From positions 1,893 through 65,892 of the forward strand of contig JAPKBM010000001.1 in the NCBI GenBank assembly GCA_026421205.1: a DNA stretch of 64,000 nucleotides, written 5' to 3'. This document shows, piece after piece, positions 1-64,000 of the stretch. This stretch comes from Planctomycetota bacterium. GTDB lineage: Bacteria; Planctomycetota; UBA1135. Made by a program: the position numbers and the translations under genes. Below the pieces are notes generated by a model. The model made no database searches, was not told the DNA's origin, and was given only the letters and a program-made list of their open reading frames with translations. How positions within the stretch are numbered: the first letter of the stretch is position 1; the number at the start of each line of letters is the position of its first letter.

Positions 1-412
1 GTAAACCGAATGCAAACTCATGATAATTTCCAGTCATAGCCCAAGCCTGAGAAACCGTATCAATAGAATCACAGAAACCGTCGCCATCTTCATCACGCAA
101 ACGTGAGAGTTCATTCCTCTGCACCAACCACACTTCATCCTCAACAACCTTAAGGCCCAAGCCGTCGACCAACCCTTCGGCCCAGAGCGTCCATTGCGCA
201 TCTGAAGGATTCTCAGCCAATGCATTCTCCACTTTCCAAACTTGACCTCGACGCGTGCTGATCCACAGCACGCCCTTCGAGTCAAAATCCATACCGCCGA
301 CTTCCACCACCGCCCCCGAAGGCGGCGTGAAAGACTGGAGTTCCCAGTATTCGTTTTCCTTTTCCTGGGCAAAGAGCAAAAAGGAAGCGAGAAAGAGTGA
401 TGCGGAAATCAT
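1..412 (-). CDS. Secreted beta-propeller-type protein (glucose/sorbosone-dehydrogenase-like, 'putative membrane-bound dehydrogenase' N-terminal domain); 5' part only, gene continues past the left edge
   Basis: Absent from the ORF track because it has no stop in the window. I translated the minus frame by hand (codon tops 412, 409, ...): MISASLFLASFLLFAQEKENEYWELQSFTPPSGAVVEVGGMDFDSKGVLWISTRRGQVWKVEN...LRDEDGDGFCDSIDTVSQAWAMTGNYHEFAFGL. That is 137 stop-free codons to the edge. The N-terminus looks like a signal peptide. The ATG at 410-412 overlaps the TGA at 409-411 of the upstream gene (ATGA). Confidence 0.6.
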   Translation of the reverse strand, partial: MISASLFLASFLLFAQEKENEYWELQSFTPPSGAVVEVGGMDFDSKGVLWISTRRGQVWKVENALAENPSDAQWTLWAEGLVDGLGLKVVEDEVWLVQRNELSRLRDEDGDGFCDSIDTVSQAWAMTGNYHEFAFGL

Positions 413-1422
413 GGAAGAGTGACGATGGTTTGGAAGGAAACAGGAACACCTGTTTGATAAGGAATAGACAAAGCTTGCGCGCCATCGGCAGGAGCGAAGA
501 GAAAACCGTAATCTCCTTTCACACTGGTGAACTCAAATCGTCGAACAAAACCGCCGACCTCCGGCGAAACTTCATCCACGATTTCAATCTTCCCAAAAAC
601 TCCCCCGTTCAAGTCCTGTAGCTCTCCACGAAGGGTGACGTGATTTCCGTGCACCGTCGTTCCGGTCAATTGCACTCGAACAGGTTCTTCCCGCCCTTGA
701 ATTTTCCATGGGCAAGCGGGGTCCCCACCAGAATTCCGCCAAACTACGTCGCCAAGCGGCTTCAAAGGGGTCCCCCCACGGCCACCCCAATCCGTTCGCT
801 CCACAAAGCCCCCTCGCCGCACCGCCAACAACCGTAAGTCGTCGGCGCGATACTCAAACGTAAACCCATTGGCGTAACCCACCAGCAACCCTCGGGGGCG
901 TTCCGGCAATCCATCAGCCACGGAAGGAAGATGACCACGAACGACGACGGGACGATCTGCTACTTGCAGGACCATTTCCTCCACCGATGCCTGGGGAGCA
1001 GGTGGCGCAAAACCCTGGACCACTTTGACGACCGATGCAATCTCCTCCTCTGTCAGTGCGCCTGCGAATCCGGGCATCGGCGTTCCACCAATGCCATCAC
1101 GAATGGTCTTCGCTAAAGCACCTGACGTGTTTCCAAAAGAAAAACCTCCGTCAATAAAACTTCTTGCTGGGCGATCCAATGGAACAATCCCTTTGCCATC
1201 CCCTGTTTCGCCGTGACAAAGTGCGCACTGCTTTGCAAAAATTGCAGGGCCATCAACCTTCTTTTCAGGCTGGTTCTTGCCTGCAACAACCAGCCCCTCC
1301 TGCGGCAACGAACTCGTTAATTTGTTTGCTGCCTCAGCATGAGCAACCGCAACCGAAGGCTTTTCTTCCACAGTACAGGCAAGAAGGAAAACACAAAGTG
1401 ACAGGGGGACGAGGCGATGCAT
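409..1422 (-). CDS. c-type cytochrome domain lipoprotein (one CxxCH site followed by a ~230-aa beta-rich domain)
   Basis: ORF 409..1731 trimmed to the internal ATG at 1420-1422. The N-terminus MHRLVPLSLCVFLLACTVEEK has a lipobox-like LLAC. Heme motif CALCHGETGDGKG, and later GGTPMPGF. The stop overlaps the downstream start (ATGA). Confidence 0.75.
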   Translation of the reverse strand: MHRLVPLSLCVFLLACTVEEKPSVAVAHAEAANKLTSSLPQEGLVVAGKNQPEKKVDGPAIFAKQCALCHGETGDGKGIVPLDRPARSFIDGGFSFGNTSGALAKTIRDGIGGTPMPGFAGALTEEEIASVVKVVQGFAPPAPQASVEEMVLQVADRPVVVRGHLPSVADGLPERPRGLLVGYANGFTFEYRADDLRLLAVRRGGFVERTDWGGRGGTPLKPLGDVVWRNSGGDPACPWKIQGREEPVRVQLTGTTVHGNHVTLRGELQDLNGGVFGKIEIVDEVSPEVGGFVRRFEFTSVKGDYGFLFAPADGAQALSIPYQTGVPVSFQTIVTLP

Positions 1423-1521
1423 CCTAAACAGGTTAATTCTTCGTTTGCCCCATAGACTATTTTTTGCGAAACCCAGAGGAATTAGTCGGATTTTACTTGC
1501 CAACTTTAGTTTCCATAAATC

Positions 1522-1731
1522 ACCTAAGTTTATTCCTAACCAGAAGTTAAAAACGATTAATAAACTGATTGGCCCCAAATAGGACGGGTGCCACCACCCA
1601 TAGAAGAACAGGGACGTGGCCACAAGCCAAGCCAAGGCTAACGTACTTTTTCCGAGTCTGCTTAAGGCAAAAAATCCCAATACAACAACGGGGGAAAAGA
1701 AGAACAGGAACTCCACCGAATTGAACAACAT
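1522..1731 (-). pseudogene. Remnant of the 5' end of an MBOAT-family (AlgI/DltB-like) O-acyltransferase gene, about 70 codons
   Basis: The first 70 codons of track ORF 409..1731 read MLFNSVEFLFFFSPVVVLGFFAL...WLVATSLFFYGWWHPSYLGPISLLIVFNFWLG. This is the characteristic MBOAT/AlgI N-terminus (MLFNS.EF..FF, SLFFY.WW.P.Y). Similarity stops there, and the frame runs stop-free into the cytochrome c gene, which has its own lipoprotein signal. Confidence 0.5.
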
Positions 1732-1779
1732 GGAAAAGGAATGCTACCCCTTCCAGCAGGAATTCCGTAGCCTTTTTGC

Positions 1780-2883
1780 GTGTCCAACGTTCCGTTCTCC
1801 GTCCGGAGGCCTGGACTCCTCCTCCAGGGCATTTTCACGAATCGTGACCAACCCGACTTCGCGAAACTTGCCGCTTTAACCGACCCAGAAGTATTCCTCT
1901 GGGCCATCTTGCCTCATGCTGCCCGAACCTTTGCCGCATGCATTGTCATCTTGCCCGAAGAAAAAGCACGCGCGGCGGCCGTCGGCTATCTTTATGCCCG
2001 CATTCTTGACACCTACGAGGACCTCATGCTGGACCCCAAAGCGCGCCACAAAGCGCTCTTGGGATTCGTTCAGCGTTTTAATCAAACACCCGGAGCTCCA
2101 CTTCCCGAGGCACCGCGCGCGTTTGACACGCAAAAAATTGATGCCAGAGACCGAGGTCATCTCCTCCTTGTCCAATGCTGCAACCGCATTGACGCCGTGT
2201 ACCTCACTCTTTCGCAAGAGCACCAAAACGGGATTCAAGAAATGATTCGGGCCATGGCGCCGGGCATGGCGAACTCTTCCGATCTTTTCCAGCAACAAGG
2301 CGGTGCGCTAGAAACCCTTTCACAAAGAGAGGATTACTGTGACGTCGTTCTTGGAAACCCACTGGCTCTAGGCTTACGCATTGCCAAAGGAAGCACACTA
2401 ACCTACGTGGAAAGAGCATCCATTCAGAAAACCTCCATCTTCATCCAACTCGCAAACATCACCCGTGACATAGAAAAAGATTGCGTGCGTGGCATCTGCT
2501 ATCACCCAGCCCTGAAAACGTACCTTGGAAAAGATGCGCCTGCGGAACTCTATCAACAAATTCGTGGGGACCTTCTGAGTGAAGCCCTTCAACACGCCAA
2601 CAGCTTTCGGGAAGTTGCGAATACCATCCCGGCGCGGAAGCTTAGCCTTGTGCGGTCATCGGCGCTGATGATGGTTCTTTTTACGGACCGCTACTATCGC
2701 TCCTGTGCAAAGAAAGCTGGACGGAAACCGTGGCAGGGTATCTCCAGCACTCTGGCAATTCTTTGCCAGTCCTTTTTGGCGATCTTCAGCACCTGTTATG
2801 CAGACCGAAAACTAAATTTGGTTCTAGAGAAGCATCAACAACATATTCAAGACCACCCGCCTCCTTCGGCTGTGGCCAAATAG
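1780..2883 (+). CDS. Squalene/phytoene synthase family protein (trans-isoprenyl diphosphate synthase, head-to-head type)
   Basis: GTG start. HAARTFAACIVILPEEKARAAAVGYLYARILDTYED resembles the first Asp-rich region of squalene synthases (YLVLRALDTVED). QLANITRDIEKD resembles the second (NIIRD..ED). The 3' end overlaps fadE convergently by 37 nt. Confidence 0.7.
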   Translation: MSNVPFSVRRPGLLLQGIFTNRDQPDFAKLAALTDPEVFLWAILPHAARTFAACIVILPEEKARAAAVGYLYARILDTYEDLMLDPKARHKALLGFVQRFNQTPGAPLPEAPRAFDTQKIDARDRGHLLLVQCCNRIDAVYLTLSQEHQNGIQEMIRAMAPGMANSSDLFQQQGGALETLSQREDYCDVVLGNPLALGLRIAKGSTLTYVERASIQKTSIFIQLANITRDIEKDCVRGICYHPALKTYLGKDAPAELYQQIRGDLLSEALQHANSFREVANTIPARKLSLVRSSALMMVLFTDRYYRSCAKKAGRKPWQGISSTLAILCQSFLAIFSTCYADRKLNLVLEKHQQHIQDHPPPSAVAK

Positions 2884-5252
2884 TCTTCTCGGGAAAACGA
2901 GTCCACGTCAATGGCATCCCGACGGGCGGCTTCGGCGTGACGAACTTCTTCAGCTTCCACTTCTGTTAAAACACCGGCAGCAACGGCTGCATCTAATTGA
3001 TCTAAGGGCGCCCCCTTTTCAAGCCGACCTTCTTTGACGGCTTTTTGCAAACGACGAACCACCGAATCTGCGGCAGCGCAAAGTCGGAAAGCATTTTCTA
3101 AACGACCCAAGGCCTGTTCGGGATCCGACGGAACATAAACGCCACTGAAAATTCGTTCTCGTTGCGCACTGGGCTGGCGAAGCAATTGAGCCACTTGACG
3201 ACCGGAGGCGTCAGAAGGCCCTGTAGAAATGGCATTGAAACGAGACCACCAAGCCACGGGGCCTTGAAATAACTTTCCGAAAAAAGGGACATCAAGGTTT
3301 TGATAGACCCCGTCGAAGCCTTTCTGGATTTCGCCCAAGGCCTGTTCCATGGACCAGCGAACAAAGGGAAGATCTTCCGTGGGACGGCCGTCGGCCTTCC
3401 ATCGGCGGAGTACAGAAGAGCCCAATAGCATCCAAGAAAGGATGTCGGACAAACGACCAGTCACCGCTTCTTTGCGTTTTAAATTTCCGCCATACCCGCC
3501 CATCGCAAAATCCGCGACCGTGGCAAAGGACGCCGACGCCCAGGACAATTTCTGCAACCACACTCGCTCTTCCCCTTTTCCGGGGACGTCGGCAAACCGC
3601 CCGCGCGTTAAAGACAGAAGAATGGAACGGCTAAAATTGCGCCCGACATGGCCAATATGTCCGAAGAAAGCCTCATCAAATGCTTCCATGTCATCCGTCT
3701 GAAGAGCCACGATTTCACGGTATGCCCAAGGGTGACAACGAATGGCGCCCTGGCCAAAAACCATGAGTGTGCGTGTCAAAATATTTGCACCTTCCACGGT
3801 GATGCTGATCGGCGCGCTAAACCAAGCGTGCGCCAACAAGTTCCGCGGGCCTCTTGAGATGGCGGCGCCTCCTTGAATGTCCATGCCATGAATCAGCGCT
3901 TGGCGAAAAATCTCCGTGAACTGATACTTTGCAATGGCCGTCACAACGGATGGCTTGGCACCCCCTGCCAAAGCACCAGCAATGAATTTTCCGGCGGAAT
4001 CTAACAAGTAAGCATTGCCTCCAATGAAAGCTAAGCCCTCTTCCACACCTTCAAAACGGCCGATGGACATTCCGAACTGTTTGCGAACAACCGAGTATGC
4101 GCCCACGGCACGCCCAAGCAATTTTGTTCCAGCCAAACTTTGAGCCGGCAACATGATGCCACGACCGGCGGATAAGTTTTCCATCAACATGCGCCAACCC
4201 TTACCGACCCCCCCCTTTCCGCCAATGACCGCATCCAAAGGAACTTCCACATCCTTCCCCTCGAAGGGGCAATTAAAGAAAGGGACATTCAAAGGATCAT
4301 GTTGATTACCCCGGGTGACGCCCGGCAAATCCGCAGGAATCAAGGCGCAAGTAATTCCCGGGTGTGGGCCTAAAGCTAAAATTCCTTCTGGGTCATGCAC
4401 TTTCATGGCCATGCCTAAAACGGTGGCGCGCGCGGCCATCGTGATGTAACGCTTTTCCCAATTCAAGCGCAACCAAGGGCTCCCGTCGGCACCGCGGAAA
4501 ACTTCGCCCGACGCTTTGATGGAACCGGCATCGCTTCCGGCTTCTGGTTCCGTTAAAGCAAAGCAGGGAAGCTCTTTCCCCGAGGCGAGGCGAGGCAGCC
4601 AATTTTCTTTTTGTTCCTGTGTTCCGTAATGAACGAGGAGCTCTGCGGGGCCCAGGGAATTGGGCAACATGGCGGTAATTCCCAAGGGCACACTCCGAGA
4701 CGACAACTTCGCAATCACGGCACTCACGGCAGGGGGTCGAAATCCGAGACCTCCAAATTCCTCTGGAATAATCATCCCGAAAAAACCTTTTTCCGCAAGA
4801 TACTTCCACACGTCTGGATGCAAATCTCTTTTTTGGTAGACCTTCCAATCATCCGTCATGGCACAAACTTCCTCTGCCGGCCCGTCCAGAAAGGCTTTCT
4901 CTCTTTCGTTCAACTCTGGCCATGGCTCACTCAAAATTCTTTCGAAGTTTGGGCGACCACTGAAAAGTTCTCCGTCAATCCAAACCGTACCTGCCTCCAG
5001 CGCCTCTCTTTCCGTTTTTGAAATCACGGGAAGGACGCCTGCTTTTTTCATCCATCGCATCAACGGCCGGGTCAATAACTTTCGACGAAGAGGTGTCAAA
5101 AAGAGGAGTGCAAATCCAAGAAGAACTCCCCAGGTCACTGCGCTGACGCCGATGAATAGGAAAAACGCGGCAAGTGCAAGGAGCCAAACGAAAAGGGATG
5201 CGCCGAGGTACCCCAGCGCAAGCGAAGCCAGAAGGAGGAGAGCAAAAATCAT
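2847..5252 (-). CDS. fadE: Acyl-CoA dehydrogenase, FadE type (membrane-anchored, with C-terminal DUF1974-type region)
   Basis: 801 aa, colinear with E. coli FadE as I recall it. N-terminal TM helices, CFALTEPEAGSDAGSI, ITVEGANILTRTLMVFGQGAIRCHPW, LKRKEAVTGRLSDILS. Confidence 0.95.
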   Translation of the reverse strand: MIFALLLLASLALGYLGASLFVWLLALAAFFLFIGVSAVTWGVLLGFALLFLTPLRRKLLTRPLMRWMKKAGVLPVISKTEREALEAGTVWIDGELFSGRPNFERILSEPWPELNEREKAFLDGPAEEVCAMTDDWKVYQKRDLHPDVWKYLAEKGFFGMIIPEEFGGLGFRPPAVSAVIAKLSSRSVPLGITAMLPNSLGPAELLVHYGTQEQKENWLPRLASGKELPCFALTEPEAGSDAGSIKASGEVFRGADGSPWLRLNWEKRYITMAARATVLGMAMKVHDPEGILALGPHPGITCALIPADLPGVTRGNQHDPLNVPFFNCPFEGKDVEVPLDAVIGGKGGVGKGWRMLMENLSAGRGIMLPAQSLAGTKLLGRAVGAYSVVRKQFGMSIGRFEGVEEGLAFIGGNAYLLDSAGKFIAGALAGGAKPSVVTAIAKYQFTEIFRQALIHGMDIQGGAAISRGPRNLLAHAWFSAPISITVEGANILTRTLMVFGQGAIRCHPWAYREIVALQTDDMEAFDEAFFGHIGHVGRNFSRSILLSLTRGRFADVPGKGEERVWLQKLSWASASFATVADFAMGGYGGNLKRKEAVTGRLSDILSWMLLGSSVLRRWKADGRPTEDLPFVRWSMEQALGEIQKGFDGVYQNLDVPFFGKLFQGPVAWWSRFNAISTGPSDASGRQVAQLLRQPSAQRERIFSGVYVPSDPEQALGRLENAFRLCAAADSVVRRLQKAVKEGRLEKGAPLDQLDAAVAAGVLTEVEAEEVRHAEAARRDAIDVDSFSREDYLATAEGGGWS

Positions 5253-5836
5253 GGAGAAGTCGGTTGGATGAATTGTTTCACCAGGGTGTTCAAAAAAAGT
5301 TTTTGGTCTAGGCGAACATCAACCCGCCCCGCCAGCAAAAGAGAAACTGCACCATGAAGCGATGCCCAAACCACATTGGCTTGGAGACGATCTTCCTTCG
5401 TGGGGTTTTGCGGGCGTCCGGCGTCTTCGGCCAAAGCCTGCGCAAAAAACTCAAGGTTTTCCCGCGCTTTGCGGTACTTTTCCGCGGGATACCGCTCCAT
5501 GTGTTCCGGGTGGAGCAAAAACATGACTTCGTAATATTCTGGATTCTTAAGCCCAAAATCCAAAAACGCCTCCGCCAAATCCTGCAATCGATCCTTCGCC
5601 TGGCCGGCAGACTGCCCCGCCTGAACCAATTTTTGATGCAAAAGCCCAATGCCTTCATCAATCAGAGCGTGAAAAAGAGCGTCTTTATTCTGAAAATACA
5701 GATAAATACTTGTAGCCGTACAGCCGACGGAATTCGCTAACCGCCTCATGGACAAGGCGCGATACCCCTCAGAAACTAGCGTTTGACGCGCTTGATTCAG
5801 GATTCTGTAGCGAAGATTGGTAGAGGAACGAGCCAT
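5249..5836 (-). CDS. TetR/AcrR family transcriptional regulator
   Basis: N-terminal HTH LSMRRLANSVGCTATSIYLYFQNKDALFHALI. 4-nt ATGA overlap with fadE. Divergent from the thiolase operon. Confidence 0.9.
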   Translation of the reverse strand: MARSSTNLRYRILNQARQTLVSEGYRALSMRRLANSVGCTATSIYLYFQNKDALFHALIDEGIGLLHQKLVQAGQSAGQAKDRLQDLAEAFLDFGLKNPEYYEVMFLLHPEHMERYPAEKYRKARENLEFFAQALAEDAGRPQNPTKEDRLQANVVWASLHGAVSLLLAGRVDVRLDQKLFLNTLVKQFIQPTSP

Positions 5837-5845
5837 GAGAGAAAC

Positions 5846-5875
5846 TTGACAGTGTTAACTTAACAGTGTTATCAT
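5846..5875 (+). promoter_or_regulatory. Candidate sigma70-type promoter with embedded palindromic operator in the tetR / fadI divergent region
   Basis: TTGACA at 5846-5851, an 18-nt spacer, TATCAT at 5870-5875. Perfect inverted repeat TGTTAA-c-TTAACA at 5853-5865. Direct repeat ACAGTGTTA at 5849-5857 and 5863-5871. Confidence 0.35.
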
Positions 5876-5886
5876 CCTGGCGCAAG

Positions 5887-7176
5887 ATGAAACCGTTCTC
5901 CGCGCAAGACCACACTGCCGACATTGTCCTCGCCGCAGGAATTCGCACTCCGTGGGCAAAGGCTGGAGTCGCCTTTCGGGAAGAGGACGCAGCGCACCTC
6001 GGCGCTTTGGCTGCACGAGAACTTCTTGCCCGCTCTGGCCTCGCCAACACCGACCTCGATGAAGTCATCGCCGGTTGCGTCGGCCCGCCCCATGACCAAG
6101 CCAATCTTGGTCGAGTTCTCAGTTTGCGTGCGGGTATTTCCCAAGGCACCCCTGCGCGAACCGTAGCCCGTAATTGCGCTAGCGGTTTTGAAACCGTCAC
6201 GTCCGCCATGGACACCCTCCTTGCCGGACGAGGAGACACATTCCTCTGTGTCGGCGTGGAAATGATGTCGGCCTACCCCCTTCTCTTCGGAAACAAGATG
6301 GTGGGTCTTTTTGAAAAGCTGATGAAAGCCCGGACACTGGGCGCACGCGTTCAAGCCATCGCTGAATTTCGACCCGCGTTTTTAAAACCCCGCGTGGCTT
6401 TATTGGAAGGACTCAGAGACCCCATCACCGGACTTCTCATGGGTTCCACCGCGGAACATATCGCCCGAGACTTTGGTATCACGCGGCAAGCTTGTGACCA
6501 ATACGCACTCCAAAGTCATCAACGTGCGGGCGCGGCAAAAAAATCGGGCCGGCTGGAAAAAGAACTTTTTCCCGTTCTTCCTCTTGACCGTTCCAACAAA
6601 AAAAACTCCCTCAGTCAAGATGACAGCCCACGAGAAGAACAAACGCTAGAGCGTCTCGCCAAACTTCGTCCGTATTTTGAAAAACCCGACGGCGTCGTCA
6701 CCGTCGGCAATGCTTGTGGAATCACTGACGGCGCCGCAGCCCTTTTAATCACCACCGCAGAGCGAGCCTCCGCACTGGGCTTATCTCCTTTGGCAAAAAT
6801 CCGAAGCTTTGCGTGGACAGGATGTGATCCGTCTCGCATGGGTTTAGGCCCCGTCTCCTCCACCCATGCTGCTCTTCAAGCCGCGGGTTGTTCGCTAGAA
6901 GACATCGGCGCGGTGGAACTCAACGAAGCTTTTGCCGCACAAGTTCTTGGATGCGTCCACGGCATGAAAAAAGAAGGCGTCGGCGAACTCCGCCCGGAGC
7001 GACTCAACGTAAACGGCGGTGCCATTGCCTTTGGGCACCCCGTCGGCGCAACGGGGGCACGCCTCCTTCTCACCGCGGCGCATGAACTGAAAGAAGGCAA
7101 TCATGAACTCACTTTGGCGACGCTTTGCATTGGCGGGGGCCAAGGGGGCGCTTTTGTTTTGGAGAACATCACATGA
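5887..7176 (+). CDS. fadI: Acetyl-CoA C-acyltransferase (3-ketoacyl-CoA thiolase), FadI-like
   Basis: ATG at 5887 (the track start at 5866 is GTG). VARNCASGFETV holds the nucleophile Cys. The insert KARTLGARVQAIAEFRPAFLKP...GLLMGSTAEHIARDFGITRQ parallels the FadI-specific region. NVNGGAIAFGHPVGATGARL, CIGGGQGGAFVLE. Confidence 0.9.
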   Translation: MKPFSAQDHTADIVLAAGIRTPWAKAGVAFREEDAAHLGALAARELLARSGLANTDLDEVIAGCVGPPHDQANLGRVLSLRAGISQGTPARTVARNCASGFETVTSAMDTLLAGRGDTFLCVGVEMMSAYPLLFGNKMVGLFEKLMKARTLGARVQAIAEFRPAFLKPRVALLEGLRDPITGLLMGSTAEHIARDFGITRQACDQYALQSHQRAGAAKKSGRLEKELFPVLPLDRSNKKNSLSQDDSPREEQTLERLAKLRPYFEKPDGVVTVGNACGITDGAAALLITTAERASALGLSPLAKIRSFAWTGCDPSRMGLGPVSSTHAALQAAGCSLEDIGAVELNEAFAAQVLGCVHGMKKEGVGELRPERLNVNGGAIAFGHPVGATGARLLLTAAHELKEGNHELTLATLCIGGGQGGAFVLENIT

Positions 7177-9278
7177 ATACCTGGGCTGGATTTCCACTCC
7201 CCAAGGATGGGCCGGCACCGGGCAGCTGCATCCGTGTAGAACGCCCCGAGGACGGCTTGGTCTTTTTGCACTTAGACCCACCCCACCGATCCCTTGCGGT
7301 TTTTGATGGGCCTCTGCTCAGAGACCTTGACGCGGTCCTGCAGGACTTAGAGCATGATCACAATTTGAAAGCGGTCGTTCTTGCCGGTGCAGATCCCCTT
7401 CGCTTTGCCGGAGGTGCCGATTTGGATGCTATTGCCACCTTTGATGATCCCGTAGTTTTGGAAGAAGTCGTTCTTGCCGTCCACAAACTCTTCCGACGCC
7501 TTGAAAAACTTCCCGCGCGTACGGTTGCAGCCGTCGGCGGCCCTGTTCCTGGTGGTGCCTGTGAGATCTCCCTTTGTTGCGATTTTATTGTGGCCGCCGA
7601 CCACCCTAAAACTCGGATTGGGCTTCCAGAAACACAATTGGGCATTATTCCAGGTTGGGGCGGATGTCACCGTTTGCCACGGCGCATTGGACTTCCCGCC
7701 GCCATGCAGGCCATTCTCTCCGGAAAGCTTTACCCGGCGAAGAAAGCAAAAAGACTCCAGATGGTTGACCGCGTCACCGCGCCGGAATACCTCTGGGAAG
7801 TGGCGGCCAACATCGCCATGAAAAGAGAGCGCGTGCGCCCCGTGTCCCGTGGTTGGAAACATTGGCTTGTTGACCGCAATCCACTTTTAATGCACCTCGT
7901 GTCCAAAAAGGCACGGGAAACAGTCATGAAAAAAACGCGGGGCAAATATCCCGCTCCTTTAGAGGCTATTTCTTTGGTGGCCAACGGAGTACAAACCCCC
8001 CTTGAGGAAGGTGCAAAAAAAGAAGCGCGCGCCATTGCGAAGCTCGCATCCGGTTCGGTCTGTAAAAGTCTGGTACGGCTCTTTCAAGCATCCGAAGCTG
8101 CTAAAAAATGGGGCAAGAATGCCGACGGAACCTCGTTTCCTCCTCTTCAATCCGCAGGAGTTGTCGGCGGTGGAGTCATGGGCGGTGGCATCGCGAGTAG
8201 TTTCGCCATGAAGGGCATCGCAACTCGCCTAGCCGACCTTTCGCAAGATGCCGTGGACGCGGCTGTTCAAAATCACCGCAAAGACGTTGCGAAAAAAGTC
8301 AAGCGGAGACAATTCCAAAAGCATCAAGGGATGGCTGCCGTGGACGCACTGGATGGCACCACGTCCATCCATCAGTTTTCTCACGCAGAGCTCGTTTTGG
8401 AAGCCGTAGCAGAACGACTGGAAATCAAACAAAGCGTCTTCAAAGAAATCGCGGCCAACGTTTCGGAAAGCACAATTCTCGCCACAAACACATCTTCCCT
8501 CTCCGTAACGAAAATCGCCGAAGGCATCCCTCACCCAGAGCGCGTCGTCGGCATGCACTTCTTCAATCCGGTCAAAAGAATGCCCTTGGTGGAAGTCATC
8601 CAAGGAGAACAAACTTCAGAAGAATCCGTCCGACGCGTTGCGGCATTAGCACTTCGCCTTGGAAAGACTCCGGTGATTGTCAAAGACGTTGCCGGTTTTC
8701 TCGTGAACCGGATTCTTGGCCCCTATTTAGATGAAGCCGTCCGTCTTTTCCTAGATGGAGCGGATGTTCAAAAAGTAGACCGGTTTCTTGTGGACTTCGG
8801 CATGCCCATGGGTCCCTTCCGCCTTTTGGATGAAGTCGGCTTGGACATTGCCAAGCATGCCGGAGAATCTCTCCATCGGGCCTATGGAGAACGCATGGAG
8901 CCAGCAAGTGGACTGGAAGCGCTTTCTTCCGAATCACGCTTGGGAAGAAAAACAGGAAAAGGTTTTTACGATTATCCCAAAGACAGAAAAGAAAAGCCGA
9001 CGCCCTGCACGGATTTGGCGTCCTTCCAAACGAGAACCGTTGCAAAGAACCTTCCCAAAGAAGATGTGGTCGATCGCCTTGTTCTGAGCATGGTGAACGA
9101 GGGCCTCCTTTGCCTTCAGGAAAACGTCGTCGCTGGGCCACAGGAATTAGACCTGGCTACCGTGTTTGGCACTGGGTTTGCCCCCTTTGAAGGAGGTCTT
9201 TACTCCTACGCCCAACGGCGGGGCCTTCAAAACATCCAAGGTCGCCTCCTGGAACTTGGCAAAAAGCCGCTCTTTTAA
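7173..9278 (+). CDS. fadJ: Multifunctional enoyl-CoA hydratase / 3-hydroxyacyl-CoA dehydrogenase, FadJ/FadB-like
   Basis: The ATG at 7173 overlaps the thiolase TGA (ATGA). Crotonase part: GGACEISLCCDF, LPETQLGIIPGWGG. NAD-binding site GVVGGGVMGGGIA. Dehydrogenase C-terminal domains: MHFFNPVKRMPLVEV, GFLVNRIL. Thiolase-first order matches fadIJ. Confidence 0.9.
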   Translation: MNTWAGFPLPKDGPAPGSCIRVERPEDGLVFLHLDPPHRSLAVFDGPLLRDLDAVLQDLEHDHNLKAVVLAGADPLRFAGGADLDAIATFDDPVVLEEVVLAVHKLFRRLEKLPARTVAAVGGPVPGGACEISLCCDFIVAADHPKTRIGLPETQLGIIPGWGGCHRLPRRIGLPAAMQAILSGKLYPAKKAKRLQMVDRVTAPEYLWEVAANIAMKRERVRPVSRGWKHWLVDRNPLLMHLVSKKARETVMKKTRGKYPAPLEAISLVANGVQTPLEEGAKKEARAIAKLASGSVCKSLVRLFQASEAAKKWGKNADGTSFPPLQSAGVVGGGVMGGGIASSFAMKGIATRLADLSQDAVDAAVQNHRKDVAKKVKRRQFQKHQGMAAVDALDGTTSIHQFSHAELVLEAVAERLEIKQSVFKEIAANVSESTILATNTSSLSVTKIAEGIPHPERVVGMHFFNPVKRMPLVEVIQGEQTSEESVRRVAALALRLGKTPVIVKDVAGFLVNRILGPYLDEAVRLFLDGADVQKVDRFLVDFGMPMGPFRLLDEVGLDIAKHAGESLHRAYGERMEPASGLEALSSESRLGRKTGKGFYDYPKDRKEKPTPCTDLASFQTRTVAKNLPKEDVVDRLVLSMVNEGLLCLQENVVAGPQELDLATVFGTGFAPFEGGLYSYAQRRGLQNIQGRLLELGKKPLF

Positions 9279-11476
9279 AGTTCGGCCAGCTTCTTCAGAT
9301 AATTCTTTGCCGCGGCCTGAATGGCGTCATTCCCTTGCTCTTCTGCAAACTGCAAGGCTTGCATGAAGTATGTTTTCGCCACCAACGGATTCCCGGCGCG
9401 CACCTCAATAGAACCCAAGTTTAAATAAATCATGGGGTCCGACAGGTTCATTTTCACCGCGCGCAATAAAACTTTTTTTGCACGACCCACTTTTTGAATG
9501 CGCAGCAAAGAAGAGCTCAGGCGCAGCAATACGTCGGCATGCGAAGCGTCCAACTTCATGCAAGCGTCAAAACTCTCGGCCGCCTTAGCCCATTTTTCCT
9601 GCTTCTCAAATAATCGACCAAGTTGAAAATGAGTATCAGGTATTTGCGCGTCCAAAGTCTTTGCACGGAGAAAGGACTGCAAAGCACCTGCATCATCGCC
9701 TAACTTTTCTTGCGCCATACCCAAGCCAAGGAAAGCCTTGAACCCTTCGGAATCTCGCCGGGCCACCTCTTGATATGCCGTCAAAGCAGCCGTCCACCGT
9801 TCATCGGCAAAGGCCCAATTTCCTTCAAACAACAATGCCGAAGGATCTTCCGCATCCAACAATTTGGCCATCTGCAAGTGGTCCTTCCACGCCGGCAATT
9901 CCATCCGCCGTTCTAAATCCGCCAAAGCCAAAATCTCCATCACTCCCGCAAAAGGGGTGGACGCCAACTGCTGTCGCACGCGCAAGGCATCTTGAAGCCG
10001 ACCGTCCTTTTCTAAGAGCTGCGCCAACGTTGCCAAAGAAGTGGTATCTCCTGGATTTTCCGCAATTACTTCGCGCAATAATTCTTCCGCCCCTTCCACG
10101 CCTCGCGATGCCATATCAAAAGCACGTTTTTGTTTTTCCATCCACTGAATTCCATCCTTCGGGTCCCGCCGCTCGGCTTCCGTTTCATCAAAGGACATGG
10201 AAACATACCCCAAAGCCTCAAGCTCTTCCCTCTCCGATGGATCCATGTCCGCCATTTGTGTCCGCAAGGCATCCTTTTGCCCGGGTGCCAAAAGCGCATT
10301 CAATTCTTTTTTCAATACACCTGCTTGCTCAGCCTGACTTGCCCATACATTGTTTAATTCTTTTGCATCTTGTGCTAAATCGTAAAGTTCCGAGCGTGGT
10401 GCCTGTAAAAAACGCCAATCTTGATTACGAATCCCGCGCAAATCAGACCAGCCTAAGTTGTAATAACCAAACATGGATTCGGAATACACCGACCGCGCCT
10501 CCAATTGAGGTTCCGTTGGATTCACGGACAACGCGGAACGCAATGATTCCCCATCCATCTTCTCTGGCGCCTTCACACCAAGCACATCACACAAGGTCGG
10601 CACAATATCCACCGAACTCACGGTAGGCGAAAACCGTTTTCCCAGTGCAAGGGAAGGATGGGAAAAAATTAAAGGAACATGCGTTGTGGCATCATAAATG
10701 AAAATGGCGTGCGTCGGTTCTCCGTGTTCCCCTAAAGATTCCCCGTGGTCGGCGGTCATCACCACCAAAGTATCTTCCTGATCTCCACGAGCTTGAATGG
10801 CGTCCAGCACCACCCCCATCTGTTCATCGGCGTATGCAATCTCCCCGTCATAAGGATTCCCCCCACACCTTTCTGCAAAACCCTCTGGGGGGTCATAGCC
10901 ATGATGCGGATCAAAAAGATGAACCCACAAGAAGTAAGGCTCATCACCGACGCCCTCCAAAAACTGTAACGCGCGCCGGACCGTGTCGTCGGCGCGAGTC
11001 TCCCGCAGTAGAAAACTTGAGTGAATTGATCCAGCCGTTAGGTTGTCATCATAAACATCAAAACCTTGCGCCAAGCCATAACGAGAATTCAAAACCATGG
11101 CACTTACGACTGCACCTGTTTGAAAACCATCCTTTCGCAAGATCTCGGCCAAGGTCTCCACCTCGTCCGGCAACGCGTGTGTTCCGTTATTCCTCACTCC
11201 GTGCGAAAACGGATAAAGGCCCGTCAAGATACTGGCATGAGAAGGCAAGGTAATGGGCGCCGTACTGATGCAATCCTCAAAGAGAACCCCATTTTCAGCT
11301 AAAGCGTCCAGGCGCGGTGTGCTTGCCGACGGAGATCCATAGCAGGCTAGGTGGTCGGCCCGCGTGGTGTCGAAGGTGAAAAGGACAACATTTTTCACAG
11401 CAGGCACCCCCAAAGGAGCCGTTTTCCCGCAGGAGAACGCAATGAGGACAAGGAACAGGGCCAGGGGAGCTTTCAC
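9275..11476 (-). CDS. Alkaline-phosphatase-superfamily 'sulfatase-like' lipoprotein with C-terminal TPR array
   Basis: MKAPLALFLVLIAFSCGK is signal/lipobox-like. VVLFTFDTTRADHLACYG, APITLPSHASILTG (Thr at nucleophile position), TADHGESLGEHG. A junction LEALGYV, then about 300 aa of TPR-like repeats. Stop codons overlap fadJ (TTAA at 9275-9278). Confidence 0.85.
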   Translation of the reverse strand: MKAPLALFLVLIAFSCGKTAPLGVPAVKNVVLFTFDTTRADHLACYGSPSASTPRLDALAENGVLFEDCISTAPITLPSHASILTGLYPFSHGVRNNGTHALPDEVETLAEILRKDGFQTGAVVSAMVLNSRYGLAQGFDVYDDNLTAGSIHSSFLLRETRADDTVRRALQFLEGVGDEPYFLWVHLFDPHHGYDPPEGFAERCGGNPYDGEIAYADEQMGVVLDAIQARGDQEDTLVVMTADHGESLGEHGEPTHAIFIYDATTHVPLIFSHPSLALGKRFSPTVSSVDIVPTLCDVLGVKAPEKMDGESLRSALSVNPTEPQLEARSVYSESMFGYYNLGWSDLRGIRNQDWRFLQAPRSELYDLAQDAKELNNVWASQAEQAGVLKKELNALLAPGQKDALRTQMADMDPSEREELEALGYVSMSFDETEAERRDPKDGIQWMEKQKRAFDMASRGVEGAEELLREVIAENPGDTTSLATLAQLLEKDGRLQDALRVRQQLASTPFAGVMEILALADLERRMELPAWKDHLQMAKLLDAEDPSALLFEGNWAFADERWTAALTAYQEVARRDSEGFKAFLGLGMAQEKLGDDAGALQSFLRAKTLDAQIPDTHFQLGRLFEKQEKWAKAAESFDACMKLDASHADVLLRLSSSLLRIQKVGRAKKVLLRAVKMNLSDPMIYLNLGSIEVRAGNPLVAKTYFMQALQFAEEQGNDAIQAAAKNYLKKLAEL

Positions 11477-11550
11477 AACCAGAATTGTAGGTTGACCATG
11501 CTTTTCAATGCTAGAGTTGATTGTTCTCTTCCCTTGGAAAATTCCCCCTC

Positions 11551-12399
11551 ATGAGACCTCTTTCTTTTTTTCCCGCCCTCATTCTCTGTGCCCCTCTAGC
11601 GTCGGCGCAGATGGATTCGATTACCACAACGTTTGCCAGCAACAATGGACACACGGGAAACATCTTTACCGTGTCTGTGACGAGTGATGTAACGATTCAT
11701 AGTTTCGACATCAATTCCAGTTCCACAGCGGCCTTCACCGTTGACATTTATTACAGGTTGGGCTCCTACACGGGCTTTGAAACGGATCCAACGGCCTGGA
11801 CCCTAGGCGGAACTGCAAGTGTCACGAGCAATGGCGCAGACATGGCCACACCTGTTCCCGTCGATATTGACTTGGATGTTGCAGCCGGCGACGTTTGGAG
11901 CTTTTACATCACCGGCTCTGGTTTCAAATATACCGATGGAACGCAGGAAGGTGCCCCGTTTGTCAGCGACAGCAACCTCACGATTCACGAAGGCCTTGGC
12001 ATGGGCCCCCCTTGGTCCGGGACCTACTTCACCCCAAGAATCTGGAACGGCACCATTCACTACGAAGCAGGTCCACGCCTCATCATGCCTCCGTTAGTCG
12101 AAGGCACCCTCGCCGACTTCTCTCTCGTGTCCTGTGAGCCAGACTCACTAACCGTCTTGGCCTACTCCATTGTCGGTTCGGGCCCCACCGGAAGTCCTTA
12201 CGGAATTATAGATCTCTCTATGCCCATCATGCAGTTGCCGGGGCTATACGCCGACGCCAACGGGCAAGCTTCCTGGTCCGTCACCATTCCATGGGGACTT
12301 GCCGGTCTTGCGGTTTACGTGCAAGGGCTTGAAAGAAAGTGGGATGGCCAACAGTTCATCTTCACGCTCACGAACTCAGAATCCGGCGTGATTCAATAA
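11551..12399 (+). CDS. Hypothetical secreted protein
   Basis: ATG at 11551 gives MRPLSFFPALILCAPLASAQ, which looks like a signal peptide. The rest is Thr/Ser/Gly-rich and beta-type in composition. I recognise no family. Confidence 0.55.
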   Translation: MRPLSFFPALILCAPLASAQMDSITTTFASNNGHTGNIFTVSVTSDVTIHSFDINSSSTAAFTVDIYYRLGSYTGFETDPTAWTLGGTASVTSNGADMATPVPVDIDLDVAAGDVWSFYITGSGFKYTDGTQEGAPFVSDSNLTIHEGLGMGPPWSGTYFTPRIWNGTIHYEAGPRLIMPPLVEGTLADFSLVSCEPDSLTVLAYSIVGSGPTGSPYGIIDLSMPIMQLPGLYADANGQASWSVTIPWGLAGLAVYVQGLERKWDGQQFIFTLTNSESGVIQ

Positions 12400-12408
12400 A
12401 AGACCGGG

Positions 12409-13251
12409 CTACTTTTTCCCCACGATGTAGGCAATCCAAGTTCCTTCATTCTCGAATTCTTCGCGTTTTTCAAAAAGGCCGTCGGTGTCATCCGAATCTT
12501 CATCCCAGCCCTCGGTATAGACCTCTACGGTCTGAAAACCTGCCTGAAGAAATAAGTCCCGGACTTCAGGAAGCGTCCATAGCCTCCAGTCATAGGTGAA
12601 AGCCTTTTGGATTTTCGTTCCACGCTTGACTGTGAAGTGAATATGACACAAGAAATCCCCCGTAATGGGGTTGTAGGCGGCCTGCTCCCAGGTGTAAGTA
12701 AACGGAGGCAGTGCCGTGCCGTCGGGCTTTTTGGCGCCCGTGATTTTCCTGTCTTGAGAATCTTCGCACATGGCGTCGGTGCCACCCATCATGTCAATCA
12801 CAAACAATCCATCCTCTTCTAGATTTTGATAAGCCGCCTTGAAGTACACCAATAATTCTTCCGGTGTTTTGAAAATATTATAAGAAAAATTTTGTGCACT
12901 AGTGAGTTGAGATTTTTGCTCCAGAGGGGCCAAGACGGTTTCTTCATGAATAACCACGTTTTGGCGTCGATCCCCCAAAAGGGAGAGAATATGCTTTTCA
13001 CCCCAGGACAAAGTCTCTGCACACAAATCCACGCCAATGGCCTGATTGTCTTCATGCCGGCGCACCCACTCTGCACAAAGCGCTGCGGTTCCGCAAAAAT
13101 CTTCGCGCATCACTCTCAGTTCACGGCCCGTATGGGCGCGATAAACCTCTTCAAAAAACTCCGCGTCGGCCTCAGGGCACTGAACGCTTGCGAGGTAGAA
13201 GTCGAACTTATCTGCCTGTGCAGATGCGGGCTTTTTTAATTTAGGGCTCAC
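12409..13251 (-). CDS. Class I SAM-dependent methyltransferase (putative)
   Basis: VMREDFCGTAALCAEWV (motif-I-like G-x-G variant), followed by QAIGVDL (acidic end of beta-2) and LEEDGLFVIDM (motif-III/IV-like). Confidence 0.6.
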   Translation of the reverse strand: MSPKLKKPASAQADKFDFYLASVQCPEADAEFFEEVYRAHTGRELRVMREDFCGTAALCAEWVRRHEDNQAIGVDLCAETLSWGEKHILSLLGDRRQNVVIHEETVLAPLEQKSQLTSAQNFSYNIFKTPEELLVYFKAAYQNLEEDGLFVIDMMGGTDAMCEDSQDRKITGAKKPDGTALPPFTYTWEQAAYNPITGDFLCHIHFTVKRGTKIQKAFTYDWRLWTLPEVRDLFLQAGFQTVEVYTEGWDEDSDDTDGLFEKREEFENEGTWIAYIVGKK

Positions 13252-13467
13252 AAAAATCTCGGGGGACCGAAGATTCTAAAGGAGCCTAAGGAATGGGGGT
13301 TAAATAAATTGGGTTGGATGCCGCCACAAAACCTTGGCCAAGGCGCCCACAAACTGAAGCAATCTAATAGGTCTGACCCACCAAAGAAGAAGAAAGAGGC
13401 ACGGGAGCCTTATCCTATAGGGGTTGAGAAACCCTGACAAAGCCATAGGGTTTCCCAATACTTCCCC

Positions 13468-15240
13468 ATGACTGCGCCCCTTCTTTTAAGCCTGTTCACT
13501 TTGCTGGCAGGCCCCCTCCTCTTTCGCCTTTCGCGAGGATCGAAATCTGCTTTAGCCAGTTTAGATGGATTAGTTCGCGTTGCTGTTGGCGGACTTCTCC
13601 TCCTTCATGTTCTTCCACAGGCTTGGAATGAAGCGGGTTGGTTGGCCTTTCCCGCCCTCCTCTTCGGCATTACTCTTCCTCGCCTACTGGACCGATCTTT
13701 CCATGATCATCAAGGAAGGGCTCATCGCACGGAAACAGCCTTGGCACTTCTTGGCCTTGGCCTTCACGCTTTCCTGGATGGCGCCGCGCTATCTTCCAGC
13801 TCGGTCCTTGCCAGCGCCATCATTTTGCACCGACTTCCCGTCGGACTTGCCGTCTGGTGGCTCGTTCAGCCTGCCTTCGGTACCCGACCGGCTCTCTTTT
13901 CTCTTATGAGCATGGCCGTTCTGACCGTCATTGGGGCTTGGGCCGGCGGAAGTCTCCTCATGATTGCACCCCCGGAAGCCTTGGGGTTCTTCCAGGCACT
14001 CATGGCCGGCGCCCTGCTCCACGTCGTCATCGGGCACCCCCGCCAGCTAGACCAAGAGGGGACAGCGCCAAAGGAACGTGCATTTTCTGCAGCGGGCGGG
14101 CTCCTTGGAATTGCCATTCTCTTGGCGCACGGAGAAGCTCCCTTGCACACCGACGCATTCCATGGCCTTGGAGAAACCTTCCTTCTCCTCTTTTCGGAAA
14201 GCGCACCGGCCCTCCTGGCTGCATTTTTCACCGTTACTTTTGTGAAAGCCTTTTTTCCCACCAGTTGGGTCGGTTTTTTCCGTGGAGGCTCCACCTTGAG
14301 TCAAGCACTGCGAGGAACCGCCGCCGGACTTCCTGTTCCAATTTGCTCGTGTGGGGTCATTCCGCTTTATCGAGGCATGGTGGAAGCGGGTACTCCCGGG
14401 CCAGCAGCTCTTGCTTTTTTAATTGCCACTCCGGAGCTTGGCTGGGCCAGTATGGTTCTTTCCTTCGGATTGTTGGGCACGGAAATGACGCTGATTCGTG
14501 TGGGCGGCGCGGCACTGCTTGCCCTGAGTATCGGCATTCTCTTGGGCTCAAAAATTAAAATGCGTCAGCAACAGCCCATCCCAAGAGAGGAGCGCCCCCC
14601 CTTCCTGAAGCGCCTACGAGACGGTGCGGGATATGGTTTCGGCCAGCTCGCAGATAGCACAGGACCTTGGATTTTATTGGGGCTGCTCATTGCGGCCATG
14701 ATGCAGCCCATTTTGGATTCTGGTTGGCTGGCTTCTCTCCCTCTGGGCGCCGACGTTTTCGCCGCCGCACTCATCGGCCTTCCACTCTATGTTTGCGCTT
14801 CAGGTTCCACGCCTCTTGTCGCCATGTTACTCCTCAAAGGCCTTTCCCCTGGTGCCGCCTTAGCATTTTTACTGACAGGTCCTGCCACGAATCTCACCAC
14901 CTTCGGAATTTTAGCCAACCTACACCCCAAAAAAATCGCGGTGGCTTTCAGCATTCTGATGCCCTTAGGAGCGATCGTTCTTGGTCTTACGGTGAATTCC
15001 TGGTTGGGGGCAGGATTCCAGCCTCTTCCTTTTTCCGACGCCCACCACGGTGGTGACCTCCCTCTTTGGAAATGGGCTACCAGCGCTGGGTTAGCCCTCG
15101 TTTTCCTCAGCAGCCTCTTTCGGCTTGGCGTTCCTGGAATTCTGGCCAAAATTGTGGATCCGCATGGAGGAGATGGACCAGGAGACCCTGAGGCCAACCC
15201 AGAACAAAAAAAGAGCTGTTGTGACGGCTCTTCGGCTTAA
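13468..15240 (+). CDS. Polytopic permease, putative metal(loid) transporter (ArsP/PF03773-like C-terminal half, ZIP-like N-terminal half, Cys-rich tail)
   Basis: GLPVPICSCGVIPLYRGMVEAGTPGPAALAFLIATPELG is the signature region of the 'predicted permease' family. The N-terminal half has HAFLDGAAL and ILHRLPVGLAVW. The C-terminus ends KKSCCDGSSA. Confidence 0.65.
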   Translation: MTAPLLLSLFTLLAGPLLFRLSRGSKSALASLDGLVRVAVGGLLLLHVLPQAWNEAGWLAFPALLFGITLPRLLDRSFHDHQGRAHRTETALALLGLGLHAFLDGAALSSSSVLASAIILHRLPVGLAVWWLVQPAFGTRPALFSLMSMAVLTVIGAWAGGSLLMIAPPEALGFFQALMAGALLHVVIGHPRQLDQEGTAPKERAFSAAGGLLGIAILLAHGEAPLHTDAFHGLGETFLLLFSESAPALLAAFFTVTFVKAFFPTSWVGFFRGGSTLSQALRGTAAGLPVPICSCGVIPLYRGMVEAGTPGPAALAFLIATPELGWASMVLSFGLLGTEMTLIRVGGAALLALSIGILLGSKIKMRQQQPIPREERPPFLKRLRDGAGYGFGQLADSTGPWILLGLLIAAMMQPILDSGWLASLPLGADVFAAALIGLPLYVCASGSTPLVAMLLLKGLSPGAALAFLLTGPATNLTTFGILANLHPKKIAVAFSILMPLGAIVLGLTVNSWLGAGFQPLPFSDAHHGGDLPLWKWATSAGLALVFLSSLFRLGVPGILAKIVDPHGGDGPGDPEANPEQKKSCCDGSSA

Positions 15241-15517
15241 GGAAAGGGCAATAACCGCCAAGTGCCCACGGGATCCTCATGCCCGGCCAACCCTCAGGGG
15301 TCCTGTCCTCTCTTACCGCGTTGCAGGCATCATGCCGTGGAAGCCAACCCGAGCCATCACTCCTTTCAAACCATGTCGGGAGTCACTGGACGTCATGGAA
15401 GATGACTCGGCTCATGGTCAGTCCAATCATGGCTGGATGGCTTTAGGTTTTGAAGGCCGAAATAATGGCGAGCTGCAGACCTTCTTAGTCATTAAACCGC
15501 TCTAATACGATACGGAG

Positions 15518-16081
15518 GTGAACTCCGGCACCCGCGTCCTCATAGCAGTCGTCATCATCCTCTTCCTGGTTATGTCAGGATTGCTTGGTGGCCTTCAGTG
15601 GTTCCAATCACATAGCCGTTCGGACCCCGCGGAAGTCCAGGCAATTGCCGACACCATTCTCCTTATAAGCCTTCCTTCAGAACTCCTACCCGTGAAAGGC
15701 GCTGATTTGTCGGAAATGAATGGACTTCGGCTTGCCGCATTTGAAGGAACCGATGCGCGGGGAAGAAAAACCCACTTCCTCATGACTGCCATTACTTCGC
15801 AGAATTTCGATGCAAGTAAAGAGTTTGAATCCGGCATTGACTGGGAGGAAGATGAGTATGAACTTCTTGAAAAAGGGGTGAAGGAATTTCTCTATCAAGG
15901 AAACTCCGTGCCGGGCTACTTTTTCCGATTCAACAACTCGCATGGGGATAAGCGAAATGAATTCTCTGCGGTTCTTGACAGCGCCACAGGAAAAATTATC
16001 CTTTCCTTGAATGGGCCTGCCGACACGGTCGGCGATGAGATCCTGCAAGGCCTTCTGGAGACGGTGTCGGCGGCACCATGA
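15518..16081 (+). CDS. Hypothetical membrane-anchored protein
   Basis: GTG start. One N-terminal TM helix (VLIAVVIILFLVMSGLLGGL), then an acidic soluble domain. The stop overlaps the radical SAM start (ATGA at 16078-16081). Confidence 0.5.
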   Translation: MNSGTRVLIAVVIILFLVMSGLLGGLQWFQSHSRSDPAEVQAIADTILLISLPSELLPVKGADLSEMNGLRLAAFEGTDARGRKTHFLMTAITSQNFDASKEFESGIDWEEDEYELLEKGVKEFLYQGNSVPGYFFRFNNSHGDKRNEFSAVLDSATGKIILSLNGPADTVGDEILQGLLETVSAAP

Positions 16082-16920
16082 TTTCTTACGAGGGCAACGT
16101 CTTCCGACCCCCCTCAGAAGCGAACAGCCTCATCCTGCAGGCAACGCTAGGTTGCAGTTGGAACCGCTGTACTTTTTGCAGCATGTACCGAGACAAAAAA
16201 TTCCGCGTTCGAAGTCTCGATGACTTAAAGCGTGAAATTCAATGGGCAAAAGACAATATCGCCCCCGTCCGAAAAGTTTTCTTGGCCGATGGAGATGCTC
16301 TCATGGCAAAAGCATCTTTCCTCGAAGATATCTTGGACCAATTAGCCGACGCCTTCCCCCATTTACAGCGCGTCAGTGTTTACGCTTCCCCGCAGTCTCT
16401 CCAGGTGCGCACCGTTGAAGAAATGACAATGCTTCGGGAAAAGGGCCTCCGTCTTTATTACGTTGGACTAGAAAGTGGAGACGACGCAACACTCCTTCAA
16501 ATGGACAAAGGAGTTGATGCAAAAGAATGGGAAAGGGTGGCCGGAAAAGCCCATCAAGCCGGCGTAAAATTATCTGCCATGATTCTTCTGGGAGTTGGTG
16601 GAAAAGCACTCAGTCACCAACACGCCATGCACTCCGCAAACCTAGTCAATGCCATTCAACCGCGGTTTTTAAGCACACTGGTGACCACACCATATCCAGA
16701 AACACCGTTGATTCAGCAAGTGGAAACAGGAGAGATCTCCATGCTCAGCGAAGAAGAACTTCATCAAGAGTTCACAACGTTCCTGGGAAATCTAGAACTT
16801 CATGGAACTATTTTCAGGTCCAATCACGTAAGCAACCGAAGTGTTCTTGCCGGAAATTTCCCGAAAGACAAGGAAGCTCTTCTTTCTGCTTTAGAAGATA
16901 GCCGACCTCAATCCACGTAG
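16078..16920 (+). CDS. Radical SAM protein (no auxiliary-cluster domain)
   Basis: FRPPSEANSLILQATLGCSWNRCTFCSMY gives a Cys triad with Cx4Cx2C spacing (16153-16179). FLADGDAL, YVGLESGDD. No further Cys clusters in its 280 aa. Confidence 0.8.
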   Translation: MISYEGNVFRPPSEANSLILQATLGCSWNRCTFCSMYRDKKFRVRSLDDLKREIQWAKDNIAPVRKVFLADGDALMAKASFLEDILDQLADAFPHLQRVSVYASPQSLQVRTVEEMTMLREKGLRLYYVGLESGDDATLLQMDKGVDAKEWERVAGKAHQAGVKLSAMILLGVGGKALSHQHAMHSANLVNAIQPRFLSTLVTTPYPETPLIQQVETGEISMLSEEELHQEFTTFLGNLELHGTIFRSNHVSNRSVLAGNFPKDKEALLSALEDSRPQST

Positions 16921-18830
16921 CCAAGTTCTTTCAGTCTCGCCATACGTTCGGCACTATTTTCTGCGGAACTTCGCTCAAACAAAGCATCAGCTTCGGCAAA
17001 CTTCTTAGCTAGGCTTTCCAACTCTCTCAAAGGCGCTTCTTTGGGCGCCGCACTCAGCTGATTATTTTTCTCTTGCGGGTCCGCAATCAAGTCAAATAAG
17101 GAAATGGAGTGGGCCGCCTCGCCATCCAAACGCGCGTGCAATTTCCAGGAACCTTTGCGTACCGCCAAATGAGAAGTCCACCGAGTGAAGTGTGGGTAAT
17201 CTTCCCACAAGCCGTCCAAAATATTTCGGCCCTTTAGTCCCCCTTGAGGCAAGCCCGCAAGCGCAAAAATTGTGGGAACAATGTCCTGCAAATGAACCGC
17301 GTAGGGCAAATGCTTTTGAGGGGCAGAAAAACCATTCAGGCCAACAAAGACAAAAGGAACGCGCACTAAAGCCTCCTGAAGTGAATTGGAATGAAGCATT
17401 TTCTTCCACTCACCGAAGTGCTCTCCGTGATCTGAAGTAATGATCAAAGCAGTAGGACGCTTGCCCGTCTCAATTTTCTGAACAAGCTGGCGCAAAAGGC
17501 CGTCTAAAAAGAAAACTTCTTCGTCATACAAGTCTCTCATGGATTGCAAGGTCAACGCGGAAACGCTAGAAGAAGACAAGTCTTTTTGAATCATCCGAAG
17601 TTGATCATGCCCCCCCAAAGGATGTGCCTGGAATTTTTTTTCCACGCCTTGCATTGAAAACCACTTCCCCGCGGTAGCCATTGGGGGCGTATACGGATCA
17701 TGCGGATCCATAAAATGGGCAAAAAGAAAACCGGGGGCGCGTTGCTGGTGGATTGAAGAAAGATAACTTTCTGCACTTGCCCAAGTTACTTGCCCCATCC
17801 CAGGCGGCATTCTTGATGCTTGATCCTGAATCCCAAGCCAATTACGAACAAAATCCTTCGCGGGTCTTGGCCGCAAAAGCATGAAGGCCCAAGTCCGGGG
17901 AACCGCCTGAGCCACGAATCGGTCTGCAGGGCCAATACTGCCCACTACTGAGTCATCATAAACATCAAATCCTGCACCAAAACCAAAGCTAGATGCCAAA
18001 AGTGCATTGCTAATCACCCCTGCCGTGCGCCAACCCGCACCCTGTAAGGCCTTCGCCAGAAAAGGCATGGATTCTGTCGGCTGTTCCAAATTAGAACGCA
18101 ATCCGTGTTGAACCGCGCTCAAGCCCGTCAACATGGTGACGTGTGCGGGAACAGTTTGATTGCTACTGGACAGTGCATAGTCCGACGTGATGCCGACGTC
18201 GGCTAATTCAGAAAGAATAGGAAGTGTGGAGCGCCCGTCATGCTCAAAGTCTGCGCGCAATGTGTCAATGCTCACCAAAATAATGTCGGGAGAATCCTTG
18301 GAAACCACGCGCGAAGAGGCTGCCATGTTCTCCGCAAAATGAGGCCGTACTGTCTCCGCAGTCATATCCTTTGCGGGAATCAAAAAGGCGATCAACCATG
18401 CCAAAGGCGCCAAGCCGGCAATGCGTTTCAAAGCGGACAAGGTTGGGGCTCCACGGGAAAAAAATCGGGGAGCGAAAAAATAAACCAGTAAAGGAGGGGT
18501 TGCCCATAGAAGGCGGACTGCTGCCTTCATGGCTGGCGAATATGCCGAAGCATTGGGAGGAAGCCAATACAAACAAAAAGGCGTAATGCCGATGGCAATG
18601 CCTATCCAAAACCCTTGTGAAGTCTGATGTCGGCGTTGAAAAAAACCTCCTGCTTTAGGAAGACGTGTTCCGGCAAAAGAAAGGGCCCAGAAAATAATTG
18701 CGGTCGAAAGCGTGCCCGCAACCACAATGAGTAGATATTCTCGTCCAAGGCCTGCCGCAGGGACAGGGATTTGGAGGAAGGCATCCAATAGTGCCAACAA
18801 ACCAGCACCGGCAAGAATTCCTGGAAGCAT
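16908..18830 (-). CDS. Membrane-anchored alkaline-phosphatase-superfamily 'sulfatase-like' protein (LtaS/EptA-like architecture)
   Basis: About 170 aa of N-terminal TM helices. ILVSIDTLRADF, SNQTVPAHVTMLTG (Thr), TSDHGEHFGE. C-terminus RLKELGYVD. Confidence 0.85.
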   Translation of the reverse strand: MLPGILAGAGLLALLDAFLQIPVPAAGLGREYLLIVVAGTLSTAIIFWALSFAGTRLPKAGGFFQRRHQTSQGFWIGIAIGITPFCLYWLPPNASAYSPAMKAAVRLLWATPPLLVYFFAPRFFSRGAPTLSALKRIAGLAPLAWLIAFLIPAKDMTAETVRPHFAENMAASSRVVSKDSPDIILVSIDTLRADFEHDGRSTLPILSELADVGITSDYALSSSNQTVPAHVTMLTGLSAVQHGLRSNLEQPTESMPFLAKALQGAGWRTAGVISNALLASSFGFGAGFDVYDDSVVGSIGPADRFVAQAVPRTWAFMLLRPRPAKDFVRNWLGIQDQASRMPPGMGQVTWASAESYLSSIHQQRAPGFLFAHFMDPHDPYTPPMATAGKWFSMQGVEKKFQAHPLGGHDQLRMIQKDLSSSSVSALTLQSMRDLYDEEVFFLDGLLRQLVQKIETGKRPTALIITSDHGEHFGEWKKMLHSNSLQEALVRVPFVFVGLNGFSAPQKHLPYAVHLQDIVPTIFALAGLPQGGLKGRNILDGLWEDYPHFTRWTSHLAVRKGSWKLHARLDGEAAHSISLFDLIADPQEKNNQLSAAPKEAPLRELESLAKKFAEADALFERSSAENSAERMARLKELGYVD

Positions 18831-18877
18831 GAGGGAAGTTTATCTTGGAGCCAATCCGCGTGATACCTTTTCCTGCC

Positions 18878-20638
18878 ATGCGACTTCTCCCCAACCTTCT
18901 CGCCGCCCTTTCGGGATACGCGTTTACCGTATTTGCGGTCGGGGTTCTCTCTGCTTTACAAAACGCCACCGCGCAAGGCTGGTCCGACCTCGGCTTTGAC
19001 TGGCTGACCTTGGATGCTTGGAGTCGACTTCATGAATCCAAAGAAGGGGTGGTTGGAGGGGTGTTGACCTTGGTATTGGCCTGCACCGCCGACCTCCTTC
19101 CCCCAGCTTTCCTTCCCGCTCTTTGGGTTCGAAAAGCGGTGAATCTTTTTTCCAAACCCCTCGCTTGGCTCGTGCTTCTTGCCTGCGCCTATTTATTGCC
19201 CCCTGCCCTCGCATCGGCCACCCAACCGGATGCGCCTAAAGATGCGCCTAATATTCTTTTTGTCCTTGTGGACACATGGCGCGCCGACCACGCCGGATTT
19301 TTAGGTTATGCCCGCGATGTCAGCCCTGGCCTGGACGAACTGGCGAAAGAAGGCGCTATTTTCGAAACCGCCGTCGCCCAATCCGGCTGGACCAAGCCCA
19401 CCGTCGCCACGTTATTCACCGGCCTCGTCCCGTCGGCTCACGGTGCTGTCAGTCAACCCATTCCTGGCATGGCCGTACATGGCACGAAGCTGCCCCCGGA
19501 TCGCACCACCTTCGTGGAAATTTTTCGGGCTCATGGCTGGGATACGGCCATGTGGTCCAACAATCCGAATATCTTGCCCACGCATGGTTTCGGTCAAGGC
19601 GCCGGATATTTTCGGAGTTTCGTAGGGGAATCCGTCGGCGAACGCTTTGATGCGGGAAGGGCAGAGTGGATGTTGCCCGAAGTGGAGACTTGGCTTGCAA
19701 GCCGTGACGAGAATCGCCCTTTTTGCGCCTACGTGCACATCATGGACCCGCACTACCCCTATGTTGCCCCCAAGCCCTTTGCGGGGACGTTTGACCAATC
19801 TGGCTTGGATTTCCAGCTCGATGGCGCTCTGATTGGGGATTATTTAGAAGGTCGGAAAGATATTTCCGACGTCACGCCGGCCATGCTGCAACGTATTTTG
19901 GATATTTATGACGAAGAACTGCTTTATGTGGACCATTACCTCACGCCCTTTTTGCGGAAAGTCCGCAAGGAGCACCCCAACACCCTCATCGTCTTAGTTG
20001 GGGATCATGGCGAGGAATTCCTAGAGCACGGTCAATTTGGGCACGGACATAGCATTTATGAGGAGCTCGTTCATGTCCCCCTTGTGTTGTGGGGCCCCGG
20101 CATCCCCGCTCAGCGCCAGGCACTTCCCGCAAGACAAATGGATGTTCTTCCCACCCTGATGGAACTTGCAGAGATTCGTCATGCGGCCACGGAAAGCAAG
20201 ATACATGGCTCCAGCCTTGTTGACATCCTCCACGGCAAAGAGACTGTGCGAAGAAATGCTCCGATGGAAAGCGGCGGCGATCAACGCCCACCTTGGCATT
20301 GGCGGGGTATATCCAACGGAGAGTGGAAGGTCATTTTGAGAGAAAAGGACCTTCCCTGTGCAAAGATAATTCCTATTTTGTCGGAAAAAGATGGGGATTC
20401 TCAAGCCCCCTGGACCCTCCTATTTCACCTCACCAAAGATTCTGGCGAACTCCAAGATCTTAGTGCTCAAAACCCAGCCCTTCTGCGGCAATGGATGACC
20501 ACCCTAGAGCAAAGTGGCTGGCTCTTCCCCCCCACAACCATCCTTCAATTAGGAACCTCCGACGGGAACATCGGGGCTGACTTGGAACTTCTCAAGGAAT
20601 TGGGCTACATCGACGCGGATGCCGTCGGCGGTCAATAA
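18878..20638 (+). CDS. Membrane-anchored alkaline-phosphatase-superfamily 'sulfatase-like' protein
   Basis: ATG at 18878 (the track start at 18845 is TTG). N-terminal TM region. ILFVLVDTWRADHAGFLGY, SGWTKPTVATLFTG (Thr), VGDHGEEFLEHGQFGHGHS. C-terminus LLKELGYIDADAVGGQ. Confidence 0.85.
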   Translation: MRLLPNLLAALSGYAFTVFAVGVLSALQNATAQGWSDLGFDWLTLDAWSRLHESKEGVVGGVLTLVLACTADLLPPAFLPALWVRKAVNLFSKPLAWLVLLACAYLLPPALASATQPDAPKDAPNILFVLVDTWRADHAGFLGYARDVSPGLDELAKEGAIFETAVAQSGWTKPTVATLFTGLVPSAHGAVSQPIPGMAVHGTKLPPDRTTFVEIFRAHGWDTAMWSNNPNILPTHGFGQGAGYFRSFVGESVGERFDAGRAEWMLPEVETWLASRDENRPFCAYVHIMDPHYPYVAPKPFAGTFDQSGLDFQLDGALIGDYLEGRKDISDVTPAMLQRILDIYDEELLYVDHYLTPFLRKVRKEHPNTLIVLVGDHGEEFLEHGQFGHGHSIYEELVHVPLVLWGPGIPAQRQALPARQMDVLPTLMELAEIRHAATESKIHGSSLVDILHGKETVRRNAPMESGGDQRPPWHWRGISNGEWKVILREKDLPCAKIIPILSEKDGDSQAPWTLLFHLTKDSGELQDLSAQNPALLRQWMTTLEQSGWLFPPTTILQLGTSDGNIGADLELLKELGYIDADAVGGQ

Positions 20639-20708
20639 ACCCAAAACTTGAAGGTGTAAAGACTTGGAATGGCTCGCTAGAATTTCAAATACCGAGGCCC
20701 CTTCCCAA

Positions 20709-21356
20709 ATGTCCGCACTCAACAAGACTCTTTTTCGAAAAACCCAAGGCTTCTTCCTCGCCAAGGTTCAAAAACATGTCTATCAACGCAGGGTGCTCTA
20801 CGTGATGGACAGAGATCTATCTCTTCCGGATCCCGTCATACCGCAGGGGAAAAACTCGCCCATGTGGGAAGATGAGCAAAATAAATTTACCATGCCCCTC
20901 GCAACGCATGAGAACATAGACGGCATGGCGGCTCATTTTCCTCCCTCCAAGCTAAAAATCCTCCACAACCGCGTCGATGACCCAGCAATCGACTTCACAT
21001 TTGCGCCCAAAGAGGACGGCTCCTGCTGGGGATATCTGATGCACGCCATAGCACCGTACTATGAAAAACTATATAATTACACCGTGGACCCTGGAAAATC
21101 TGGGGTCTATCAATTCGATGGTTGGGTCAACCCTCACGACAGAGGTCGGCTCGTGGCGATTCTCGGGATAATTTTCATGTTTAACCGACGTCGTCAAGAA
21201 GGCTATCGGCGTATTCGCGTCATTGTTTGGGCCAATGACACACGCTCTCTACGTCTACACAAGCGCTTTGGCTTCCAAGAAGTCCAACGTTTGCTTTATA
21301 CGCGTCTTGGCCCTTTCCGCTGGACGCGCGCACTTCCTGGACCGACTGTTGACTAA
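20709..21356 (+). CDS. GNAT-family acetyltransferase (putative)
   Basis: The C-terminal part MFNRRRQEGYRRIRVIVWANDTRSLRLHKRFGFQEV resembles GNAT motifs A and B. The start is uncertain (ATG 20709 or TTG 20664). Confidence 0.5.
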   Translation: MSALNKTLFRKTQGFFLAKVQKHVYQRRVLYVMDRDLSLPDPVIPQGKNSPMWEDEQNKFTMPLATHENIDGMAAHFPPSKLKILHNRVDDPAIDFTFAPKEDGSCWGYLMHAIAPYYEKLYNYTVDPGKSGVYQFDGWVNPHDRGRLVAILGIIFMFNRRRQEGYRRIRVIVWANDTRSLRLHKRFGFQEVQRLLYTRLGPFRWTRALPGPTVD

Positions 21357-22050
21357 CGACCCAGCCAATCTCCTCACCGCACCCGCTCGCCCGGGTGCAT
21401 TAGACCGTTTGCCTGGTGCGGGCCAACGCGGAGAATTCCTTCGGCTCATGTCCAAACTCCGTGACATCCAAGGGAAAGATGCACATTTCGCCATCTGCTT
21501 TACTTCGGCACTTCCCGGAGAAGGATGTAGCACCATGGCGGCCCAGTTTGCCTGCGCCGTGGCTCAATCCGGTGCCGGAGAAAAGGTGCTCCTCATTGAC
21601 GGCAACCTCAGACACCCCAATCTCCATGAACTCTTAGAGGTGGATGACGCGGACGGCGTTTTGGATGTTTGCATGGCGGGGGTTCCTGCAGACCAAGCCA
21701 TTCAATCCACTGAGTTGGAAGATTTAGATGTACTGACGGCGGGCAACCGCAACCAAAGCCCCAATCCAGATTTCCTGAACCCCTTGCGGTTTCGTGATTT
21801 GATTCGCAGTTTAGTGACGCAATATGACCTTGTCGTTGTGGATGCTCCCCCGGTGGCCATGGGCACCGCCGCCACCCACCTCTCCAAAGAAGACGCGGCC
21901 ACGCTACTTGTCGTTCAAGCATCCCAAACTCGCCGAGAAGTGATTCAAGGCTCTATCCATGAACTGAAACTCATGGCTGCTCATGTCGCGGGGGTGGTTT
22001 TAAACCGCCGACGTTATTTCATCCCCAGTTTCGTTTACAGACGCCTCTAA
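21349..22050 (+). CDS. BY-kinase-like (CpsD/CapB/Wzc-cytoplasmic-domain) P-loop ATPase with degenerate catalytic motifs
   Basis: Walker A region ICFTSALPGEGCSTMAA: Cys codon TGT at 21526-21528 where GK[ST] has Lys. Walker A' VLLIDGNLRHP (D-x-N instead of D-x-D). Walker B YDLVVVDAPP. Start uncertain: TTG 21349 is the first start candidate after the GNAT stop region, while the track ORF begins at 21223 inside the GNAT gene. Confidence 0.7.
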   Translation: MTNDPANLLTAPARPGALDRLPGAGQRGEFLRLMSKLRDIQGKDAHFAICFTSALPGEGCSTMAAQFACAVAQSGAGEKVLLIDGNLRHPNLHELLEVDDADGVLDVCMAGVPADQAIQSTELEDLDVLTAGNRNQSPNPDFLNPLRFRDLIRSLVTQYDLVVVDAPPVAMGTAATHLSKEDAATLLVVQASQTRREVIQGSIHELKLMAAHVAGVVLNRRRYFIPSFVYRRL

Positions 22051-23111
22051 TGTTTGCAACACAACTTCAGAAAGCAGCAAGGACCGGCCTTCTTGCATGT
22101 GTCAGCCTATGGAGCTGTGCTTCAGAGACGGTGGTCTCTCCGGTGCCGCACACAAATCCCACAGGGCACCATGAAACAGCCGTCGTTCCGGTTACCGAAG
22201 AGCGGCCCATTGAAGAATCCCGGTATATCCCGCGGTATCACCTCAACCCTGGCGACAACCTTGCCGTAAGTTTTCACTTTGGAACAGGCGACAGTGACTT
22301 GGAATTTCACCTAGAAGCTGGAGACAAAGTGGAACTGAAGGCTCTCTTTCACGAAGAGCTGGATGGCGTATACACCATTCGCCCCGATGGCATTATTTCC
22401 TTGCCATACAAAGGAGCTATAAAAGTGGCTGGGCTAACTCCGGAAGATTTGGTTGATTATTTAACAGACCTCTATTCCGACATCTTCCGTCGGCCCTCTT
22501 TTTCTATTCAAGTCACCGCAGCGGAACAAAGGGTTATTGAGCTCAAAGCGCTCTTGGGTCGCGGAGAAACAAGCCAAAGCATTGCCACTTCTCTAGGGCC
22601 AGATGGTTACATTTCCCTTCCTCTTGTTGGAGAAATTCGAGCAACAGGGCTCACCGTTTCCCAAGTACAGCAAGTCCTTGAAAATGAATACCAACAGCTC
22701 CACGACAGCCTCAGCATTTCTGTCATGCTCACGGGCACGGCGGGCTTCGGCGTCTTTGTCATGGGCGAGGTCATTGACCCTGGTCGCTACCCCATCAGTG
22801 CGCCACTCACGGCTTCTCGCGCACTTGCCCTAGCCAGTGGCCCAAACCCAGAGACTGCTGACTTGGAGCATGTGGTCTTGCTGACTTTGGACCCTGTAAC
22901 TGGAAAGGCAACGGCATCCTTTGTGGATCTCCATGCCGTCATGGTGCTCGGTGACATTTCCCGCGACCCCCTCATTGGTCCGAATGACGTTCTCGTGGTG
23001 CCCGCAACAAGCATCACCAAGATGGACCGTTGGGTGGAGCAATACATCGGAAAACTTCTCCTCTTCCGCGGCGTCGGCGCTTCGGTGGGTTACAGGCTGG
23101 AGGACGTGTGA
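22050..23111 (+). CDS. wza: Polysaccharide export outer-membrane lipoprotein, Wza family
   Basis: LLACVSLWSCASE lipobox. YHLNPGDNLAVSF and IRPDGIISLPYKGAIKVAGLTPEDL (Poly_export), followed by SLBB-like repeats (ISLPLVGEIRATGLTVSQV). TAATG junction with the upstream gene. Confidence 0.9.
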   Translation: MFATQLQKAARTGLLACVSLWSCASETVVSPVPHTNPTGHHETAVVPVTEERPIEESRYIPRYHLNPGDNLAVSFHFGTGDSDLEFHLEAGDKVELKALFHEELDGVYTIRPDGIISLPYKGAIKVAGLTPEDLVDYLTDLYSDIFRRPSFSIQVTAAEQRVIELKALLGRGETSQSIATSLGPDGYISLPLVGEIRATGLTVSQVQQVLENEYQQLHDSLSISVMLTGTAGFGVFVMGEVIDPGRYPISAPLTASRALALASGPNPETADLEHVVLLTLDPVTGKATASFVDLHAVMVLGDISRDPLIGPNDVLVVPATSITKMDRWVEQYIGKLLLFRGVGASVGYRLEDV

Positions 23112-24616
23112 GCCAGCAACATATAGACCCTCGTTCACGTACTTCGGATCATTCCTCCGAAGCACTGTTCCGTTCGGAATCAGTTCGGGATGTCCTCACA
23201 CTTCTTTATAAACGAAGAGGGCTTTACTGGATCGTTTTTCTATCCTTCATGCTGTCTCTCGTTTGGCTCTCTAAGCAAGTGGAGCCCACTTACAAAGCGC
23301 ATGCTTCCGTTGAATTTCTAGCACGTTTGGAGTCCACCATGAGCAACAATGTGGACAATCCATCTTCTTCGCGGTATCGCCCCATGCCGCTCACGGATGT
23401 TAATTCTCAAATTGAGTTGATGAAAAGTCGTGAGGTTTTAATGGGTGCGGTAGAAAATCCAGAGGTCTATCTTCTCCCCCCTTATCAAAATATGCCCGAC
23501 TGGGAGAACAAGGAAACCAGTGAAAAGATTCTGGCTTGGAGAAACTATCTCAAAGATCGCTTTGAGATTGAGGGTGTGCCAACCACCACGGTTGCCCATG
23601 TCACGGTTTCCGACTGGGGCCCAAAACGGGCCGCTCTTTTGGCCGACCACCTTGCTGAATCATTCATTCGCCATCGAACCCGAAACTTTCTCGCAGAAAG
23701 CAATATCGAAATTTACGCAGAAGCCCTCGTCTCTGCTACGGAAAAATATGAGGCCGCAAGCCGAACTTTAGACGTTTACCGCACAGAGAACCAAATCCAA
23801 GCGGACCCCAGTGCCCAAGTGGACCGCCTCATGGAAAATCGGTCTAGCCTTTTTTCCAGCAAAACACGGGCCGATGCGGAATATATTTCAGCAAAAACTC
23901 GACGAGATAAAATTGCACATCTTGTGGAAACTAAGGATCCAATGCTCATCACCATGAGCGAAATCGTCGACAATACAACTTTAAAAAATCGCTCTGCGGA
24001 AATCAGTGCCGCTAAAAAGAGTCTCGAAGAATTTCTGCAGCATAATCTAGAAACCCACCCGCAATTTGATCGCCTTCTCCAAGAAATCCTGTCCAAAGAA
24101 GAACAATATCAAGTTAGCTTAGACGCAACTTATCGGGCCCTTGTCTTTGCAGAAGAGACGACTTTCGCACAGAAAGAAGCCGAAGTCGGTATTTATGAAG
24201 GCCAAATTCAAAAACTCAATCTTGAAATTACCCGAATCAGCGCCCTTGCCACTCAGTTAGATCGAATCAATGTTGAATTTGAATCCGCAAGGGAAGCCTT
24301 CCGCCTTGCAAAGAAGCGACACGATGATGCGGTAACAATCAGTGTGACGACTCCTGAATTCAAAGCAAAGGTGACCGGCCATGCCATTGTCATGAATGAA
24401 CCATCGTTTCCACCGCCCATTTGGATAGTTTGGATCCTTGCGGTTTTCGGAGGCTTCTTCTTCGGACTCACCTCCATTTTCATTGCAGGCTACTTAGACC
24501 GCTCCCTAGATACACCAGGCTCTGCGGAAAGAGAATTAGGCATCCCCGTCCTTGCCACAATTCAAGATGAACGAATCAAAAAATCCAAGAAAGGACGGAT
24601 TGGCAAGCGGCGCTAA
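23108..24616 (+). CDS. Polysaccharide co-polymerase (Wzz/GumC/PCP-2-like) without fused kinase domain
   Basis: The GTG at 23108 overlaps the wza TGA, with GGAGGA just upstream. N-terminal TM (LYWIVFLSFMLSLVWL), a long coiled-coil periplasmic region, and a C-terminal TM (PIWIVWILAVFGGFFFGLTSIFIAGYL). Confidence 0.8.
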   Translation: MSQQHIDPRSRTSDHSSEALFRSESVRDVLTLLYKRRGLYWIVFLSFMLSLVWLSKQVEPTYKAHASVEFLARLESTMSNNVDNPSSSRYRPMPLTDVNSQIELMKSREVLMGAVENPEVYLLPPYQNMPDWENKETSEKILAWRNYLKDRFEIEGVPTTTVAHVTVSDWGPKRAALLADHLAESFIRHRTRNFLAESNIEIYAEALVSATEKYEAASRTLDVYRTENQIQADPSAQVDRLMENRSSLFSSKTRADAEYISAKTRRDKIAHLVETKDPMLITMSEIVDNTTLKNRSAEISAAKKSLEEFLQHNLETHPQFDRLLQEILSKEEQYQVSLDATYRALVFAEETTFAQKEAEVGIYEGQIQKLNLEITRISALATQLDRINVEFESAREAFRLAKKRHDDAVTISVTTPEFKAKVTGHAIVMNEPSFPPPIWIVWILAVFGGFFFGLTSIFIAGYLDRSLDTPGSAERELGIPVLATIQDERIKKSKKGRIGKRR

Positions 24617-26120
24617 AGAGCGTGCTCAGGTCGTAAAGGGAGCCGGCCTCACAGGGGTCGGTGCGGTTCTAGAAGGAATTCTTCGTTACGTGTCCATATT
24701 ATTGGTCACGCGGTTTTACGGACAAGCGGCTTATGGAGTTTTCGGCTTTGCGATGTACCTCAATGAAATGGGGCAACGCGTTTCTTCCGCTGGCCTTCAC
24801 GATGGTGTCATGCGCTACGTAGCCATTCATGAGGGGCGCGGTGAAACGGACCAAACACGAGGCGCCATTTGTTTGGCCACAAAAATTATCCTCGGAATTG
24901 GCATCATTTTCGCGGTGGTGCTCGCCCTTTTCGCCCCGCAAGCCGCTGAAATGTTGGCGAAAGATCGCATGCACGATGTTCCCAAGGAAATGGTGATCCG
25001 TGTTATTCGCATTTCCTGCCTTGCGCTTCCAACCACTGCTTTTTTGATGCTGTTAGGTCGCACGTTGCGCGCGCTCAAACAAATCGGCGCCCAGGTTCTT
25101 GTCAAATCCTTTGTTCTCCCCATCACCCGTGTGAGCCTCTTATGCCTTTTCCTCTGGGTTCTTGGCCCGGATAATTTGGCGGGCCTGATTTGGGCCATTG
25201 TGATTTCGACAGCCTTTGCTTGCGCTCTTGCCCTTCATTACGTTCACAAGACTGTCCGACTTTGGGGGAAAGATGCACCTTCCTCCATCAACAAAAAAGA
25301 GTTTCTTGGTTTTGCCCTGCCTCTCGTCGGCGTGGATATTGCTGCTTTCTTTTCCTTAACCGCCGACGTCTGGATCTTGGCAAAACTTGGAACGCAAGTT
25401 GATATGGGAACGTATCAAGCGGTTCTTCGCCTCATCCCGCTCCTTGCCATTCCGCTCTTTCTTTTTTCCTCCATGCTCACGCCCCTGTCCGCAGAGCTAT
25501 ACGGCCAAGGGAAAATGCAGGAGCTCCGCGATTTATACAGGACTTCCGTCCGTTGGATTTACTCTATGGCCATCCCCTTGGTTATTGGACTTTGTCTTTT
25601 TATTGACCCACTTCTCTCCACCCTCGGAGAAGGCTTCCTCGCTGGCCATGACGCATTTCTCCTCCTTGCGGCCATCTTAATTCTAAACGGCTTCGCAAAC
25701 CCTGCCGGTTACGCTGTCACCATGGCCGGCCGAAGTAAAGTGACTCTCTTTAATGCGTGCATCATGATTGTGGTTGTCAGCACAACCGCGTGGTTCGCCA
25801 TTCCTGCTTGGGGTGTCCTTGGCGCCGCCGTTGCCCGTGCCACCGGAATTCTTGTGAACTCCATCCTGACCCTGGCCCAAGGTTGGTGGATTCTTGGCCT
25901 CAACCCTTGGCACAGACAGCTCTGGAAGCCCACCATAGCTGGCCTCCTTTCTGCCGCAACGGCCTGGGCAATCGTGCAAAAGAATTTCGCCGACGGCTTC
26001 CTTGGGGCCGCCATCGCGGGCATCGGCGTTCTTGTGACTTATCTTGGTGCTATTCTTCTTCTTGGGCTCACGGAAGAAGATAAAGAACTCCTTCGGAAAA
26101 CGCCTTTGATGAAAAGTTAA
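24567..26120 (+). CDS. MOP-superfamily polysaccharide flippase (Wzx-like)
   Basis: About 12-14 predicted TM helices. Typical N-terminus ...VKGAGLTGVGAVLEGILRYVSILLVTRFYGQAAYGVFGFA. ATG at 24567 (track TTG at 24552). Confidence 0.8.
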   Translation: MNESKNPRKDGLASGAKERAQVVKGAGLTGVGAVLEGILRYVSILLVTRFYGQAAYGVFGFAMYLNEMGQRVSSAGLHDGVMRYVAIHEGRGETDQTRGAICLATKIILGIGIIFAVVLALFAPQAAEMLAKDRMHDVPKEMVIRVIRISCLALPTTAFLMLLGRTLRALKQIGAQVLVKSFVLPITRVSLLCLFLWVLGPDNLAGLIWAIVISTAFACALALHYVHKTVRLWGKDAPSSINKKEFLGFALPLVGVDIAAFFSLTADVWILAKLGTQVDMGTYQAVLRLIPLLAIPLFLFSSMLTPLSAELYGQGKMQELRDLYRTSVRWIYSMAIPLVIGLCLFIDPLLSTLGEGFLAGHDAFLLLAAILILNGFANPAGYAVTMAGRSKVTLFNACIMIVVVSTTAWFAIPAWGVLGAAVARATGILVNSILTLAQGWWILGLNPWHRQLWKPTIAGLLSAATAWAIVQKNFADGFLGAAIAGIGVLVTYLGAILLLGLTEEDKELLRKTPLMKS

Positions 26121-26122
26121 TC

Positions 26123-27583
26123 ATGCGCGCCCTCTCCGCACTCACGCCAATACTGAAAGCGATGCTCCTAGGCACGACGGGGGCTGGGGTGTTGCTTGTG
26201 GCTTTGTGGATAGGGAATCCGATGGACAAGGTGTTCTTTTTGCTTTGTGCCCTGGGGATTGGGCTGGCAAATGTTGCCAATTTTGAACGCGGCTGTTTTC
26301 TTGCGCTTGGCGGAATTCTCCCCTTTCTAGTTACGATTCACCTCACCGAAACAGGAATCAACAAAGCGCGATCTCACGCGTCTCAAGGTTTCATTATTAC
26401 CGCTACGGAAATGGTCATGATGATTCTCATTTTCATGTGGGGAAAGCGTGTTGTTTTTCAAAATACCCCAGTTCGCCTCTTCCCAAGAATTTCCTTACCC
26501 TGGCTACTCTTAACTTTCCCAGCACTTTGGGCGGCCATCAGAACGATTGATGACCCCAATGTTGGCATCTGGATGATGTATCAACTGCTCTTAGGGTTTT
26601 TGTTTTTCCTTTATATCGTCAACAATCCACGTCCGAAAAAAGACTACATCCTCTTTGCGTGGATTATTTGTGGAACACTGGTCTTTCAATCATTCCTCGG
26701 TCACATGCAAGCCATGTTTAAAACAAACCTTGGGCTTGAATTTCTTGGCGCTTCCATGTCTCGCGTAGAAGTCCTGAAAGGCTCCATTGAGATCTCTCGC
26801 ATGTCGGGAACCTTGGCGAACGCTAACCGATTTGCTGGATTTATGACCCTCTTCATGGCTTTTCCATTAGCCCTCTTTAGTGCAAAAAATATCCATCCTC
26901 AAAAGAGACTGGTCCTGCTCATAGTTCTATTCGCAGCGGGCATGGCCCTCTTAGGCTCCAAATCGCGTGGAACGTGGCTGTCCGCTGGGCTCGTTTACGG
27001 CATAGTCATTTATATTATTCTTCGCACAAGGATGCGGGCTTCTCGCACTTCCCTTGCCTACACCTGGGCGGTCCTCCTCCTTCTCGTCGGAGTTCTTTCC
27101 GCCCCTGGGGTGCTTCAGCGCCTGACGATCACGGACTCAGGATCCGTCGATGCGCGGGGGTACATGAACCAGATTGCCATAAACCTCATCCAAGACAACC
27201 CTTGGACTGGGGTCGGTTTTGACAATTACACGCATTTCTTTTCCGCCTATGATGACACCGACATTCGCCACTCCGACAAATTCCCTTTTATTGTCCACCA
27301 TGGCTATCTCTACACGGCAGCGGAGTACGGCATTCCTGCACTTCTTCTGCTTCTCTTGATTTGGTACCGTGTATTTCGATATTCCTTTCGACTGAAACCG
27401 CGAAGCCTTGAACCCATTGAACTTATGGCTTGGCTCCTGCCCTTCACTTTTTTTGGAAGGGCCATTCAAACAATATTTTACATCTCAAATCCGATGTGCC
27501 ACGTACCGATTTGGTTCGTAATGGGGCTAATGGTCGTTCTCCGCGAGAGTGCAGACAAAGAGTATGAAGAGCTTCTCACATGA
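26123..27583 (+). CDS. O-antigen ligase / Wzy-like polymerase family membrane protein
   Basis: Polytopic. LGSKSRGTWLSAGL (Wzy_C-type loop motif) and HHGYLYTAAEYGIPALLLL. Confidence 0.8.
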   Translation: MRALSALTPILKAMLLGTTGAGVLLVALWIGNPMDKVFFLLCALGIGLANVANFERGCFLALGGILPFLVTIHLTETGINKARSHASQGFIITATEMVMMILIFMWGKRVVFQNTPVRLFPRISLPWLLLTFPALWAAIRTIDDPNVGIWMMYQLLLGFLFFLYIVNNPRPKKDYILFAWIICGTLVFQSFLGHMQAMFKTNLGLEFLGASMSRVEVLKGSIEISRMSGTLANANRFAGFMTLFMAFPLALFSAKNIHPQKRLVLLIVLFAAGMALLGSKSRGTWLSAGLVYGIVIYIILRTRMRASRTSLAYTWAVLLLLVGVLSAPGVLQRLTITDSGSVDARGYMNQIAINLIQDNPWTGVGFDNYTHFFSAYDDTDIRHSDKFPFIVHHGYLYTAAEYGIPALLLLLLIWYRVFRYSFRLKPRSLEPIELMAWLLPFTFFGRAIQTIFYISNPMCHVPIWFVMGLMVVLRESADKEYEELLT

Positions 27584-28770
27584 CCCGGGTTCCCATTCTT
27601 AATTTTCACAGCGTCGGGGATGACGTCCTTCCGTTTGACCTCCGCCATCTCAGCACACACCCCAAAGTCCTAGAGAAATCTTTACAGTGGTTGAATCGCC
27701 ATGACTTCACCACCATTTCTCTAGAACACCTCTTTTCCCATCTTCAAGAGGGTAGCCCCGTCCCAGACCGTTCCCTGGTTCTTGCTTTCGACGACGGTTA
27801 TCTGGACAACTGGTGCTTCGTTCATCCTCTCTTAAAAAAGTATGGGCACCAAGGTTTTATTCTTGTCACTCCGGAGTTCGTGCCGAACGAAACTGAAGTA
27901 CGCCCAACAATCGAAGACGTTTGGCAAGGGAATCTTTCCCCGGAAAATCTACCCAAGCGCGGCTACTGCAACTGGGAAGAACTTCGGGCGATGCATGAGG
28001 CGGGAACGCTCAAAACCTACTCGCACTCCATGACACACACGTGGTGGCCGACATCCTCCAAAGTCGTTGATTTTCACCGCCCAAATGCACCCTGGATTCC
28101 AGGGATTTGGAATGAGAATCCTATCCATGAAAAACCGTATTGGATGACAGAATCTTCTGCAGAAATTGCGCGGAAACTCCCATGGGGCGCCCCTGTTTTT
28201 GAAAACGCACGATCTCAATGCGCGCCAAGAGTTTTTCCACCGGCACTCAGTAACCATCCAATGGTGGAATATGTTCGAAAACACGGGGGCGAAGATTTTT
28301 TCAAGAAGCCCGGTTGGAAAGAGCGGCTTCTCAGCACCCAAACGGCGCCGGCGGAATCCGTTCCGCGGGAATCCCAAGAAGACTATGAAACTCGACTCCG
28401 CTTTGAGTTTGGAGAATCAAGGCGCATCATTGAGCAGGAAATCCCTGGTCACACTTGCTCATTCTTTGCATGGCCTGGCGGAGAATGGAATGAAACTGCG
28501 CAAAAAATTGCGCTCGAATTTTATGACGCCACGCTAACCACACAGCATCATGTCACGATTTCAGGCGAAGACCCTCAATTGATTCATCGCCTTTTCTTCG
28601 GACAACGAAGCCACGAACTGACTGGTCTCATTTGGCCGTCCGTCTGGAAATTTACAGCCCGACTTCTCCAACATGGAGGACATTCCAAAGCAAGGATTCG
28701 CAACTGGATTGCTAATCGTGCGATAGGATTAGGAAAGTGTTTTCTTAAAGGAAACCGAAACTACCGATGA
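27580..28770 (+). CDS. Polysaccharide deacetylase (NodB homology domain) family protein
   Basis: ILNFHSVG, LVLAFDDGYLDNW (motif 1), YSHSMTHTW (H-x-x-x-H motif 2), FFAWPGGEW. ATGA overlaps at both ends. Confidence 0.75.
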   Translation: MTRVPILNFHSVGDDVLPFDLRHLSTHPKVLEKSLQWLNRHDFTTISLEHLFSHLQEGSPVPDRSLVLAFDDGYLDNWCFVHPLLKKYGHQGFILVTPEFVPNETEVRPTIEDVWQGNLSPENLPKRGYCNWEELRAMHEAGTLKTYSHSMTHTWWPTSSKVVDFHRPNAPWIPGIWNENPIHEKPYWMTESSAEIARKLPWGAPVFENARSQCAPRVFPPALSNHPMVEYVRKHGGEDFFKKPGWKERLLSTQTAPAESVPRESQEDYETRLRFEFGESRRIIEQEIPGHTCSFFAWPGGEWNETAQKIALEFYDATLTTQHHVTISGEDPQLIHRLFFGQRSHELTGLIWPSVWKFTARLLQHGGHSKARIRNWIANRAIGLGKCFLKGNRNYR

Positions 28771-29942
28771 AAATTCTCCAGGTGATTCCCGACCTCCGCG
28801 TTGGCGGTGCGGAACGAGTTGCCATTAACCTTTGCCAGGGATTTGTCGATAAAGGCCACCAAGTCCTCTTGGTTTCTATAAAATCCGGAGGCCCACAGGA
28901 AAAAATACTTCCCCAAAGTGATTTATTCTCACTCCAAATCCTAGGACTCCAACGCAGTTCTATTCTGCGCCCCCTTCATTTCTTTCGCGATTCTCGAAAG
29001 CTTCAACATAAATTATCTTCGGTCCTTCGGTCGTTTCAACCCGACGTCGTGCAAACCCATATCCCTGAAGATGACCTCTACTTATCTCGCGCTTGTGAGA
29101 AAACTGGAATTGGGGCTCATATCCCCATCGTTCACTCCCTCCAGTTTCATCTTCATCGTAAATCGCTTGACCTGCGCAGCCGACTTCGGCTTCGGCTCTT
29201 CAAAAGAGCCCTTCAAAGAGCAACGACCGTTTTAGCCGTAAGCGGTGCCGTAAAAGAAAAAGTCTTAGAACTTACCCAGCTCCCGGATTCTTCCGTCCAG
29301 GTTCTCCATAACGGGGTTGACCTCCGTCCTTTTCAAAATCTCGCAAAGAAAGACGAGGTCCGAAAGTCGCTTGGCCTGCCCTTAAACCGACCGATTATTT
29401 TTGGCGTTGGCCGATTTCATCCGGCTAAAAACTACCCCATGTTTGTTCGGGCATCGGCGCTCGTCCACGAAACACACCCCGACGCCCTCTTCGTTTTGGT
29501 TGGTGATGGGGAAGAAAGAGCTCCCATTGAAGCGGCCATTCACAAGACCAAGATGAAAGAGCATTGGCGCCTCCTTGGGCAGCGGGGGGATGTCCCGCAA
29601 TGTCTCAAAATCGCAGATCTCTTTGTGCAATCCTCAGACTGGGAAGGTTTCCCCGTGGCGGTCATTGAAGCCATGGCTGCCAAACTCCCCGTCATTGCCA
29701 CAGAAGTTGCGGGCGTCGGCGAGGTGATTCAGCATCAGAAAAATGGCTGGTTGATTCCTCCCGGAAATGAGCATGAATTGGCCGACGCCATCCGCCATTT
29801 GCTGGACCATCCGCAAGAAGCACAGGAATTGGCGAAGCAAGCAGAGAAACTTGCTTGGGAACACTACAATTTGGAGGCTTGGACTCGGCGCGCCGAATCC
29901 ATTTTGCAAAGAGCCTTGCGCTCTCCGGCTCCCTCCCCATGA
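28767..29942 (+). CDS. Glycosyltransferase family 4 (GT-B)
   Basis: MKILQVIPDLRVGGAERVAINL and the E-x7-E region EGFPVAVIEAMAAKLPVIATEVAGVGEVIQHQKNGWLIPPGN. Confidence 0.9.
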   Translation: MKILQVIPDLRVGGAERVAINLCQGFVDKGHQVLLVSIKSGGPQEKILPQSDLFSLQILGLQRSSILRPLHFFRDSRKLQHKLSSVLRSFQPDVVQTHIPEDDLYLSRACEKTGIGAHIPIVHSLQFHLHRKSLDLRSRLRLRLFKRALQRATTVLAVSGAVKEKVLELTQLPDSSVQVLHNGVDLRPFQNLAKKDEVRKSLGLPLNRPIIFGVGRFHPAKNYPMFVRASALVHETHPDALFVLVGDGEERAPIEAAIHKTKMKEHWRLLGQRGDVPQCLKIADLFVQSSDWEGFPVAVIEAMAAKLPVIATEVAGVGEVIQHQKNGWLIPPGNEHELADAIRHLLDHPQEAQELAKQAEKLAWEHYNLEAWTRRAESILQRALRSPAPSP

Positions 29943-31891
29943 GAACCCGCACCCTTCACGCCTGCTTCTTCGCCTTTGCCTTCGGCGCCATTTTGGCCGG
30001 AGTGGAAAGCTTGGTCGTTCTCCAAACTACGGGCCTAGCTTCCCTGTTCCCCTTTGTCGAAATTTGGGAAGTCCAATGGCGCTATGGAATCGTCAGCATT
30101 CTCTTTCTTCCCATTGCCTGGGGGCTGGCCAAACTCCTTCGACTTCGACAAGAATCCCCCTTCCAAACTGCAACTTGGGTTTTCCTCGGCCTCTCTTGGT
30201 TGATTGGCAATTGGTGGGTGCACTCCGAACTTTTGCGGAATGTTTCCAAGTGGGAGCCAACCTCTTTGGCGTGGTGGTTTGGAACCACGCTCACGGTGCT
30301 CTTCGGGCACCGCCTCCTCTGCCGGCTAGAGAAACATCGCCCTCTCTTCACCTTAGTCGCCATCGGGCTTTTTCTACCGACGCTTGGGCAAGTGGTCTAC
30401 GCGCCTTCGGCAAAGGAAACGACAGCCATCACGGCCAGCCCCACGGCGCCTGATGTCACGATCGTTGTCATTGATACTCTCCGCGCAGACCACTTAGGTT
30501 GCTATGGCTACCAAAGAGCGGATGGGGAAGAAACATCTCCTTTCATGGATTCCCTTGCTCAACGCGGGGCTTTGTTCGAAGACTGTTGGGCCCAAGCCCC
30601 GTGGACCCGCCCCAGTATGGCTAGTTTGCATTCGGGCCTTTACGGCTCTGCACACCAAGTCAATGACACCTTCAGCCGACTTCCCCAAGAAGCCATCACC
30701 ATGGCGGAACTTTTTCAAAACCAGGGCTACCGAACGGCGGCCTTTTCCGCCAATGAAAACGTCTCACCCGTATTTGGTTTCGATCAAGGCTTCGACCACT
30801 TTTGGAATACCGGTTCCCGTCCACTGATTACTTTCACAACTTGGGGAGACTGGAAACACAAACTCTATAATAAAATATTACGTCGAGCCATGTTTGATGG
30901 CGGAGATTGGGCCGCTCTCGTGAACCAACAGGTTTTTGCTTGGCTCACCGAAGAAAGCAAAAAGCCGACGTTTACCTATGTGCACTACATTGATCCGCAC
31001 ACGCCCTATGACCCACCTCAAAATGGTTATGCATTTGCCGGGGATCGCCCTGACCTTGCCCCTGTTTTAGAAACGGCCAAAACATTCCAACATGCGCGGA
31101 CCTATCCCTTTGGCGCACGAGACACGTTGTCCGACGACCTCCTAGGCCGCGTCATCAAACTTTACGATGCGGAAATTCGCTACGTAGATGGTCAATTGGA
31201 GCAATTGGTTGCGCAATTAAAATCTTCCGGAAACTTGGAGCCCCATGACTGGCTCTTCGTCATGTCCGACCATGGCGAAGAATTCCAAGAGCATCAGCAA
31301 TGGGGCCATGGACAGTCCTTATTTCAGGAACAACTCCACGTCCCACTTCTTGTACTTGGCCCCCAAGCAACCCCGGGGCACCGCATCAAAAATCCGGTCA
31401 ACCTCATTGATGTCCACGCCACCTTAGTCGGTATTTCTGGACTCAAGCAGACCCTTGCCAACTCTCCGGCCATTCCCCTGCAACCCTTGCTTCTTAAGTC
31501 ACCCTCTGCGCTCATTCGCGCTCAATATGCGGAACGACTCCAAGAAGGAAGAGCGCTCCACGCGGTTCGCAAGGGAATGCGCAAGCTCATCGATATGCCG
31601 GACCTTGAAGAAGAGGGAAACCGCTTCCGCATGTACTTTGACCTTACTCAAAATCCCCAGGAACAACTTACGGTGAAAGCCCCAAACTGGCGGGAAGGAG
31701 AAGAGTTGGACCGTCAAGATTCGGCCTTCCAAGCCCCCTTAGACCTCCTTCAACTTCTCGAAACTACTCTGAAATCTGCAATCCGCACGGCTCTCGGCGA
31801 GGAAACGGCTGAAGCCGACGCAGAAACGCAACGAAAACTTGCCGAACTCGGGTACATCGGCGACGACGGCAAACTTCAACTCGGAAACTAA
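29939..31891 (+). CDS. Membrane-anchored alkaline-phosphatase-superfamily 'sulfatase-like' protein (tandem copy 1)
   Basis: The ATG at 29939 overlaps the GT4 TGA (ATGA). About 190 aa of TM region. VTIVVIDTLRADHLGCYGY, APWTRPSMASLHSG (Thr), MSDHGEEFQEHQQWGHGQS. C-terminus KLAELGYIGDDGKLQLGN. Confidence 0.85.
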   Translation: MRTRTLHACFFAFAFGAILAGVESLVVLQTTGLASLFPFVEIWEVQWRYGIVSILFLPIAWGLAKLLRLRQESPFQTATWVFLGLSWLIGNWWVHSELLRNVSKWEPTSLAWWFGTTLTVLFGHRLLCRLEKHRPLFTLVAIGLFLPTLGQVVYAPSAKETTAITASPTAPDVTIVVIDTLRADHLGCYGYQRADGEETSPFMDSLAQRGALFEDCWAQAPWTRPSMASLHSGLYGSAHQVNDTFSRLPQEAITMAELFQNQGYRTAAFSANENVSPVFGFDQGFDHFWNTGSRPLITFTTWGDWKHKLYNKILRRAMFDGGDWAALVNQQVFAWLTEESKKPTFTYVHYIDPHTPYDPPQNGYAFAGDRPDLAPVLETAKTFQHARTYPFGARDTLSDDLLGRVIKLYDAEIRYVDGQLEQLVAQLKSSGNLEPHDWLFVMSDHGEEFQEHQQWGHGQSLFQEQLHVPLLVLGPQATPGHRIKNPVNLIDVHATLVGISGLKQTLANSPAIPLQPLLLKSPSALIRAQYAERLQEGRALHAVRKGMRKLIDMPDLEEEGNRFRMYFDLTQNPQEQLTVKAPNWREGEELDRQDSAFQAPLDLLQLLETTLKSAIRTALGEETAEADAETQRKLAELGYIGDDGKLQLGN

Positions 31892-33780
31892 TGCGCACAC
31901 TTTCCTACGCTTTCTTACTTGGCGTCATCCTTGCTGGGCTCGATACGGCAGCTCTTTTCCTCTACGACGGGAACATTCGTTTTCTGGACCCCTTCCATGA
32001 GATGTTAGCTCTTTATTGGAGGCACGGCGTTGCGGCCATGGTCCTCACCCTTGCTGTGCGCTTTCTCCGTCCGCAATGGAGCGGAAAAGCGTGGGCTGTC
32101 GGAGGATCCACGCTTCTATTTTTCACACTGAGTTTTCTATGGGTTCATAGCCGATTGATCACAGGGGTTCGTCTTTGGGAACCTGTTTCCCTCCTTGCCT
32201 CCGTTGGCCTCCTCATTGCAGCTTGGGGATGGTTCCGCCTTTGGACTCGCCTTGGAAGCGCGCACTTCGGAAATCCCTTCGCCCTCTTTTTCTGCCTCGC
32301 CTTCTTTTCCACTTGGATTCTCCAACGAGAAGTTGAAACCAATCTACCGGAAGTTCCCGTTGCTCAACAAGGACTTCCCGATATCACCGTTGTCGTCTTT
32401 GACACCCTTCGTGCCGACCGCCTCTCCTGCTACGGCTACGAGCGGCCTACTTCTCCCAACATCGACAAAATTGCTGAAGAATCTGTCCGATTTGATCAGG
32501 CTTTTGCCGTTGCCCCCTGGACCCGGCCCTCAGTGGCATCGCTCTTCACCGGCCTCCATCCCACCAGTCACGGAGCCTTTGAGCCCACACGCTCTTTGCC
32601 AACTTGGGCCACCACCATTGCCGAAGTCTTGCATGCACAGGGCTATCAAACTGGTGGCTTCTCCGCAAACGCCAACATCTCCGCGGTTTTTGGATTTGCC
32701 CAAGGCTTTGATTATTTTTGGTGTTTGGACGACAAAGAACTCGTCGATATTTCGACTTGGGGAGAGATCACCTTTCGTCTCCGCCGCCTTGCCCTTGCCA
32801 TGTATGAAACAGCCGACGACGCCCGATTGGTCAATGCCCAAGTTTTGCCATGGATTCAGTCCGTGGATAAAGATCGGCCAACGTACACCTATGTTCAATA
32901 TTTAGACCCGCACTTCCCCTACAACCCTCCCGTTGACTATCTCAACGAAGACAAGCCAAGTTATGATGCATTGTTAGCCGCAACGGACAATGTGAAAATT
33001 CGGCCAGAGCCTTTTCCTTTCGGAGACCGACCTCCCCCTTCCGCCGAAGTTTCAGAAGGATTCGCAAAACTCTACGATGCAGAAATTCGCTTCCTAGACC
33101 ATGAATTTCAAAACCTCCTCGATCAACTTGAGGTCCAGGGATTGCTCGATGAAAATGACTGGCTCATCCTCACCTCTGACCACGGCGAGGAGTTTTTTGA
33201 ACATGAACAATGGGGCCATGGACAAAACCTCTACGACGAAGTCATCCGGATCCCTCTCATTATCAAAGGCCCTGACGCACGCCAAGGCCTGACCGTCCAT
33301 AGCCCCGTAAGCTTGGTTGATTTACTCCCGACCCTTTGTGGCATTGCTGGTGCGGCCACTCCCGATTGCGTTGGGCAGCCACTTCAAAATCTTCTCTTGG
33401 ATCGCCCCGATGCACGACCCAGAAGGATTTATTCTGAAAAACTCCGGAAGCCTCAACAGTATTCCATGCAAGTGGAGCAACAAAAACTAACCGAGGTTTT
33501 CGAAAGTTCCGAGGGCCAATTCTTTCCCCTGTTTTATGACCTCACGACAGATTCGGCCCAACAAATTCCCTTTGTTGCCCCTCATCAATTGACGGCCGAT
33601 GTGCTCTCCACCGTTTCGCTTCAAGTAATCCCAGGAGAGTTCGTGGAAGCCATGAAAAATCTCCGGGATCTCCTGCAAGCCTCTCGCCTCATGGCGGAAT
33701 CCAAGAACCAGGGCGTGACGGACACGGAGTTGAGTGCGGATCAACTTGCCCGCTTAACGGAGTTAGGCTACATTCAGTAA
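31891..33780 (+). CDS. Membrane-anchored alkaline-phosphatase-superfamily 'sulfatase-like' protein (tandem copy 2)
   Basis: TAATG junction. About 160 aa of TM region. ITVVVFDTLRADRLSCYGY, APWTRPSVASLFTG (Thr), TSDHGEEFFEHEQWGHGQN. C-terminus RLTELGYIQ. Confidence 0.85.
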   Translation: MRTLSYAFLLGVILAGLDTAALFLYDGNIRFLDPFHEMLALYWRHGVAAMVLTLAVRFLRPQWSGKAWAVGGSTLLFFTLSFLWVHSRLITGVRLWEPVSLLASVGLLIAAWGWFRLWTRLGSAHFGNPFALFFCLAFFSTWILQREVETNLPEVPVAQQGLPDITVVVFDTLRADRLSCYGYERPTSPNIDKIAEESVRFDQAFAVAPWTRPSVASLFTGLHPTSHGAFEPTRSLPTWATTIAEVLHAQGYQTGGFSANANISAVFGFAQGFDYFWCLDDKELVDISTWGEITFRLRRLALAMYETADDARLVNAQVLPWIQSVDKDRPTYTYVQYLDPHFPYNPPVDYLNEDKPSYDALLAATDNVKIRPEPFPFGDRPPPSAEVSEGFAKLYDAEIRFLDHEFQNLLDQLEVQGLLDENDWLILTSDHGEEFFEHEQWGHGQNLYDEVIRIPLIIKGPDARQGLTVHSPVSLVDLLPTLCGIAGAATPDCVGQPLQNLLLDRPDARPRRIYSEKLRKPQQYSMQVEQQKLTEVFESSEGQFFPLFYDLTTDSAQQIPFVAPHQLTADVLSTVSLQVIPGEFVEAMKNLRDLLQASRLMAESKNQGVTDTELSADQLARLTELGYIQ

Positions 33781-34853
33781 CGACAAAGGCTTTCCTGAAT
33801 CGTCACCACTTGCTGAACAATCTGATCAAGATCAAAATGATCTTCTAGGTGTGCTTTCCCGGCATTCCCCATTTGAGTGCGTAATCCAGCGCTTGAGGCC
33901 AGTTGGTCCAAAACAGATGCCAGCTTAGAAACATCGCCGGGCTCCACGAGAAATCCTGTCTTGCCTTCCAAAACAGCCTCGGCAATTCCTCCTACGGGAG
34001 TTGACACAACAGGAAGTCCCGCGGACATGCTCTCAAGAACAGAGCCGGGTAGCCCCTCGTTATAAGAGGGCAAACAATAGATATCTGTTTTCTCCCAAAT
34101 GGCATCTTGCGCGGCGCCTGAAACCCACCCAGGGATTTCCACCACACCTTCCAGTTTCATTTCCTTCACCATGCCACGCGCTTTTTCCAATTCCCCATCT
34201 CCCGGCAAACAAAGCCGCAAATGAGGGTGACGCTTCACTAAACCTTGAAACGCTTGCAGTAAATCCCATGTTCCCTTTCGTTGGCCAACGCGCCCCATCA
34301 ATGTAATCGTGCAAAGTTCACGCCCTTCGCGGCTGACCGGCTTTCTCTTTGGAGCTGTATTCAGAACAATTTCAATGCGTGGTTCACGCTTGCAGATGCT
34401 CTTAAGCCAGTCCTCCCATTGCCTTGAAAGCAACATGGACACGTCAGCGTGCTCAAACATTTTCCGCATGAGCCAACGTCGGCAGGCGCCCCCATCTGCG
34501 TAATAATCTTTCGTGTTTGAACCGTGCAAATGCACAATAACGGGCTTCCGGCAAAGCTTCGACCACCAAAAGGGGAACTGCTTCCGCCAAAAACTTCCCT
34601 GCATTGCAAGATGCAAATGAACAACATCTGTCTTTGGCGTCCGACCCATGAGAGCCAAATAGGAGCGCAAAGCCTCAAAAAGTTTCCGGAATTTCTGGCC
34701 AGGGACCTGAGAATCATTGGTGGACAAGTAGCAAAAATCTACCTGCTGGTCATATCCAGCGCCTAACCAATTCTTAACTACCGTGGCAATCCCAGTGGTT
34801 GTCGACAATCCCAAGCCCATCATGGTGACTCGCGGTTTCTTTGACGAACTCAT
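33774..34853 (-). CDS. Glycosyltransferase family 4 (GT-B)
   Basis: EGLPGSVLESMSAGLPVVSTPVGGIAEAVLEGKTGFLVEPGD. 4-nt overlap with the upstream sulfotransferase gene. Confidence 0.9.
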   Translation of the reverse strand: MSSSKKPRVTMMGLGLSTTTGIATVVKNWLGAGYDQQVDFCYLSTNDSQVPGQKFRKLFEALRSYLALMGRTPKTDVVHLHLAMQGSFWRKQFPFWWSKLCRKPVIVHLHGSNTKDYYADGGACRRWLMRKMFEHADVSMLLSRQWEDWLKSICKREPRIEIVLNTAPKRKPVSREGRELCTITLMGRVGQRKGTWDLLQAFQGLVKRHPHLRLCLPGDGELEKARGMVKEMKLEGVVEIPGWVSGAAQDAIWEKTDIYCLPSYNEGLPGSVLESMSAGLPVVSTPVGGIAEAVLEGKTGFLVEPGDVSKLASVLDQLASSAGLRTQMGNAGKAHLEDHFDLDQIVQQVVTIQESLCRY

Positions 34854-35764
34854 TGTGTCAAAAACCCATGTTGTTCGAGCTCATTCCCGATGGTCTTCAT
34901 CAACAATTTTTCTTGCTTCATGCTTAAATCCTCCTTCCACTTCACATCAGCATTATGCACCTTCATTTTCCTTATTCTCTTTTGAAATTTTGAGCGATGC
35001 GGCAAACCAGTGTAATCAAGAATCATCTTCATTACCCCCTCTGGATCTGCAGAAAATTGTGCGTAATTCACTTCTATCTGCTGGTCCTTTGGCACACGAA
35101 CAAGAGCAGTATCAATATGCTTAATCAAAGTCTTCCATAAGATACCCGCAAGCACAATGGGCTCTCGCCCAGACGACTCAAACTCATCCTTGTACGCTGG
35201 CTCCATAGGGCCCCAATGCCAGCACCCTTCTACGGTGCCGTCCCAGAAAGGAACATTCATGTAAGAGTTGGCGACGGCACGACCGTCTCGGGCGACATGT
35301 ATAAACTTTGCGTCCGGGAAAATACGGCCGAAGTAATCTGTCCGAGGAAAACCCGTGTGCTTATTCAAAAACCTTGGCTTGCCGTGCCAGCGCAAATGCG
35401 CCTTCACGGCCTTTCGCCAATAACGTACTTGGTTTTCGTCGGCATCCATCGCTTCCAAGGGACGAGGTTGATTGAACACACCTCTCGAGAGTGTGCAATA
35501 AAGGTCGTTTGCCTCTCTGGGTTTAGGCCGAAACCTCGAGTGGTACGGCAAGGCATCTCCCAAAACAGGGCAGTCTCTTATCCGTGAAAGTGCAGCAAGT
35601 GGGTAAAAGGCCTCTTTTTTGGCATAATGCGTAAAATTTGAAAACCAAGCCAGGTCCGGATGTTCCCCCAGCATCTCCAAAAAAATAGTGGTGCCTCCCC
35701 GCCCTGTTCCCAAAATCATAATGGGCCGGTCTATGCAAGGGTCTGGAGGGAGAGAAGAATCCAA
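34850..35764 (-). CDS. Sulfotransferase family protein (PAPS-dependent type)
   Basis: 5'-PSB-like loop IMILGTGRGGTTIFLEMLG. 3'-PB-like FIHVARDGRAVANS. Confidence 0.7.
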   Translation of the reverse strand: MDSSLPPDPCIDRPIMILGTGRGGTTIFLEMLGEHPDLAWFSNFTHYAKKEAFYPLAALSRIRDCPVLGDALPYHSRFRPKPREANDLYCTLSRGVFNQPRPLEAMDADENQVRYWRKAVKAHLRWHGKPRFLNKHTGFPRTDYFGRIFPDAKFIHVARDGRAVANSYMNVPFWDGTVEGCWHWGPMEPAYKDEFESSGREPIVLAGILWKTLIKHIDTALVRVPKDQQIEVNYAQFSADPEGVMKMILDYTGLPHRSKFQKRIRKMKVHNADVKWKEDLSMKQEKLLMKTIGNELEQHGFLTQ

Positions 35765-35783
35765 AACGAGTGTGAAGTTTACC

Positions 35784-36569
35784 TCACTTTACAAAAAGCT
35801 TCTCATAAAGAACTTTTACAATCTCGCCGGAGTATTTGACACCTTTCATCGCCCAGCCCAAGGGGCCACGGGGCCCGTAACGATGCAAAATCACCCGCCA
35901 AGAGTCCAAGCCCGCCACCCGATTTCGGCTAATGGAATCTCCATGCATATGGAAAATGACAAGGGGCCCACCAGGCAAATAACGTACTTTTTTCCCTTGG
36001 GTTAAAAACTTTAAGAAAAAATCAATGTCTATTTTCTTCTTAAGACTTGCGTCGTAGTTCCCGACGCTCAAAGCCGTTTCTTTCCGATAGGCAGAGCCAG
36101 AATGCTTGAAAGGAAGGCGGGGAAGAATCAAGGTAGCCAATGCCATGACACGGTTGCTCCGCCAAGAACGATAAGAGCGCACCGAAGTTGCGCCGTCAGA
36201 GCGACGGGACTCAATATCTCCATAAAGTAAATCTAACTCCGGGTCGGCCTCAAAAGCCTTGGAAATCCTAGAAAGGGCGCCGTCGGCAAGCAAGTCGTCC
36301 GAATCTAGAATCACAATGATGGGGAAGCTGGCCAACTCAACACCCACACGACGCGCCTCACCGACGCCAGATTGTGCCTGGAAATAGACGCGCGCCTGAG
36401 GATGCTGTTCCCCCCACTGCTTGAGCCAGGTTCGCGTTTCTTCTTTCGAGCCGTCGTCAACCACCAAGATTTCCAGTGCGGGCCATTCTTGCGTGACGAC
36501 ACTTTGCAAGGCCTTTTGGAGGTAATCCAAACGGTTATGCGAGGCTACGGAAACGGTAATGGCTTTCAT
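35784..36569 (-). CDS. Glycosyltransferase family 2 (GT-A)
   Basis: ITVSVASHNRLDYLQKALQSVVTQEWPALEILVVDDGSKEETR and the DxD region VILDSDDLL. Confidence 0.85.
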   Translation of the reverse strand: MKAITVSVASHNRLDYLQKALQSVVTQEWPALEILVVDDGSKEETRTWLKQWGEQHPQARVYFQAQSGVGEARRVGVELASFPIIVILDSDDLLADGALSRISKAFEADPELDLLYGDIESRRSDGATSVRSYRSWRSNRVMALATLILPRLPFKHSGSAYRKETALSVGNYDASLKKKIDIDFFLKFLTQGKKVRYLPGGPLVIFHMHGDSISRNRVAGLDSWRVILHRYGPRGPLGWAMKGVKYSGEIVKVLYEKLFVK

Positions 36570-36693
36570 GGCTCCTAAGTCTTGGTCAGGAAATAGGTTA
36601 GGGTCTCTTCGTTTTCAGTGCAATCTCCAATTCTCCTGTATACTAACCATGGGTGTTGGTTTGATTCCTAGCCATCCTCATCTCTCTAAAATC

Positions 36694-38871
36694 ATGTACA
36701 AATTCCTGACCCTCTCTCTTTGTGTATTTGGCCTCTTAGCCGAACTCCCCGCCCAAAATGGACAAACCGCAAACGTTAGCTGGACCACAGATGGTGCTGT
36801 CAATTTTGAGGGTTTGGGCCGCCGGCTCTACGTTCCGGATGACCTCAACGGAGATGGTATTCGTGACCTTCTATCTGTAAACCCGCACGCCTCCACTAAT
36901 CTTCTCTCAGACAATGGTGCCATCCAGGCCATCTCAGGCAGCAGTGGGGATCTTCTCTGGAGATTAGACGGCGCCTATGACGGCCAACAGTTAGGGATTA
37001 ACCTTCCACGAGTCGAGGACCTGGATGGAGATGGTGTCCGTGATATGGTCACCATTACAAGCACAGCTTCCATGAATGGATTTATTCGAAACGGGTACGC
37101 CCAAGCCATATCAGGAACGACCGGTACCCTTATTTGGCAAAAATTCGGAATGTCTGACGGAGAAGAGTTAGGGACCTCTTACGCCAACGTAGCCGATATC
37201 AACGGAGACGGATCCCCGGAACTTGTCGTTGGCTCCGCCACCGCTTCCAGCATGGGCCTCAACCGTAATGGATATGTAGAAATGATTTCTGGCCGCTGGG
37301 GATTCACGGTTTGGCGCGTCAACGGTACGGCAGACTCGGAAGGTATTGGCGCTTATGTTGCACGCGTGGAAGACTTAAACGGTGACGGCATTGCTGACGT
37401 CCTTGCAGCCAACTCTGAATTCAGTTCCAACTCGCTCTACCACAACGGCATGGTCATGGCTATTTCCGGTCAAACCGGGCAGATCCTCTGGCAAACAACA
37501 GGGGCTCATGACAATGCATTGCTAGGTCAAAATGCAGAGAGCCTTCCCGACGTGAATGGAGACGGCGTGGACGACATCCTTGTTCTCAACCCAGATGGCT
37601 TCGGCACATGGCTTTCTGAAAACGGAAGCACCGTAGTTCTTTCAGGCGCCGATGGAAGCCAGCTCTGGAAATTCGAAGGATTCTTTAATGGAGAGCGCTT
37701 CGGAATGACTTGGATGCAGGTTGAAGACATGGATATGGACGGTGTCGGCGACATCGTTCTCGGTAGTCCAGAAGCTGACGCCATGGGCCTTCCAAGCTCT
37801 GGGCACGTCACAGCACTTTCCGGTGCGAATGGCATGATGATCTGGCAGCGCTCCGGAATGTATATGTATGGCCGCTACGGAGAAACTATCTTTGACGCCG
37901 GGGACATTAACGGAGACGGATTTGGTGATATTGTCATGGCCAGCCCAGCTGCTTCTACCGGAAGTTTTTGGAACCCTCTGACCGACAATGGTTTAGTAGA
38001 AGCCATTTCCGGAATGGGCGGCTATCCACTTTGGGTTGCCACAGGATCCATCTCTGGGGCTCACCTAGGAAACGCCATGATTGTTGCTGAAGACGTCAAC
38101 GGAGATGGATTCAAAGACTTCCTCTCCGGAAGTGGACTTGCTGATTCCGGAAACTTCGCCAACAATGGTGAAATCATGGCTATCTCTGGAATGGGTGGGT
38201 ATCCACTCTGGAGCACACAGGGTGACTCCAATGACGCTCACTTGGGTACAAATATCCGAATGATCAATGACCTTGACGGAGATGGAGTGGAAGAAGTTCT
38301 GTCTTGGGTCACCTACGCAGATACGGGCGACCTCATTAACAATGGTTCGGTGCGCGCACACAACGGTGCAACCGGTGCAGAACTTTGGCGCCACGATGGT
38401 AGTACCAATGACATGCGCATGGGTGATGCAGTCACCATGGGGGATGACTTTGACTTTGACGGCTTTGACGACATCTACGTCGCAAGCTCCGAAGCAGACT
38501 CCAATGGCTTGGCCGATAACGGTCGCGTCGTCGGGATCTCATCCGGCTTAGGAACAGCATTTACTGTCAGCGGCCTTACCGCGGGCGCTGACGCCAACCT
38601 CATGGCAACAGGCCTGACGCCTGGCGCCACCGCGTACTTCCTGGCCTCTACAGCAGGAGCAGGGACGACTTACCACCCACGCGGCTTCCCCATCGCCCTC
38701 AAAGAGCCCATCATGACCATCGGTGTGGCCACCGTAGATTCCAATGGCAATACGTCAACCTCCGTTTCTGTTCCAACAGGAACCAAGGACATTCAGGTTT
38801 GGATGCAGGTTCTCACAGTCAATGGGCGCGAAATAGGCCGCTCCCACTTAGTCAATCATGTGATTGAATAG
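36694..38871 (+). CDS. Secreted FG-GAP / integrin-alpha-like repeat protein (10 Ca-binding-loop repeats)
   Basis: ATG at 36694 gives MYKFLTLSLCVFGLLAELPAQNG, a signal peptide. There are ten D-x-[ND]-x-D-G loops about 55-60 aa apart: DLNGDGIRD, DLDGDGVRD, DINGDGSPE, DLNGDGIAD, DVNGDGVDD, DMDMDGVGD, DINGDGFGD, DVNGDGFKD, DLDGDGVEE, DFDFDGFDD. Each is preceded by [AI]ISG..G..LW. The C-terminal domain is about 110 aa. Confidence 0.85.
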   Translation: MYKFLTLSLCVFGLLAELPAQNGQTANVSWTTDGAVNFEGLGRRLYVPDDLNGDGIRDLLSVNPHASTNLLSDNGAIQAISGSSGDLLWRLDGAYDGQQLGINLPRVEDLDGDGVRDMVTITSTASMNGFIRNGYAQAISGTTGTLIWQKFGMSDGEELGTSYANVADINGDGSPELVVGSATASSMGLNRNGYVEMISGRWGFTVWRVNGTADSEGIGAYVARVEDLNGDGIADVLAANSEFSSNSLYHNGMVMAISGQTGQILWQTTGAHDNALLGQNAESLPDVNGDGVDDILVLNPDGFGTWLSENGSTVVLSGADGSQLWKFEGFFNGERFGMTWMQVEDMDMDGVGDIVLGSPEADAMGLPSSGHVTALSGANGMMIWQRSGMYMYGRYGETIFDAGDINGDGFGDIVMASPAASTGSFWNPLTDNGLVEAISGMGGYPLWVATGSISGAHLGNAMIVAEDVNGDGFKDFLSGSGLADSGNFANNGEIMAISGMGGYPLWSTQGDSNDAHLGTNIRMINDLDGDGVEEVLSWVTYADTGDLINNGSVRAHNGATGAELWRHDGSTNDMRMGDAVTMGDDFDFDGFDDIYVASSEADSNGLADNGRVVGISSGLGTAFTVSGLTAGADANLMATGLTPGATAYFLASTAGAGTTYHPRGFPIALKEPIMTIGVATVDSNGNTSTSVSVPTGTKDIQVWMQVLTVNGREIGRSHLVNHVIE

Positions 38872-38891
38872 GGGGTATCACCCTTTTTCCC

Positions 38892-38929
38892 AGAGAGCCG
38901 CTTTCTTCGGAGAGCGGCTCTCTTCTTTT
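38892..38929 (+). terminator. Rho-independent terminator after the FG-GAP gene
   Basis: AGAGAGCCGCTTTC (38892-38905) / TTCG loop / GAGAGCGGCTCTCT (38910-38923). The stem is 14 bp with one G-U pair, followed by TCTTTT. Confidence 0.75.
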
Positions 38930-38958
38930 AAGGCCAACGCCCCTTTACGATTCTCAAG

Positions 38959-39741
38959 ATGGTCGCACCCAAGCACCCCTGGAACCCCAAAGTTCAACGA
39001 GGACTCGTGGGAATCGTGCGCGCATGGGTGGCCCTTCCTCTGTGCATTCTCTGGTGTTTTCTTTGGCTCATTCCAATGACTCTTGTTTCTTTTATCCCTC
39101 CCCTCTGGAGGAAATGGATGGGGTGGATGGCCCGCGCTTGGGGGCAGGTTCCCCTCCTCTTGTGTGGGGTGAAAATCATCACGATCGGAAAAGAACACCG
39201 AAATATTAAGGGAGCCAAAATCCTTCTTCCGAACCACGTCAACCTTTTTGATCTCTTCGTCCTATCTTCCGTCTGGCAAATAGACACTTCCGTTGTCTTC
39301 AAAAAAGAGTTCTTAAAAATACCCCTCATGGGCAAAGTGATGGTTTCTTTAGGCATGCTCCCCATTGATCGAAGCGACCGCAAAGCGGCTATTCAAAGTC
39401 TTCGGAGTCTTTCCCAACAGGTTCGCGACGAAGAGCGCGCCGTTCTCATGTTTCCCGAAGGGACGCGCTCCAAAAATGGAAACGTACAAACGTTCAAGAA
39501 GGGAGCCTTTCATATTGCCCTTCAAACAAAGGCTCCGCTCCTCCCCATCTTGACCCAAGGCATGCATCAAATCATGCCGGAGGGCAGTTTTGTTGCTTAT
39601 TCCGGCACCATTCGCATGGTCTACCTTCCCCTCATTCCAACCGATTCATGGGCACCCAGCAACATGGATGAGAACATCAAAGAAGTACGAAGGCAATTTT
39701 TAGATTGGCTACCAGGCGCACCCAACGAAACGGGCCATTAA
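38959..39741 (+). CDS. plsC: 1-acyl-sn-glycerol-3-phosphate acyltransferase (LPLAT family)
   Basis: H-x4-D motif LPNHVNLFDLF. FPEGTRSKNG. IALQTKAPLLPI. Confidence 0.8.
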   Translation: MVAPKHPWNPKVQRGLVGIVRAWVALPLCILWCFLWLIPMTLVSFIPPLWRKWMGWMARAWGQVPLLLCGVKIITIGKEHRNIKGAKILLPNHVNLFDLFVLSSVWQIDTSVVFKKEFLKIPLMGKVMVSLGMLPIDRSDRKAAIQSLRSLSQQVRDEERAVLMFPEGTRSKNGNVQTFKKGAFHIALQTKAPLLPILTQGMHQIMPEGSFVAYSGTIRMVYLPLIPTDSWAPSNMDENIKEVRRQFLDWLPGAPNETGH

Positions 39742-40601
39742 GACGGCCAACGCACTTTGCCCACAATGCGGAATGGCTTGCCTCCTTCCACACAATTGTA
39801 GGGCTCCAAATCCGTCACGCCGGCTAAAGCCAAAGCTTCTTCGTCTAAAAATGCCTTCCCGGTGATTTCTTTGGCCTCAGCAGCTAACAACGCCAAGAGA
39901 GCATCGGCCATGACTTCGGGTTTACGCCACATTTCTGGGGTGCCCATGCCATGGTTGATGGTTGCCTGTGACTCCACCATCGTGGCCGGCCAGAAGGAAG
40001 CCGTGGTAATGCCTGCGTCTTTCAATTCCACGGCTAAGCCCATGGTCATGATAGTTTGGCTTAATTTTGAAATCCCGTAGCCCAACTTTCCGGGGAGGAA
40101 TCCGAAATCTAGTGGAGGGGAAACGGTGAAAATCCACCCACCGTCTTTCATGACGCCAGCCGCAAGCCGAGCCGCCAAAAAAGACGCGCGAATGTTGACC
40201 TCATGCACAAGGTCAAAACGTTTTGCCGGCGTGTCCTGAATGGGTCCCACCCACAAAGCACCAGCATTGTTGATTAAAATATCTAGGCGGCCGAAACAGT
40301 CCATTGCCATGCTTATCATGGCCTCCACGTCCTCTTCCTTACGAAGATTTGTTTTTACTGCCGATGCCTTCCCGCCAATGGCTTCAATCTCTGCTACGGT
40401 TTCATGAATACTTCCGGGAAGGCTGTCTCTGGAGTGTTCACTTTTTGCAGCAACCACCACGGAACAACCGGCTTCGGCTAAGCGAAGGGCCATGGCCTTG
40501 CCCAATCCCCGACTGGAGCCGGTGACGATCGCAACTTTCCCCTCTAAATCAGGAAGAGGAACAAGACTTGGACTGAGCAACATTTTTTTTGATGCGCTCA
40601 T
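39738..40601 (-). CDS. SDR-family oxidoreductase (HSDL2-like subgroup)
   Basis: KVAIVTGSSRGLGKAMALRLAEAG (TGxxxGxG), AAKSEHSRDSLPGSIHETVAEIEAIGGKA, NNAG, YGISK (YxxxK). 4-nt overlap with the fadD stop. Confidence 0.85.
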   Translation of the reverse strand: MSASKKMLLSPSLVPLPDLEGKVAIVTGSSRGLGKAMALRLAEAGCSVVVAAKSEHSRDSLPGSIHETVAEIEAIGGKASAVKTNLRKEEDVEAMISMAMDCFGRLDILINNAGALWVGPIQDTPAKRFDLVHEVNIRASFLAARLAAGVMKDGGWIFTVSPPLDFGFLPGKLGYGISKLSQTIMTMGLAVELKDAGITTASFWPATMVESQATINHGMGTPEMWRKPEVMADALLALLAAEAKEITGKAFLDEEALALAGVTDLEPYNCVEGGKPFRIVGKVRWPS

Positions 40602-42295
40602 CCCTTCGCAATTTCCTCATCGCGAAGGACGCGACGTAAAAGTTTCATCATGGCCGACTTCGGCAGCTCCTCTCTGAATTCATACGAGCGCGGAACCTTA
40701 TAGGCTGCCATTTGCTCGCGGCACCAGGCATCCAAAATAGCTTCTGTTCCGGATTCACCCTCTTGGAGGACAACAAAAGACTTCACGGTTTCACCACGTT
40801 TTTCGTCGGGGACTCCAATGGTGCAAGCCTCCGAAACCGCCGGGTGATTGCAAAGAACCCGGTCAATTTCATCTGGGTAAATATTGTACCCACCTGCCAA
40901 AATCATGTCTTTCTTCCGGCCGACAATACGCAAGAACCCATCCTCATCTTGAATAGCCAGGTCGCCTGTGTATAGCCAGTCATTCCGAATCATATTTGCC
41001 GTCTCGTCGGGCTGTTGCCAATAACCCTTCATGATTTGTGGCCCACGCAAAATCAACTCTCCCTCGGTGCCGACGGGCAAATCGGTAACGCCATCCTCGG
41101 GGTCCACAATGCGAACATCCGTACTGGAAATGGGAATACCAATATGGCCAATCTTCCGTGTTCCGAGTAACGGATTCACTGTAGCCACCGGGGAAGTTTC
41201 TGTTAAACCGAAGCCCTCCACAATTTTAGCCCCGGTCAAGGTCTCAAAACGAACCTGCACATCCTCGGTCAAAGGAGCTGATCCAGAGAAACAGGATTTC
41301 ACCGAGGAAAGGTCGAGTCGGTCGATACCTGGAAACTGATTGATTGCGTGGAACATGGCCGGAACGGCAGGAAAAAGTGAAATTTTGTGCTTCACAATGT
41401 TCTTCACCATAGTGGGAATGTCTCGAGGGTTTGGCATAAGAACAATGCCTGCCGCGGCACGGACAGGCCAGCACATGCAAACCGTCAGTCCAAAAATATG
41501 GAAATACGGCAATGCAGACAAAAGCGTCTCTTCCCCCTCTTGCACTTCACTAAACCATGCATGAATTTGCTGCACGTTACTGGACAGATTTCGGTGGGTC
41601 AGCATGGCACCCTTAGAGACACCCGTTGTCCCCCCCGTGTACTGGATACAAGCGACATCATCCAAAGTGATTTCTACGGAAGGGACCGAGGGCGGGGTGG
41701 ATTTCACGAGATCCGAGAAAAAAGAAATTCCTTGGCCTGCCGCAACCTTTGCAATACTTGGCGCAGGCTGTGTCTTTTTCAGTTTAAGCGGAGCCAACAA
41801 GTTAAGAGGGAATTTCAGGTATTCCGGAATCGACGCAATGATGTAATTCTTCACGGGGACCTTGCTCCGCATATCCTTAATTTTCTGCTCATATATAAAG
41901 TCGGCAACAATAGCCACTTCGACCTCAGCATCATTCCATTGGTGCTCAATTTCACGAGGCATATAAAGTGGATTGGTCATCACCACTTGTCCGCCCAACT
42001 TCAAAATAGCAAAGAAAGCGATGGCTGTTTGTGGGAGGTTTGGCAACTGAACGGCCACGCGTGAGCCTTGCTTTACTCCGATGCCAGACAAGGCCGTAGC
42101 AAAACGGTCAACGTGATCCCCAAATTCCTTGTAACTCAAAGATCGATTCATGAAGACCAAAGATCTTTTATTCGGATGTTTCTGAACGGACTCTTCAAAA
42201 TAGTCCACAACCGTCTTTTCCTCAAAATCCAGCGTTACAGGAACCCCTGAGTCGTAAAATTGATGCCAAATGCGTTTTTCCATCTCGGCTAGCAT
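40598..42295 (-). CDS. fadD: Long-chain-fatty-acid--CoA ligase
   Basis: Trimmed to ATG 42293-42295 (MLAEMEKRIWHQFYDSGVP), or ATG 42281-42283. AMP-binding motif IQYTGGTTGVSKGAMLTHRN. GFGLTETSP, YTGDLA, GRKKDMILAGGYNIYP. Confidence 0.9.
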   Translation of the reverse strand: MLAEMEKRIWHQFYDSGVPVTLDFEEKTVVDYFEESVQKHPNKRSLVFMNRSLSYKEFGDHVDRFATALSGIGVKQGSRVAVQLPNLPQTAIAFFAILKLGGQVVMTNPLYMPREIEHQWNDAEVEVAIVADFIYEQKIKDMRSKVPVKNYIIASIPEYLKFPLNLLAPLKLKKTQPAPSIAKVAAGQGISFFSDLVKSTPPSVPSVEITLDDVACIQYTGGTTGVSKGAMLTHRNLSSNVQQIHAWFSEVQEGEETLLSALPYFHIFGLTVCMCWPVRAAAGIVLMPNPRDIPTMVKNIVKHKISLFPAVPAMFHAINQFPGIDRLDLSSVKSCFSGSAPLTEDVQVRFETLTGAKIVEGFGLTETSPVATVNPLLGTRKIGHIGIPISSTDVRIVDPEDGVTDLPVGTEGELILRGPQIMKGYWQQPDETANMIRNDWLYTGDLAIQDEDGFLRIVGRKKDMILAGGYNIYPDEIDRVLCNHPAVSEACTIGVPDEKRGETVKSFVVLQEGESGTEAILDAWCREQMAAYKVPRSYEFREELPKSAMMKLLRRVLRDEEIAKG

Positions 42296-42297
42296 AG

Positions 42298-42330
42298 CGC
42301 AAGCCCCAAGGGAAAACCTTGGGGCTTGCG
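42298..42330. other. Perfect 14-bp stem / 5-nt loop hairpin immediately upstream of the fadD start
   Basis: CGCAAGCCCCAAGG (42298-42311) / GAAAA / CCTTGGGGCTTGCG (42317-42330). On the plus strand it is followed by GTTTCTTGG. On the fadD (minus) mRNA it ends 2 nt before the ATG at 42295. Its function is unknown. Confidence 0.4.
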
Positions 42331-42550
42331 GTTTCTTGGCCAGACGAATTACTGAATTGTCCTTGACGAGATATTTGAAACTTCGCCCATTTGAACAGCC
42401 TGAAGCCAAGGGATTACGCCGGCAGACCCCGCTGGAATAGGCAAGTGCCAAGTGGCGGCACCGGAAACATTTGTATTCTGACTTGTCCCGGCCTGCTGAG
42501 GGCTGGAGATACCCAACGTCACGCCCAATTGAGCCCTTTAGACTTCCTCT

Positions 42551-43069
42551 GTGCACCCCTCCCGCCTTCCCCTAGAGGAGCTCCTCAAGCAAACTCGCCG
42601 TGAAAATACGCGGGCTTCGGGCCCAGGCGGACAACACCGCAATCGTGTCGCCACTGCTGTTCGCTTGACCCATACTGAAACTGGAATCATGGGCCAAGCT
42701 AATGAGCGTCGTTCCCAAAAAAGAAATGCGGAAGTGGCACTCTTCCGATTACGAATCAACCTCGCGCTTCACTTTCGTCCTCCATTGCGTGATGATGATT
42801 TTTTGAAAAGCTTCTCCCCCTCGGACGCCTGGGAAAAGCGTCGGCGAGGAACAAAAATAAAAGTCAATGGGGAGCACGATGACTTTCCAGCGATTTTAGC
42901 CGAAGTTTTGGATCAACTGTCGGTTCAAAAAGACAACCTGGCTAAAACGGCGATTGATTTTTCGGTGACGACTTCGCAATTGATTCGATTCCTTGGTATA
43001 GATCCTCACGCTCTGCATGCGGTAAACGAGCGCCGGAAAATCCTTGGGATAAATCCTCTAAGAATCTAG
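42551..43069 (+). CDS. GGQ-motif peptidyl-tRNA hydrolase domain protein (ArfB / class-I release-factor-like)
   Basis: GTG start. RASGPGGQHRNRVATAVRLTH and RSQKRNAEVALFRL. The C-terminal ~100 aa does not resemble the short basic ArfB tail. Confidence 0.7.
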   Translation: MHPSRLPLEELLKQTRRENTRASGPGGQHRNRVATAVRLTHTETGIMGQANERRSQKRNAEVALFRLRINLALHFRPPLRDDDFLKSFSPSDAWEKRRRGTKIKVNGEHDDFPAILAEVLDQLSVQKDNLAKTAIDFSVTTSQLIRFLGIDPHALHAVNERRKILGINPLRI

Positions 43070-43446
43070 CGAATCCAACGCCCTGCACCCATTCCAAGAA
43101 AAGCGCATAATATTCCGACTCCATTGCTCAATAGAATATTTCCCGTTGCAGCAAGCCAAGCTCCATCCTTAAGGAACAAGCTACTATCCGCCGCAAACGT
43201 GGAAAATGTTGTGAACGCACCCAAAAATCCGACCAACAAAAAGAAACGAAGCTCTTGAGAAAGAATATTTTGGCCCTCGGCAAGAGACCAAACAAAACCA
43301 AAGACAAGGCAACCCAAAGCATTGACGGCCATGGTCCCGAATGGAAACTCTGAGCCAGTACTTCCCTGAATCAGATGAGTCAGGCCGTAACGGGCCAACG
43401 TTCCCGCCGCACCTGCAACCGCAAGAAGAATAATCCTTGTAAGCAC
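43066..43446 (-). CDS. crcB: Fluoride ion channel CrcB/FluC
   Basis: 126 aa, 4 TM helices. AGAAGTLARYGL, GTMAVNALGCLVFGF, LLVGFLGAFTTFSTF. GTG start. Confidence 0.9.
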   Translation of the reverse strand: MLTRIILLAVAGAAGTLARYGLTHLIQGSTGSEFPFGTMAVNALGCLVFGFVWSLAEGQNILSQELRFFLLVGFLGAFTTFSTFAADSSLFLKDGAWLAATGNILLSNGVGILCAFLGMGAGRWIR

Positions 43447-43512
43447 GCTATAAGCCTAAGGATTCCCAGATGACCTGGCTAGAGGACCGAAAACCGGACC
43501 TGGATTGAAATC

Positions 43513-44172
43513 GTGGAATTGATGAGGGAGCGCTTCCGCCATACCGAGTATTCTATGCCCCTTCCCATGCGCCGACCCCTCCCATTTTTTGTTTGGTTTA
43601 TCCCGGTGATTCTGGCCGGTGGTTGGGTCATTTCCCCGTCCTGTTCCAAGCCTGAGTACACAATTGACCTCAGCCCCATCGGCACGTTGGTGGATTTTGA
43701 ATTGACGGATCAAGATGGAAAGGTTTTTTCAAAAAAGAGCATGGCCGGTCAAATATGGATTGTGGACTTCTTTTTCACCCGATGCCCCTCCATCTGCCCA
43801 TTGTTAACGGAAAGCATGGAAAAGGTCGCGGAACGATGGAAGTCGGAGAAAAAGGTCCGGTTTCTCAGCATCACAGTCGATGCAGAATATGACCAACCCC
43901 AAATCCTAAAGGCTTTTGCCAATGAACATGCTCTTCCACAAAGCCGATGGACCTTTCTGACTGGAAGCCCGGATGCCATTCACACATTATGCGAAGAGTC
44001 ATTCCTCTTGGCCTTGGGTAGCGCGATGAAATCGAATGGTGAGATTTCCCACTCTTCCCGCTTTGTCCTTGTAGACAGCCAAGGCCAAGTTCGAGGGTAT
44101 TTCGATGGACTTGATGAGTCTGAGGCTCCTCGCCTTGATCAAGCTCTACAAACACTCCTTCTTGAAAAATGA
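43513..44172 (+). CDS. SCO1/SenC family copper chaperone (thioredoxin fold)
   Basis: CxxxC motif FFFTRCPSICP. ISHSSRFVLVD. N-terminal membrane anchor. Start uncertain (GTG 43513, ATG 43522 or ATG 43555). Confidence 0.85.
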   Translation: MELMRERFRHTEYSMPLPMRRPLPFFVWFIPVILAGGWVISPSCSKPEYTIDLSPIGTLVDFELTDQDGKVFSKKSMAGQIWIVDFFFTRCPSICPLLTESMEKVAERWKSEKKVRFLSITVDAEYDQPQILKAFANEHALPQSRWTFLTGSPDAIHTLCEESFLLALGSAMKSNGEISHSSRFVLVDSQGQVRGYFDGLDESEAPRLDQALQTLLLEK

Positions 44173-44600
44173 ATTTTCCACTCCTTAACGCGGTCTTAAA
44201 TACCACGGCCACCATTCTTCTGGTCGCCGGGCTCATCCTCATTCGCCAAGGCAATGAGGCCGCACACAAAAAAGCAATGCTGTCTGCATTCTTTTGCTCT
44301 GTGGTTTTCCTTGCCTCTTACATCTGGCATCATTATTCCGTAGGGCTTCGTATTGCCTATGCGGGACCGGAATGGGGGGAAATCCCCTACCTTACGATGC
44401 TTTTAGTTCATACTGTTTTGGCCGCTACCGTTCCTTTTCTTGTCATCAAAGTCATTCGACATGCCCTTAAGGATGAGCGAAGTCTCCATAAAAAATGGGC
44501 GCGGATCACTGCCCCGATTTGGCTCTTTGTTTCCATCTCGGGTGTTTTAATCTACCTTATCCTTTACGTTTGGACGGACTCTTATGCTGCCACGCTTTGA
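44169..44600 (+). CDS. DUF420-family membrane protein (cytochrome-oxidase-associated)
   Basis: LLNAVLNTTATILLVAGLILIRQGNEAAHKKAMLSAFFCSVVFLASYIWHH matches the DUF420 pattern as I recall it. ATGA overlap with the SCO1 gene. Confidence 0.7.
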   Translation: MNFPLLNAVLNTTATILLVAGLILIRQGNEAAHKKAMLSAFFCSVVFLASYIWHHYSVGLRIAYAGPEWGEIPYLTMLLVHTVLAATVPFLVIKVIRHALKDERSLHKKWARITAPIWLFVSISGVLIYLILYVWTDSYAATL

Positions 44601-45471
44601 TCGCATTGCACTCAGCGTCGTTGCTGTATTAGCATGTCTTGGCATCGCCCTCTCATTTTCATCGCCCGGGATCTCCGCGGATGGGCCGGAACCGGTGCCA
44701 TTTCCTTTTACCGGTGTTAAAAAAGAGACTTTAGCGCGCGGGCAAGCACTTTGGAAAAACCAATGCATGCAGTGTCATGCCGTCGACGGATCCGCCGAAA
44801 CAGTCACGGCAAAATTATTGATTCCTCAACCAAGAGATTTCAGAAAAGGCGTCACTAAATATAAAACGAATCAACGAGGACATCTTTCTACAAGATCGGA
44901 CCTCCTCCGTGTCATCCAACAGGGTGTCCCCACCACCTCCATGGGGTCTTTTCGGGATTTGCCCGCTAAGGATCTCCACGCCCTGGCCGCTTGGACCGAG
45001 CACCTCCTCTTAACGGCTTTGCAAAAACGCGTAGACGCCTCTTACCAACAAAGTGGTGTAGGCCCCATGCCCTCCACGGAATTCTTTTGGAATAACTCGC
45101 AAAATATGGAGGTGATTCCCGACACAGAACGGATTCCGCTTTCGAAGGAGTCCGTTCAGCGTGGTGCATTCCTTTTCCAAGGCGACAAGGTTTCCTGTTT
45201 TACTTGTCACGGAAAGGATGGGTCGGGGAAAGGCCCTGCCTCCTTCCAAAAATCCACCGGAAATTATCTCCTTAAGGATTCCTGGGGAAAAGAATTACGC
45301 CCTCATGACCTTACCGAAGGCCTCTTTCGCGGAGGCTCCGCGCCGGAGGATCTCTGGCGACGCATTCATCAGGGCATTCCAGGGACGCCGATGCCGGTTT
45401 ACCACACCCAACTTTCTTCCGATGATATCTGGGACCTTGTAAACTTCATCCTTTCTCTTGCGAAATCATGA
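44584..45471 (+). CDS. Membrane-anchored diheme c-type cytochrome
   Basis: Two CxxCH sites: CMQCHAVDG and CFTCHGKDGSG. Each is followed by a Met-containing segment (GVPTTSM, GIPGTPMP). N-terminal TM helix. Confidence 0.8.
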   Translation: MLPRFDRIALSVVAVLACLGIALSFSSPGISADGPEPVPFPFTGVKKETLARGQALWKNQCMQCHAVDGSAETVTAKLLIPQPRDFRKGVTKYKTNQRGHLSTRSDLLRVIQQGVPTTSMGSFRDLPAKDLHALAAWTEHLLLTALQKRVDASYQQSGVGPMPSTEFFWNNSQNMEVIPDTERIPLSKESVQRGAFLFQGDKVSCFTCHGKDGSGKGPASFQKSTGNYLLKDSWGKELRPHDLTEGLFRGGSAPEDLWRRIHQGIPGTPMPVYHTQLSSDDIWDLVNFILSLAKS

Positions 45472-46367
45472 ATCTGACCTCTTCGCATAAAACACTCCGT
45501 CTCCTCACTTGGTTCACACTGGCGGTTACTGTCATCTTGACAACCGGCCTTGGGGGTGCAGTGACGAGCGCCGAAGTTGGCATGGCATATCCAACTTGGC
45601 CCAACATTAATGGCTGGAGTTTATTTAATTTCTTCTACCAGGATATTGCAGAACAGTTTGGGATTGGAGCTTCTCTGGAACATACACACCGTCAGGCCGG
45701 AACTCTTCTCGGTCTTCTCTCCATTGCCCTTGTTGCCCTTTCCTGGCGAAGGCCACACACCCGACGCCTTGCTCTCTGGAACCTTGGTCTGGTCATTATC
45801 CAAGGCGGGCTTGGGGCTTTTCGAGTTTTAGATAATGCCCAAATCATCGGAATTCTTCACGCACTTGGCGCGCAAGCCGTCGTTGTCTGCCTCGTTGCAG
45901 TTCTAAAATCGTGCCAACCGACCCCCTCCTTGGTACGACTCAATGCGGCACCGCGCATTCACCTTTGGAGCCTAATTGGCATTGCGCTTCTCTTCGTAAA
46001 CCTCCTTGCCGCTGCAAGTTTACGCCATAAATCGGGCGCTTTTTCTGGACACCTCCTTCTTGCCCTCCTTGCAAGTGGAGTTCTTCTTTTTTCTATCCGC
46101 CTCATCTTACTCCAGGAAAAATCGCCGAAAGTTTTGCGAGCCGACGCTAAAAGACTTCTCGTCACTCTTGGTCTTCAGCTAGGCTTAGGAATTGGAACGT
46201 GGGCCTTTATTCTTGGTCCATTGGCTTTAGAATTCAACTCGGAGCAAACCAGATTCCTTGTCCAGAACTTCCTAGCAACCGCCCACCTTGTTGTTGGCAT
46301 GATCGTGATGGCAATGGCGTCGGCGGTATTCTTGGAATCTAAAAGAAGCACACAATGGACTGGATAG
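45468..46367 (+). CDS. ctaA: Heme A synthase (COX15/CtaA family)
   Basis: GGAVTSAEVGMAYPTWPNING, EHTHRQAGTLLG, HALGAQAVV, ATAHLVVGM. Eight predicted TM helices. ATGA overlap with the upstream gene. Confidence 0.85.
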   Translation: MNLTSSHKTLRLLTWFTLAVTVILTTGLGGAVTSAEVGMAYPTWPNINGWSLFNFFYQDIAEQFGIGASLEHTHRQAGTLLGLLSIALVALSWRRPHTRRLALWNLGLVIIQGGLGAFRVLDNAQIIGILHALGAQAVVVCLVAVLKSCQPTPSLVRLNAAPRIHLWSLIGIALLFVNLLAAASLRHKSGAFSGHLLLALLASGVLLFSIRLILLQEKSPKVLRADAKRLLVTLGLQLGLGIGTWAFILGPLALEFNSEQTRFLVQNFLATAHLVVGMIVMAMASAVFLESKRSTQWTG

Positions 46368-47203
46368 CTCTTTCCAAGGCGCGCATTCAAATTATTTCCC
46401 TCCTCGGGGCGGAACTTTGTTTGGTCATGGCTTATGGCGGAATTCCTGACCCAGCCCTTCTTATTCATTTGGCGATAGGCCTCACCGGTACTAGTTGTGC
46501 AGCTTCGGCAATCAACCAAATCCTCGAAGTCAACGCGGATAGAAAAATGAACCGCACGGAGAACCGCCCTCTGCCGACTGGGAGAATTTCTTTGCGCACT
46601 GCATGGATTTTTTCGGCCATCACGGGGTTAGGTGGATTGGCATGGTGCGCCCTGTTTATCAACCCACTTACTGCATGGCTTGCCCTGGTGATGATTGTCA
46701 CTTATGATTTTATTTATACGCCACTGAAAAGGAAAACCCCGCTTAACACCATCGTCGGGGCTGTCCCAGGTGCAATGCCATTACTCATTGGCTGGGCCTC
46801 CGCGGGGCGCGGACTTGACATGATGGCAGGAATATTATTTGCCATTTTATTTGTCTGGCAGCTCCCGCACTTTCTTGCCATTGCCTGGATGTTTCGCGAG
46901 GACTATGAAAAGGGCGGGATGCTCATGCTGTCTAATGCCGTACATCCCGATGCTACTTCTCGCCAAGGAGTTCAAGGTGCAATCCTCCTTTTGCCTGCTA
47001 GCCTGCTTCCACTCCTTGCCGCGCCTATTGGGAAACTTTACTTCTATGGAGCACTCTCCAGTGGGCTTTTCTATCTAGCACTTGTGATTCACTTTGGGAA
47101 AAACAAAAGTGAAAAACGTGCTCGGCGAGTTCTACGCGCCTCAATCATTCACTTGCCTCTACTCCTTGGCCTACTTGCGTGGGATTGGTTTTCGACATCA
47201 TGA
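46355..47203 (+). CDS. ctaB: Protoheme IX farnesyltransferase (heme O synthase)
   Basis: NQILEVNADRKMNRTENRPLPTGRIS (UbiA-type Asp-rich motif region). YTPLKRKTPLNTIVGAVPGAMPLLIGW. Confidence 0.9.
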   Translation: MDWIALSKARIQIISLLGAELCLVMAYGGIPDPALLIHLAIGLTGTSCAASAINQILEVNADRKMNRTENRPLPTGRISLRTAWIFSAITGLGGLAWCALFINPLTAWLALVMIVTYDFIYTPLKRKTPLNTIVGAVPGAMPLLIGWASAGRGLDMMAGILFAILFVWQLPHFLAIAWMFREDYEKGGMLMLSNAVHPDATSRQGVQGAILLLPASLLPLLAAPIGKLYFYGALSSGLFYLALVIHFGKNKSEKRARRVLRASIIHLPLLLGLLAWDWFSTS

Positions 47204-48492
47204 ATAAAACACGATCTTCGGTCCTTGGCATTGTTTTCCTCACTGTCTTTTTAGACATCGTTGGGTTTTCTATTCTCTTCCCACTCTTTCCGTCTCTATT
47301 GGATTGGTATCTTGCCCATGAAGGCCCCCACAGCCTGATTGGTGAATTATCTACGTGGCTCACTCACCTTGCAAATGGAAACCAACTTGCTGTGCACACC
47401 TTGTTCGGGGGGATTCTTGGATCCTTGTATGGATTATTGCAGTTTTTCTTTTCCGTCATCTGGGGTGCGCTCTCCGACAAAATCGGCCGCCGGCCCACGC
47501 TTCTCTTTACCCTCACAGGGACCTTATTTTCTTATGTCATTTGGCTGTTTGCCGGGAACTTTGCGCTCCTCATTGCCTCACGCATCCTTGGGGGCATCAT
47601 GGCGGGAAATATTTCGACCGCATCTGCCGCCGTTGCCGACTCAACGGAGCCAAAGGATCGCGCAAAAGGAATGGCCGTGGTTGGCGTGGCAATTGGCCTT
47701 GGTTTCATTCTTGGGCCCGCCATCGGCGGTTTCTTTGCCTCCATCCACCTCGAAGCCGATGTGGTCGAAGGAGTATTCACGCTCCATCCCTTCTCAGGTG
47801 CCGCACTCGCCTCACTTTGCTTGGCCGCACTCAATCTTCTTTGGGCTGCTCGACGTTTCCCTGAAACGTTTCCGATTGAAAAACGTGGGCGGCATACGCA
47901 AGAGCGCTCCCTGCATCCGCTTCGGCAGCTCAGGCGCTTGAATTATCCAGGCGTTCAGCGTGCAAATATTTTGTACCTCATTTATCTCACGGCTTTCGCC
48001 GGAGTGGAATTCACGTTGACCTTCCTTGCCGTTGAACGTTTGAATTACACGCCCATGGATCTCGCCATGATCTTTGTTTTCGTCGGCTTAATCATTGCCC
48101 TTGTCCAAGGTGGACTCGTCCGACGCCTTGTGCCTCGCCTTGGAGAGAGGGTCCTCGTGAGGTTTGGCTTGCTCATGAATGGGCCTGGATTCCTTCTCCT
48201 TGCTGAGGCACAGAGCAGTTTCGTCCTTTATCTAGGCCTTGCCTTCATGGCAATAGGAAGCGCATTCCTGATGCCGTGTATGTCCGCTCTGGTTTCCCGT
48301 TATTCCCCTCCGCAAAGCCAAGGGCTTTCCATGGGCGTGTTTCGCTCCATGGGTTCTTTGTCCCGCGCCGCCGGCCCCTTGCTTGGCGCTTTTTTGTTTT
48401 GGAAATATGGAAGTTCTGCCCCCTACTGGGCTGCGACAGGAATTCTCCTTATTCCCATTGGCATGGCGGTGCAGCTCCCTAAGCCAAAATAG
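47200..48492 (+). CDS. MFS transporter
   Basis: The ATG at 47200 overlaps the ctaB TGA (ATGA). MFS motif A GALSDKIGRRPTLLF. 12 predicted TM helices. Confidence 0.85.
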   Translation: MNKTRSSVLGIVFLTVFLDIVGFSILFPLFPSLLDWYLAHEGPHSLIGELSTWLTHLANGNQLAVHTLFGGILGSLYGLLQFFFSVIWGALSDKIGRRPTLLFTLTGTLFSYVIWLFAGNFALLIASRILGGIMAGNISTASAAVADSTEPKDRAKGMAVVGVAIGLGFILGPAIGGFFASIHLEADVVEGVFTLHPFSGAALASLCLAALNLLWAARRFPETFPIEKRGRHTQERSLHPLRQLRRLNYPGVQRANILYLIYLTAFAGVEFTLTFLAVERLNYTPMDLAMIFVFVGLIIALVQGGLVRRLVPRLGERVLVRFGLLMNGPGFLLLAEAQSSFVLYLGLAFMAIGSAFLMPCMSALVSRYSPPQSQGLSMGVFRSMGSLSRAAGPLLGAFLFWKYGSSAPYWAATGILLIPIGMAVQLPKPK

Positions 48493-48540
48493 TGGAGATA
48501 AAATGGGGAACGACGTCGTCCTTCTCTCGTATTATCATTT

Positions 48541-49545
48541 GTGATTAATTCTGTCTCCAACCTCCGCAAGAAATGGAACCTTGCCCTTTTCGGAAGTCTC
48601 CTTGGTACTGCTCTTGGGGGCACGCTCATGATTGGTGGAGCTTGCGTGGTGGTCGGGAAAACTTTGGGGCAAGAATTCACCCCTCTCGCTCTCTGGCTTT
48701 CTTTGGGGTCCGGAGTTCTTGTGGCCTGGCTTCGTTTCAGAAAACGCCAAGTGGACACGGAGCAAATGGCTACTCTCCTGGATCTTCGCCATGGAGGAAC
48801 TGGGGAAATCCTTCACTGCATTGAAACCGGAAAACCGCTCCTGGAATATTCATCGTCAGTGTCTTCTCCTCGGCCCACCGTCAAACGAATGTCAGCCGTC
48901 CTCCTTCCCGGAGTTCTTTTTTTCACGTTGGCCTCTCAGGTTCCACTCACGGCTCATCATCAAAACGCCGTCGACCCGCTCAGCGCGCAAAAACTGGAGG
49001 ACCTTCAAAAATTCGCCGTGTCCCTCGAAGAAACGGTCCATCTTGAAGGTGAAGTGCGGGCAGAAGTGCAAGAACGCATGGACTTGTTGCAATCCACCGA
49101 TGCACGAGATGCCGCAACCCAGGACATCCTAAGAGAGGCACTAGACCGCATGGAGTCTCGCCTCGATGAAGTGGCACAGCAAACCGCCCAAAACCTGGAT
49201 GCCATTCGCCGGTCCGCAGAAGAAGCTGCAACAAATGGTGCCGAGGGGAATCAAGAAGATGCCCTCAAGCAACTGGCCGATCTCGCGAAGCAACTTGAAA
49301 ACCTAGGTATCAATCTAGAGGACCTTCTCACCCCGGAACTCTTGGCCGCGCTTCAGGAAAGTCTTTCGCCTGAAATGCTCGCCAATCTTGATCTGAATGC
49401 CTTGGCCGACCTCCTCTCCCAAGGCGCGCTGGACAAACTCAAAGCACTTGCTCAAAAAGGACTCTTAAGTGGAGAGGCTCTTGCTCAACTCGCAAAGAAC
49501 TTTGGCAACTTCCAGAAACAGTTTGGCCAAAGCGGAGAACCATGA
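48541..49545 (+). CDS. Hypothetical membrane protein with acidic coiled-coil domain
   Basis: GTG start. TM segments near the N-terminus, then Leu/Glu/Ala/Gln-rich heptad-like sequence. It ends at the TGA at 49543-49545, which is in the same frame as the next ORF. Confidence 0.55.
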   Translation: MINSVSNLRKKWNLALFGSLLGTALGGTLMIGGACVVVGKTLGQEFTPLALWLSLGSGVLVAWLRFRKRQVDTEQMATLLDLRHGGTGEILHCIETGKPLLEYSSSVSSPRPTVKRMSAVLLPGVLFFTLASQVPLTAHHQNAVDPLSAQKLEDLQKFAVSLEETVHLEGEVRAEVQERMDLLQSTDARDAATQDILREALDRMESRLDEVAQQTAQNLDAIRRSAEEAATNGAEGNQEDALKQLADLAKQLENLGINLEDLLTPELLAALQESLSPEMLANLDLNALADLLSQGALDKLKALAQKGLLSGEALAQLAKNFGNFQKQFGQSGEP

Positions 49546-49593
49546 AGTGGTGGCGGCGCCTGCGCAGGTTGCGCGGCACACCCAGCAGGAACT

Positions 49594-49890
49594 TTGCCCG
49601 GATCCGGCGGAGTCAGCCGAGGGCCGGGAACCTCCCCTCTTTCTTGGGGGTCAGAAACTCAAAGTTTAAAAAATGACATGGCCATGGAGGCCTTGCCAGC
49701 CCCTGGATCCATAGAAGAAGCAATGCAACTCATGCAGCTTTCCACCATGATGCCCAACGCATCACCAGAGCACCACAACACCACCGCCGCGAAATCCAAT
49801 ACAACGACAACAGGATCCGCCACATGGAAACGTCGGCTGCACCCAAAACATCGTCAAGCGGTTCGCAACTTCTTTGACGAAGACCGCTAA
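49594..49890 (+). CDS. Hypothetical protein; possibly the C-terminal continuation of 48541..49545
   Basis: Same reading frame as the upstream ORF, stop-free from 49546. TTG 49594 (AGGA 3 nt upstream) or ATG 49678 are possible independent starts. Gly-rich GSGGVSRGPGTSPLSWGSE. C-terminal WKRRLHPKHRQAVRNFFDEDR. Confidence 0.35.
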   Translation: MPGSGGVSRGPGTSPLSWGSETQSLKNDMAMEALPAPGSIEEAMQLMQLSTMMPNASPEHHNTTAAKSNTTTTGSATWKRRLHPKHRQAVRNFFDEDR

Positions 49891-49900
49891 ACTTTTTCTC

Positions 49901-50938
49901 ATGAACTCCAAGCCACACCCCCTCTCTGAAAAAGAGGTGCGCGACGCACAGGCCATCGGCGGACACCTTCTCCAAGAACTGAATCAAATCATTTTGGGGC
50001 AAGAAACTCTCGTTCGCCAAGTCATCACCGCAGCACTGGCCGGCGGACATGTTCTCCTTGAAGGTCTTCCGGGTCTTGGGAAAACGGAACTCATCAAAGG
50101 ACTTGCTCATCTCCTGGATTTAGATTTCCGTCGCGTGCAATTCACACCTGACCTCCTCCCTGGCGATATTACAGGTGGGCCCATCCTTGAAGAGAAAAAT
50201 GGAGAACGAAATTTTGTTTTCCGCGCAGGACCTATTTTCTGCAACATTCTCCTCGCCGACGAGATCAATCGAGCGTCGCCCAAAACTCAATCGGCACTCC
50301 TTGAGGCTATGGCCGAAGCGCGCGTCACCGTCATGGGAGAAACGCGTGACTTGCCCAATCCGTTCTTTGTGCTCGCTACTCAAAATCCCATTGAACTAGA
50401 AGGCACCTACCCTCTCCCTGAAGCTCAATTAGACCGCTTCCTCTTTAAGGTCACGGTTCACCCCGTCTCCGCAGAGGTTCTCAAGAATATTCTACAAACC
50501 CGACGCCACGGGAAACCGCCCCAACCCCAAGCCGTGGCGCAGGCGGAAGACTTTATTCAATTCCAAGAATCCGCGGGACGCCTTCATTTTCCCGATGCCG
50601 TCATGGGCTGGATTGCACGCATTTGCGAAGCTTCCCATCCAGATGCTTCGCAAGCGCCTTCCATGATTCAGCAATATGTCCGCTTCGGCGCAAGCCCTCG
50701 AGCCGCCATTTCGATTGCCGAAGCAGCTCGCATTGATGCCCTCCTAGATGGAAAAACCACCGTTGGATTTGACAATGTTCGTCGCGTCGCAGAACCTGCT
50801 CTGTCACATCGCCTTATTCTCAATCATCAAGCCCGCCTTGACCGTGTTTCTTCTCAAATCATTACGGAAGACTTGCTCAACACGGTGAGCGAAATGCACA
50901 AGCCACTTCCAAAAGAAGTCATTGACACAAAGGCTTGA
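49901..50938 (+). CDS. MoxR-family AAA+ ATPase
   Basis: Walker A LLEGLPGLGKTELIKGLAHLL. Walker B and sensor ILLADEINRASPKTQSALLEAMAE. FFVLATQNPIELEGTYPLPEAQLDRF. Confidence 0.9.
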   Translation: MNSKPHPLSEKEVRDAQAIGGHLLQELNQIILGQETLVRQVITAALAGGHVLLEGLPGLGKTELIKGLAHLLDLDFRRVQFTPDLLPGDITGGPILEEKNGERNFVFRAGPIFCNILLADEINRASPKTQSALLEAMAEARVTVMGETRDLPNPFFVLATQNPIELEGTYPLPEAQLDRFLFKVTVHPVSAEVLKNILQTRRHGKPPQPQAVAQAEDFIQFQESAGRLHFPDAVMGWIARICEASHPDASQAPSMIQQYVRFGASPRAAISIAEAARIDALLDGKTTVGFDNVRRVAEPALSHRLILNHQARLDRVSSQIITEDLLNTVSEMHKPLPKEVIDTKA

Positions 50939-52650
50939 TTGCCTCTCTCCTCTTCCTTGGCGCTTTTTTTCAAGCCCCCCCTGCAGAGTCCTTTCGCGCA
51001 GAAACACGTAATGGCATTCATATCACCACAGAATGCTACTTCCCTAAGGCGCTTCATAGCGGATTTGTTCCGATCCGCATTCGACTTGAAAACATGCGCG
51101 ATGAGCCCGTTGCCCTCGAAGTGCTCTTGCGTCAAGGCTATTGGGACGAAGCAATCACTCAGGGACACCTCACCTTAGAACCTGGGGAAAGCCGTCGGCT
51201 TGATTGGAGAGCCTTGCATTGGGAGAGTCTTGGAGACGAGCGTGTGAACCTACAGGTTACAGAAGGGCAAAAAACAATTGCACGTTGGGAGATTCTTCAG
51301 ACACTCCCCAATAGCGCCCTAGGTTCCCACATTGGCCTCGTCGTCGTCGGCGAGAAGAGTAAAAACACGGCAGAACATCTTAATGGAAGAAAATTCGCCA
51401 GGAGTTCGGCCTCGCCCCAATTGATTTCTGCCAGCGGCCTTCCATCGGGAAGAGCGCCGACAGACTGGCGCGCATGGTCTTCTTTACGCGTCGTGGTGGT
51501 TGCATCTCATGACACAACTCTTTCGCCCGACGTCCTTCGCTCTCTTGGAGAGTGGACCTCTCTGGGTGGATTCTTGGTTGTAGAGGGCACCCACGCCGAT
51601 GCTCTCGCCCTCTTGCGGCAAGCTGATATTCCTTTAGAAGAACGCTTGGGCTCTTCCACGGACATGTCCGAAGTTTACCGGCATGGATTTGGGCGCGTCA
51701 CATTTCCAAGAAATTCTGCCATGGCTTGGGAGCTTTTAGATGATGTCGTTCACTGGGATTTATCCTTCACGCCAGCGAATGGGCCATTTCCTTCTAAACT
51801 TTCCCTACTTGACCTTCCCATACCGGGGCTTCTTGACATTCCTGTTCGTTTTTTCATTCTCCTCCTCATTATTTTCGCTTTTTGTGTTGGGCCGGGCCAA
51901 TTTCTCTACCTCAAAAAGAAAGGGAAGAGCGCATTTACCTTTCTCCTTTTCACGCCGGCCCTTGGCTTATTGTTCACGGTCATTCTGTTGGGCTGGCCCG
52001 TGCTCTCTCAAGGCCTTCATGTAAAAGACCGCGTTGCATCCATCACTTGGCTTCACCAGGAATCTCACACAGCTTCTACCATTCTTCAGCGTTCCACTTT
52101 TTCCGGAAGCCGCATCCGAAAAGGGGCTCTTTATCAAGCGGGAACTGCCGTGATTCCAAAGCACTCCGCCCTCACGGACCAGAAAGACAGCTTTGTCATC
52201 AACATGGATCAAGCCGGTTCACTCACAGGGAGGTACTTTCCCGTGAGAGTGCCCTTTGAAGAGCAGCAAGCCAATGTACGCACCGCTCGCAATCAAGTCG
52301 TGATCAAAAAAGAAGGCGAGCTCCTTTTTGCCTCTCACAATTTTGACACCAAACTTTCCGACTTCTTTTTTCATGACAGCGCAGGCCAATGGTGGAAGCC
52401 TGGGGAAATGGGCAGCCTCCTTGAGCAAGCACAACATATCCCCCTTCAACTTTGCGAAGAACCGGAACCACTCAAACTACAATTACTTTCTTCTAGCAAC
52501 CTCGCCCACCTTCCTACGCACATCCCAACCAATACTTGGGTTGCATGGCTCGAGCACTCCCCCTTTGTGGATGACGGCGAAATAGAACGCTCGGTCGTAC
52601 AAAGCCAAAACCTCACCTTTGGCCTTCTTTCCCAAGAACAGTCTCCATGA
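50935..52650 (+). CDS. Hypothetical signal-peptide protein with mid-protein TM helices (possibly an ABC-auxiliary/GldG-like component)
   Basis: The TTG start overlaps the moxR TGA (TTGA). MIASLLFLGAFFQAPPAESF. The segment LRVVVVASHDTTLSPDVLRSLGEWTSLGGFLVVEG resembles DUF4350/ABC_transp_aux-type domains. TM helices around FFILLLIIFAFCVGPG and LLFTPALGLLFTVILLGW. Confidence 0.55.
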   Translation: MIASLLFLGAFFQAPPAESFRAETRNGIHITTECYFPKALHSGFVPIRIRLENMRDEPVALEVLLRQGYWDEAITQGHLTLEPGESRRLDWRALHWESLGDERVNLQVTEGQKTIARWEILQTLPNSALGSHIGLVVVGEKSKNTAEHLNGRKFARSSASPQLISASGLPSGRAPTDWRAWSSLRVVVVASHDTTLSPDVLRSLGEWTSLGGFLVVEGTHADALALLRQADIPLEERLGSSTDMSEVYRHGFGRVTFPRNSAMAWELLDDVVHWDLSFTPANGPFPSKLSLLDLPIPGLLDIPVRFFILLLIIFAFCVGPGQFLYLKKKGKSAFTFLLFTPALGLLFTVILLGWPVLSQGLHVKDRVASITWLHQESHTASTILQRSTFSGSRIRKGALYQAGTAVIPKHSALTDQKDSFVINMDQAGSLTGRYFPVRVPFEEQQANVRTARNQVVIKKEGELLFASHNFDTKLSDFFFHDSAGQWWKPGEMGSLLEQAQHIPLQLCEEPEPLKLQLLSSSNLAHLPTHIPTNTWVAWLEHSPFVDDGEIERSVVQSQNLTFGLLSQEQSP

Positions 52651-53582
52651 CCGCCCTCCTCGAAGTCCGAGGCCTCACACGAAAGTTCGGCCAACTTACC
52701 GCGGTTAATAACGCAAGTTTTTCCGTCGGGGCGGGAGAAATTTGGGGATTCATCGGTCCCAATGGGGCAGGGAAAACAACAACTATGCGCACGATTGCCA
52801 CTTTGGATATTCCAGACCAAGGTGACATTTTCATTGAAGGTCGCTCCGTTTTAGTAGAACCGCAACGCACTCGCCAACGCATTGGATTCATGCCCGACGC
52901 CCTTGGGACCTATGCGGATACCACAATTTATGAGTACTTGGATTTCTTCGCCCGCGCCGTTGGTCTTTCGCAGGAACTCCGCCCCCAAAGGGTTCGAGAA
53001 GTATTGTCGTTCACCGACCTAGGCAAACTGTGTGACCGCATGATGGACAGCCTTTCCAAAGGCATGAGCCAACGCCTTTGTCTTGCAAAAACGCTCCTTC
53101 ACGACCCAGCACTTCTTATTTTGGATGAACCCGCTGCCGGCCTGGATCCACGTGCTCGCGTGGAATTCCGTGAGCTCATCCGCGCTCTGGCTAGTCAGGG
53201 AAAAGGAATCTTAATTTCAAGCCACATCCTTTCTGAACTTTCCGAAGTGTGCGATGGAGTTGTGGTGATTGAAAAAGGGAGCATTGTCCGCGAAGGCCGT
53301 GTACATGAGCTCACCAAAAATATTTCGGAACATGAAATGCTCTTCATCCGCACTTTAGAGCCTGTTCATGAATTAGAAAGAGCGCTCGCTGAAATCCCAG
53401 GAGTCCTAAAAACGAGACAAGAAAAGTCAGGCATGGTGGTTGAGTTTCAAGGGGAAGAAGACGCCATCGCTGACCTCCTGCAGGCTCTAGTGCAGCGAAA
53501 TCTTCGACCCATTGAATTCCACTGGCATAAGGCAGACCTGGAAGAGCTCTTTCTCTCTTTCACGGAGGGAAACCTGCAATGA
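52647..53582 (+). CDS. ABC transporter ATP-binding protein (ABC-2 subfamily type)
   Basis: Walker A GFIGPNGAGKTTTMR. Signature LSKGMSQRL. Walker B LLILDEPAAGLD. ATGA overlaps at both ends. Confidence 0.9.
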   Translation: MTALLEVRGLTRKFGQLTAVNNASFSVGAGEIWGFIGPNGAGKTTTMRTIATLDIPDQGDIFIEGRSVLVEPQRTRQRIGFMPDALGTYADTTIYEYLDFFARAVGLSQELRPQRVREVLSFTDLGKLCDRMMDSLSKGMSQRLCLAKTLLHDPALLILDEPAAGLDPRARVEFRELIRALASQGKGILISSHILSELSEVCDGVVVIEKGSIVREGRVHELTKNISEHEMLFIRTLEPVHELERALAEIPGVLKTRQEKSGMVVEFQGEEDAIADLLQALVQRNLRPIEFHWHKADLEELFLSFTEGNLQ

Positions 53583-55054
53583 GCCGTTTCCTCCAGGCCC
53601 TTGACCGCAAAATTAATCCCGTATTCGTCAAGGAAATACGGCAATCCCTCCGGGGTCGTTTCTTCCGAACCGCCTTCTTCATGGCTTTGGCCGCTGCATG
53701 GATTACGACACTTTTCGTCTTGAGTAATGGTTTGCGGAACGGGGAACAGACCAGCGGACAATGGTTCTTTCTTTGGCAACATGGCATTTATATTTTGACG
53801 AGTTTCATTGTGATTCCTCAGCTCGCAAACCGGGGAATGTCGGCGGAACGAGAAGAGAATACTTTTGATGCCTTAATGATTTCGGGGCTTTCTCCGGCTC
53901 GGATTGTGATGGGCAAGGTCTTGGCCGCATCCGTCCTTCAAGGGCTTTTCCTCTTTGCATTTCTCCCCTTTCTCTCATTGGGTTTTGCGTTCTTTGGACT
54001 GGACCTCGCAACCAGCCTCATCATTCTCCTATTTACCACCGTGGGTGGTACGGGATTCGCACTCTTCGGAATCCTGGCGGCTTGCCTTGCCAAAACGCGC
54101 GCCAGCAACAATCTCATGCAGGGGATGTTCACAATCGGGACCGTCGGCCTGAGCATGAGCTGGATTGGCTTTTCCTCTGCCGTAATTATGGACCTTGGCT
54201 TGGTGAGCCTTTTCGGTGGAGAATTATTCGCGGGCGTGGCGGTCACCCTTCTTCTTTGGTACCTCTTCCTTTATTGGACCTTTGCATTCACGGCCGCAAC
54301 TTTGACGCATCCGGAAGAAAATGCCAGTGCACGCATCCGATTTGCCAGCCTTCTCTTATCCCTTGCGGCTCTCCTCGGCGCCATCACGCATCTCTCCTTT
54401 GTTCCAGACCCAGAAATTCTCAACATTTGGGTTGTGAGTATTTTGTTGTTCACGATGCTCACACATATTCCATCTATCACAGAAGAAGACACCTTGGGCC
54501 GACGCGCCCTCGCGGACCTCTCCATGAAAAAATGGCGTCGGCCTGGAATGAGTCTCTTCCTTAAAGGTGGTAACCGGGGCGTAGCCTTCTTCCTGCTGTC
54601 TCTTGGCATCCCCTTCCTCCTCTACCTCTTTCCTGTTTCAAGCAGTCCTTTTTCTCCCAGCGTCGGCTTTGAGGGAGTCATTGCCGCGCTTTTTGTCATC
54701 CTCGCCCTTACCGGAACTCCCTCCCTCCTTTCCAGCCGAGCCAGTGCGTCACCCCGAAGGCGCATGTTTCTTCGGTTATTCATTCTTGTCTCACTTCCTT
54801 TCATTTCTTTGATTTCCATTCTTCTTGGCATGGGCACGAAAGATCCATTTGGGTTTCCCTTGAATGCCATCCACTTGATTACGTCGGCATTTGGTGAGGA
54901 GGATTACGCTTATACCTCCGGGGCCTTTGGCCTTTTTGGGATATTCGCACTCGTTGCGTTCATCGGCAATCTCTCTCGAATGAAAAAAGCACGCCAAGAA
55001 CGAAAATTCATCCTTCGCTCTCTCACATTAACGAAACAAGATGGGGAAGACTGA
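53579..55054 (+). CDS. ABC-2-type transporter permease-like polytopic membrane protein
   Basis: N-terminus INPVFVKEIRQSLRGRFFRTAFF, followed by more than 10 hydrophobic helices. Translationally coupled to the ATPase gene. Confidence 0.7.
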   Translation: MSRFLQALDRKINPVFVKEIRQSLRGRFFRTAFFMALAAAWITTLFVLSNGLRNGEQTSGQWFFLWQHGIYILTSFIVIPQLANRGMSAEREENTFDALMISGLSPARIVMGKVLAASVLQGLFLFAFLPFLSLGFAFFGLDLATSLIILLFTTVGGTGFALFGILAACLAKTRASNNLMQGMFTIGTVGLSMSWIGFSSAVIMDLGLVSLFGGELFAGVAVTLLLWYLFLYWTFAFTAATLTHPEENASARIRFASLLLSLAALLGAITHLSFVPDPEILNIWVVSILLFTMLTHIPSITEEDTLGRRALADLSMKKWRRPGMSLFLKGGNRGVAFFLLSLGIPFLLYLFPVSSSPFSPSVGFEGVIAALFVILALTGTPSLLSSRASASPRRRMFLRLFILVSLPFISLISILLGMGTKDPFGFPLNAIHLITSAFGEEDYAYTSGAFGLFGIFALVAFIGNLSRMKKARQERKFILRSLTLTKQDGED

Positions 55055-55883
55055 CCCCATTCAGCTTGGGAAAATCTGGCGACTGGCCAAGCCAACACGC
55101 CCCGCATCAGGGCCTGCTGGAAATCAATTAGGCAAAGGAACCGGTGCTAGTCTGGAATTTCAAGACTACCGGGAATACCAAGCGGGCGATGACCTACGCC
55201 ATGTAGATTGGCGAGCCTATGCGCGCACCGACCAAGTTTCGGTTCGGCTCTACCAAGAAGAAATTTCAACCACCGTTGAACTAATTCTTGACGCTAGCTT
55301 GTCCATGGACCTTTGGTCGAACAAAGCGAACCGTTGGCGAGAACTCTGTTGTTTTTTACACGCTGCAGCAACCGGCGACTATACCGTTCGAGGAGTCCTT
55401 GCAGGAGAGCAGACGTTTCCAATTCCCAGGGAAACCTTTCAAGACCCTGCTCTTCCAGGGATTCATCTTGAAGCGAAAGCTTCGCTAGCCGACGCAAATT
55501 TTGGTGGCCTACTTCGTCCTGGGACTTTGCGGATTGTCATCAGTGACTTTCTCTTTCCCCATCATCCCTCCACTCTCGTAGCGCAGCTTCAAAAAGGGGC
55601 TGGGAAACTCGTTCTTCTTCAAGTTTTAGATGCCGAAGAAACTCAACCGTCTCCCCGCGGTCATTTACGCCTTCAGGAAACAGAAAGTGGCCGACACCAA
55701 GACCTTCCCGTAGATGAGTCCGTCATCCAACGCTACAAGAAAAGACTTCAACGGCTCCAAAACGGCTTGGCCGAAGAAGCCCGTCGGAAAAATGCAATGT
55801 GGGCCACCCTTTCCTGTAAGTCTTCCTTAATGGATCTTGCGGCGGGACCTCTTCAACAAGCCGGGCTTCTTGTTCCTCGATGA
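55041..55883 (+). CDS. DUF58 domain protein (VWA-like, MoxR-associated)
   Basis: GASLEFQDYREYQAGDDLRHVDWRAYARTDQVSVRLYQEE is the DUF58 signature region. Confidence 0.85.
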   Translation: MGKTDPIQLGKIWRLAKPTRPASGPAGNQLGKGTGASLEFQDYREYQAGDDLRHVDWRAYARTDQVSVRLYQEEISTTVELILDASLSMDLWSNKANRWRELCCFLHAAATGDYTVRGVLAGEQTFPIPRETFQDPALPGIHLEAKASLADANFGGLLRPGTLRIVISDFLFPHHPSTLVAQLQKGAGKLVLLQVLDAEETQPSPRGHLRLQETESGRHQDLPVDESVIQRYKKRLQRLQNGLAEEARRKNAMWATLSCKSSLMDLAAGPLQQAGLLVPR

Positions 55884-57631
55884 GTTGGTTCACAACACCC
55901 TGGGGACTCCTTGGCTTCTTGGCCGTTCCAGCCGTTGTGGCACTCCACCTGTTCCACCGCAAGCACCAAAACTTTCCGGTGGCTGGGCTTTTTCTTTGGG
56001 AAGATGCGCAATTTGCAGAAACAGCAGGGGCGCGTCGGCAACCACTCCGACGCACGCCTTCCTTTTGGTTGGAAGTTCTCGCGGCCTTACTTGCCGGACT
56101 ATGGCTGAGTGGCTTTGACCCTTGGGGAAATGGAAAAACAGAACACTTGGTTGTGGTGTTGGATGACTCAGCCTCCATGAGAGCCATGCACGCAAGCGAA
56201 GGTTCTCCTCAAGAAAAGGCCATCCGCTACTTGTCCGACGAGCTTCAAGAGAAAGGCCGGAGAATTCGCACTACCCTCGTTCGATCTGGATTGCGGCCTA
56301 CCTTATTGGCGGGCCCTGGCGCACTCACTCCCGACGTCCTCCGCGCAACGGAAAAGTGGGCGCCACAAGCGCCCGCCCATAATCTCAAACCGGCCCTTGC
56401 CTTTGCGCGAGAATTAGCAGAAGGTGGCAAAATATTATTGCTCACAGACCGTCCCCTTGGGCACCCCCAAGAAGATGTACGGGTCCTTTCTTTCGGTCGG
56501 CCCCTTGCCAATCAAGCTCTGGCAAAATCTATGCGGAAATCGCTTGGTCATGGAGAAGACGAAATAAGCATTACCGTCCGGAATTACAGCGACAACGAGG
56601 CGGCGACTCAGCTCACTTTGCGGCATGGTGAACAAATTCTTGCACAAAAAGATTTAACGCAACCGGCCGACGCCCGCACCACTATTCAACTCTCCATTCC
56701 CTCTCGACTGGGTGCCATTCAAGTCGAACTCAAAGCCGATGCCCTTGGAGTTGACAACCAAGCAGTTCTCCATCCTATCCCAGACCGCCGAGTCAACGTT
56801 TTCTTCGGGCTCAGCGGGGAGACCCATCGCCAACTTCAATTGAGCAAAGCGGAAAATTCCTTTTCTGGAATCCGTCGGGTTTCTCACGCCGCCGACGCCG
56901 ACTTGGTTTTGGCGCATGTCCCGGCCAACCCACCATCTTGGTCTCTGGTTCTTCCCTTGGAAGAAAACGATTTGGAAGCATATGCCGGGCCGTTCGCTTT
57001 TGAACAGCGACACGATTTGCTTGAGGGTCTCACCTTAGAGGGTGTTGTTTGGACATCCTCCAAAGATTTCCCAACGCCGGGGACGCCCTTGGTGAGCGCG
57101 GGAAGCACGGCCTTACTGACAGAGCAGCGCTTGGGGGCTGCCAAGATTTGGCATTTAAATCTTCTTCCTCAACGGTCCACCCTGCAACGCTCTCCAGACT
57201 GGCCAATTCTTTTTTCCAACTTAATCGAACTTTGTAGCCAAGGAAAAGAAGGCCCGCAATCTATCAATCTTGTTTGTGGAGAAACGTTCTCCTATCACGC
57301 ATCAGAATCCGCCGACTGGGCCTTGGAAGGCCCTGACGGCACTCGCCATTTCACAACCGTTGGTGATTTACACCTCAGCGTTCTTGCCCCCTTCGGCTTC
57401 TGGAAACTCCATCGGGACAAATCGCTTGCCGCAATTTTTTCCGTGAACTTTGTGGACCCGTCTGAGTCCGACCTCCGTGACCGTGGGTCTCTCGTGCAAG
57501 CTTCACAGAAAGAAAACATCGCCCCTGCCGAAGCCCGGTTCGCGGAATCACCCGTCGGCCGATGGATTCTCCTTTTCTTCCTTCTTGCTGTCTTAGCAGA
57601 TTGGTGGGTACTCGGGAGGCGTCGGCCATGA
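55880..57631 (+). CDS. BatA-N (N-terminal double-transmembrane domain) protein
   Basis: MSWFTTPWGLLGFLAVPAVVALHLFHRKHQNFPVAGLFLWE, plus a C-terminal TM helix (WILLFFLLAVLADWWVLGRRR). ATGA overlaps at both ends. Confidence 0.75.
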   Translation: MSWFTTPWGLLGFLAVPAVVALHLFHRKHQNFPVAGLFLWEDAQFAETAGARRQPLRRTPSFWLEVLAALLAGLWLSGFDPWGNGKTEHLVVVLDDSASMRAMHASEGSPQEKAIRYLSDELQEKGRRIRTTLVRSGLRPTLLAGPGALTPDVLRATEKWAPQAPAHNLKPALAFARELAEGGKILLLTDRPLGHPQEDVRVLSFGRPLANQALAKSMRKSLGHGEDEISITVRNYSDNEAATQLTLRHGEQILAQKDLTQPADARTTIQLSIPSRLGAIQVELKADALGVDNQAVLHPIPDRRVNVFFGLSGETHRQLQLSKAENSFSGIRRVSHAADADLVLAHVPANPPSWSLVLPLEENDLEAYAGPFAFEQRHDLLEGLTLEGVVWTSSKDFPTPGTPLVSAGSTALLTEQRLGAAKIWHLNLLPQRSTLQRSPDWPILFSNLIELCSQGKEGPQSINLVCGETFSYHASESADWALEGPDGTRHFTTVGDLHLSVLAPFGFWKLHRDKSLAAIFSVNFVDPSESDLRDRGSLVQASQKENIAPAEARFAESPVGRWILLFFLLAVLADWWVLGRRRP

Positions 57632-60348
57632 GTTTTCTTTATCCTGAACTTTTCCTGCTTGGAATCCCCATGGCCTGGTTCCTTTGGAAGCAGAACCATC
57701 CAAAAACAATCGGGTTTTGGTTGCGGGGACTTTTAGCAGCCACTTTATTAACTGCGCTCGCCGGACCCTATGCCCAAGGCGAAACAAAGGGGCGAGACCT
57801 CGTCCTCTTGGTGGATCGCTCCCGCAGCATGCCCGCGGAAACCACCACGGCCGTACAAGAATTTCTTCGTCTGGCCTCCGGAGCAATGGAAACAGGGGAC
57901 CGGCTCTCGCTCCTTGCTTTCGGGGCAAACACCGCACTGGAAAGATCACCCCGCGAAGGGGCGGACTTCGGCGGATTTCAAAGAAACTTGGATGTGGATG
58001 GAACACACCTTGCCGAAGCCTTGGAGCAAGCACTTGCCCTTATTCCTGAAAACCGCCAGGGCTCCATTCTTCTTTTTTCCGACGGCGAATTCCATGGAGA
58101 AACGCCAGACGCAGTTGCTCGAAAAGCCGCGCAACGCCAAGTGCGTATTGATGTGCGCCCCCTCTTGCGCGAAAAAGATTTTGATGTTGCGGTAGAAAGC
58201 ATTGAACTCCCCCATCTCGTTTCCCCGGGGGAGCCTTTTCAATTTTCTGCCTGGGTTCGCTCCGACCAAGCAGTGCAGGCAGATTTTTCACTCTATCGTG
58301 GAGATACCCTCCTTGCGGAGGGGCAGCGAAACCTCCATGTTGGATTAAACCATTTTGTTTTCCGAGATCGAGGTGGCCAGCCCGGGCTCGCCGAGTATCA
58401 CCTTGAAATGAAGGCGAAAGGAGACACCTTGTTTGAAAATAACCGCGGGCTTGGGGTGTTGCGCGTAGAAGGAAGTCGGCCCGTTCTCCTTTTGAATCAC
58501 GCTGGAAAGCCAGGACGACTCGCGGCGGCGCTTTCTTCGGCGGGAATCCCTGTAGTCGTTCGCGCACCTCAAGATCTTCCAGAAGGCCCCTCCTATCTAG
58601 AGGCGTTTGCAAGTGTCATTCTAGAAGACGTCGACGCGAGTTCTTTGGGCGCGCACCTTCCCTACTTTGCAAGACAAGTGCAAGACCTTGCCGGCGGTTT
58701 CATGATGACCGGGGGCAAGGCTAGTTTTGGCGTCGGCGGGTATTACCGTTCCGACCTTGACCCCGCCTTGCCGGTCACCATGGAAATGCGCGTTGAGCAT
58801 CGAAAGCAAGGCATTGCTTTAGCCGTTGTCCTGGACCGGTCAGGTTCGATGGCCGCATCCGCCGGCACCGGAAATCTAACCAAAATGGATTTGGCAAACG
58901 CAGGGACCATGGAAGGCCTTCGGTTATTGGGGCCCCTAGATCAAGTCAGCGTCATCGCTGTTGATTCTGAACCCCATATTGTCATCCCACTGTCTGAAGT
59001 CACCGACCCCGAAGAATTTGCGGACCGCGTTTCCGGCATTCGGTCAATGGGCGGAGGAATCTACACCTACACAGGACTTCAGGCTGCTGCAGAACAGCTG
59101 GAAGGGGCCACACGGGTGAATCGCCACATCCTTTTATTTGCCGATGCACAAGATGCAGAAGAACCCGGTGAATACATTGCTCTATTAGAAGAGCTTGCTC
59201 AAAAATCTACCACGGTCAGCGTGGTTGCCCTAGGCCAACCGACAGACATCGACGCCGATTTCCTCCGTGATGTTGCTAAGCGAGGAGGAGGTGAAATTTA
59301 CTTCACCACATCGCCATCGGAACTCCCTCGTATTTTTGCGCAAGACACTTTATTGGCCGCCCGCGCAGCATTCATTGAAGAAAAAACAGCGTCAACCACA
59401 GCACCCGGACTGTTTGCGGCAGCGGTCCTTCCCCCCGGTGATTGGTCCGAACTCGCTGGCTACAACCTCACTTACCTCCGACCACAAGCATCCGCTGGCG
59501 TACTCACACAAGATGAATACCACGCTCCGGTCATTGCCACCATGCAAGCAGGGCTTGGGCGAACCGCAGCCTTCTTGGGCCAAGTGGATGGCCCCTTTGG
59601 TGTGCCAGAGTCTCAATGGCCTCGCGTTGCAGAAACTTTAGTCACCCTCGTTCGATGGACCGCTTCCCAACCAACCCCGCACTATCTTTTCACCGACGTT
59701 CGCCGCGAAGGGCGAGAGGCGGTGGTCACCGTTGATGTAGACCCAGAACTTGGGAAGCACCCTGGCGCCATCACCCTTCACGCCGTGTCACCCACGGGAG
59801 AAAGCACCAAAATCCCCCTCAGTCCCACAGAAGAAGGTCGATTTGAAGCGAGGGTCCCCCTGAGCATGGAAGGTTTGTACCGCTTTGCCGCTTCAACCGA
59901 AGCAGGTGAAAACTTCGTCCTTGAACCTTTGGCGATCCCCTACTCGCCCGAATTTGAAGCAAGACCGGAAGGTTCCAGTGGTAGAGCCACCTTGACAAGT
60001 ATTGCCCGTCTCAGCCGTGGCCACTTTGAGCCCTCCGTGGATGTTGTTTTAGAAGGCCACCGAGGAGGCGAAGCAACCCAACCACAAACGAAATGGTTCC
60101 TTCTTGCGGCGATTGCACTTTTGCTCAGTGAAATTTCCGTCCGCCGACTTTGGGCTGGATTTACTCTTGGCACATCCGACGTCCAGAAAAAAGAAGTTTC
60201 TGCGCCCAAGACTTTCGCCAAAGAAAGAAAGACGGAAAACAAAAGTCCTATGGAGAAAAAGGAGAACAGAAAAGATGCGGAAGGCGAAGGTGGGCTTGAT
60301 GCGCTCTTAAGGAAGGCCAAAGCCGAGGCCAAGAAACATAACCGATAA
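57628..60348 (+). CDS. Large membrane protein with BatA-N anchor, two VWA domains and a glutamine-amidotransferase-like middle domain
   Basis: ATG at 57628 (GGGAGG 8 nt upstream) overlaps the upstream TGA. MSFLYPELFLLGIPMAWFLW. MIDAS-type DLVLLVDRSRSM and LAVVLDRSGSMAA. Middle segment PVLLLNHAGKPGRL...GGFMMTGG. C-terminal TM helix and Lys-rich tail. Confidence 0.85.
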   Translation: MSFLYPELFLLGIPMAWFLWKQNHPKTIGFWLRGLLAATLLTALAGPYAQGETKGRDLVLLVDRSRSMPAETTTAVQEFLRLASGAMETGDRLSLLAFGANTALERSPREGADFGGFQRNLDVDGTHLAEALEQALALIPENRQGSILLFSDGEFHGETPDAVARKAAQRQVRIDVRPLLREKDFDVAVESIELPHLVSPGEPFQFSAWVRSDQAVQADFSLYRGDTLLAEGQRNLHVGLNHFVFRDRGGQPGLAEYHLEMKAKGDTLFENNRGLGVLRVEGSRPVLLLNHAGKPGRLAAALSSAGIPVVVRAPQDLPEGPSYLEAFASVILEDVDASSLGAHLPYFARQVQDLAGGFMMTGGKASFGVGGYYRSDLDPALPVTMEMRVEHRKQGIALAVVLDRSGSMAASAGTGNLTKMDLANAGTMEGLRLLGPLDQVSVIAVDSEPHIVIPLSEVTDPEEFADRVSGIRSMGGGIYTYTGLQAAAEQLEGATRVNRHILLFADAQDAEEPGEYIALLEELAQKSTTVSVVALGQPTDIDADFLRDVAKRGGGEIYFTTSPSELPRIFAQDTLLAARAAFIEEKTASTTAPGLFAAAVLPPGDWSELAGYNLTYLRPQASAGVLTQDEYHAPVIATMQAGLGRTAAFLGQVDGPFGVPESQWPRVAETLVTLVRWTASQPTPHYLFTDVRREGREAVVTVDVDPELGKHPGAITLHAVSPTGESTKIPLSPTEEGRFEARVPLSMEGLYRFAASTEAGENFVLEPLAIPYSPEFEARPEGSSGRATLTSIARLSRGHFEPSVDVVLEGHRGGEATQPQTKWFLLAAIALLLSEISVRRLWAGFTLGTSDVQKKEVSAPKTFAKERKTENKSPMEKKENRKDAEGEGGLDALLRKAKAEAKKHNR

Positions 60349-60350
60349 TT

Positions 60351-61664
60351 TTACTTTTTCCCGTACACGTAGCGGGAAAAAATTGCGTGAACGTCGTCGG
60401 ACTTTCCCTTTTTTGCAAGAAAATTTTCAAGGTCCTTTGTCGTCACGACTTTTCGTTGATTGATTTGAAAAAATTCTGCCATCCAAGAATGAAGTTTTTT
60501 TGCAGAAAAAACGAAAGATAGTCGTCCAAAAACATGGCTTCCTAGCATGTAAGAAGCAGGGTGTGTAATCCGGTTCCAGGGGTCGTCGGAAAAAAGAGCG
60601 ACAGCCTGTCCAGGAATCTCTGCTTGCTTTGCACTGAGCCGCATGCCATCGGAAAAGTAAACATCAAAAGCTTCATCCCACCACGCATCATTTTGACTTG
60701 CTGGCTTCACGCCTCTTCCGTACCAACTATGAAACAACTCATGGCGAAGTGCCCCCACGCTGGATGTTGTGGCTCCGTCATACTCCATAGAACGCCCACC
60801 AGTCCATATAAAAATTTTGCACTGAGACCCATGAGGCCAAGGCCCCATAGATTTTGAAAAATCTTTCACCGCTTTTTCCGCGCGATCCAAAAGATTCTTC
60901 GTAGAAGTAGGGACCTCATTTCTCCGGACAACTTCCACCTCAATTTTCTTTTTTCCGGCGCGAATGGTGCGTGACTCCACCTTCACCTTTGACTCTGGAA
61001 GAATGACTACCATAGGCGAAAAGGCTGTAAAGTCTGCGGGAAAGGAAAGTTTCCAGTGATGATTTCCAAGCTTTGTCACCGAGGCATTCGTCACCAAGCG
61101 ATGAGGAGTTTTTGCATGAAGGATTTGAATCTCTAAATCAAAAGGATGCGCGTCAAAAATTAAATTGGAAGAAAACCACTGTCCGAGGTAACGGCCCGGA
61201 AGGAGGTCGGTGAACCAAAAATCAAACTCCAGTGCCCCCTCTTCCCACAAAATGTCTTTTGCTTGAGGGGCCTTTGGCTTTCGGAGAGCATATTCCAAAT
61301 CTAACTGATGAAGAACACCGGAAGGCAATAACGATTCAAGGATTCTCAATTCTCCCGTTTGGCGGCCAAAGTCATGGAGTCTAAGTTTTTCAAGTGGCCA
61401 TGGCTTTTGATTCAACGTTGCTTTTATGAGGCTTTGCCGCAAATCAAAGACGGGAAACCCGGAATCTGAGGACAAGAACTCTAAGGTGGATTCAACAGAA
61501 GCTGTTTTCGCCTCACAATCAAAAACCAAATTTGCGCGCAGACGCTGGATATCAATCGGCGCGGCGAGCAAACCTGAAACTTCCCGGGGTGGTGGTGCAA
61601 GGCGAAGATCCGTAGCTTCAAGGCTTTGAAGAACGAGAGGAGCGAGAAGGAAAAATATCAACAA
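60351..61664 (-). CDS. Secreted M1-family (gluzincin) metallopeptidase, short form
   Basis: Signal peptide MLIFFLLAPLVLQSLEA. GGRSMEYDG (GxMEN-like). HELFHSWYG...WWDEAF gives HExxH-x18-E. Confidence 0.75.
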   Translation of the reverse strand: MLIFFLLAPLVLQSLEATDLRLAPPPREVSGLLAAPIDIQRLRANLVFDCEAKTASVESTLEFLSSDSGFPVFDLRQSLIKATLNQKPWPLEKLRLHDFGRQTGELRILESLLPSGVLHQLDLEYALRKPKAPQAKDILWEEGALEFDFWFTDLLPGRYLGQWFSSNLIFDAHPFDLEIQILHAKTPHRLVTNASVTKLGNHHWKLSFPADFTAFSPMVVILPESKVKVESRTIRAGKKKIEVEVVRRNEVPTSTKNLLDRAEKAVKDFSKSMGPWPHGSQCKIFIWTGGRSMEYDGATTSSVGALRHELFHSWYGRGVKPASQNDAWWDEAFDVYFSDGMRLSAKQAEIPGQAVALFSDDPWNRITHPASYMLGSHVFGRLSFVFSAKKLHSWMAEFFQINQRKVVTTKDLENFLAKKGKSDDVHAIFSRYVYGKK

Positions 61665-62746
61665 GTTAATGAGGAGGAGGAGGACCAGAACGAGGCGTCA
61701 CCATAAGAGAAAAACTGATATTTCTCCCGAACGGCTTCGGCGTAGATTTCTTTGACCCGCGACAATCCGTCGGTCGCACCCAAGTGCTCTGCAAAAGCAG
61801 AAACCAAAGCAAGTAATGTGGAGCGGGGAGTATGAAAATTGGTCAACAAAGCATCGACCACTTGAAACGAAAAACCCGGCATGATGAGCAAGTCCGTTTC
61901 CCCGCTTGTCTCGCCGCCCTCAAGAACACCGGGGGTTTCCAAAACGCGACAAACCGTTGTTCCCGCAGCAATCACGCGACGATCCGAGATCTTTGTCTCC
62001 TGAATAGCCTTCACGGTCTCCGCCGACATTTTCCACTTCTCTCGATGCATCGGGTGTGCCGAAAGGTCTTCGGTCTCTACAGGGAGAAAGGTGCCTGACC
62101 CAACATGAAGCGTGACAAAGGCCACCCCGACACCCTTCTCCTTTGCCCTTTGAAGAAAATCTTCATCCAAATGCAAACTTGCCGTTGGTGCAGCAACAGC
62201 TCCCGGAAAACGAGCCCAAACTGTTTGGTAGCGCTGCGCGTCCTCTTCATTCTCCTCCACTTCACCCGACTCTCGTCGCCGTGTTCGGATGTAAGGCGGT
62301 AAAGGCGTAGACCCCACCAGAGACAAAGCCTCCAACCAAGAAGGACTCCCCTCCAGCCGCATCTTCCATTGGCCCTTTCCCATCTTCTCATGAAGAATCA
62401 TTTTCACTGAAGGAGCGCCTTCAAAGAAGATCTCTATGCCTTCACGAAGGCGGCCTCCCGACAACATGCAAATAGCCAATCCGTCTTCCGCCTCTTCAAG
62501 CCATAGCCCCTCCACGTGGCCACCCGTCTCCTTCTTTGCCAAAAAACGAGCCGGGACGACTTGCGTGTCATTCAATACCAATAAATCACCCGCCTGAAGT
62601 TGAGTTAAAAAATCTGTGAATTTCCCATGATGGCATGATTGTGAATCCATGCTCACACAAAGCAATCGAGCATCCCGGCGGTGCTTTGGAGGGTGCGCCG
62701 CAATCAGCGAGTTAGGAAGTGGAAAATCTAAATCTTCCGTGCGCAT
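61658..62746 (-). CDS. queA: tRNA preQ1(34) S-adenosylmethionine ribosyltransferase-isomerase
   Basis: DLDFPLPNSLIAAHPPKHRRDARLL, FVTLHVGSGTFLPV, VIAAGTTVCRVLE, LLTNFHTPRSTLLALVSAF. Confidence 0.9.
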   Translation of the reverse strand: MRTEDLDFPLPNSLIAAHPPKHRRDARLLCVSMDSQSCHHGKFTDFLTQLQAGDLLVLNDTQVVPARFLAKKETGGHVEGLWLEEAEDGLAICMLSGGRLREGIEIFFEGAPSVKMILHEKMGKGQWKMRLEGSPSWLEALSLVGSTPLPPYIRTRRRESGEVEENEEDAQRYQTVWARFPGAVAAPTASLHLDEDFLQRAKEKGVGVAFVTLHVGSGTFLPVETEDLSAHPMHREKWKMSAETVKAIQETKISDRRVIAAGTTVCRVLETPGVLEGGETSGETDLLIMPGFSFQVVDALLTNFHTPRSTLLALVSAFAEHLGATDGLSRVKEIYAEAVREKYQFFSYGDASFWSSSSSLTC

Positions 62747-62749
62747 GAT

Positions 62750-63940
62750 TTAAGCACGCACCCAATTCCTTAGCAATTCCACCTGTCGATGGAAATCATG
62801 ATCACTGACACCAAGCGGATTTTTGAAAAACGAAGCTGCCGCACGAAGCGGTCCGCCTTCCCCTCGCTCTTGAGCCAACAAAGCCAAGCGCGCCAAATCC
62901 AAAACCAAAGGGGCGGCAAGTGCGGAATCACTTCCATGCCAAGTAAACTGTAAGCTCATCTTTGCGCCAAGAAATCCTTCAAAATGAATGTAGTCCATGG
63001 CAGTTTTCCAGTCATGCAAACTGGGGACAAAGTCAATCGTAACTCCATTGTGCATGCGATCGTTATCGAGGATGGACGGAACCACCGCGTCTTTATTGGC
63101 GATCTTTCCTTCTTTTCGAAGAGGGTCGGCCAAAGCGGCTCCATCTTTGTTGCCCAGCATGTTGTAGCCCTCCCAGGCTAATACATTCAGTGCACGGTCA
63201 CGGAACATCGGCGCAAGGACCGTCTTCAGCAGGGTTTCTCCTGTTTTGCCATCATTGCCCAAAACGGGAACGCCCAAACGCTTTGCCATTCCGGAAACGG
63301 CTGGAACAGAGGCGCCAGGAGCTGGCGTAAAGTTGATGAATGGAACTCCCTCTAATAAAGCGGCGAGCGCATAAAGAATGGACCTAGAAAGGTTAGCCGG
63401 CGCCGAAGGCAATAAAGCGATGGGGTCGGCGGACTCATCTTCCCAAGCGGAAGGAATTTTTGTAGTACGCTCTGCGGTGGCTAAATAAACCACGACGGCT
63501 TTGGGGCAGCGCTCCGTCGACTTCCAATCTCGAATATCCTGCCGCAAAACCTCAACGACCTCCGGCAAGGGAAGAGCCATACGGCCTTGAACCACAGAAT
63601 TCACAAGCTTTTCATCCTCTGGCTCTGCAACTCCAGGGGCAATCGAAAGTTCAAGACGATCTCTCAAGGGCCCGCAAAGTTCTACCAAGTCATGGGGAAT
63701 GACGCCCGTACGCGCAAGGTCTTCCGCCGAACGATGGGCATTTCCGGCAATATCCCAACCCGTCACATGAAAGGTGTTTAATGGCGCCCAATCTACTTTG
63801 GATAATTGCGCGGACTCTGTAATCAGACCAATCGGAGGAAGCCCAGAGCGAATGGATTCCAATCCATGCAACACGGTTGTGGAAATTGCGCCTCTTGCCC
63901 CTACAAGGAAAAGGCCGGTTCTTCGTGGATCAGGGCTCAT
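62750..63940 (-). CDS. ino1: Inositol-3-phosphate synthase (myo-inositol-1-phosphate synthase, archaeal/bacterial type)
   Basis: LFLVGARGAISTTVLHGL, ILYALAALLEGVPFINFTPAPGA, LGNDGKTGETLLKTVLAPMF, FVPSLHDWKTAMDYIHFEGFLGAKMSLQFTW. Colinear with the Archaeoglobus-type MIPS as I recall it. Confidence 0.85.
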   Translation of the reverse strand: MSPDPRRTGLFLVGARGAISTTVLHGLESIRSGLPPIGLITESAQLSKVDWAPLNTFHVTGWDIAGNAHRSAEDLARTGVIPHDLVELCGPLRDRLELSIAPGVAEPEDEKLVNSVVQGRMALPLPEVVEVLRQDIRDWKSTERCPKAVVVYLATAERTTKIPSAWEDESADPIALLPSAPANLSRSILYALAALLEGVPFINFTPAPGASVPAVSGMAKRLGVPVLGNDGKTGETLLKTVLAPMFRDRALNVLAWEGYNMLGNKDGAALADPLRKEGKIANKDAVVPSILDNDRMHNGVTIDFVPSLHDWKTAMDYIHFEGFLGAKMSLQFTWHGSDSALAAPLVLDLARLALLAQERGEGGPLRAAASFFKNPLGVSDHDFHRQVELLRNWVRA

Positions 63941-64000
63941 CAGAATTGGTACTGATTATAAACGTTCACAAGCTTCTTTCTGCTCAAAATAATCTTGACG

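Follow-up and report, generated by a model that had tools for sequence, protein, structure and literature searches.

The region 16908-38871 of the window, the 64,000-nucleotide stretch of Planctomycetota DNA that was analysed, is a Wzx/Wzy-dependent surface or exopolysaccharide locus that includes four membrane-anchored AP-superfamily enzymes, S1 to S4. Within this superfamily, their catalytic domain falls in the arylsulfatase (S1) branch and not in that of LtaS/EptA/OpgB, and it carries a Thr at the position of the sulfatase nucleophile. By analogy with known enzymes, we give an even chance to S1-S4 being phosphodiester-group transferases that act at the periplasmic face on a sulfated, partly deacetylated Wzx/Wzy polymer. 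Their probable role would then be to give the sugar chain phosphate-linked groups, not to strip sulfate from it.

Gene content of the locus

Domains were assigned by Pfam and NCBIfam profile searches of the window ORFs. Every ORF lies at the coordinates listed, has a valid start codon, ends at a stop codon and is not interrupted by one.

16908..18830, minus: S1, membrane-anchored (~5 TM) Thr-type sulfatase-fold enzyme (Pfam Sulfatase E=5.3e-29)
18878..20638, plus: S2, membrane-anchored (3 hydrophobic segments) Thr-type sulfatase-fold enzyme (Pfam Sulfatase E=9.5e-46)
20709..21356, plus: g3, lineage-specific, 215 aa, possibly GNAT-like (sub-threshold GNAT matches)
21349..22050, plus: BY-kinase-like P-loop protein, Walker A degenerate (TIGR01007, 108.7 bits)
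22050..23111, plus: Wza/OPX outer-membrane polysaccharide export protein (Poly_export E=1.5e-27, SLBB_2)
23108..24616, plus: PCP, polysaccharide co-polymerase, chain-length determinant (weak EpsF/TIGR01005/TIGR03007)
24567..26120, plus: Wzx, MOP-family flippase (MatE, Polysacc_synt, Polysacc_synt_3)
26123..27583, plus: Wzy-like polymerase, polytopic (Wzy_C E=1.1e-20)
27580..28770, plus: NodB/CE4-type polysaccharide deacetylase (Polysacc_deac_1, 44 bits against a cutoff of 23.1)
28767..29942, plus: GT4a glycosyltransferase (Glycos_transf_1 E=7e-44)
29939..31891, plus: S3, membrane-anchored Thr-type sulfatase-fold enzyme (Sulfatase E=7.4e-43)
31891..33780, plus: S4, 5-TM Thr-type sulfatase-fold enzyme (Sulfatase E=2.2e-46)
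33774..34853, minus: GT4b glycosyltransferase (Glycos_transf_1 E=5.1e-31)
34850..35764, minus: PAPS-type sulfotransferase, cytoplasmic (Sulfotransfer_3, 80.5 bits against a cutoff of 27)
35784..36569, minus: GT2 glycosyltransferase (Glycos_transf_2 E=8.4e-24)
36559..38871, plus: secreted FG-GAP beta-propeller protein (FG-GAP E=2.9e-32)
38959..39741, plus: PlsC-family acyltransferase, conserved locus edge (Acyltransferase E=3.2e-28)

An earlier note, made from the sequence alone, had named Wza, Wzx, Wzy, a NodB deacetylase, two GT4, one GT2 and a sulfotransferase; the profile searches agree on all of them, and on four Sulfatase-domain proteins at the positions it gave (E 5e-29 to 2e-46). Its PCP at 23108..24616 can also be kept: the family matches are weak, but the protein is hydrophobic at both ends and has conserved orthologues. 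The C-terminal TM segment (459-489) was scored, and the N-terminal hydrophobic segment was seen by eye only. The deacetylase resembles the N-terminal domain of PgaB and displays DD and H-x3-H motifs, while the sulfotransferase exhibits a GTGRGGTT loop; both are devoid of a signal peptide.

Two assignments fared less well. The stand-alone BY-kinase-like ATPase barely passes TIGR01007 (108.7 bits versus a cutoff of 108.05), but the Walker A Lys is missing from the window protein (GEGCST) and from all eight orthologues compared (GEG[T/A]TT). In the window and orthologues, the DxD of Walker A' has become DGN or DGH and a C-terminal PSFVYRRL is conserved; the kinase looks degenerate. As for the proposed GNAT, the assignment of g3 is weak. 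Its best matches are all sub-threshold (ArsN1, E=0.0099; Acetyltransf_4, E=0.036; Acetyltransf_1, E=0.14), those of GNAT type all fall within residues ~136-207, and the AF2 model is unusable (pLDDT 44.8). The gene is lineage-specific: only three homologues were found among 5.8 billion proteins, none annotated. One orthologue (67% identity, L096) occupies the same place between S2 and the BY-kinase-like gene, and g3 is missing from more distant relatives.

The last gene of the region, 36559-38871, had gone unmentioned. Its FG-GAP product harbors a signal-peptide-like hydrophobic segment at residues 45-63 of the ORF, and the true start is probably the ATG at 36694, just before this segment.

No WbaP/WecA-type priming transferase or NDP-sugar gene occurs among the gene-like ORFs of at least 150 aa, which extends to the whole 64 kb an absence previously remarked for the locus alone. 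The relatives' loci likewise contain no priming gene, and no Wzb phosphatase was found in the window.

Gene packing

The genes between 20709 and 33780 are tightly packed, as had been reported, but this plus-strand run comprises ten genes and not twelve, or eleven when S2, 70 nt upstream, is counted. From 20709 to 33780 the successive gaps are -8, -1, -4, -50, +2, -4, -4, -4 and -1 nt; the GT4a stop and the S3 start share an ATGA (4-nt overlap). S1 (minus) is divergent from S2 (plus). The overlaps of 1-4 nt between AP-superfamily genes and their neighbours suggest that S3 and S4 are co-transcribed and translationally coupled with the polysaccharide genes. Promoter and terminator scans at the locus gave a signal at chance level.

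Conservation in relatives

About a dozen loci, drawn from separate Planctomycetota MAGs and metagenomes (L002-L013, L096 and the P0006 contig), share this gene order, with 33-62% identity per protein: rSAM - S1(-) - [S2] - BY-kinase-like - Wza - PCP - Wzx - Wzy - NodB, followed by GT4 - (GT4) - S3 - S4 - ... - GT2 - (GT4) - sulfotransferase - GT4 - PlsC. The window departs from its relatives in the inversion of the GT2-sulfotransferase-GT4b block and in having one GT4 gene between NodB and S3 instead of two; in spite of these rearrangements, S3 and S4 remain a pair located downstream of the GT4 gene(s). S1, S3 and S4 are present in every locus whose contig covers their region, S2 in about half. 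Orthologues of S1 share 32-36% identity and are found in all seven GTDB loci and in L096; those of S3 (43-47%) and S4 (40-43%) occur wherever the contig reaches. S2 has orthologues at 46-49% in L006, L008 and L010, another in L096, and none in L007, L009 and L012.

Among the pathway proteins, identity to orthologues is ~50% for Wza, 35-39% for PCP, ~50-60% for Wzx, 37-42% for Wzy, 44-50% for the deacetylase, 48-55% for GT4a, 41-46% for GT2, 62% for GT4b (L002, L004) and 60% for the sulfotransferase. In L002, L004, L013 and the P0006 contig, the locus likewise ends with PlsC (42-44%). The FG-GAP protein is not at this position in the syntenic relatives; in L001, a homologue (31% identity) follows a gene in which a GT4 and an S domain are fused. 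This fusion (P0028) assembles a GT4a-like part (45%) and an S4-like part (38%) with five hydrophobic segments between them, placing the AP domain across the membrane from the NDP-sugar-dependent GT. It lies in a second small locus that consists of GT4, GT4-S and FG-GAP genes.

The arrangement is not due to chance. Comparison of neighbourhoods, chosen beforehand as the test that could refute the initial proposal, revealed that, across Planctomycetota genomes, the AP-superfamily genes have been kept together with wzx/wzy at 40-60% protein identity despite rearrangements; the locus has been passed down, with such rearrangements, within an uncultured lineage of this phylum that is mostly marine. 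Plain vertical inheritance could explain part of the synteny, since neighbours foreign to EPS synthesis (rSAM, x12409) are conserved around the locus too. The arrangement had been described as non-textbook; a literature search found no paper assigning it a function.

Topology, fold and active site of S1-S4

Five N-terminal membrane helices are found in S1, S3 and S4, and three in S2. The AF2 model of S4 (pLDDT 91.7, pTM 0.89) shows the catalytic domain after five TM helices; the anchor is N-in and the catalytic domain faces outward in S1-S4. The LtaS/EptA/OpgB architecture suggested originally thus stands for the anchor and the extracytoplasmic AP domain, but not for the catalytic domain itself. 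With the S4 model, the top Foldseek matches are S1 sulfatases (E ~1e-23; TM-score normalised to target 0.6-0.7), and profile comparison retrieves choline sulfatase at E 1e-58. YejM is a detectable relative (E 1e-5). Among the top PDB matches of either search there is no LtaS or EptA structure, and the EptA/MCR/LtaS/CptA models score 15-42 bits on the S proteins versus cutoffs of 400-1250.

The formylglycine position is occupied by an invariant Thr (TVPAH in S1, TKPTV in S2, TRPSM in S3), and the Asp / Asp-His metal site is intact. T211, D171, D430, H431, H227, H341 and H443 do not vary across 60 members of the family, S1-S3 among them, and all four proteins keep D171, T211, H227, N260, H341, D430, H431, E433 and H443.

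This nucleophile characterizes a wider family. It is found in 186 of the 188 homologues with a readable motif (56 of 244 are unreadable; the two exceptions read Ser and are probably mis-registered) and in all 71 metagenome ORFs with a readable motif, and C/SxPxR occurs in none of either set. Some members are fused to an MprF-type lipid-flippase domain (PF03706) or a GT-C PMT_2 domain, or form tandem S-S pairs, which points to work on lipid-linked glycoconjugates at the membrane; many others have one or no predicted TM segment. At ~30-36% identity, adjoining genes are mostly further paralogues and TPR proteins: GT4 accounts for 3 of 105 neighbouring ORFs, and an EPS-type homologue of any kind occurs in about one third of the loci that span 10 kb or more. 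As such neighbours are seldom of EPS type, the EPS link belongs to this clade and does not extend to the family at large. The window also encodes, at 9275-11476 and so outside the region, a fifth Thr-type sulfatase-domain protein, a lipoprotein with TPR repeats.

Proposed pathway and alternatives

Beyond the gene content, synteny, topology, fold and active-site residues given above, we infer a donor, an acceptor and a transferred group. An unlinked phosphoglycosyl transferase would prime undecaprenyl phosphate, and GT4a, GT4b and GT2 would assemble the repeat unit on the cytoplasmic side of the membrane. The lipid-linked unit would likely be deacetylated by the NodB-type enzyme and sulfated by the PAPS sulfotransferase in the cytoplasm, because both enzymes are without signal peptides; the freed amine may be N-sulfated. 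Wzx would then flip the unit and Wzy polymerise it, with PCP, the degenerate BY-kinase-like protein and Wza directing chain length and export. At the periplasmic face, S1-S4 would pass a phospho-head group from a membrane lipid via the Thr to the flipped repeat unit or growing polymer. This logic would be that of EptA/Opt, OpgB, BcsG and GacH, independently derived from the sulfatase branch. The phospholipid donor is proposed from the nucleophile, the topology and analogy, since the closest relatives of the domain, in sequence as in fold, are true sulfatases.

With Thr as the nucleophile, phospho-substitution, which the earlier note had raised as a possibility, is more likely than desulfation (the chemistry of the product is presumed). 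The note's reading is supported overall, but the supposed re-acylation leaned on the weak GNAT call. To note, three or four phospho-decorations would be unusually heavy for a repeat unit made by only three to five GTs.

The four proteins could instead be periplasmic phosphodiesterases or phosphatases that trim phosphodiester-linked groups, free the polymer from undecaprenyl-pyrophosphate or recycle the carrier. A Thr nucleophile with an intact metal site suits hydrolysis as well as transfer, the nearest solved relatives are all hydrolases, and members with one or no TM segment, such as the TPR lipoprotein, would suit soluble hydrolases. We hold this to be unlikely: the conserved five-helix anchor and the fusions to flippase-like PF03706, GT-C and GT4 domains are more like lipid-using transferases, and it is not obvious why a biosynthetic operon would need three or four different hydrolases, each conserved on its own.

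It is rather improbable that the S genes stand outside the polysaccharide pathway, owe their place here to inherited synteny, and have another envelope target such as lipid A/LPS core, periplasmic glucans or a lipid. The likewise conserved rSAM, x15518, x12409 and PlsC, the divergent transcription of S1 and the mostly non-EPS context of the wider family are compatible with such a target. However, S3 and S4 lie inside the operon with 1-4 nt overlaps, the pair is retained after the GT4 gene(s) despite rearrangement and varying GT4 number, and GT4 and S are independently fused in the second small locus.

Genuine sulfate-ester enzymes, editing the sulfation of the polymer once it has left the cytoplasm, as the animal Sulf enzymes do on heparan sulfate, or shifting sulfate from one position to another, are very unlikely. 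The S1 sulfatase fold and best sequence matches, the sulfotransferase of the locus, and an S4-like gene that L014, another polysaccharide locus, carries together with four or five sulfotransferases speak for them. Against this, Thr invariably replaces Cys/Ser, the Arg of C/SxPxR is gone, and the sulfate-binding R55, K113 and K375 (P. aeruginosa arylsulfatase, PAS, numbering) are replaced in S1-S4 by V/M/H, T/S/V and His, respectively, in alignments read by eye. No sulfotransferase is among the 25 commonest families adjoining wider-family members. SulfAtlas, moreover, excludes Thr-type PF00884 sequences, stating that formylglycine cannot arise in them and that the name sulfatase should not be used for them (PMC5066984). 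Lastly, a non-catalytic role as scaffold or regulator, of the kind YejM/PbgA plays for LPS, would fit the scope that four paralogues offer for sub-functionalisation, the relatedness of YejM and the degenerate state of the BY-kinase-like partner, but every family-invariant catalytic residue is kept in all four proteins, making this most improbable for some or all of them.

Comparison with known systems

As in group-1-type capsule loci (Wza-Wzc-Wzx-Wzy), the OPX, PCP, flippase and polymerase genes are contiguous. Unlike in these, the kinase is a separate small protein without the Walker A Lys and the second Walker A' Asp, and the Wzb phosphatase and priming transferase are not found in the window.

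Sulfated EPS loci also cluster Wzx/Wzy, PCP, OPX, GTs and PAPS-type sulfotransferases. Examples are the Synechocystis xss cluster for synechan (PMC8205485), the putative locus for the N-sulfated EPS of the PVC bacterium Pontiella (PMC7356697) and further putative loci in Vibrio and Actinoplanes (PMC11641403, PMC13390465). The words "sulfatase" and "alkaline phosphatase" occur nowhere in the Actinoplanes paper, whereas the window locus has four Sulfatase-domain genes; the legend of the Pontiella cluster lists no gene of either kind.

AP-superfamily membrane enzymes that decorate glycans outside the cytoplasm include streptococcal GacH (10.1101/337519), the Shigella O-antigen pEtN transferase Opt (PMC3728103), BcsG (PMC8892547) and OpgB/OpgE (PMC3818809). 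S1-S4 share with these, and with EptA/MCR and LtaS, a polytopic N-terminal anchor and an extracytoplasmic AP-superfamily domain. Common to S1-S4 and the EptA/LtaS-type group are the Thr nucleophile, the Asp/Glu and Asp-His metal site and the flanking conserved His, and both adjoin or act on Wzx/Wzy- or synthase-made glycans. The anchors of EptA and LtaS comprise five helices each. With choline and carbohydrate S1 sulfatases, S1-S4 have in common the metal-site motifs DxxRxD, DPHxPY and DHG; they differ from formylglycine sulfatases by the Thr in place of Cys/Ser, the lost C/SxPxR Arg and the added five-helix anchor. Features setting them apart from the EptA/LtaS-type group are the full two-lobed S1-sulfatase fold, the WT(R/K)PS motif in place of the EptA/LtaS context, and the presence of three to four paralogues per locus.

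Gene content and packing of the locus

All 16 ORFs within 16908-38871 possess a valid start and stop and are free of internal stops, and Pfam and NCBIfam searches back these domain calls of the earlier note: four Sulfatase-domain proteins (S1 to S4), Wza, a MOP flippase, Wzy_C, a NodB-type deacetylase, two GT4 and one GT2 glycosyltransferases, and a Sulfotransfer_3 protein. The genes named individually below are as follows.

Genes of the locus referred to by name
16908-18830, minus: S1, membrane-anchored Sulfatase-domain protein
18878-20638, plus: S2, same type
20709-21356, plus: g3, first called a GNAT
21349-22050, plus: BYK, BY-kinase-like protein
28767-29942, plus: GT4a, glycosyltransferase
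29939-31891, plus: S3, membrane-anchored Sulfatase-domain protein
31891-33780, plus: S4, same type
33774-34853, minus: GT4b, glycosyltransferase
34850-35764, minus: ST, sulfotransferase
35784-36569, minus: GT2, glycosyltransferase
36559-38871, plus: secreted FG-GAP beta-propeller protein, FG-GAP match, last gene of the region; probable true start ATG 36694

Packing is tight between 20709 and 33780, with successive gaps of -8, -1, -4, -50, +2, -4, -4, -4 and -1 nt. The gap table gives ten genes for this plus-strand run, not the twelve first counted. The operon structure proposed for the locus is judged from these gene overlaps. A promoter and terminator scan of 16000-35999 returns values at or near chance (11 against a shuffle expectation of 12.0, SD 4.0; 35 against 26.6, SD 6.0), and an Rfam search of the entire window gives no match. 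Neither a priming phosphoglycosyl transferase nor nucleotide-sugar genes are found among the tested ORFs of at least 150 aa in the whole 64-kb window; an initiating enzyme of the WbaP/WecA type is likewise not found in the related loci. The priming transferase is presumably encoded elsewhere.

Polysaccharide machinery

The flippase (Wzx) matches MatE, Polysacc_synt and Polysacc_synt_3, all above cutoffs in profile searches. The candidate Wzy-type polymerase scores 74.3 bits with Wzy_C (cutoff 31.7); this domain is common to polymerases and WaaL-type ligases, and the assignment as a polymerase rests on context. The outer-membrane export protein (OPX, Wza) exhibits Poly_export plus SLBB domains. 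The co-polymerase (PCP) gives weak model matches only (EpsF, 51 bits for a cutoff of 423); it harbors a hydrophobic segment at each end and its orthologues are conserved. The CE4/NodB deacetylase reaches 44 bits with Polysacc_deac_1 (cutoff 23.1), its Asp-Asp and His-x3-His metal motifs being present as FDDG and HSMTH. The PAPS-type sulfotransferase scores 80.5 bits with Sulfotransfer_3 (cutoff 27), and its sequence contains GTGRGGTT as the 5'-phosphosulfate-binding loop. Both the deacetylase and the sulfotransferase are devoid of a signal peptide.

Two of the earlier assignments need correcting. BYK barely reaches the TIGR01007 cutoff of BY-kinases, but the catalytic Walker A Lys is missing: in place of GxxxxGK[S/T], the window protein has GEGCST and eight orthologues have GEG[T/A]TT. 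The Walker A' motif (DxD) reads DGN or DGH, its second Asp being lost in the window and in the same eight orthologues, while a Walker B-like VVVDAPP is present. A role as pseudo-kinase, or as an adaptor that binds nucleotides, is possible for BYK. To note, its C-terminus bears a strictly conserved PSFVYRRL with one conserved Tyr; a second Tyr occurs in the window alone. As for g3, the gene is real, since a 67% identical orthologue in a closer relative keeps the S2-g3-BYK position, but GNAT profiles match it below their cutoffs (E=0.0099 to 0.14). Only three homologues, unannotated, are found in 5.8 billion proteins, and the AlphaFold2 (AF2) model from the resulting 4-sequence alignment is unusable (pLDDT 44.8).

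Active site of S1 to S4

At the (C/S)xPxR maturation and nucleophile motif that defines formylglycine-dependent S1 sulfatases, protein S1 reads TVPAH, S2 TKPTV, S3 TRPSM and S4 TRPSV. The nucleophile Thr is invariant in 60 of 60 aligned homologues. Where the motif is readable, it is found in 186 of 188 close homologues (56 of 244 being unreadable) and in 71 of 71 metagenome ORFs. The two remaining homologues read Ser, probably through mis-registration of the search pattern. No CxPxR is found in the 244 homologues or the metagenome ORFs with a readable motif. The S1-sulfatase metal site, Asp and Asp-Asn(His), is intact in the four proteins, with ligands D171, D430 and H431 (S4 numbering; the nucleophile is T211), and the flanking H227, N260, H341, E433 and H443 are likewise invariant among them. 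Conversely, the Arg and two Lys that bind sulfate in true sulfatases, at positions that we take from P. aeruginosa arylsulfatase numbering, are replaced in the alignment of S1 to S4. Judged from these residues, S1 to S4 are not formylglycine sulfatases. According to SulfAtlas, formylglycine cannot arise from Thr-type PF00884 sequences, and these should not carry a sulfatase annotation (PMC5066984).

Membrane anchor and fold

The AF2 model of S4 (60-sequence alignment; pLDDT 91.7, pTM 0.89) comprises five N-terminal transmembrane helices (2-25, 34-59, 65-89, 98-123 and 127-144) followed by the catalytic domain. The best 50 PDB matches returned by Foldseek are S1 sulfatases (carbohydrate, choline and aryl) and phosphonate monoester hydrolases, at ~1e-23, and choline sulfatase is matched by the family profile (1e-58). 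By fold and by sequence, the catalytic domain belongs to the arylsulfatase (S1) branch. The likeness to LtaS, EptA and OpgB proposed in the earlier note survives in the membrane anchor, the extracytoplasmic AP-superfamily domain, the Thr nucleophile and the genetic setting, but does not extend to sequence membership: the EptA, CptA, MCR and LtaS models reach 15-42 bits on S1 to S4 for cutoffs of 400-1250, and no LtaS or EptA chain is among the PDB matches listed in the profile searches.

A natural fusion bears on the topology. In protein P0028 (1088 aa), encoded in a second, small locus composed of a GT4, the GT4-S fusion and an FG-GAP gene, a GT4a-like domain (45% identity) is fused with an S4-like protein (38%), and five hydrophobic segments lie between the two. 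Since the fused GT4 uses cytoplasmic NDP-sugars and five hydrophobic segments follow, the sulfatase-like domain faces the periplasm. GT4a and S3 themselves overlap by 4 nt in the window, the stop codon of the former with the start of the latter.

Conservation across relatives

Syntenic loci were gathered via the contigs of S4 homologues, nearly all from uncultured Planctomycetota, and via a Wzx-alignment scan of GTDB genomes. A common gene order is shared by loci L002-L013, L096 and one further contig: x15518 - rSAM - S1(-) - [S2] - BYK - Wza - PCP - Wzx - Wzy - NodB - GT4 - (GT4) - S3 - S4 - ... - GT2 - (GT4) - ST - GT4 - PlsC, where x15518 is a small membrane-anchored protein and rSAM a radical SAM protein. 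Identity to the window ranges from 33 to 62% per protein, and the genomes are therefore well separated. S1, S3 and S4 are found in every locus whose contig extends to their position, and S2 in about half. The earlier note named a lack of co-conservation between the sulfatase-domain genes and the polysaccharide genes as a ground for refuting it; the two sets are co-conserved, and the finding is not refuted. Part of this synteny may be plain inheritance, as unrelated neighbours are conserved too. The GT2-ST-GT4b block (33774-36569, minus) is inverted in the window, whereas it lies on the wzx/wzy strand in all relatives examined. Two further GT4 genes of the relatives are missing from the window, and an Acetyltransf_6 gene is present in some syntenic loci and missing in others.

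The wider Thr-type family

S4 matches 21,261 clusters at 50% identity (E <= 1e-30), and the S enzymes are best described as a large Thr-type group, as yet without a name, that branches off from the sulfatases. Distant members (L024, L033, L035, L039, P0179, P0221 and P0158) display fusions with PF03706 or PMT_2, or a tandem double domain. PF03706 (LPG_synthase_TM), the MprF-type lipid-flippase domain, is fused to the Thr-type domain in six proteins; PMT_2 is a GT-C domain; and the several tandem S-S proteins echo the adjacent S3-S4 pair of the window. These fusions are consistent with work on lipid-linked glycoconjugates at the membrane.

For homologues of ~30-36% identity whose contigs measure at least 10 kb, BLAST against proteins of the window detects GT4, Wzy, PCP, BYK or Wza homologues near about one third. 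Pfam applied to 105 neighbouring ORFs yields mostly paralogues and TPR proteins, with GT4 in 3 and no sulfotransferase among the top 25 families. By the neighbour BLAST and this census, the link to exopolysaccharide (EPS) or sulfotransferases is not a family-wide feature; the EPS association is a property of this clade. Individual settings vary: a more distant homologue (L014) lies inside a different polysaccharide locus with 4 or 5 sulfotransferases, an MBOAT and an ABC transporter, and another (L015) in a cluster made up solely of S-like genes, five in number.

Proposed pathway and comparison with known systems

The Wzx/Wzy gene set with its OPX and PCP is seen directly, as are periplasm-facing, anchored AP-superfamily enzymes with a Thr nucleophile. 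In the proposed pathway, an unlinked transferase would prime the lipid carrier and the three glycosyltransferases would assemble the repeat unit. Deacetylation and sulfation would occur in the cytoplasm, and the freed amine could permit N-sulfation; the EPS of Pontiella, a PVC relative, is reported to be mainly N-sulfated (PMC7356697). After flipping, S1 to S4 would attach phosphodiester-linked groups drawn from membrane lipids. The polysaccharide made by the locus is probably sulfated.

Transfer of a phospho-group from a membrane lipid to the glycan is the most likely role of S1 to S4, the donor, acceptor and group being proposed by analogy. Known enzymes follow this logic: GacH transfers glycerol phosphate from phosphatidylglycerol to a rhamnose polysaccharide (10.1101/337519), Opt adds pEtN onto a Wzy-made O-antigen (PMC3728103), BcsG adds pEtN onto cellulose (PMC8892547), and OpgB/OpgE provide a further precedent (PMC3818809). 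Were the family shown to transfer phospho-groups, enzymes for the phospho-decoration of glycans would have arisen a second time, independently and out of the sulfatase branch.

S1 to S4 share fold and metal site with formylglycine S1 sulfatases but fail their defining motif, and it is improbable that the Thr-type five-helix proteins form a new class handling sulfate instead of phosphate, be it a PAPS-independent periplasmic sulfate editor or transferase acting on the sulfated polymer, or enzymes whose Thr a dedicated maturase oxidises into a ketone cofactor. If true, sulfate-ester chemistry would have a second route, one that does not depend on formylglycine, within a family counting over 20,000 sequence clusters.

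Taken as a whole, the locus joins the sulfated-EPS loci of the Wzx/Wzy kind as a new member; the studied example of that kind is synechan (PMC8205485). Few bacterial pathways to sulfated polysaccharides are known, and the locus would be one from Planctomycetota. Membrane sulfatase-like genes go unreported in the Actinoplanes paper and in the Pontiella cluster legend. Literature searches on such an arrangement in Planctomycetota gave no specific report.

Annotation pipelines name these Thr-type proteins "arylsulfatase A-like". If they are not sulfatases, the numbers of sulfatases counted in Planctomycetota, as in environmental bacteria beyond them, are too high, and a large family of enzymes is left without a known function. 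The locus offers a clean starting point, since it groups three or four of these enzymes in one operon that is both compact and conserved; a GT4 fusion also occurs in nature.

Flanking genes

Genes flanking the locus
2847-9278: TetR-controlled fatty-acid beta-oxidation cluster
11521-12399, plus: secreted protein, 292 aa, no significant family match
12409-13251, minus: x12409, weakly methyltransferase-like, no significant family match; 51% identity in three relatives
15518-16081, plus: x15518, 187 aa, membrane-anchored, no family match
16078-16920, plus: rSAM, 280 aa, apparent Cx4Cx2C cluster motif CSWNRCTFC
38959-39741, plus: PlsC-family acyltransferase
43513-47203: SCO1, CtaA and CtaB (cytochrome oxidase assembly)
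49874-60348: MoxR/DUF58/BatA/VWA operon
62750-63940: myo-inositol-1-phosphate synthase (window end)

The proteins x15518 and rSAM adjoin S1 in six of the six GTDB loci extending that far, and rSAM is the best-conserved gene of the neighbourhood (61-64% identity). As a maturase of the Thr-type enzymes it was rejected: it is convergent with S1 (13-nt overlap), has no SPASM-type match, and is not homologous to the radical SAM found near the L015 cluster.

At the other end, the PlsC-family protein keeps its position in four or more relatives (identity 42-44% in those compared). Its substrate could be the glycan or a lipid anchor, or the gene could simply be a syntenic neighbour. An FG-GAP protein 31% identical to that of the window is encoded directly 3' of the GT4-S fusion gene (L001, 13334-15079), and as L001 is an unrelated small locus, this hints at a recurring partnership.

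A fifth Thr-type sulfatase-domain protein (9275-11476, minus; motif TLPSH) is encoded 5.4 kb upstream of S1. Its signal resembles that of a lipoprotein (…LIAFSC), and its C-terminal part is a long TPR region; TPR proteins and paralogues are the commonest neighbours of the Thr-type family elsewhere.

What the first reader, a model, noticed from the sequence alone, without database searches (positions are those of the whole stretch)
49901..60348. Seven translationally coupled genes: a MoxR / DUF58 / BatA-N / double-VWA module with an ABC-2 exporter and a putative auxiliary protein inserted into it
Seen:
- Gene order is moxR (49901), a 571-aa signal-peptide/TM protein (50935), an ABC ATPase (52647), a 491-aa ABC-2-like permease (53579), DUF58 (55041), a BatA-N protein (55880), and a 906-aa BatA-N + VWA + GATase-like + VWA protein (57628).
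- The junctions are TTGA, ATGA, ATGA, a 14-nt overlap, ATGA, ATGA.

Established: MoxR ATPases partner with VWA/DUF58 proteins, as in the Bat aerotolerance operons, and their molecular function is still largely unknown.

Inference:
- A complete ABC exporter sits between moxR and DUF58 with no intergenic space. This suggests one membrane machine coupling a MoxR/VWA chaperone system to transport.
- The 571-aa protein has a segment (RVVVVASHDTTLSPDVLRSLGEWTSLGGFLVVEG) reminiscent of GldG-type ABC auxiliary domains. A related pattern recurs in the large VWA protein (PVLLLNHAGKPGRL...GGFMMTGG).
Basis: partly seen in the sequence, partly recalled or inferred. Interest (0 to 1): 0.6.

Follow-up and report, generated by a model that had tools for sequence, protein, structure and literature searches.

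The report
MoxR–ABC–VWA operon led by candidate selenoprotein
The seven overlapping genes are real and form a membrane-associated gene set conserved across several bacterial phyla, with an ABC transporter always sitting between the MoxR ATPase and its DUF58 partner; the set has an overlooked eighth gene that very probably encodes a new selenocysteine-containing protein.

Summary
Seven same-strand genes (49901-60348) overlap by 4, 4, 4, 14, 4 and 4 nt, with the stated domain content.

The ABC genes are not a chance insertion. I fetched 80 species-level loci anchored on relatives of the large VWA protein, of which 53 were informative.
- 45 keep the accessory protein, ABC ATPase and permease between moxR and DUF58, and one more (L056) keeps the trio after moxR with DUF58 displaced.
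- These loci come from Planctomycetota, Verrucomicrobiota, Lentisphaerota, Acidobacteriota and other phyla.
- When the cluster splits, the ABC trio stays with moxR and DUF58.
- No locus has moxR next to DUF58 without the trio.

The 571-aa protein belongs to a large family with no Pfam model. Its predicted parts are a signal peptide, a beta-sandwich, a flavodoxin-like domain weakly resembling DUF4350, a two-helix membrane hairpin and a C-terminal beta domain. It does not match GldG models.

The unit is larger than reported. The gene just upstream (48541-49890) is one reading frame interrupted by a single TGA. About 50 relatives carry the same in-frame TGA, some homologues carry Cys there, and a covarying hairpin follows. 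This points to an uncatalogued selenoprotein.

Function is inferred, not shown: probably a periplasm-facing, two-ATPase assembly or redox machine.

The parts
48541..49890 (+). g0: membrane protein with three predicted TM helices, a long acidic coiled coil, a Cys/Sec motif, a Gly-rich PGxGGVSRGxG motif and a basic C-terminal WKRRLxPKHRxAVxxFF motif. It reads as one frame through TGA 49543-49545 and is a candidate selenoprotein.
   Evidence: The two ORFs share a frame with exactly one internal stop. A homologue lies directly upstream of moxR in 27 of 34 loci, as a single fused 343-506 aa ORF in 16 of them. There are no Pfam, NCBIfam or PADLOC hits. Topology is inferred from the positive-inside rule only.
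49543..49545 (+). In-frame TGA, proposed selenocysteine codon
   Evidence: The stop is always TGA, in 10 genome lineages and 41 of 47 metagenome loci, in the context C-x3-C-x5-6-GGT-U-(K/S/R)G. Cys occupies the aligned position in L058, L072, L027, L044, L039, L075 and L127. Third-codon-position variation dominates right after the TGA.
49560..49576 (+). SECIS-like hairpin: 7-bp stem CUGCGCA/UGCGCGG with a GGU loop that starts 24 nt after the U of UGA
   Evidence: Hairpins at this offset occur in 8 of 10 genome lineages and 28 of 36 metagenome loci, against about 10% at random positions. On 45 sequences 80.7% of cells are paired against 68.3% when shuffled, with 40 compensatory cells against 13.9, and 30-56% paired in slid registers. 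Folding-energy z-scores are not significant and there is no Rfam match.
49901..50938 (+). g1: MoxR-type AAA+ ATPase (345 aa)
   Evidence: Pfam AAA_3 at 207 bits and AAA_lid_2 at 60.6 bits. Walker A GLPGLGKT and Walker B LLADE are visible in the translation.
50935..52650 (+). g2: accessory membrane protein (571 aa) with a signal peptide, beta-sandwich, flavodoxin-like domain, TM hairpin (residues 304-359) and C-terminal beta domain
   Evidence: AlphaFold2 model with pLDDT 88 and pTM 0.88. The family has 1691 clusters at 50% identity and no Pfam model. Weak DUF4350 hits in 17 of 40 members. hhalign to the middle domain of g7. Always adjacent to the ABC pair, including the stand-alone trio in L001.
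52647..53582 (+). g3: ABC transporter ATPase (311 aa) of the DrrA/GldA/NodI-like branch
   Evidence: Pfam ABC_tran at 98.8 bits. Best NCBIfam hits are GldA at 220.7 bits and DrrA at 214 bits, both below their cut-offs. Walker A, signature, Walker B and H-loop motifs are present.
53579..55054 (+). g4: polytopic permease (491 aa) whose N-terminal half resembles ABC-2 / NosY / CcmB permeases
   Evidence: Sub-threshold ABC-2 Pfam hits in 8 of 22 orthologues. AlphaFold2 model at pLDDT 74. Foldseek matches to CcmB and NosY with target TM-scores of 0.5-0.58 and probability 0.96-1.0, but E-values of 0.16 or worse.
55041..55883 (+). g5: DUF58 protein (280 aa), cytoplasmic VWA-like partner of MoxR
   Evidence: Pfam DUF58 at 72.3 bits. 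It has a DxSxS motif (LDASLS) and no TM segment or signal peptide in the translation.
55880..57631 (+). g6: BatA_N double-TM anchor, VWA domain and C-terminal TM helix (583 aa)
   Evidence: Pfam BatA at 25.6 bits (cut-off 25.9) and VWA_2 at 26.7 bits. Paralogous to g7 residues 1-319 (hhalign 98%).
57628..60348 (+). g7: BatA_N-like anchor, VWA, GATase1-like, VWA, a C-terminal region and a TM helix (906 aa)
   Evidence: Two VWA domains. Many homologues carry PF07090 GATase1_like between the VWA domains. The N-terminus is homologous to the BatA_N of g6 (hhalign 95%, E 2e-8). DxSxS is invariant in both VWA domains.

Best explanation
Shown:
- Window 48541-60348 holds one conserved eight-gene unit. 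In order it encodes a membrane coiled-coil protein with an in-frame UGA (g0), a MoxR AAA+ ATPase (g1), a periplasm-facing accessory protein with a flavodoxin-like domain and a TM hairpin (g2), an ABC ATPase (g3), an ABC-2-like permease (g4), DUF58 (g5) and two membrane-anchored VWA proteins (g6, g7).
- The ABC trio is an integral, ancestral part of this cluster type, not an insertion.

Very probable: g0 is a selenoprotein. The UGA is read as selenocysteine with the help of a hairpin about 15-25 nt downstream, inside a C-x3-C-x5-6-U motif.

Inferred mechanism:
- Three parts sit in the cytoplasm: MoxR, DUF58 and the ABC ATPase. Four face the periplasm on membrane anchors: g0, g2, g6 and g7.
- I propose that the g2-g3-g4 ABC complex works like NosDFY or GldAFG. 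ATP hydrolysis would drive conformational work or delivery of a small substrate through a dedicated periplasmic accessory, rather than bulk export.
- g2 may dock onto g7 through their homologous non-catalytic flavodoxin-like domains.
- The MoxR-DUF58 pair would assemble or remodel the complex from the cytoplasmic side, as other AAA+/VWA pairs do for metalloprotein complexes.
- The Cys/Sec motif of g0 would give the assembly a periplasmic thiol/selenol redox activity. This fits the aerotolerance phenotype reported for Bat operons.
For: Gene order:
- 29 loci are fully collinear and 6 more are collinear but cut by a contig end.
- 10 loci have the convergent form, in which g1-g5 stay together opposite g6-g7.
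- No locus has moxR next to DUF58 without the ABC trio.
- The same order appears in contigs found independently.
- g0 lies directly upstream of moxR in 27 of 34 loci.

g2 and g4:
- g2 structure and domain evidence.
- A g2-ABC-permease trio stands alone in L001, which shows g2 belongs to the transporter.
- The g4 fold resembles NosY and CcmB.

Other parts:
- MIDAS DxSxS motifs in g5, g6 and both VWA domains of g7.
- g6 and g7 are paralogous.

Selenocysteine:
- The stop is always TGA and always in frame across about 50 lineages, with spacers that vary only by multiples of three.
- Cys-containing homologues exist.
- Some loci carry two TGAs 8 codons apart, with 214-442 open codons upstream.
- Hairpin position and covariation.
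- A coding signature immediately after the TGA.
- Some Planctomycetes have selA, selB and selD (PMC4807772).

Related concept: DUF4350 resembles GldG and sits in MoxR+vWA operons in archaea (PMC5898192).
Against: - There is no experimental or transcript evidence, and no substrate is known.
- The promoter and terminator scan was uninformative.
- g2 does not hit GldG or ABC_transp_aux models. Whole-model Foldseek gave only low-TM beta-sandwich matches.
- g4 is below the Pfam cut-off and its Foldseek E-values are weak.
- Seven loci have g7, with or without g6, and no partners within 10 kb. Co-location is therefore not obligatory.
- Seven of 34 loci show no recognisable g0.
- Selenocysteine machinery could not be checked in any genome that carries the TGA form. 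The window holds no tRNA and no sel gene among the ORFs I scanned, which were the large ones only.
- Hairpin folding energies are no better than shuffled G+C-rich sequence. No Rfam family matches.
- Membrane topology rests on the positive-inside rule alone.
Confidence: 0.55

Rival explanations
1. The ABC trio (g2-g4) is a functionally independent exporter, for example for a drug, lipid or polymer. It would travel with the MoxR/VWA genes only because it landed in their operon.
For: The same trio stands alone in L001, with no moxR or DUF58 within 7-10 kb. The ATPase belongs to the DrrA/GldA/NodI-like exporter branch. The g2 family is very large, at 1691 clusters, so not all members need be MoxR-linked.
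Against: The trio sits at one fixed position, between moxR and DUF58, in 45 of 53 informative loci from at least four phyla. It stays with moxR and DUF58 when the cluster splits in two. No locus shows moxR-DUF58 adjacency without it. Overlapping stop and start codons occur at every junction. g2 and g7 share a domain type.
Confidence: 0.15
2. g0 is not a selenoprotein. The TGA is a true stop, and the downstream 70-110 codons form a separate small protein or are produced only by occasional read-through.
For: Public gene callers annotate two genes. Selenocysteine machinery was not verified. Hairpin energies are not exceptional. There is no Rfam SECIS hit.
Against: The two parts share a frame in every one of about 50 lineages, although the spacers differ in length. 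The stop is always TGA. Many relatives have the two halves as one ORF, several with Cys at that codon. The codons right after the TGA show a coding pattern and there is no conserved start codon. The hairpin covaries. Some loci have double TGAs.
Confidence: 0.12
3. The cluster is an orthologue of the GldA/GldF/GldG gliding and type IX secretion ABC system fused to a Bat operon. It would serve surface motility or secretion.
For: GldA is the best NCBIfam hit of g3. The DUF4350 family is reported as GldG-like (PMC5898192). g2 has a flavodoxin-like domain.
Against: g3 scores 220.7 bits against the GldA cut-off of 402.6. g2 and g4 have no NCBIfam hit, so nothing to the GldG model, and no GldF match was seen. 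The g2 architecture (TM hairpin in the middle, extra beta domains) differs from GldG as I recall it. No other gld or spr genes were seen among the flanking genes scanned.
Confidence: 0.05
4. The cluster is a MoxR-vWA type conflict (anti-phage) system.
For: g1 also matches bpMoxR, the MoxR of MoxR-vWA-beta-propeller ternary systems, at 41.5 bits. Such systems are described in PMC7159879.
Against: PADLOC gives no hits apart from generic ABC-ATPase similarity. No effector or beta-propeller gene is present. The order is conserved across phyla and the flanking genes are housekeeping ones. The AAA_3 hit at 207 bits far exceeds the bpMoxR score.
Confidence: 0.03

Closest known systems
Bat (Bacteroides aerotolerance)-type MoxR-DUF58-BatA/BatB VWA operons of Bacteroides, Leptospira and Borrelia
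   Same: A MoxR AAA+ ATPase, a DUF58 protein and two membrane-anchored VWA proteins with the BatA_N double-TM anchor, encoded in one operon. Molecular function is unknown, and the link to oxidative stress is only phenotypic (PMC3557215 and PMC5700661 appeared; the details are from my own knowledge).
   Different: No TPR proteins of the BatC or BatE kind and no BatD are present. An ABC ATPase, a permease and an accessory protein sit between moxR and DUF58. The large VWA protein has a VWA-GATase1-like-VWA layout. A Sec/Cys membrane protein leads the operon.
Predicted archaeal secretion or membrane-remodelling complex built around arCOG01314 (DUF4350), MoxR and vWA proteins (Makarova, Galperin, Koonin 2015, PMC5898192)
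   Same: A membrane-anchored extracytoplasmic protein with a GldG/DUF4350-like flavodoxin-like domain is encoded next to a MoxR-family ATPase and a vWA protein. The g2 family gives weak DUF4350 hits.
   Different: ABC transporter genes are not listed among the components of the archaeal system. arCOG01314 has a single C-terminal TM helix, whereas g2 has a central TM hairpin and extra beta domains. The archaeal partners are S-layer or Ig-like proteins. That system is also only a prediction.
ABC complexes with a dedicated periplasmic accessory: NosDFY (N2O-reductase maturation), CcmAB and GldAFG
   Same: An ABC-2-like six-helix permease core. Foldseek target TM-scores to NosY and CcmB are 0.5-0.58. 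The ATPase is of the DrrA/GldA branch. A dedicated non-substrate-binding accessory protein is present.
   Different: g4 has a second, unmatched C-terminal half. g2 is unrelated to NosD. No score reaches any family cut-off. No target enzyme is known.
AAA+/VWA remodelling pairs such as NorQ-NorD, CbbQ-CbbO, RavA-ViaA and BchI-BchD (from my own knowledge)
   Same: A MoxR-class ATPase paired with a MIDAS-containing VWA-fold partner. g5 has the DxSxS motif.
   Different: Those pairs act on a known soluble or membrane enzyme. Here the client is unknown, and most partners face the periplasm.
Catalogued prokaryotic selenoproteins with CxxU or UxxC redox motifs (review PMC13188914, 119 families)
   Same: An in-frame UGA, Cys-containing homologues, a downstream hairpin and nearby Cys residues that suggest a redox role.
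   Different: No listed family matches by description. No NCBIfam model, including the selenoprotein models, hits g0. The motif is C-x3-C-x5-6-U within a Gly-rich linker of a coiled-coil membrane protein, not a thioredoxin-like fold.

Membership tests
MoxR AAA+ ATPase (Pfam AAA_3, PF07726) | AAA_3 domain above the gathering score, with the AAA lid and Walker A/B motifs | tested here: met
   AAA_3 scores 207.2 bits (cut-off 27) and AAA_lid_2 scores 60.6 bits. GLPGLGKT and LLADE are in the translation.
DUF58 (PF01882) | DUF58 domain above the gathering score, encoded in the same operon as moxR | tested here: met
   72.3 bits against a cut-off of 23.4. It is in the same operon as moxR but separated from it by three genes.
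BatA-type VWA membrane proteins | N-terminal double-TM BatA_N domain followed by a VWA domain with a MIDAS motif | tested here: inconclusive
   g6 scores 25.6 bits for BatA against a cut-off of 25.9, and 26.7 against 27 for VWA_2. g7 has no Pfam BatA hit, but its N-terminus aligns to the BatA_N of g6 (hhalign 95%). DxSxS is present in both proteins.
Canonical Bat aerotolerance operon | batA-batE set including the TPR proteins BatC and BatE, and BatD (definition from my own knowledge) | tested here: not met
   None of the eight proteins has a TPR or BatD Pfam hit.
ABC transporter ATPase (PF00005) | ABC_tran domain with Walker A, signature motif and Walker B | tested here: met
   98.8 bits against a cut-off of 25. 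GPNGAGKT, LSKGMSQR and LLILDEP are in the translation.
ABC-2 type permease (PF12698, PF01061, PF12679) | Family HMM above the gathering score, or an ABC-2 six-helix fold | tested here: inconclusive
   23 bits against a cut-off of 31.6. Eight of 22 orthologues give sub-threshold hits. Fold matches to NosY and CcmB have target TM-scores of 0.5-0.58 and probability near 1, but weak E-values and a model pLDDT of 74.
GldA/GldF/GldG gliding-motility ABC system | Equivalog-level matches to the GldA model TIGR03522, the GldG model TIGR03521 and a GldF model | tested here: not met
   g3 scores 220.7 bits against the GldA cut-off of 402.6. g4 has no NCBIfam hit. None of 40 g2-family members hits the GldG model at E<=1.
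DUF4350 / GldG-like flavodoxin-like accessory domain | PF14258 or PF09822 match, and a beta-alpha-beta flavodoxin-like fold | tested here: inconclusive
   17 of 40 family members hit DUF4350 weakly (best E 4.5e-4), the window protein itself does not, and there are no ABC_transp_aux hits. AlphaFold2 shows alternating strands and helices at residues 132-273. hhalign to the GATase1-like region of g7 gives 50% probability and E 1.6e-4.
Bacterial selenoprotein | In-frame UGA with conserved coding sequence on both sides | tested here: met
   Exactly one internal TGA, always in the same frame, in 10 genome lineages and 41 of 47 metagenome loci. Coding signature after the TGA.
Bacterial selenoprotein | Homologues with Cys at the Sec position | tested here: met
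   Cys is in the aligned column in L058, L072, L027, L044, L039 and L075. L127 reads SGE-C-RGQG. The alignment in this Gly-rich region is of moderate reliability.
Bacterial selenoprotein | SECIS hairpin immediately downstream of the UGA, with a G-containing apical loop about 16-37 nt away (rule from my own knowledge) | tested here: met
   A hairpin with its loop starting 22-30 nt from the U occurs in 8 of 10 and 28 of 36 loci, against about 10% background. Covariation: 0 of 500 shuffles reach the observed values. Folding energy alone is not significant.
Bacterial selenoprotein | The host encodes selA, selB, selC and selD, and selenium is incorporated | not testable with these tools
   Only 64 kb of the genome and 10-kb flanks of relatives are available. 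No tRNA was found, and none of the larger window ORFs I scanned with Pfam is a sel gene. Some Planctomycetes have the machinery (PMC4807772).
Known anti-phage defence systems (PADLOC) | Match of the component proteins to defence-system models | tested here: not met
   Only generic ABC-ATPase similarities for g3 and a marginal TRIP13 hit for g1.

The most novel reading that the evidence does not exclude
The first gene of this widely conserved MoxR-ABC-DUF58-VWA operon would encode a previously uncatalogued selenoprotein family, with Cys forms in other lineages. It would be a membrane-anchored, periplasm-facing coiled-coil protein with a C-x3-C-x5-6-U centre. The whole eight-gene set would then be a selenium/thiol-dependent envelope redox machine driven by two different ATPases. 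That would give the first biochemical handle on what Bat-like MoxR/VWA systems do.
Probability: 0.4. Interest if true: 0.8.

Novelty: new variant of a known kind. Interest (0 to 1): 0.66.

Why it matters
MoxR/DUF58/VWA ('Bat-like') operons are among the most widespread bacterial gene sets with no known molecular function. This variant has a fixed ABC transporter module and a Sec/Cys redox protein. It is conserved across Planctomycetota, Verrucomicrobiota (loci labelled Akkermansiaceae and an uncultured Akkermansia species among them), Lentisphaerota and Acidobacteriota.

It therefore offers concrete, testable parts: two ATPases, a defined accessory protein, MIDAS sites and a redox-active residue whose Sec-to-Cys exchange marks it as functionally central. 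If the selenoprotein is confirmed, it adds a family to the prokaryotic selenoproteome. It would also correct a systematic mis-annotation, in which one gene is called as two hypothetical proteins in many genomes.

Tried and rejected
- Locus scans with g2-family alignments A1 and A2, and with the g0 C-terminal alignment A6, failed because no stretch was conserved enough. I anchored on g7 (A3) and on a narrower g0 set (A7) instead.
- Whole-model Foldseek of g2 against the PDB returned only low-TM beta-sandwich matches, such as mu-homology domains and GH2 domains, and did not resolve the flavodoxin-like domain.
- Profile searches of g2 and g4 against PDB sequences gave nothing useful.
A shallow 11-sequence alignment was used instead.
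- Rfam had no SECIS match. RNAalifold predicted no consensus on the MAFFT alignment. Folding-energy z-scores of the post-TGA region were not significant, so the hairpin claim rests on position and covariation only.
- The sigma-70 promoter and terminator scan was uninformative.
- tRNA scans of the window and 29 loci found nothing.
- Literature searches for MoxR with ABC, DUF58, the PVC superphylum, selenoprotein or Akkermansia found no description of this cluster.
- The Akkermansia Tn-seq paper (Davey et al. 2023) is not held. My recollection that its 'periplasmic protein complex' mucin-utilization genes might overlap this cluster is therefore untested.
- I considered the ABC pair near the g6-g7 genes of strain Pla163 (L005) as a displaced orthologue and rejected it. 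It scores about half of true orthologues and has no adjacent g2.

Full report
**1. Observation**

The region holds seven same-strand ORFs at 49901-50938, 50935-52650, 52647-53582, 53579-55054, 55041-55883, 55880-57631 and 57628-60348.

Pfam results:
- g1 is a MoxR ATPase (AAA_3, 207 bits).
- g3 has ABC_tran (98.8 bits).
- g5 is DUF58 (72.3 bits).
- g6 has BatA_N at the threshold (25.6 against 25.9) plus a weak VWA hit.
- g7 has two VWA domains.
- g4 has only a sub-threshold ABC-2 hit (23 against 31.6 bits).
- g2 has no hit.

NCBIfam places the ATPase nearest GldA and DrrA, but far below their cut-offs. It has nothing for g2, g4, g5 or g6. Gene calls on near-identical metagenome contigs give identical gene lengths. 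The flanking genes are ordinary: cytochrome-oxidase assembly genes and an MFS transporter upstream, and an M1-peptidase-like gene, queA and an inositol-phosphate synthase gene downstream on the other strand.

**2. Is the ABC module a chance insertion?**

No. Homologues of g7 are abundant and are named as Planctomycetota where a name exists. Contigs carrying g7 relatives at 56% and 43% identity show the same seven genes in the same order.

I then fetched 80 species-representative loci anchored on g7 relatives. I annotated them with profile HMMs built from the window genes and their orthologues. The result:

| Arrangement | Loci |
|---|---|
| Full collinear g1-g7 | 29 |
| Same order, cut by a contig end, with the ABC genes abutting DUF58 | 6 |
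| Convergent: g6-g7 facing g5-g4-g3-g2-g1 (6 complete, 4 cut) | 10 |
| Rearranged, still with moxR-g2-g3-g4 | 1 |
| g7 (with or without g6) with none of g1-g5 within about 10 kb | 7 |
| Too short to judge | 27 |

No locus shows moxR beside DUF58 without the trio. In the split form, the trio stays with moxR and DUF58.

By record title, the loci come from these groups:
- Many planctomycete families, including Gemmataceae, Pirellulaceae, Thermoguttaceae, Brocadiaceae and Saltatorellus.
- Verrucomicrobiota: Haloferula, Akkermansiaceae and an uncultured Akkermansia.
- Lentisphaerota: Victivallales.
- Acidobacteriota: Blastocatellia and Terriglobia.
- Ca. Auribacterota and Ca. Poribacteria.

Some MAG labels are doubtful.

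**3. The parts**

*g2.* It belongs to a large, divergent family with 1691 clusters at 50% identity (E<=1e-3), nearly all about 600 aa. The family has no Pfam or NCBIfam model. An AlphaFold2 model from a 40-sequence alignment is confident (pLDDT 88, pTM 0.88). It shows:
- an N-terminal signal-like helix;
- an eight-strand beta-sandwich (residues 19-122);
- a TM hairpin (304-359);
- a C-terminal beta domain.

Seventeen of 40 family members hit DUF4350 weakly. None hits ABC_transp_aux or the GldG model. A profile-profile comparison aligns the g2 middle domain with the GATase1-like region of g7, in register on the GG motif (50% probability, E 1.6e-4). Many g7 homologues carry PF07090 there. Neither domain has a nucleophile Cys at the elbow position, so I take both to be non-catalytic; this is read from the sequence.

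Makarova et al. report that DUF4350 proteins are GldG-like flavodoxin-fold proteins encoded with MoxR and vWA genes in archaea (PMC5898192). That is the closest published concept, but ABC genes are not listed among its components.

In L001 a g2-like gene, an ABC ATPase and a g4-like permease stand alone without moxR. This marks g2 as an accessory of the transporter.

*g4.* A moderate-confidence model (pLDDT 74) matches CcmB and NosY permeases over its N-terminal half. Target TM-scores are 0.5-0.58 and probabilities are near 1, but E-values are weak. One distant homologue is named by JGI as a 'multi-copper enzyme maturation permease'.

*g6 and g7.* They are paralogous over their first 320 residues, including the double-TM anchor. 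g5, g6 and both VWA domains of g7 keep the DxSxS MIDAS motif.

*Defence systems.* PADLOC finds no defence-system match.

**4. An overlooked eighth gene with an in-frame TGA**

The ORF at 48541-49545 has TM helices and a coiled coil, and no family hit. The small ORF that ends at 49890, 10 nt before moxR, is in the same frame. Exactly one stop, TGA at 49543-49545, separates them. In many other loci the two parts are a single 343-506 aa ORF directly upstream of moxR. A g0 homologue precedes moxR in 27 of 34 loci.

The in-frame stop recurs in every 'split' lineage:
- Ten genome lineages and 41 of 47 metagenome loci have it. These were fetched with the C-terminal motif.
- The stop is always TGA.
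- The context is always H(V/E)C-D-E-x-C-K-x-P-G-G-T-TGA-(K/S/R)-G.
- Spacer lengths differ only by whole codons.
- Three loci have two TGAs eight codons apart, behind 214-442 open codons.
- Several fused homologues, and the close relative L127, have Cys at the aligned position.

The thirteen codons after the TGA vary mostly at third positions (summed entropy 4.3, 5.9 and 9.2 for positions 1, 2 and 3). The core CAC GCC GTG GGC GTG is frozen.

That core forms a hairpin:
- Its 3-5-nt G-containing loop starts 22-30 nt from the U of the UGA.
- Such hairpins occur in 8 of 10 genome lineages and 28 of 36 metagenome loci, against about 10% of random positions in the same loci.
- On a 45-sequence alignment the 7-bp stem is 80.7% paired against 68.3 +/- 1.5% when shuffled (0 of 500 shuffles reach it).
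- It has 40 double-change cells against 13.9 expected, and 30-56% pairing in slid registers.
- Caveats: I chose the structure after seeing the sequences. Folding energies alone are unremarkable in this G+C-rich context. Rfam has no match.

By the criteria used in the field, g0 is a strong selenoprotein candidate. No NCBIfam model, including the selenoprotein models, hits it. The 2026 catalogue of 119 prokaryotic families lists nothing like it. Some Planctomycetes do have the selenocysteine machinery. I could not check the machinery in the genomes concerned; the window has no tRNA, and none of its larger ORFs that I scanned is a sel gene.

**5. Mechanism (inferred)**

Signal peptides, TM segments and the positive-inside rule suggest this layout:
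- Cytoplasmic: MoxR, DUF58 and the ABC ATPase.
- Periplasm-facing on membrane anchors: g0, g2, g6 and g7.

I propose a single envelope machine:
- An ABC complex with a dedicated accessory protein works in the manner of NosDFY or GldAFG. It does conformational work or delivers a small substrate.
- This complex may be joined to g7 through the shared flavodoxin-like domains.
- The MoxR-DUF58 pair assembles or remodels the machine.
- The Cys/Sec centre of g0 gives it a thiol/selenol redox function.

This would fit the aerotolerance phenotype of Bat operons (from my own knowledge). The conservation of the unit is well supported. The mechanism is a hypothesis.

**6. Comparison and novelty**

This is not the canonical Bat operon, because it has no TPR or BatD proteins. 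It is not GldAFG, because the cut-offs are not met. It is not a known defence system. I rate it a new variant of the MoxR/DUF58/VWA kind, with an integral ABC module.

I found no description of it in the searchable literature. The selenoprotein candidate appears to be a new family. A possible link to the Akkermansia mucin-utilization 'periplasmic complex' genes could not be checked, because the paper is not held.

Noticed in passing
window 48541-49890 (TGA at 49543-49545): The gene upstream of moxR is one frame interrupted by a single TGA. The apparent 356-nt intergenic gap is coding. Public gene calls split it into two hypothetical proteins. It is a candidate new selenoprotein family.
   Followed up: yes
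L122, L126, L128 (and the truncated L120), around the g0 Sec site: These relatives carry two in-frame TGAs eight codons apart (…CPLC…PGET-U-PGAEGGT-U-KGG…). This looks like a tandem duplication of the PGGT-U unit. How one downstream hairpin could serve both codons is unclear.
   Followed up: partly
L001 10001-14588: A g2-like gene, an ABC ATPase and a g4-like permease stand alone without moxR, DUF58 or VWA genes. The ATPase is split into two ORFs, which may be a frameshift. The trio lies downstream of WXG100 and FtsK/SpoIIIE (type VII secretion-like) genes.
   Followed up: partly
window 49542-49676: A 44-aa arginine-rich ORF (MKWWRRLRRLRG...) starts with an ATGA overlap on the g0 TGA in another frame. 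It was found only in the near-identical contigs L002 and L003, so it is probably spurious.
   Followed up: partly
window 9275-36569: A large envelope-polysaccharide region. It holds five sulfatase-domain genes (9275-11476, 16908-18830, 18845-20638, 29855-31891, 31891-33780), a sulfotransferase, Wza-like Poly_export, Wzx-like and Wzy_C genes, a polysaccharide deacetylase and several glycosyltransferases. This may be a sulfated exopolysaccharide locus.
   Followed up: no
window 43513-47203: Cytochrome-oxidase biogenesis genes (SCO1/SenC, DUF420, a di-haem cytochrome c, CtaA-like, CtaB/UbiA) sit immediately upstream of the MFS gene and g0. This is a copper and haem handling neighbourhood.
   Followed up: no
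window 60351-63940 and L004 15960-21417: queA and the myo-inositol-1-phosphate synthase gene lie downstream on the opposite strand, both in the window and in the 56%-identity relative L004. This local synteny extends beyond the operon.
   Followed up: no
L069, L083, L086, L033, L080, L023 upstream of moxR: Several verrucomicrobial loci, one from Brocadiaceae and one labelled Acidobacteriota have the full g1-g7 set but no recognisable g0 upstream. g0 has either diverged beyond detection or been lost.
   Followed up: no
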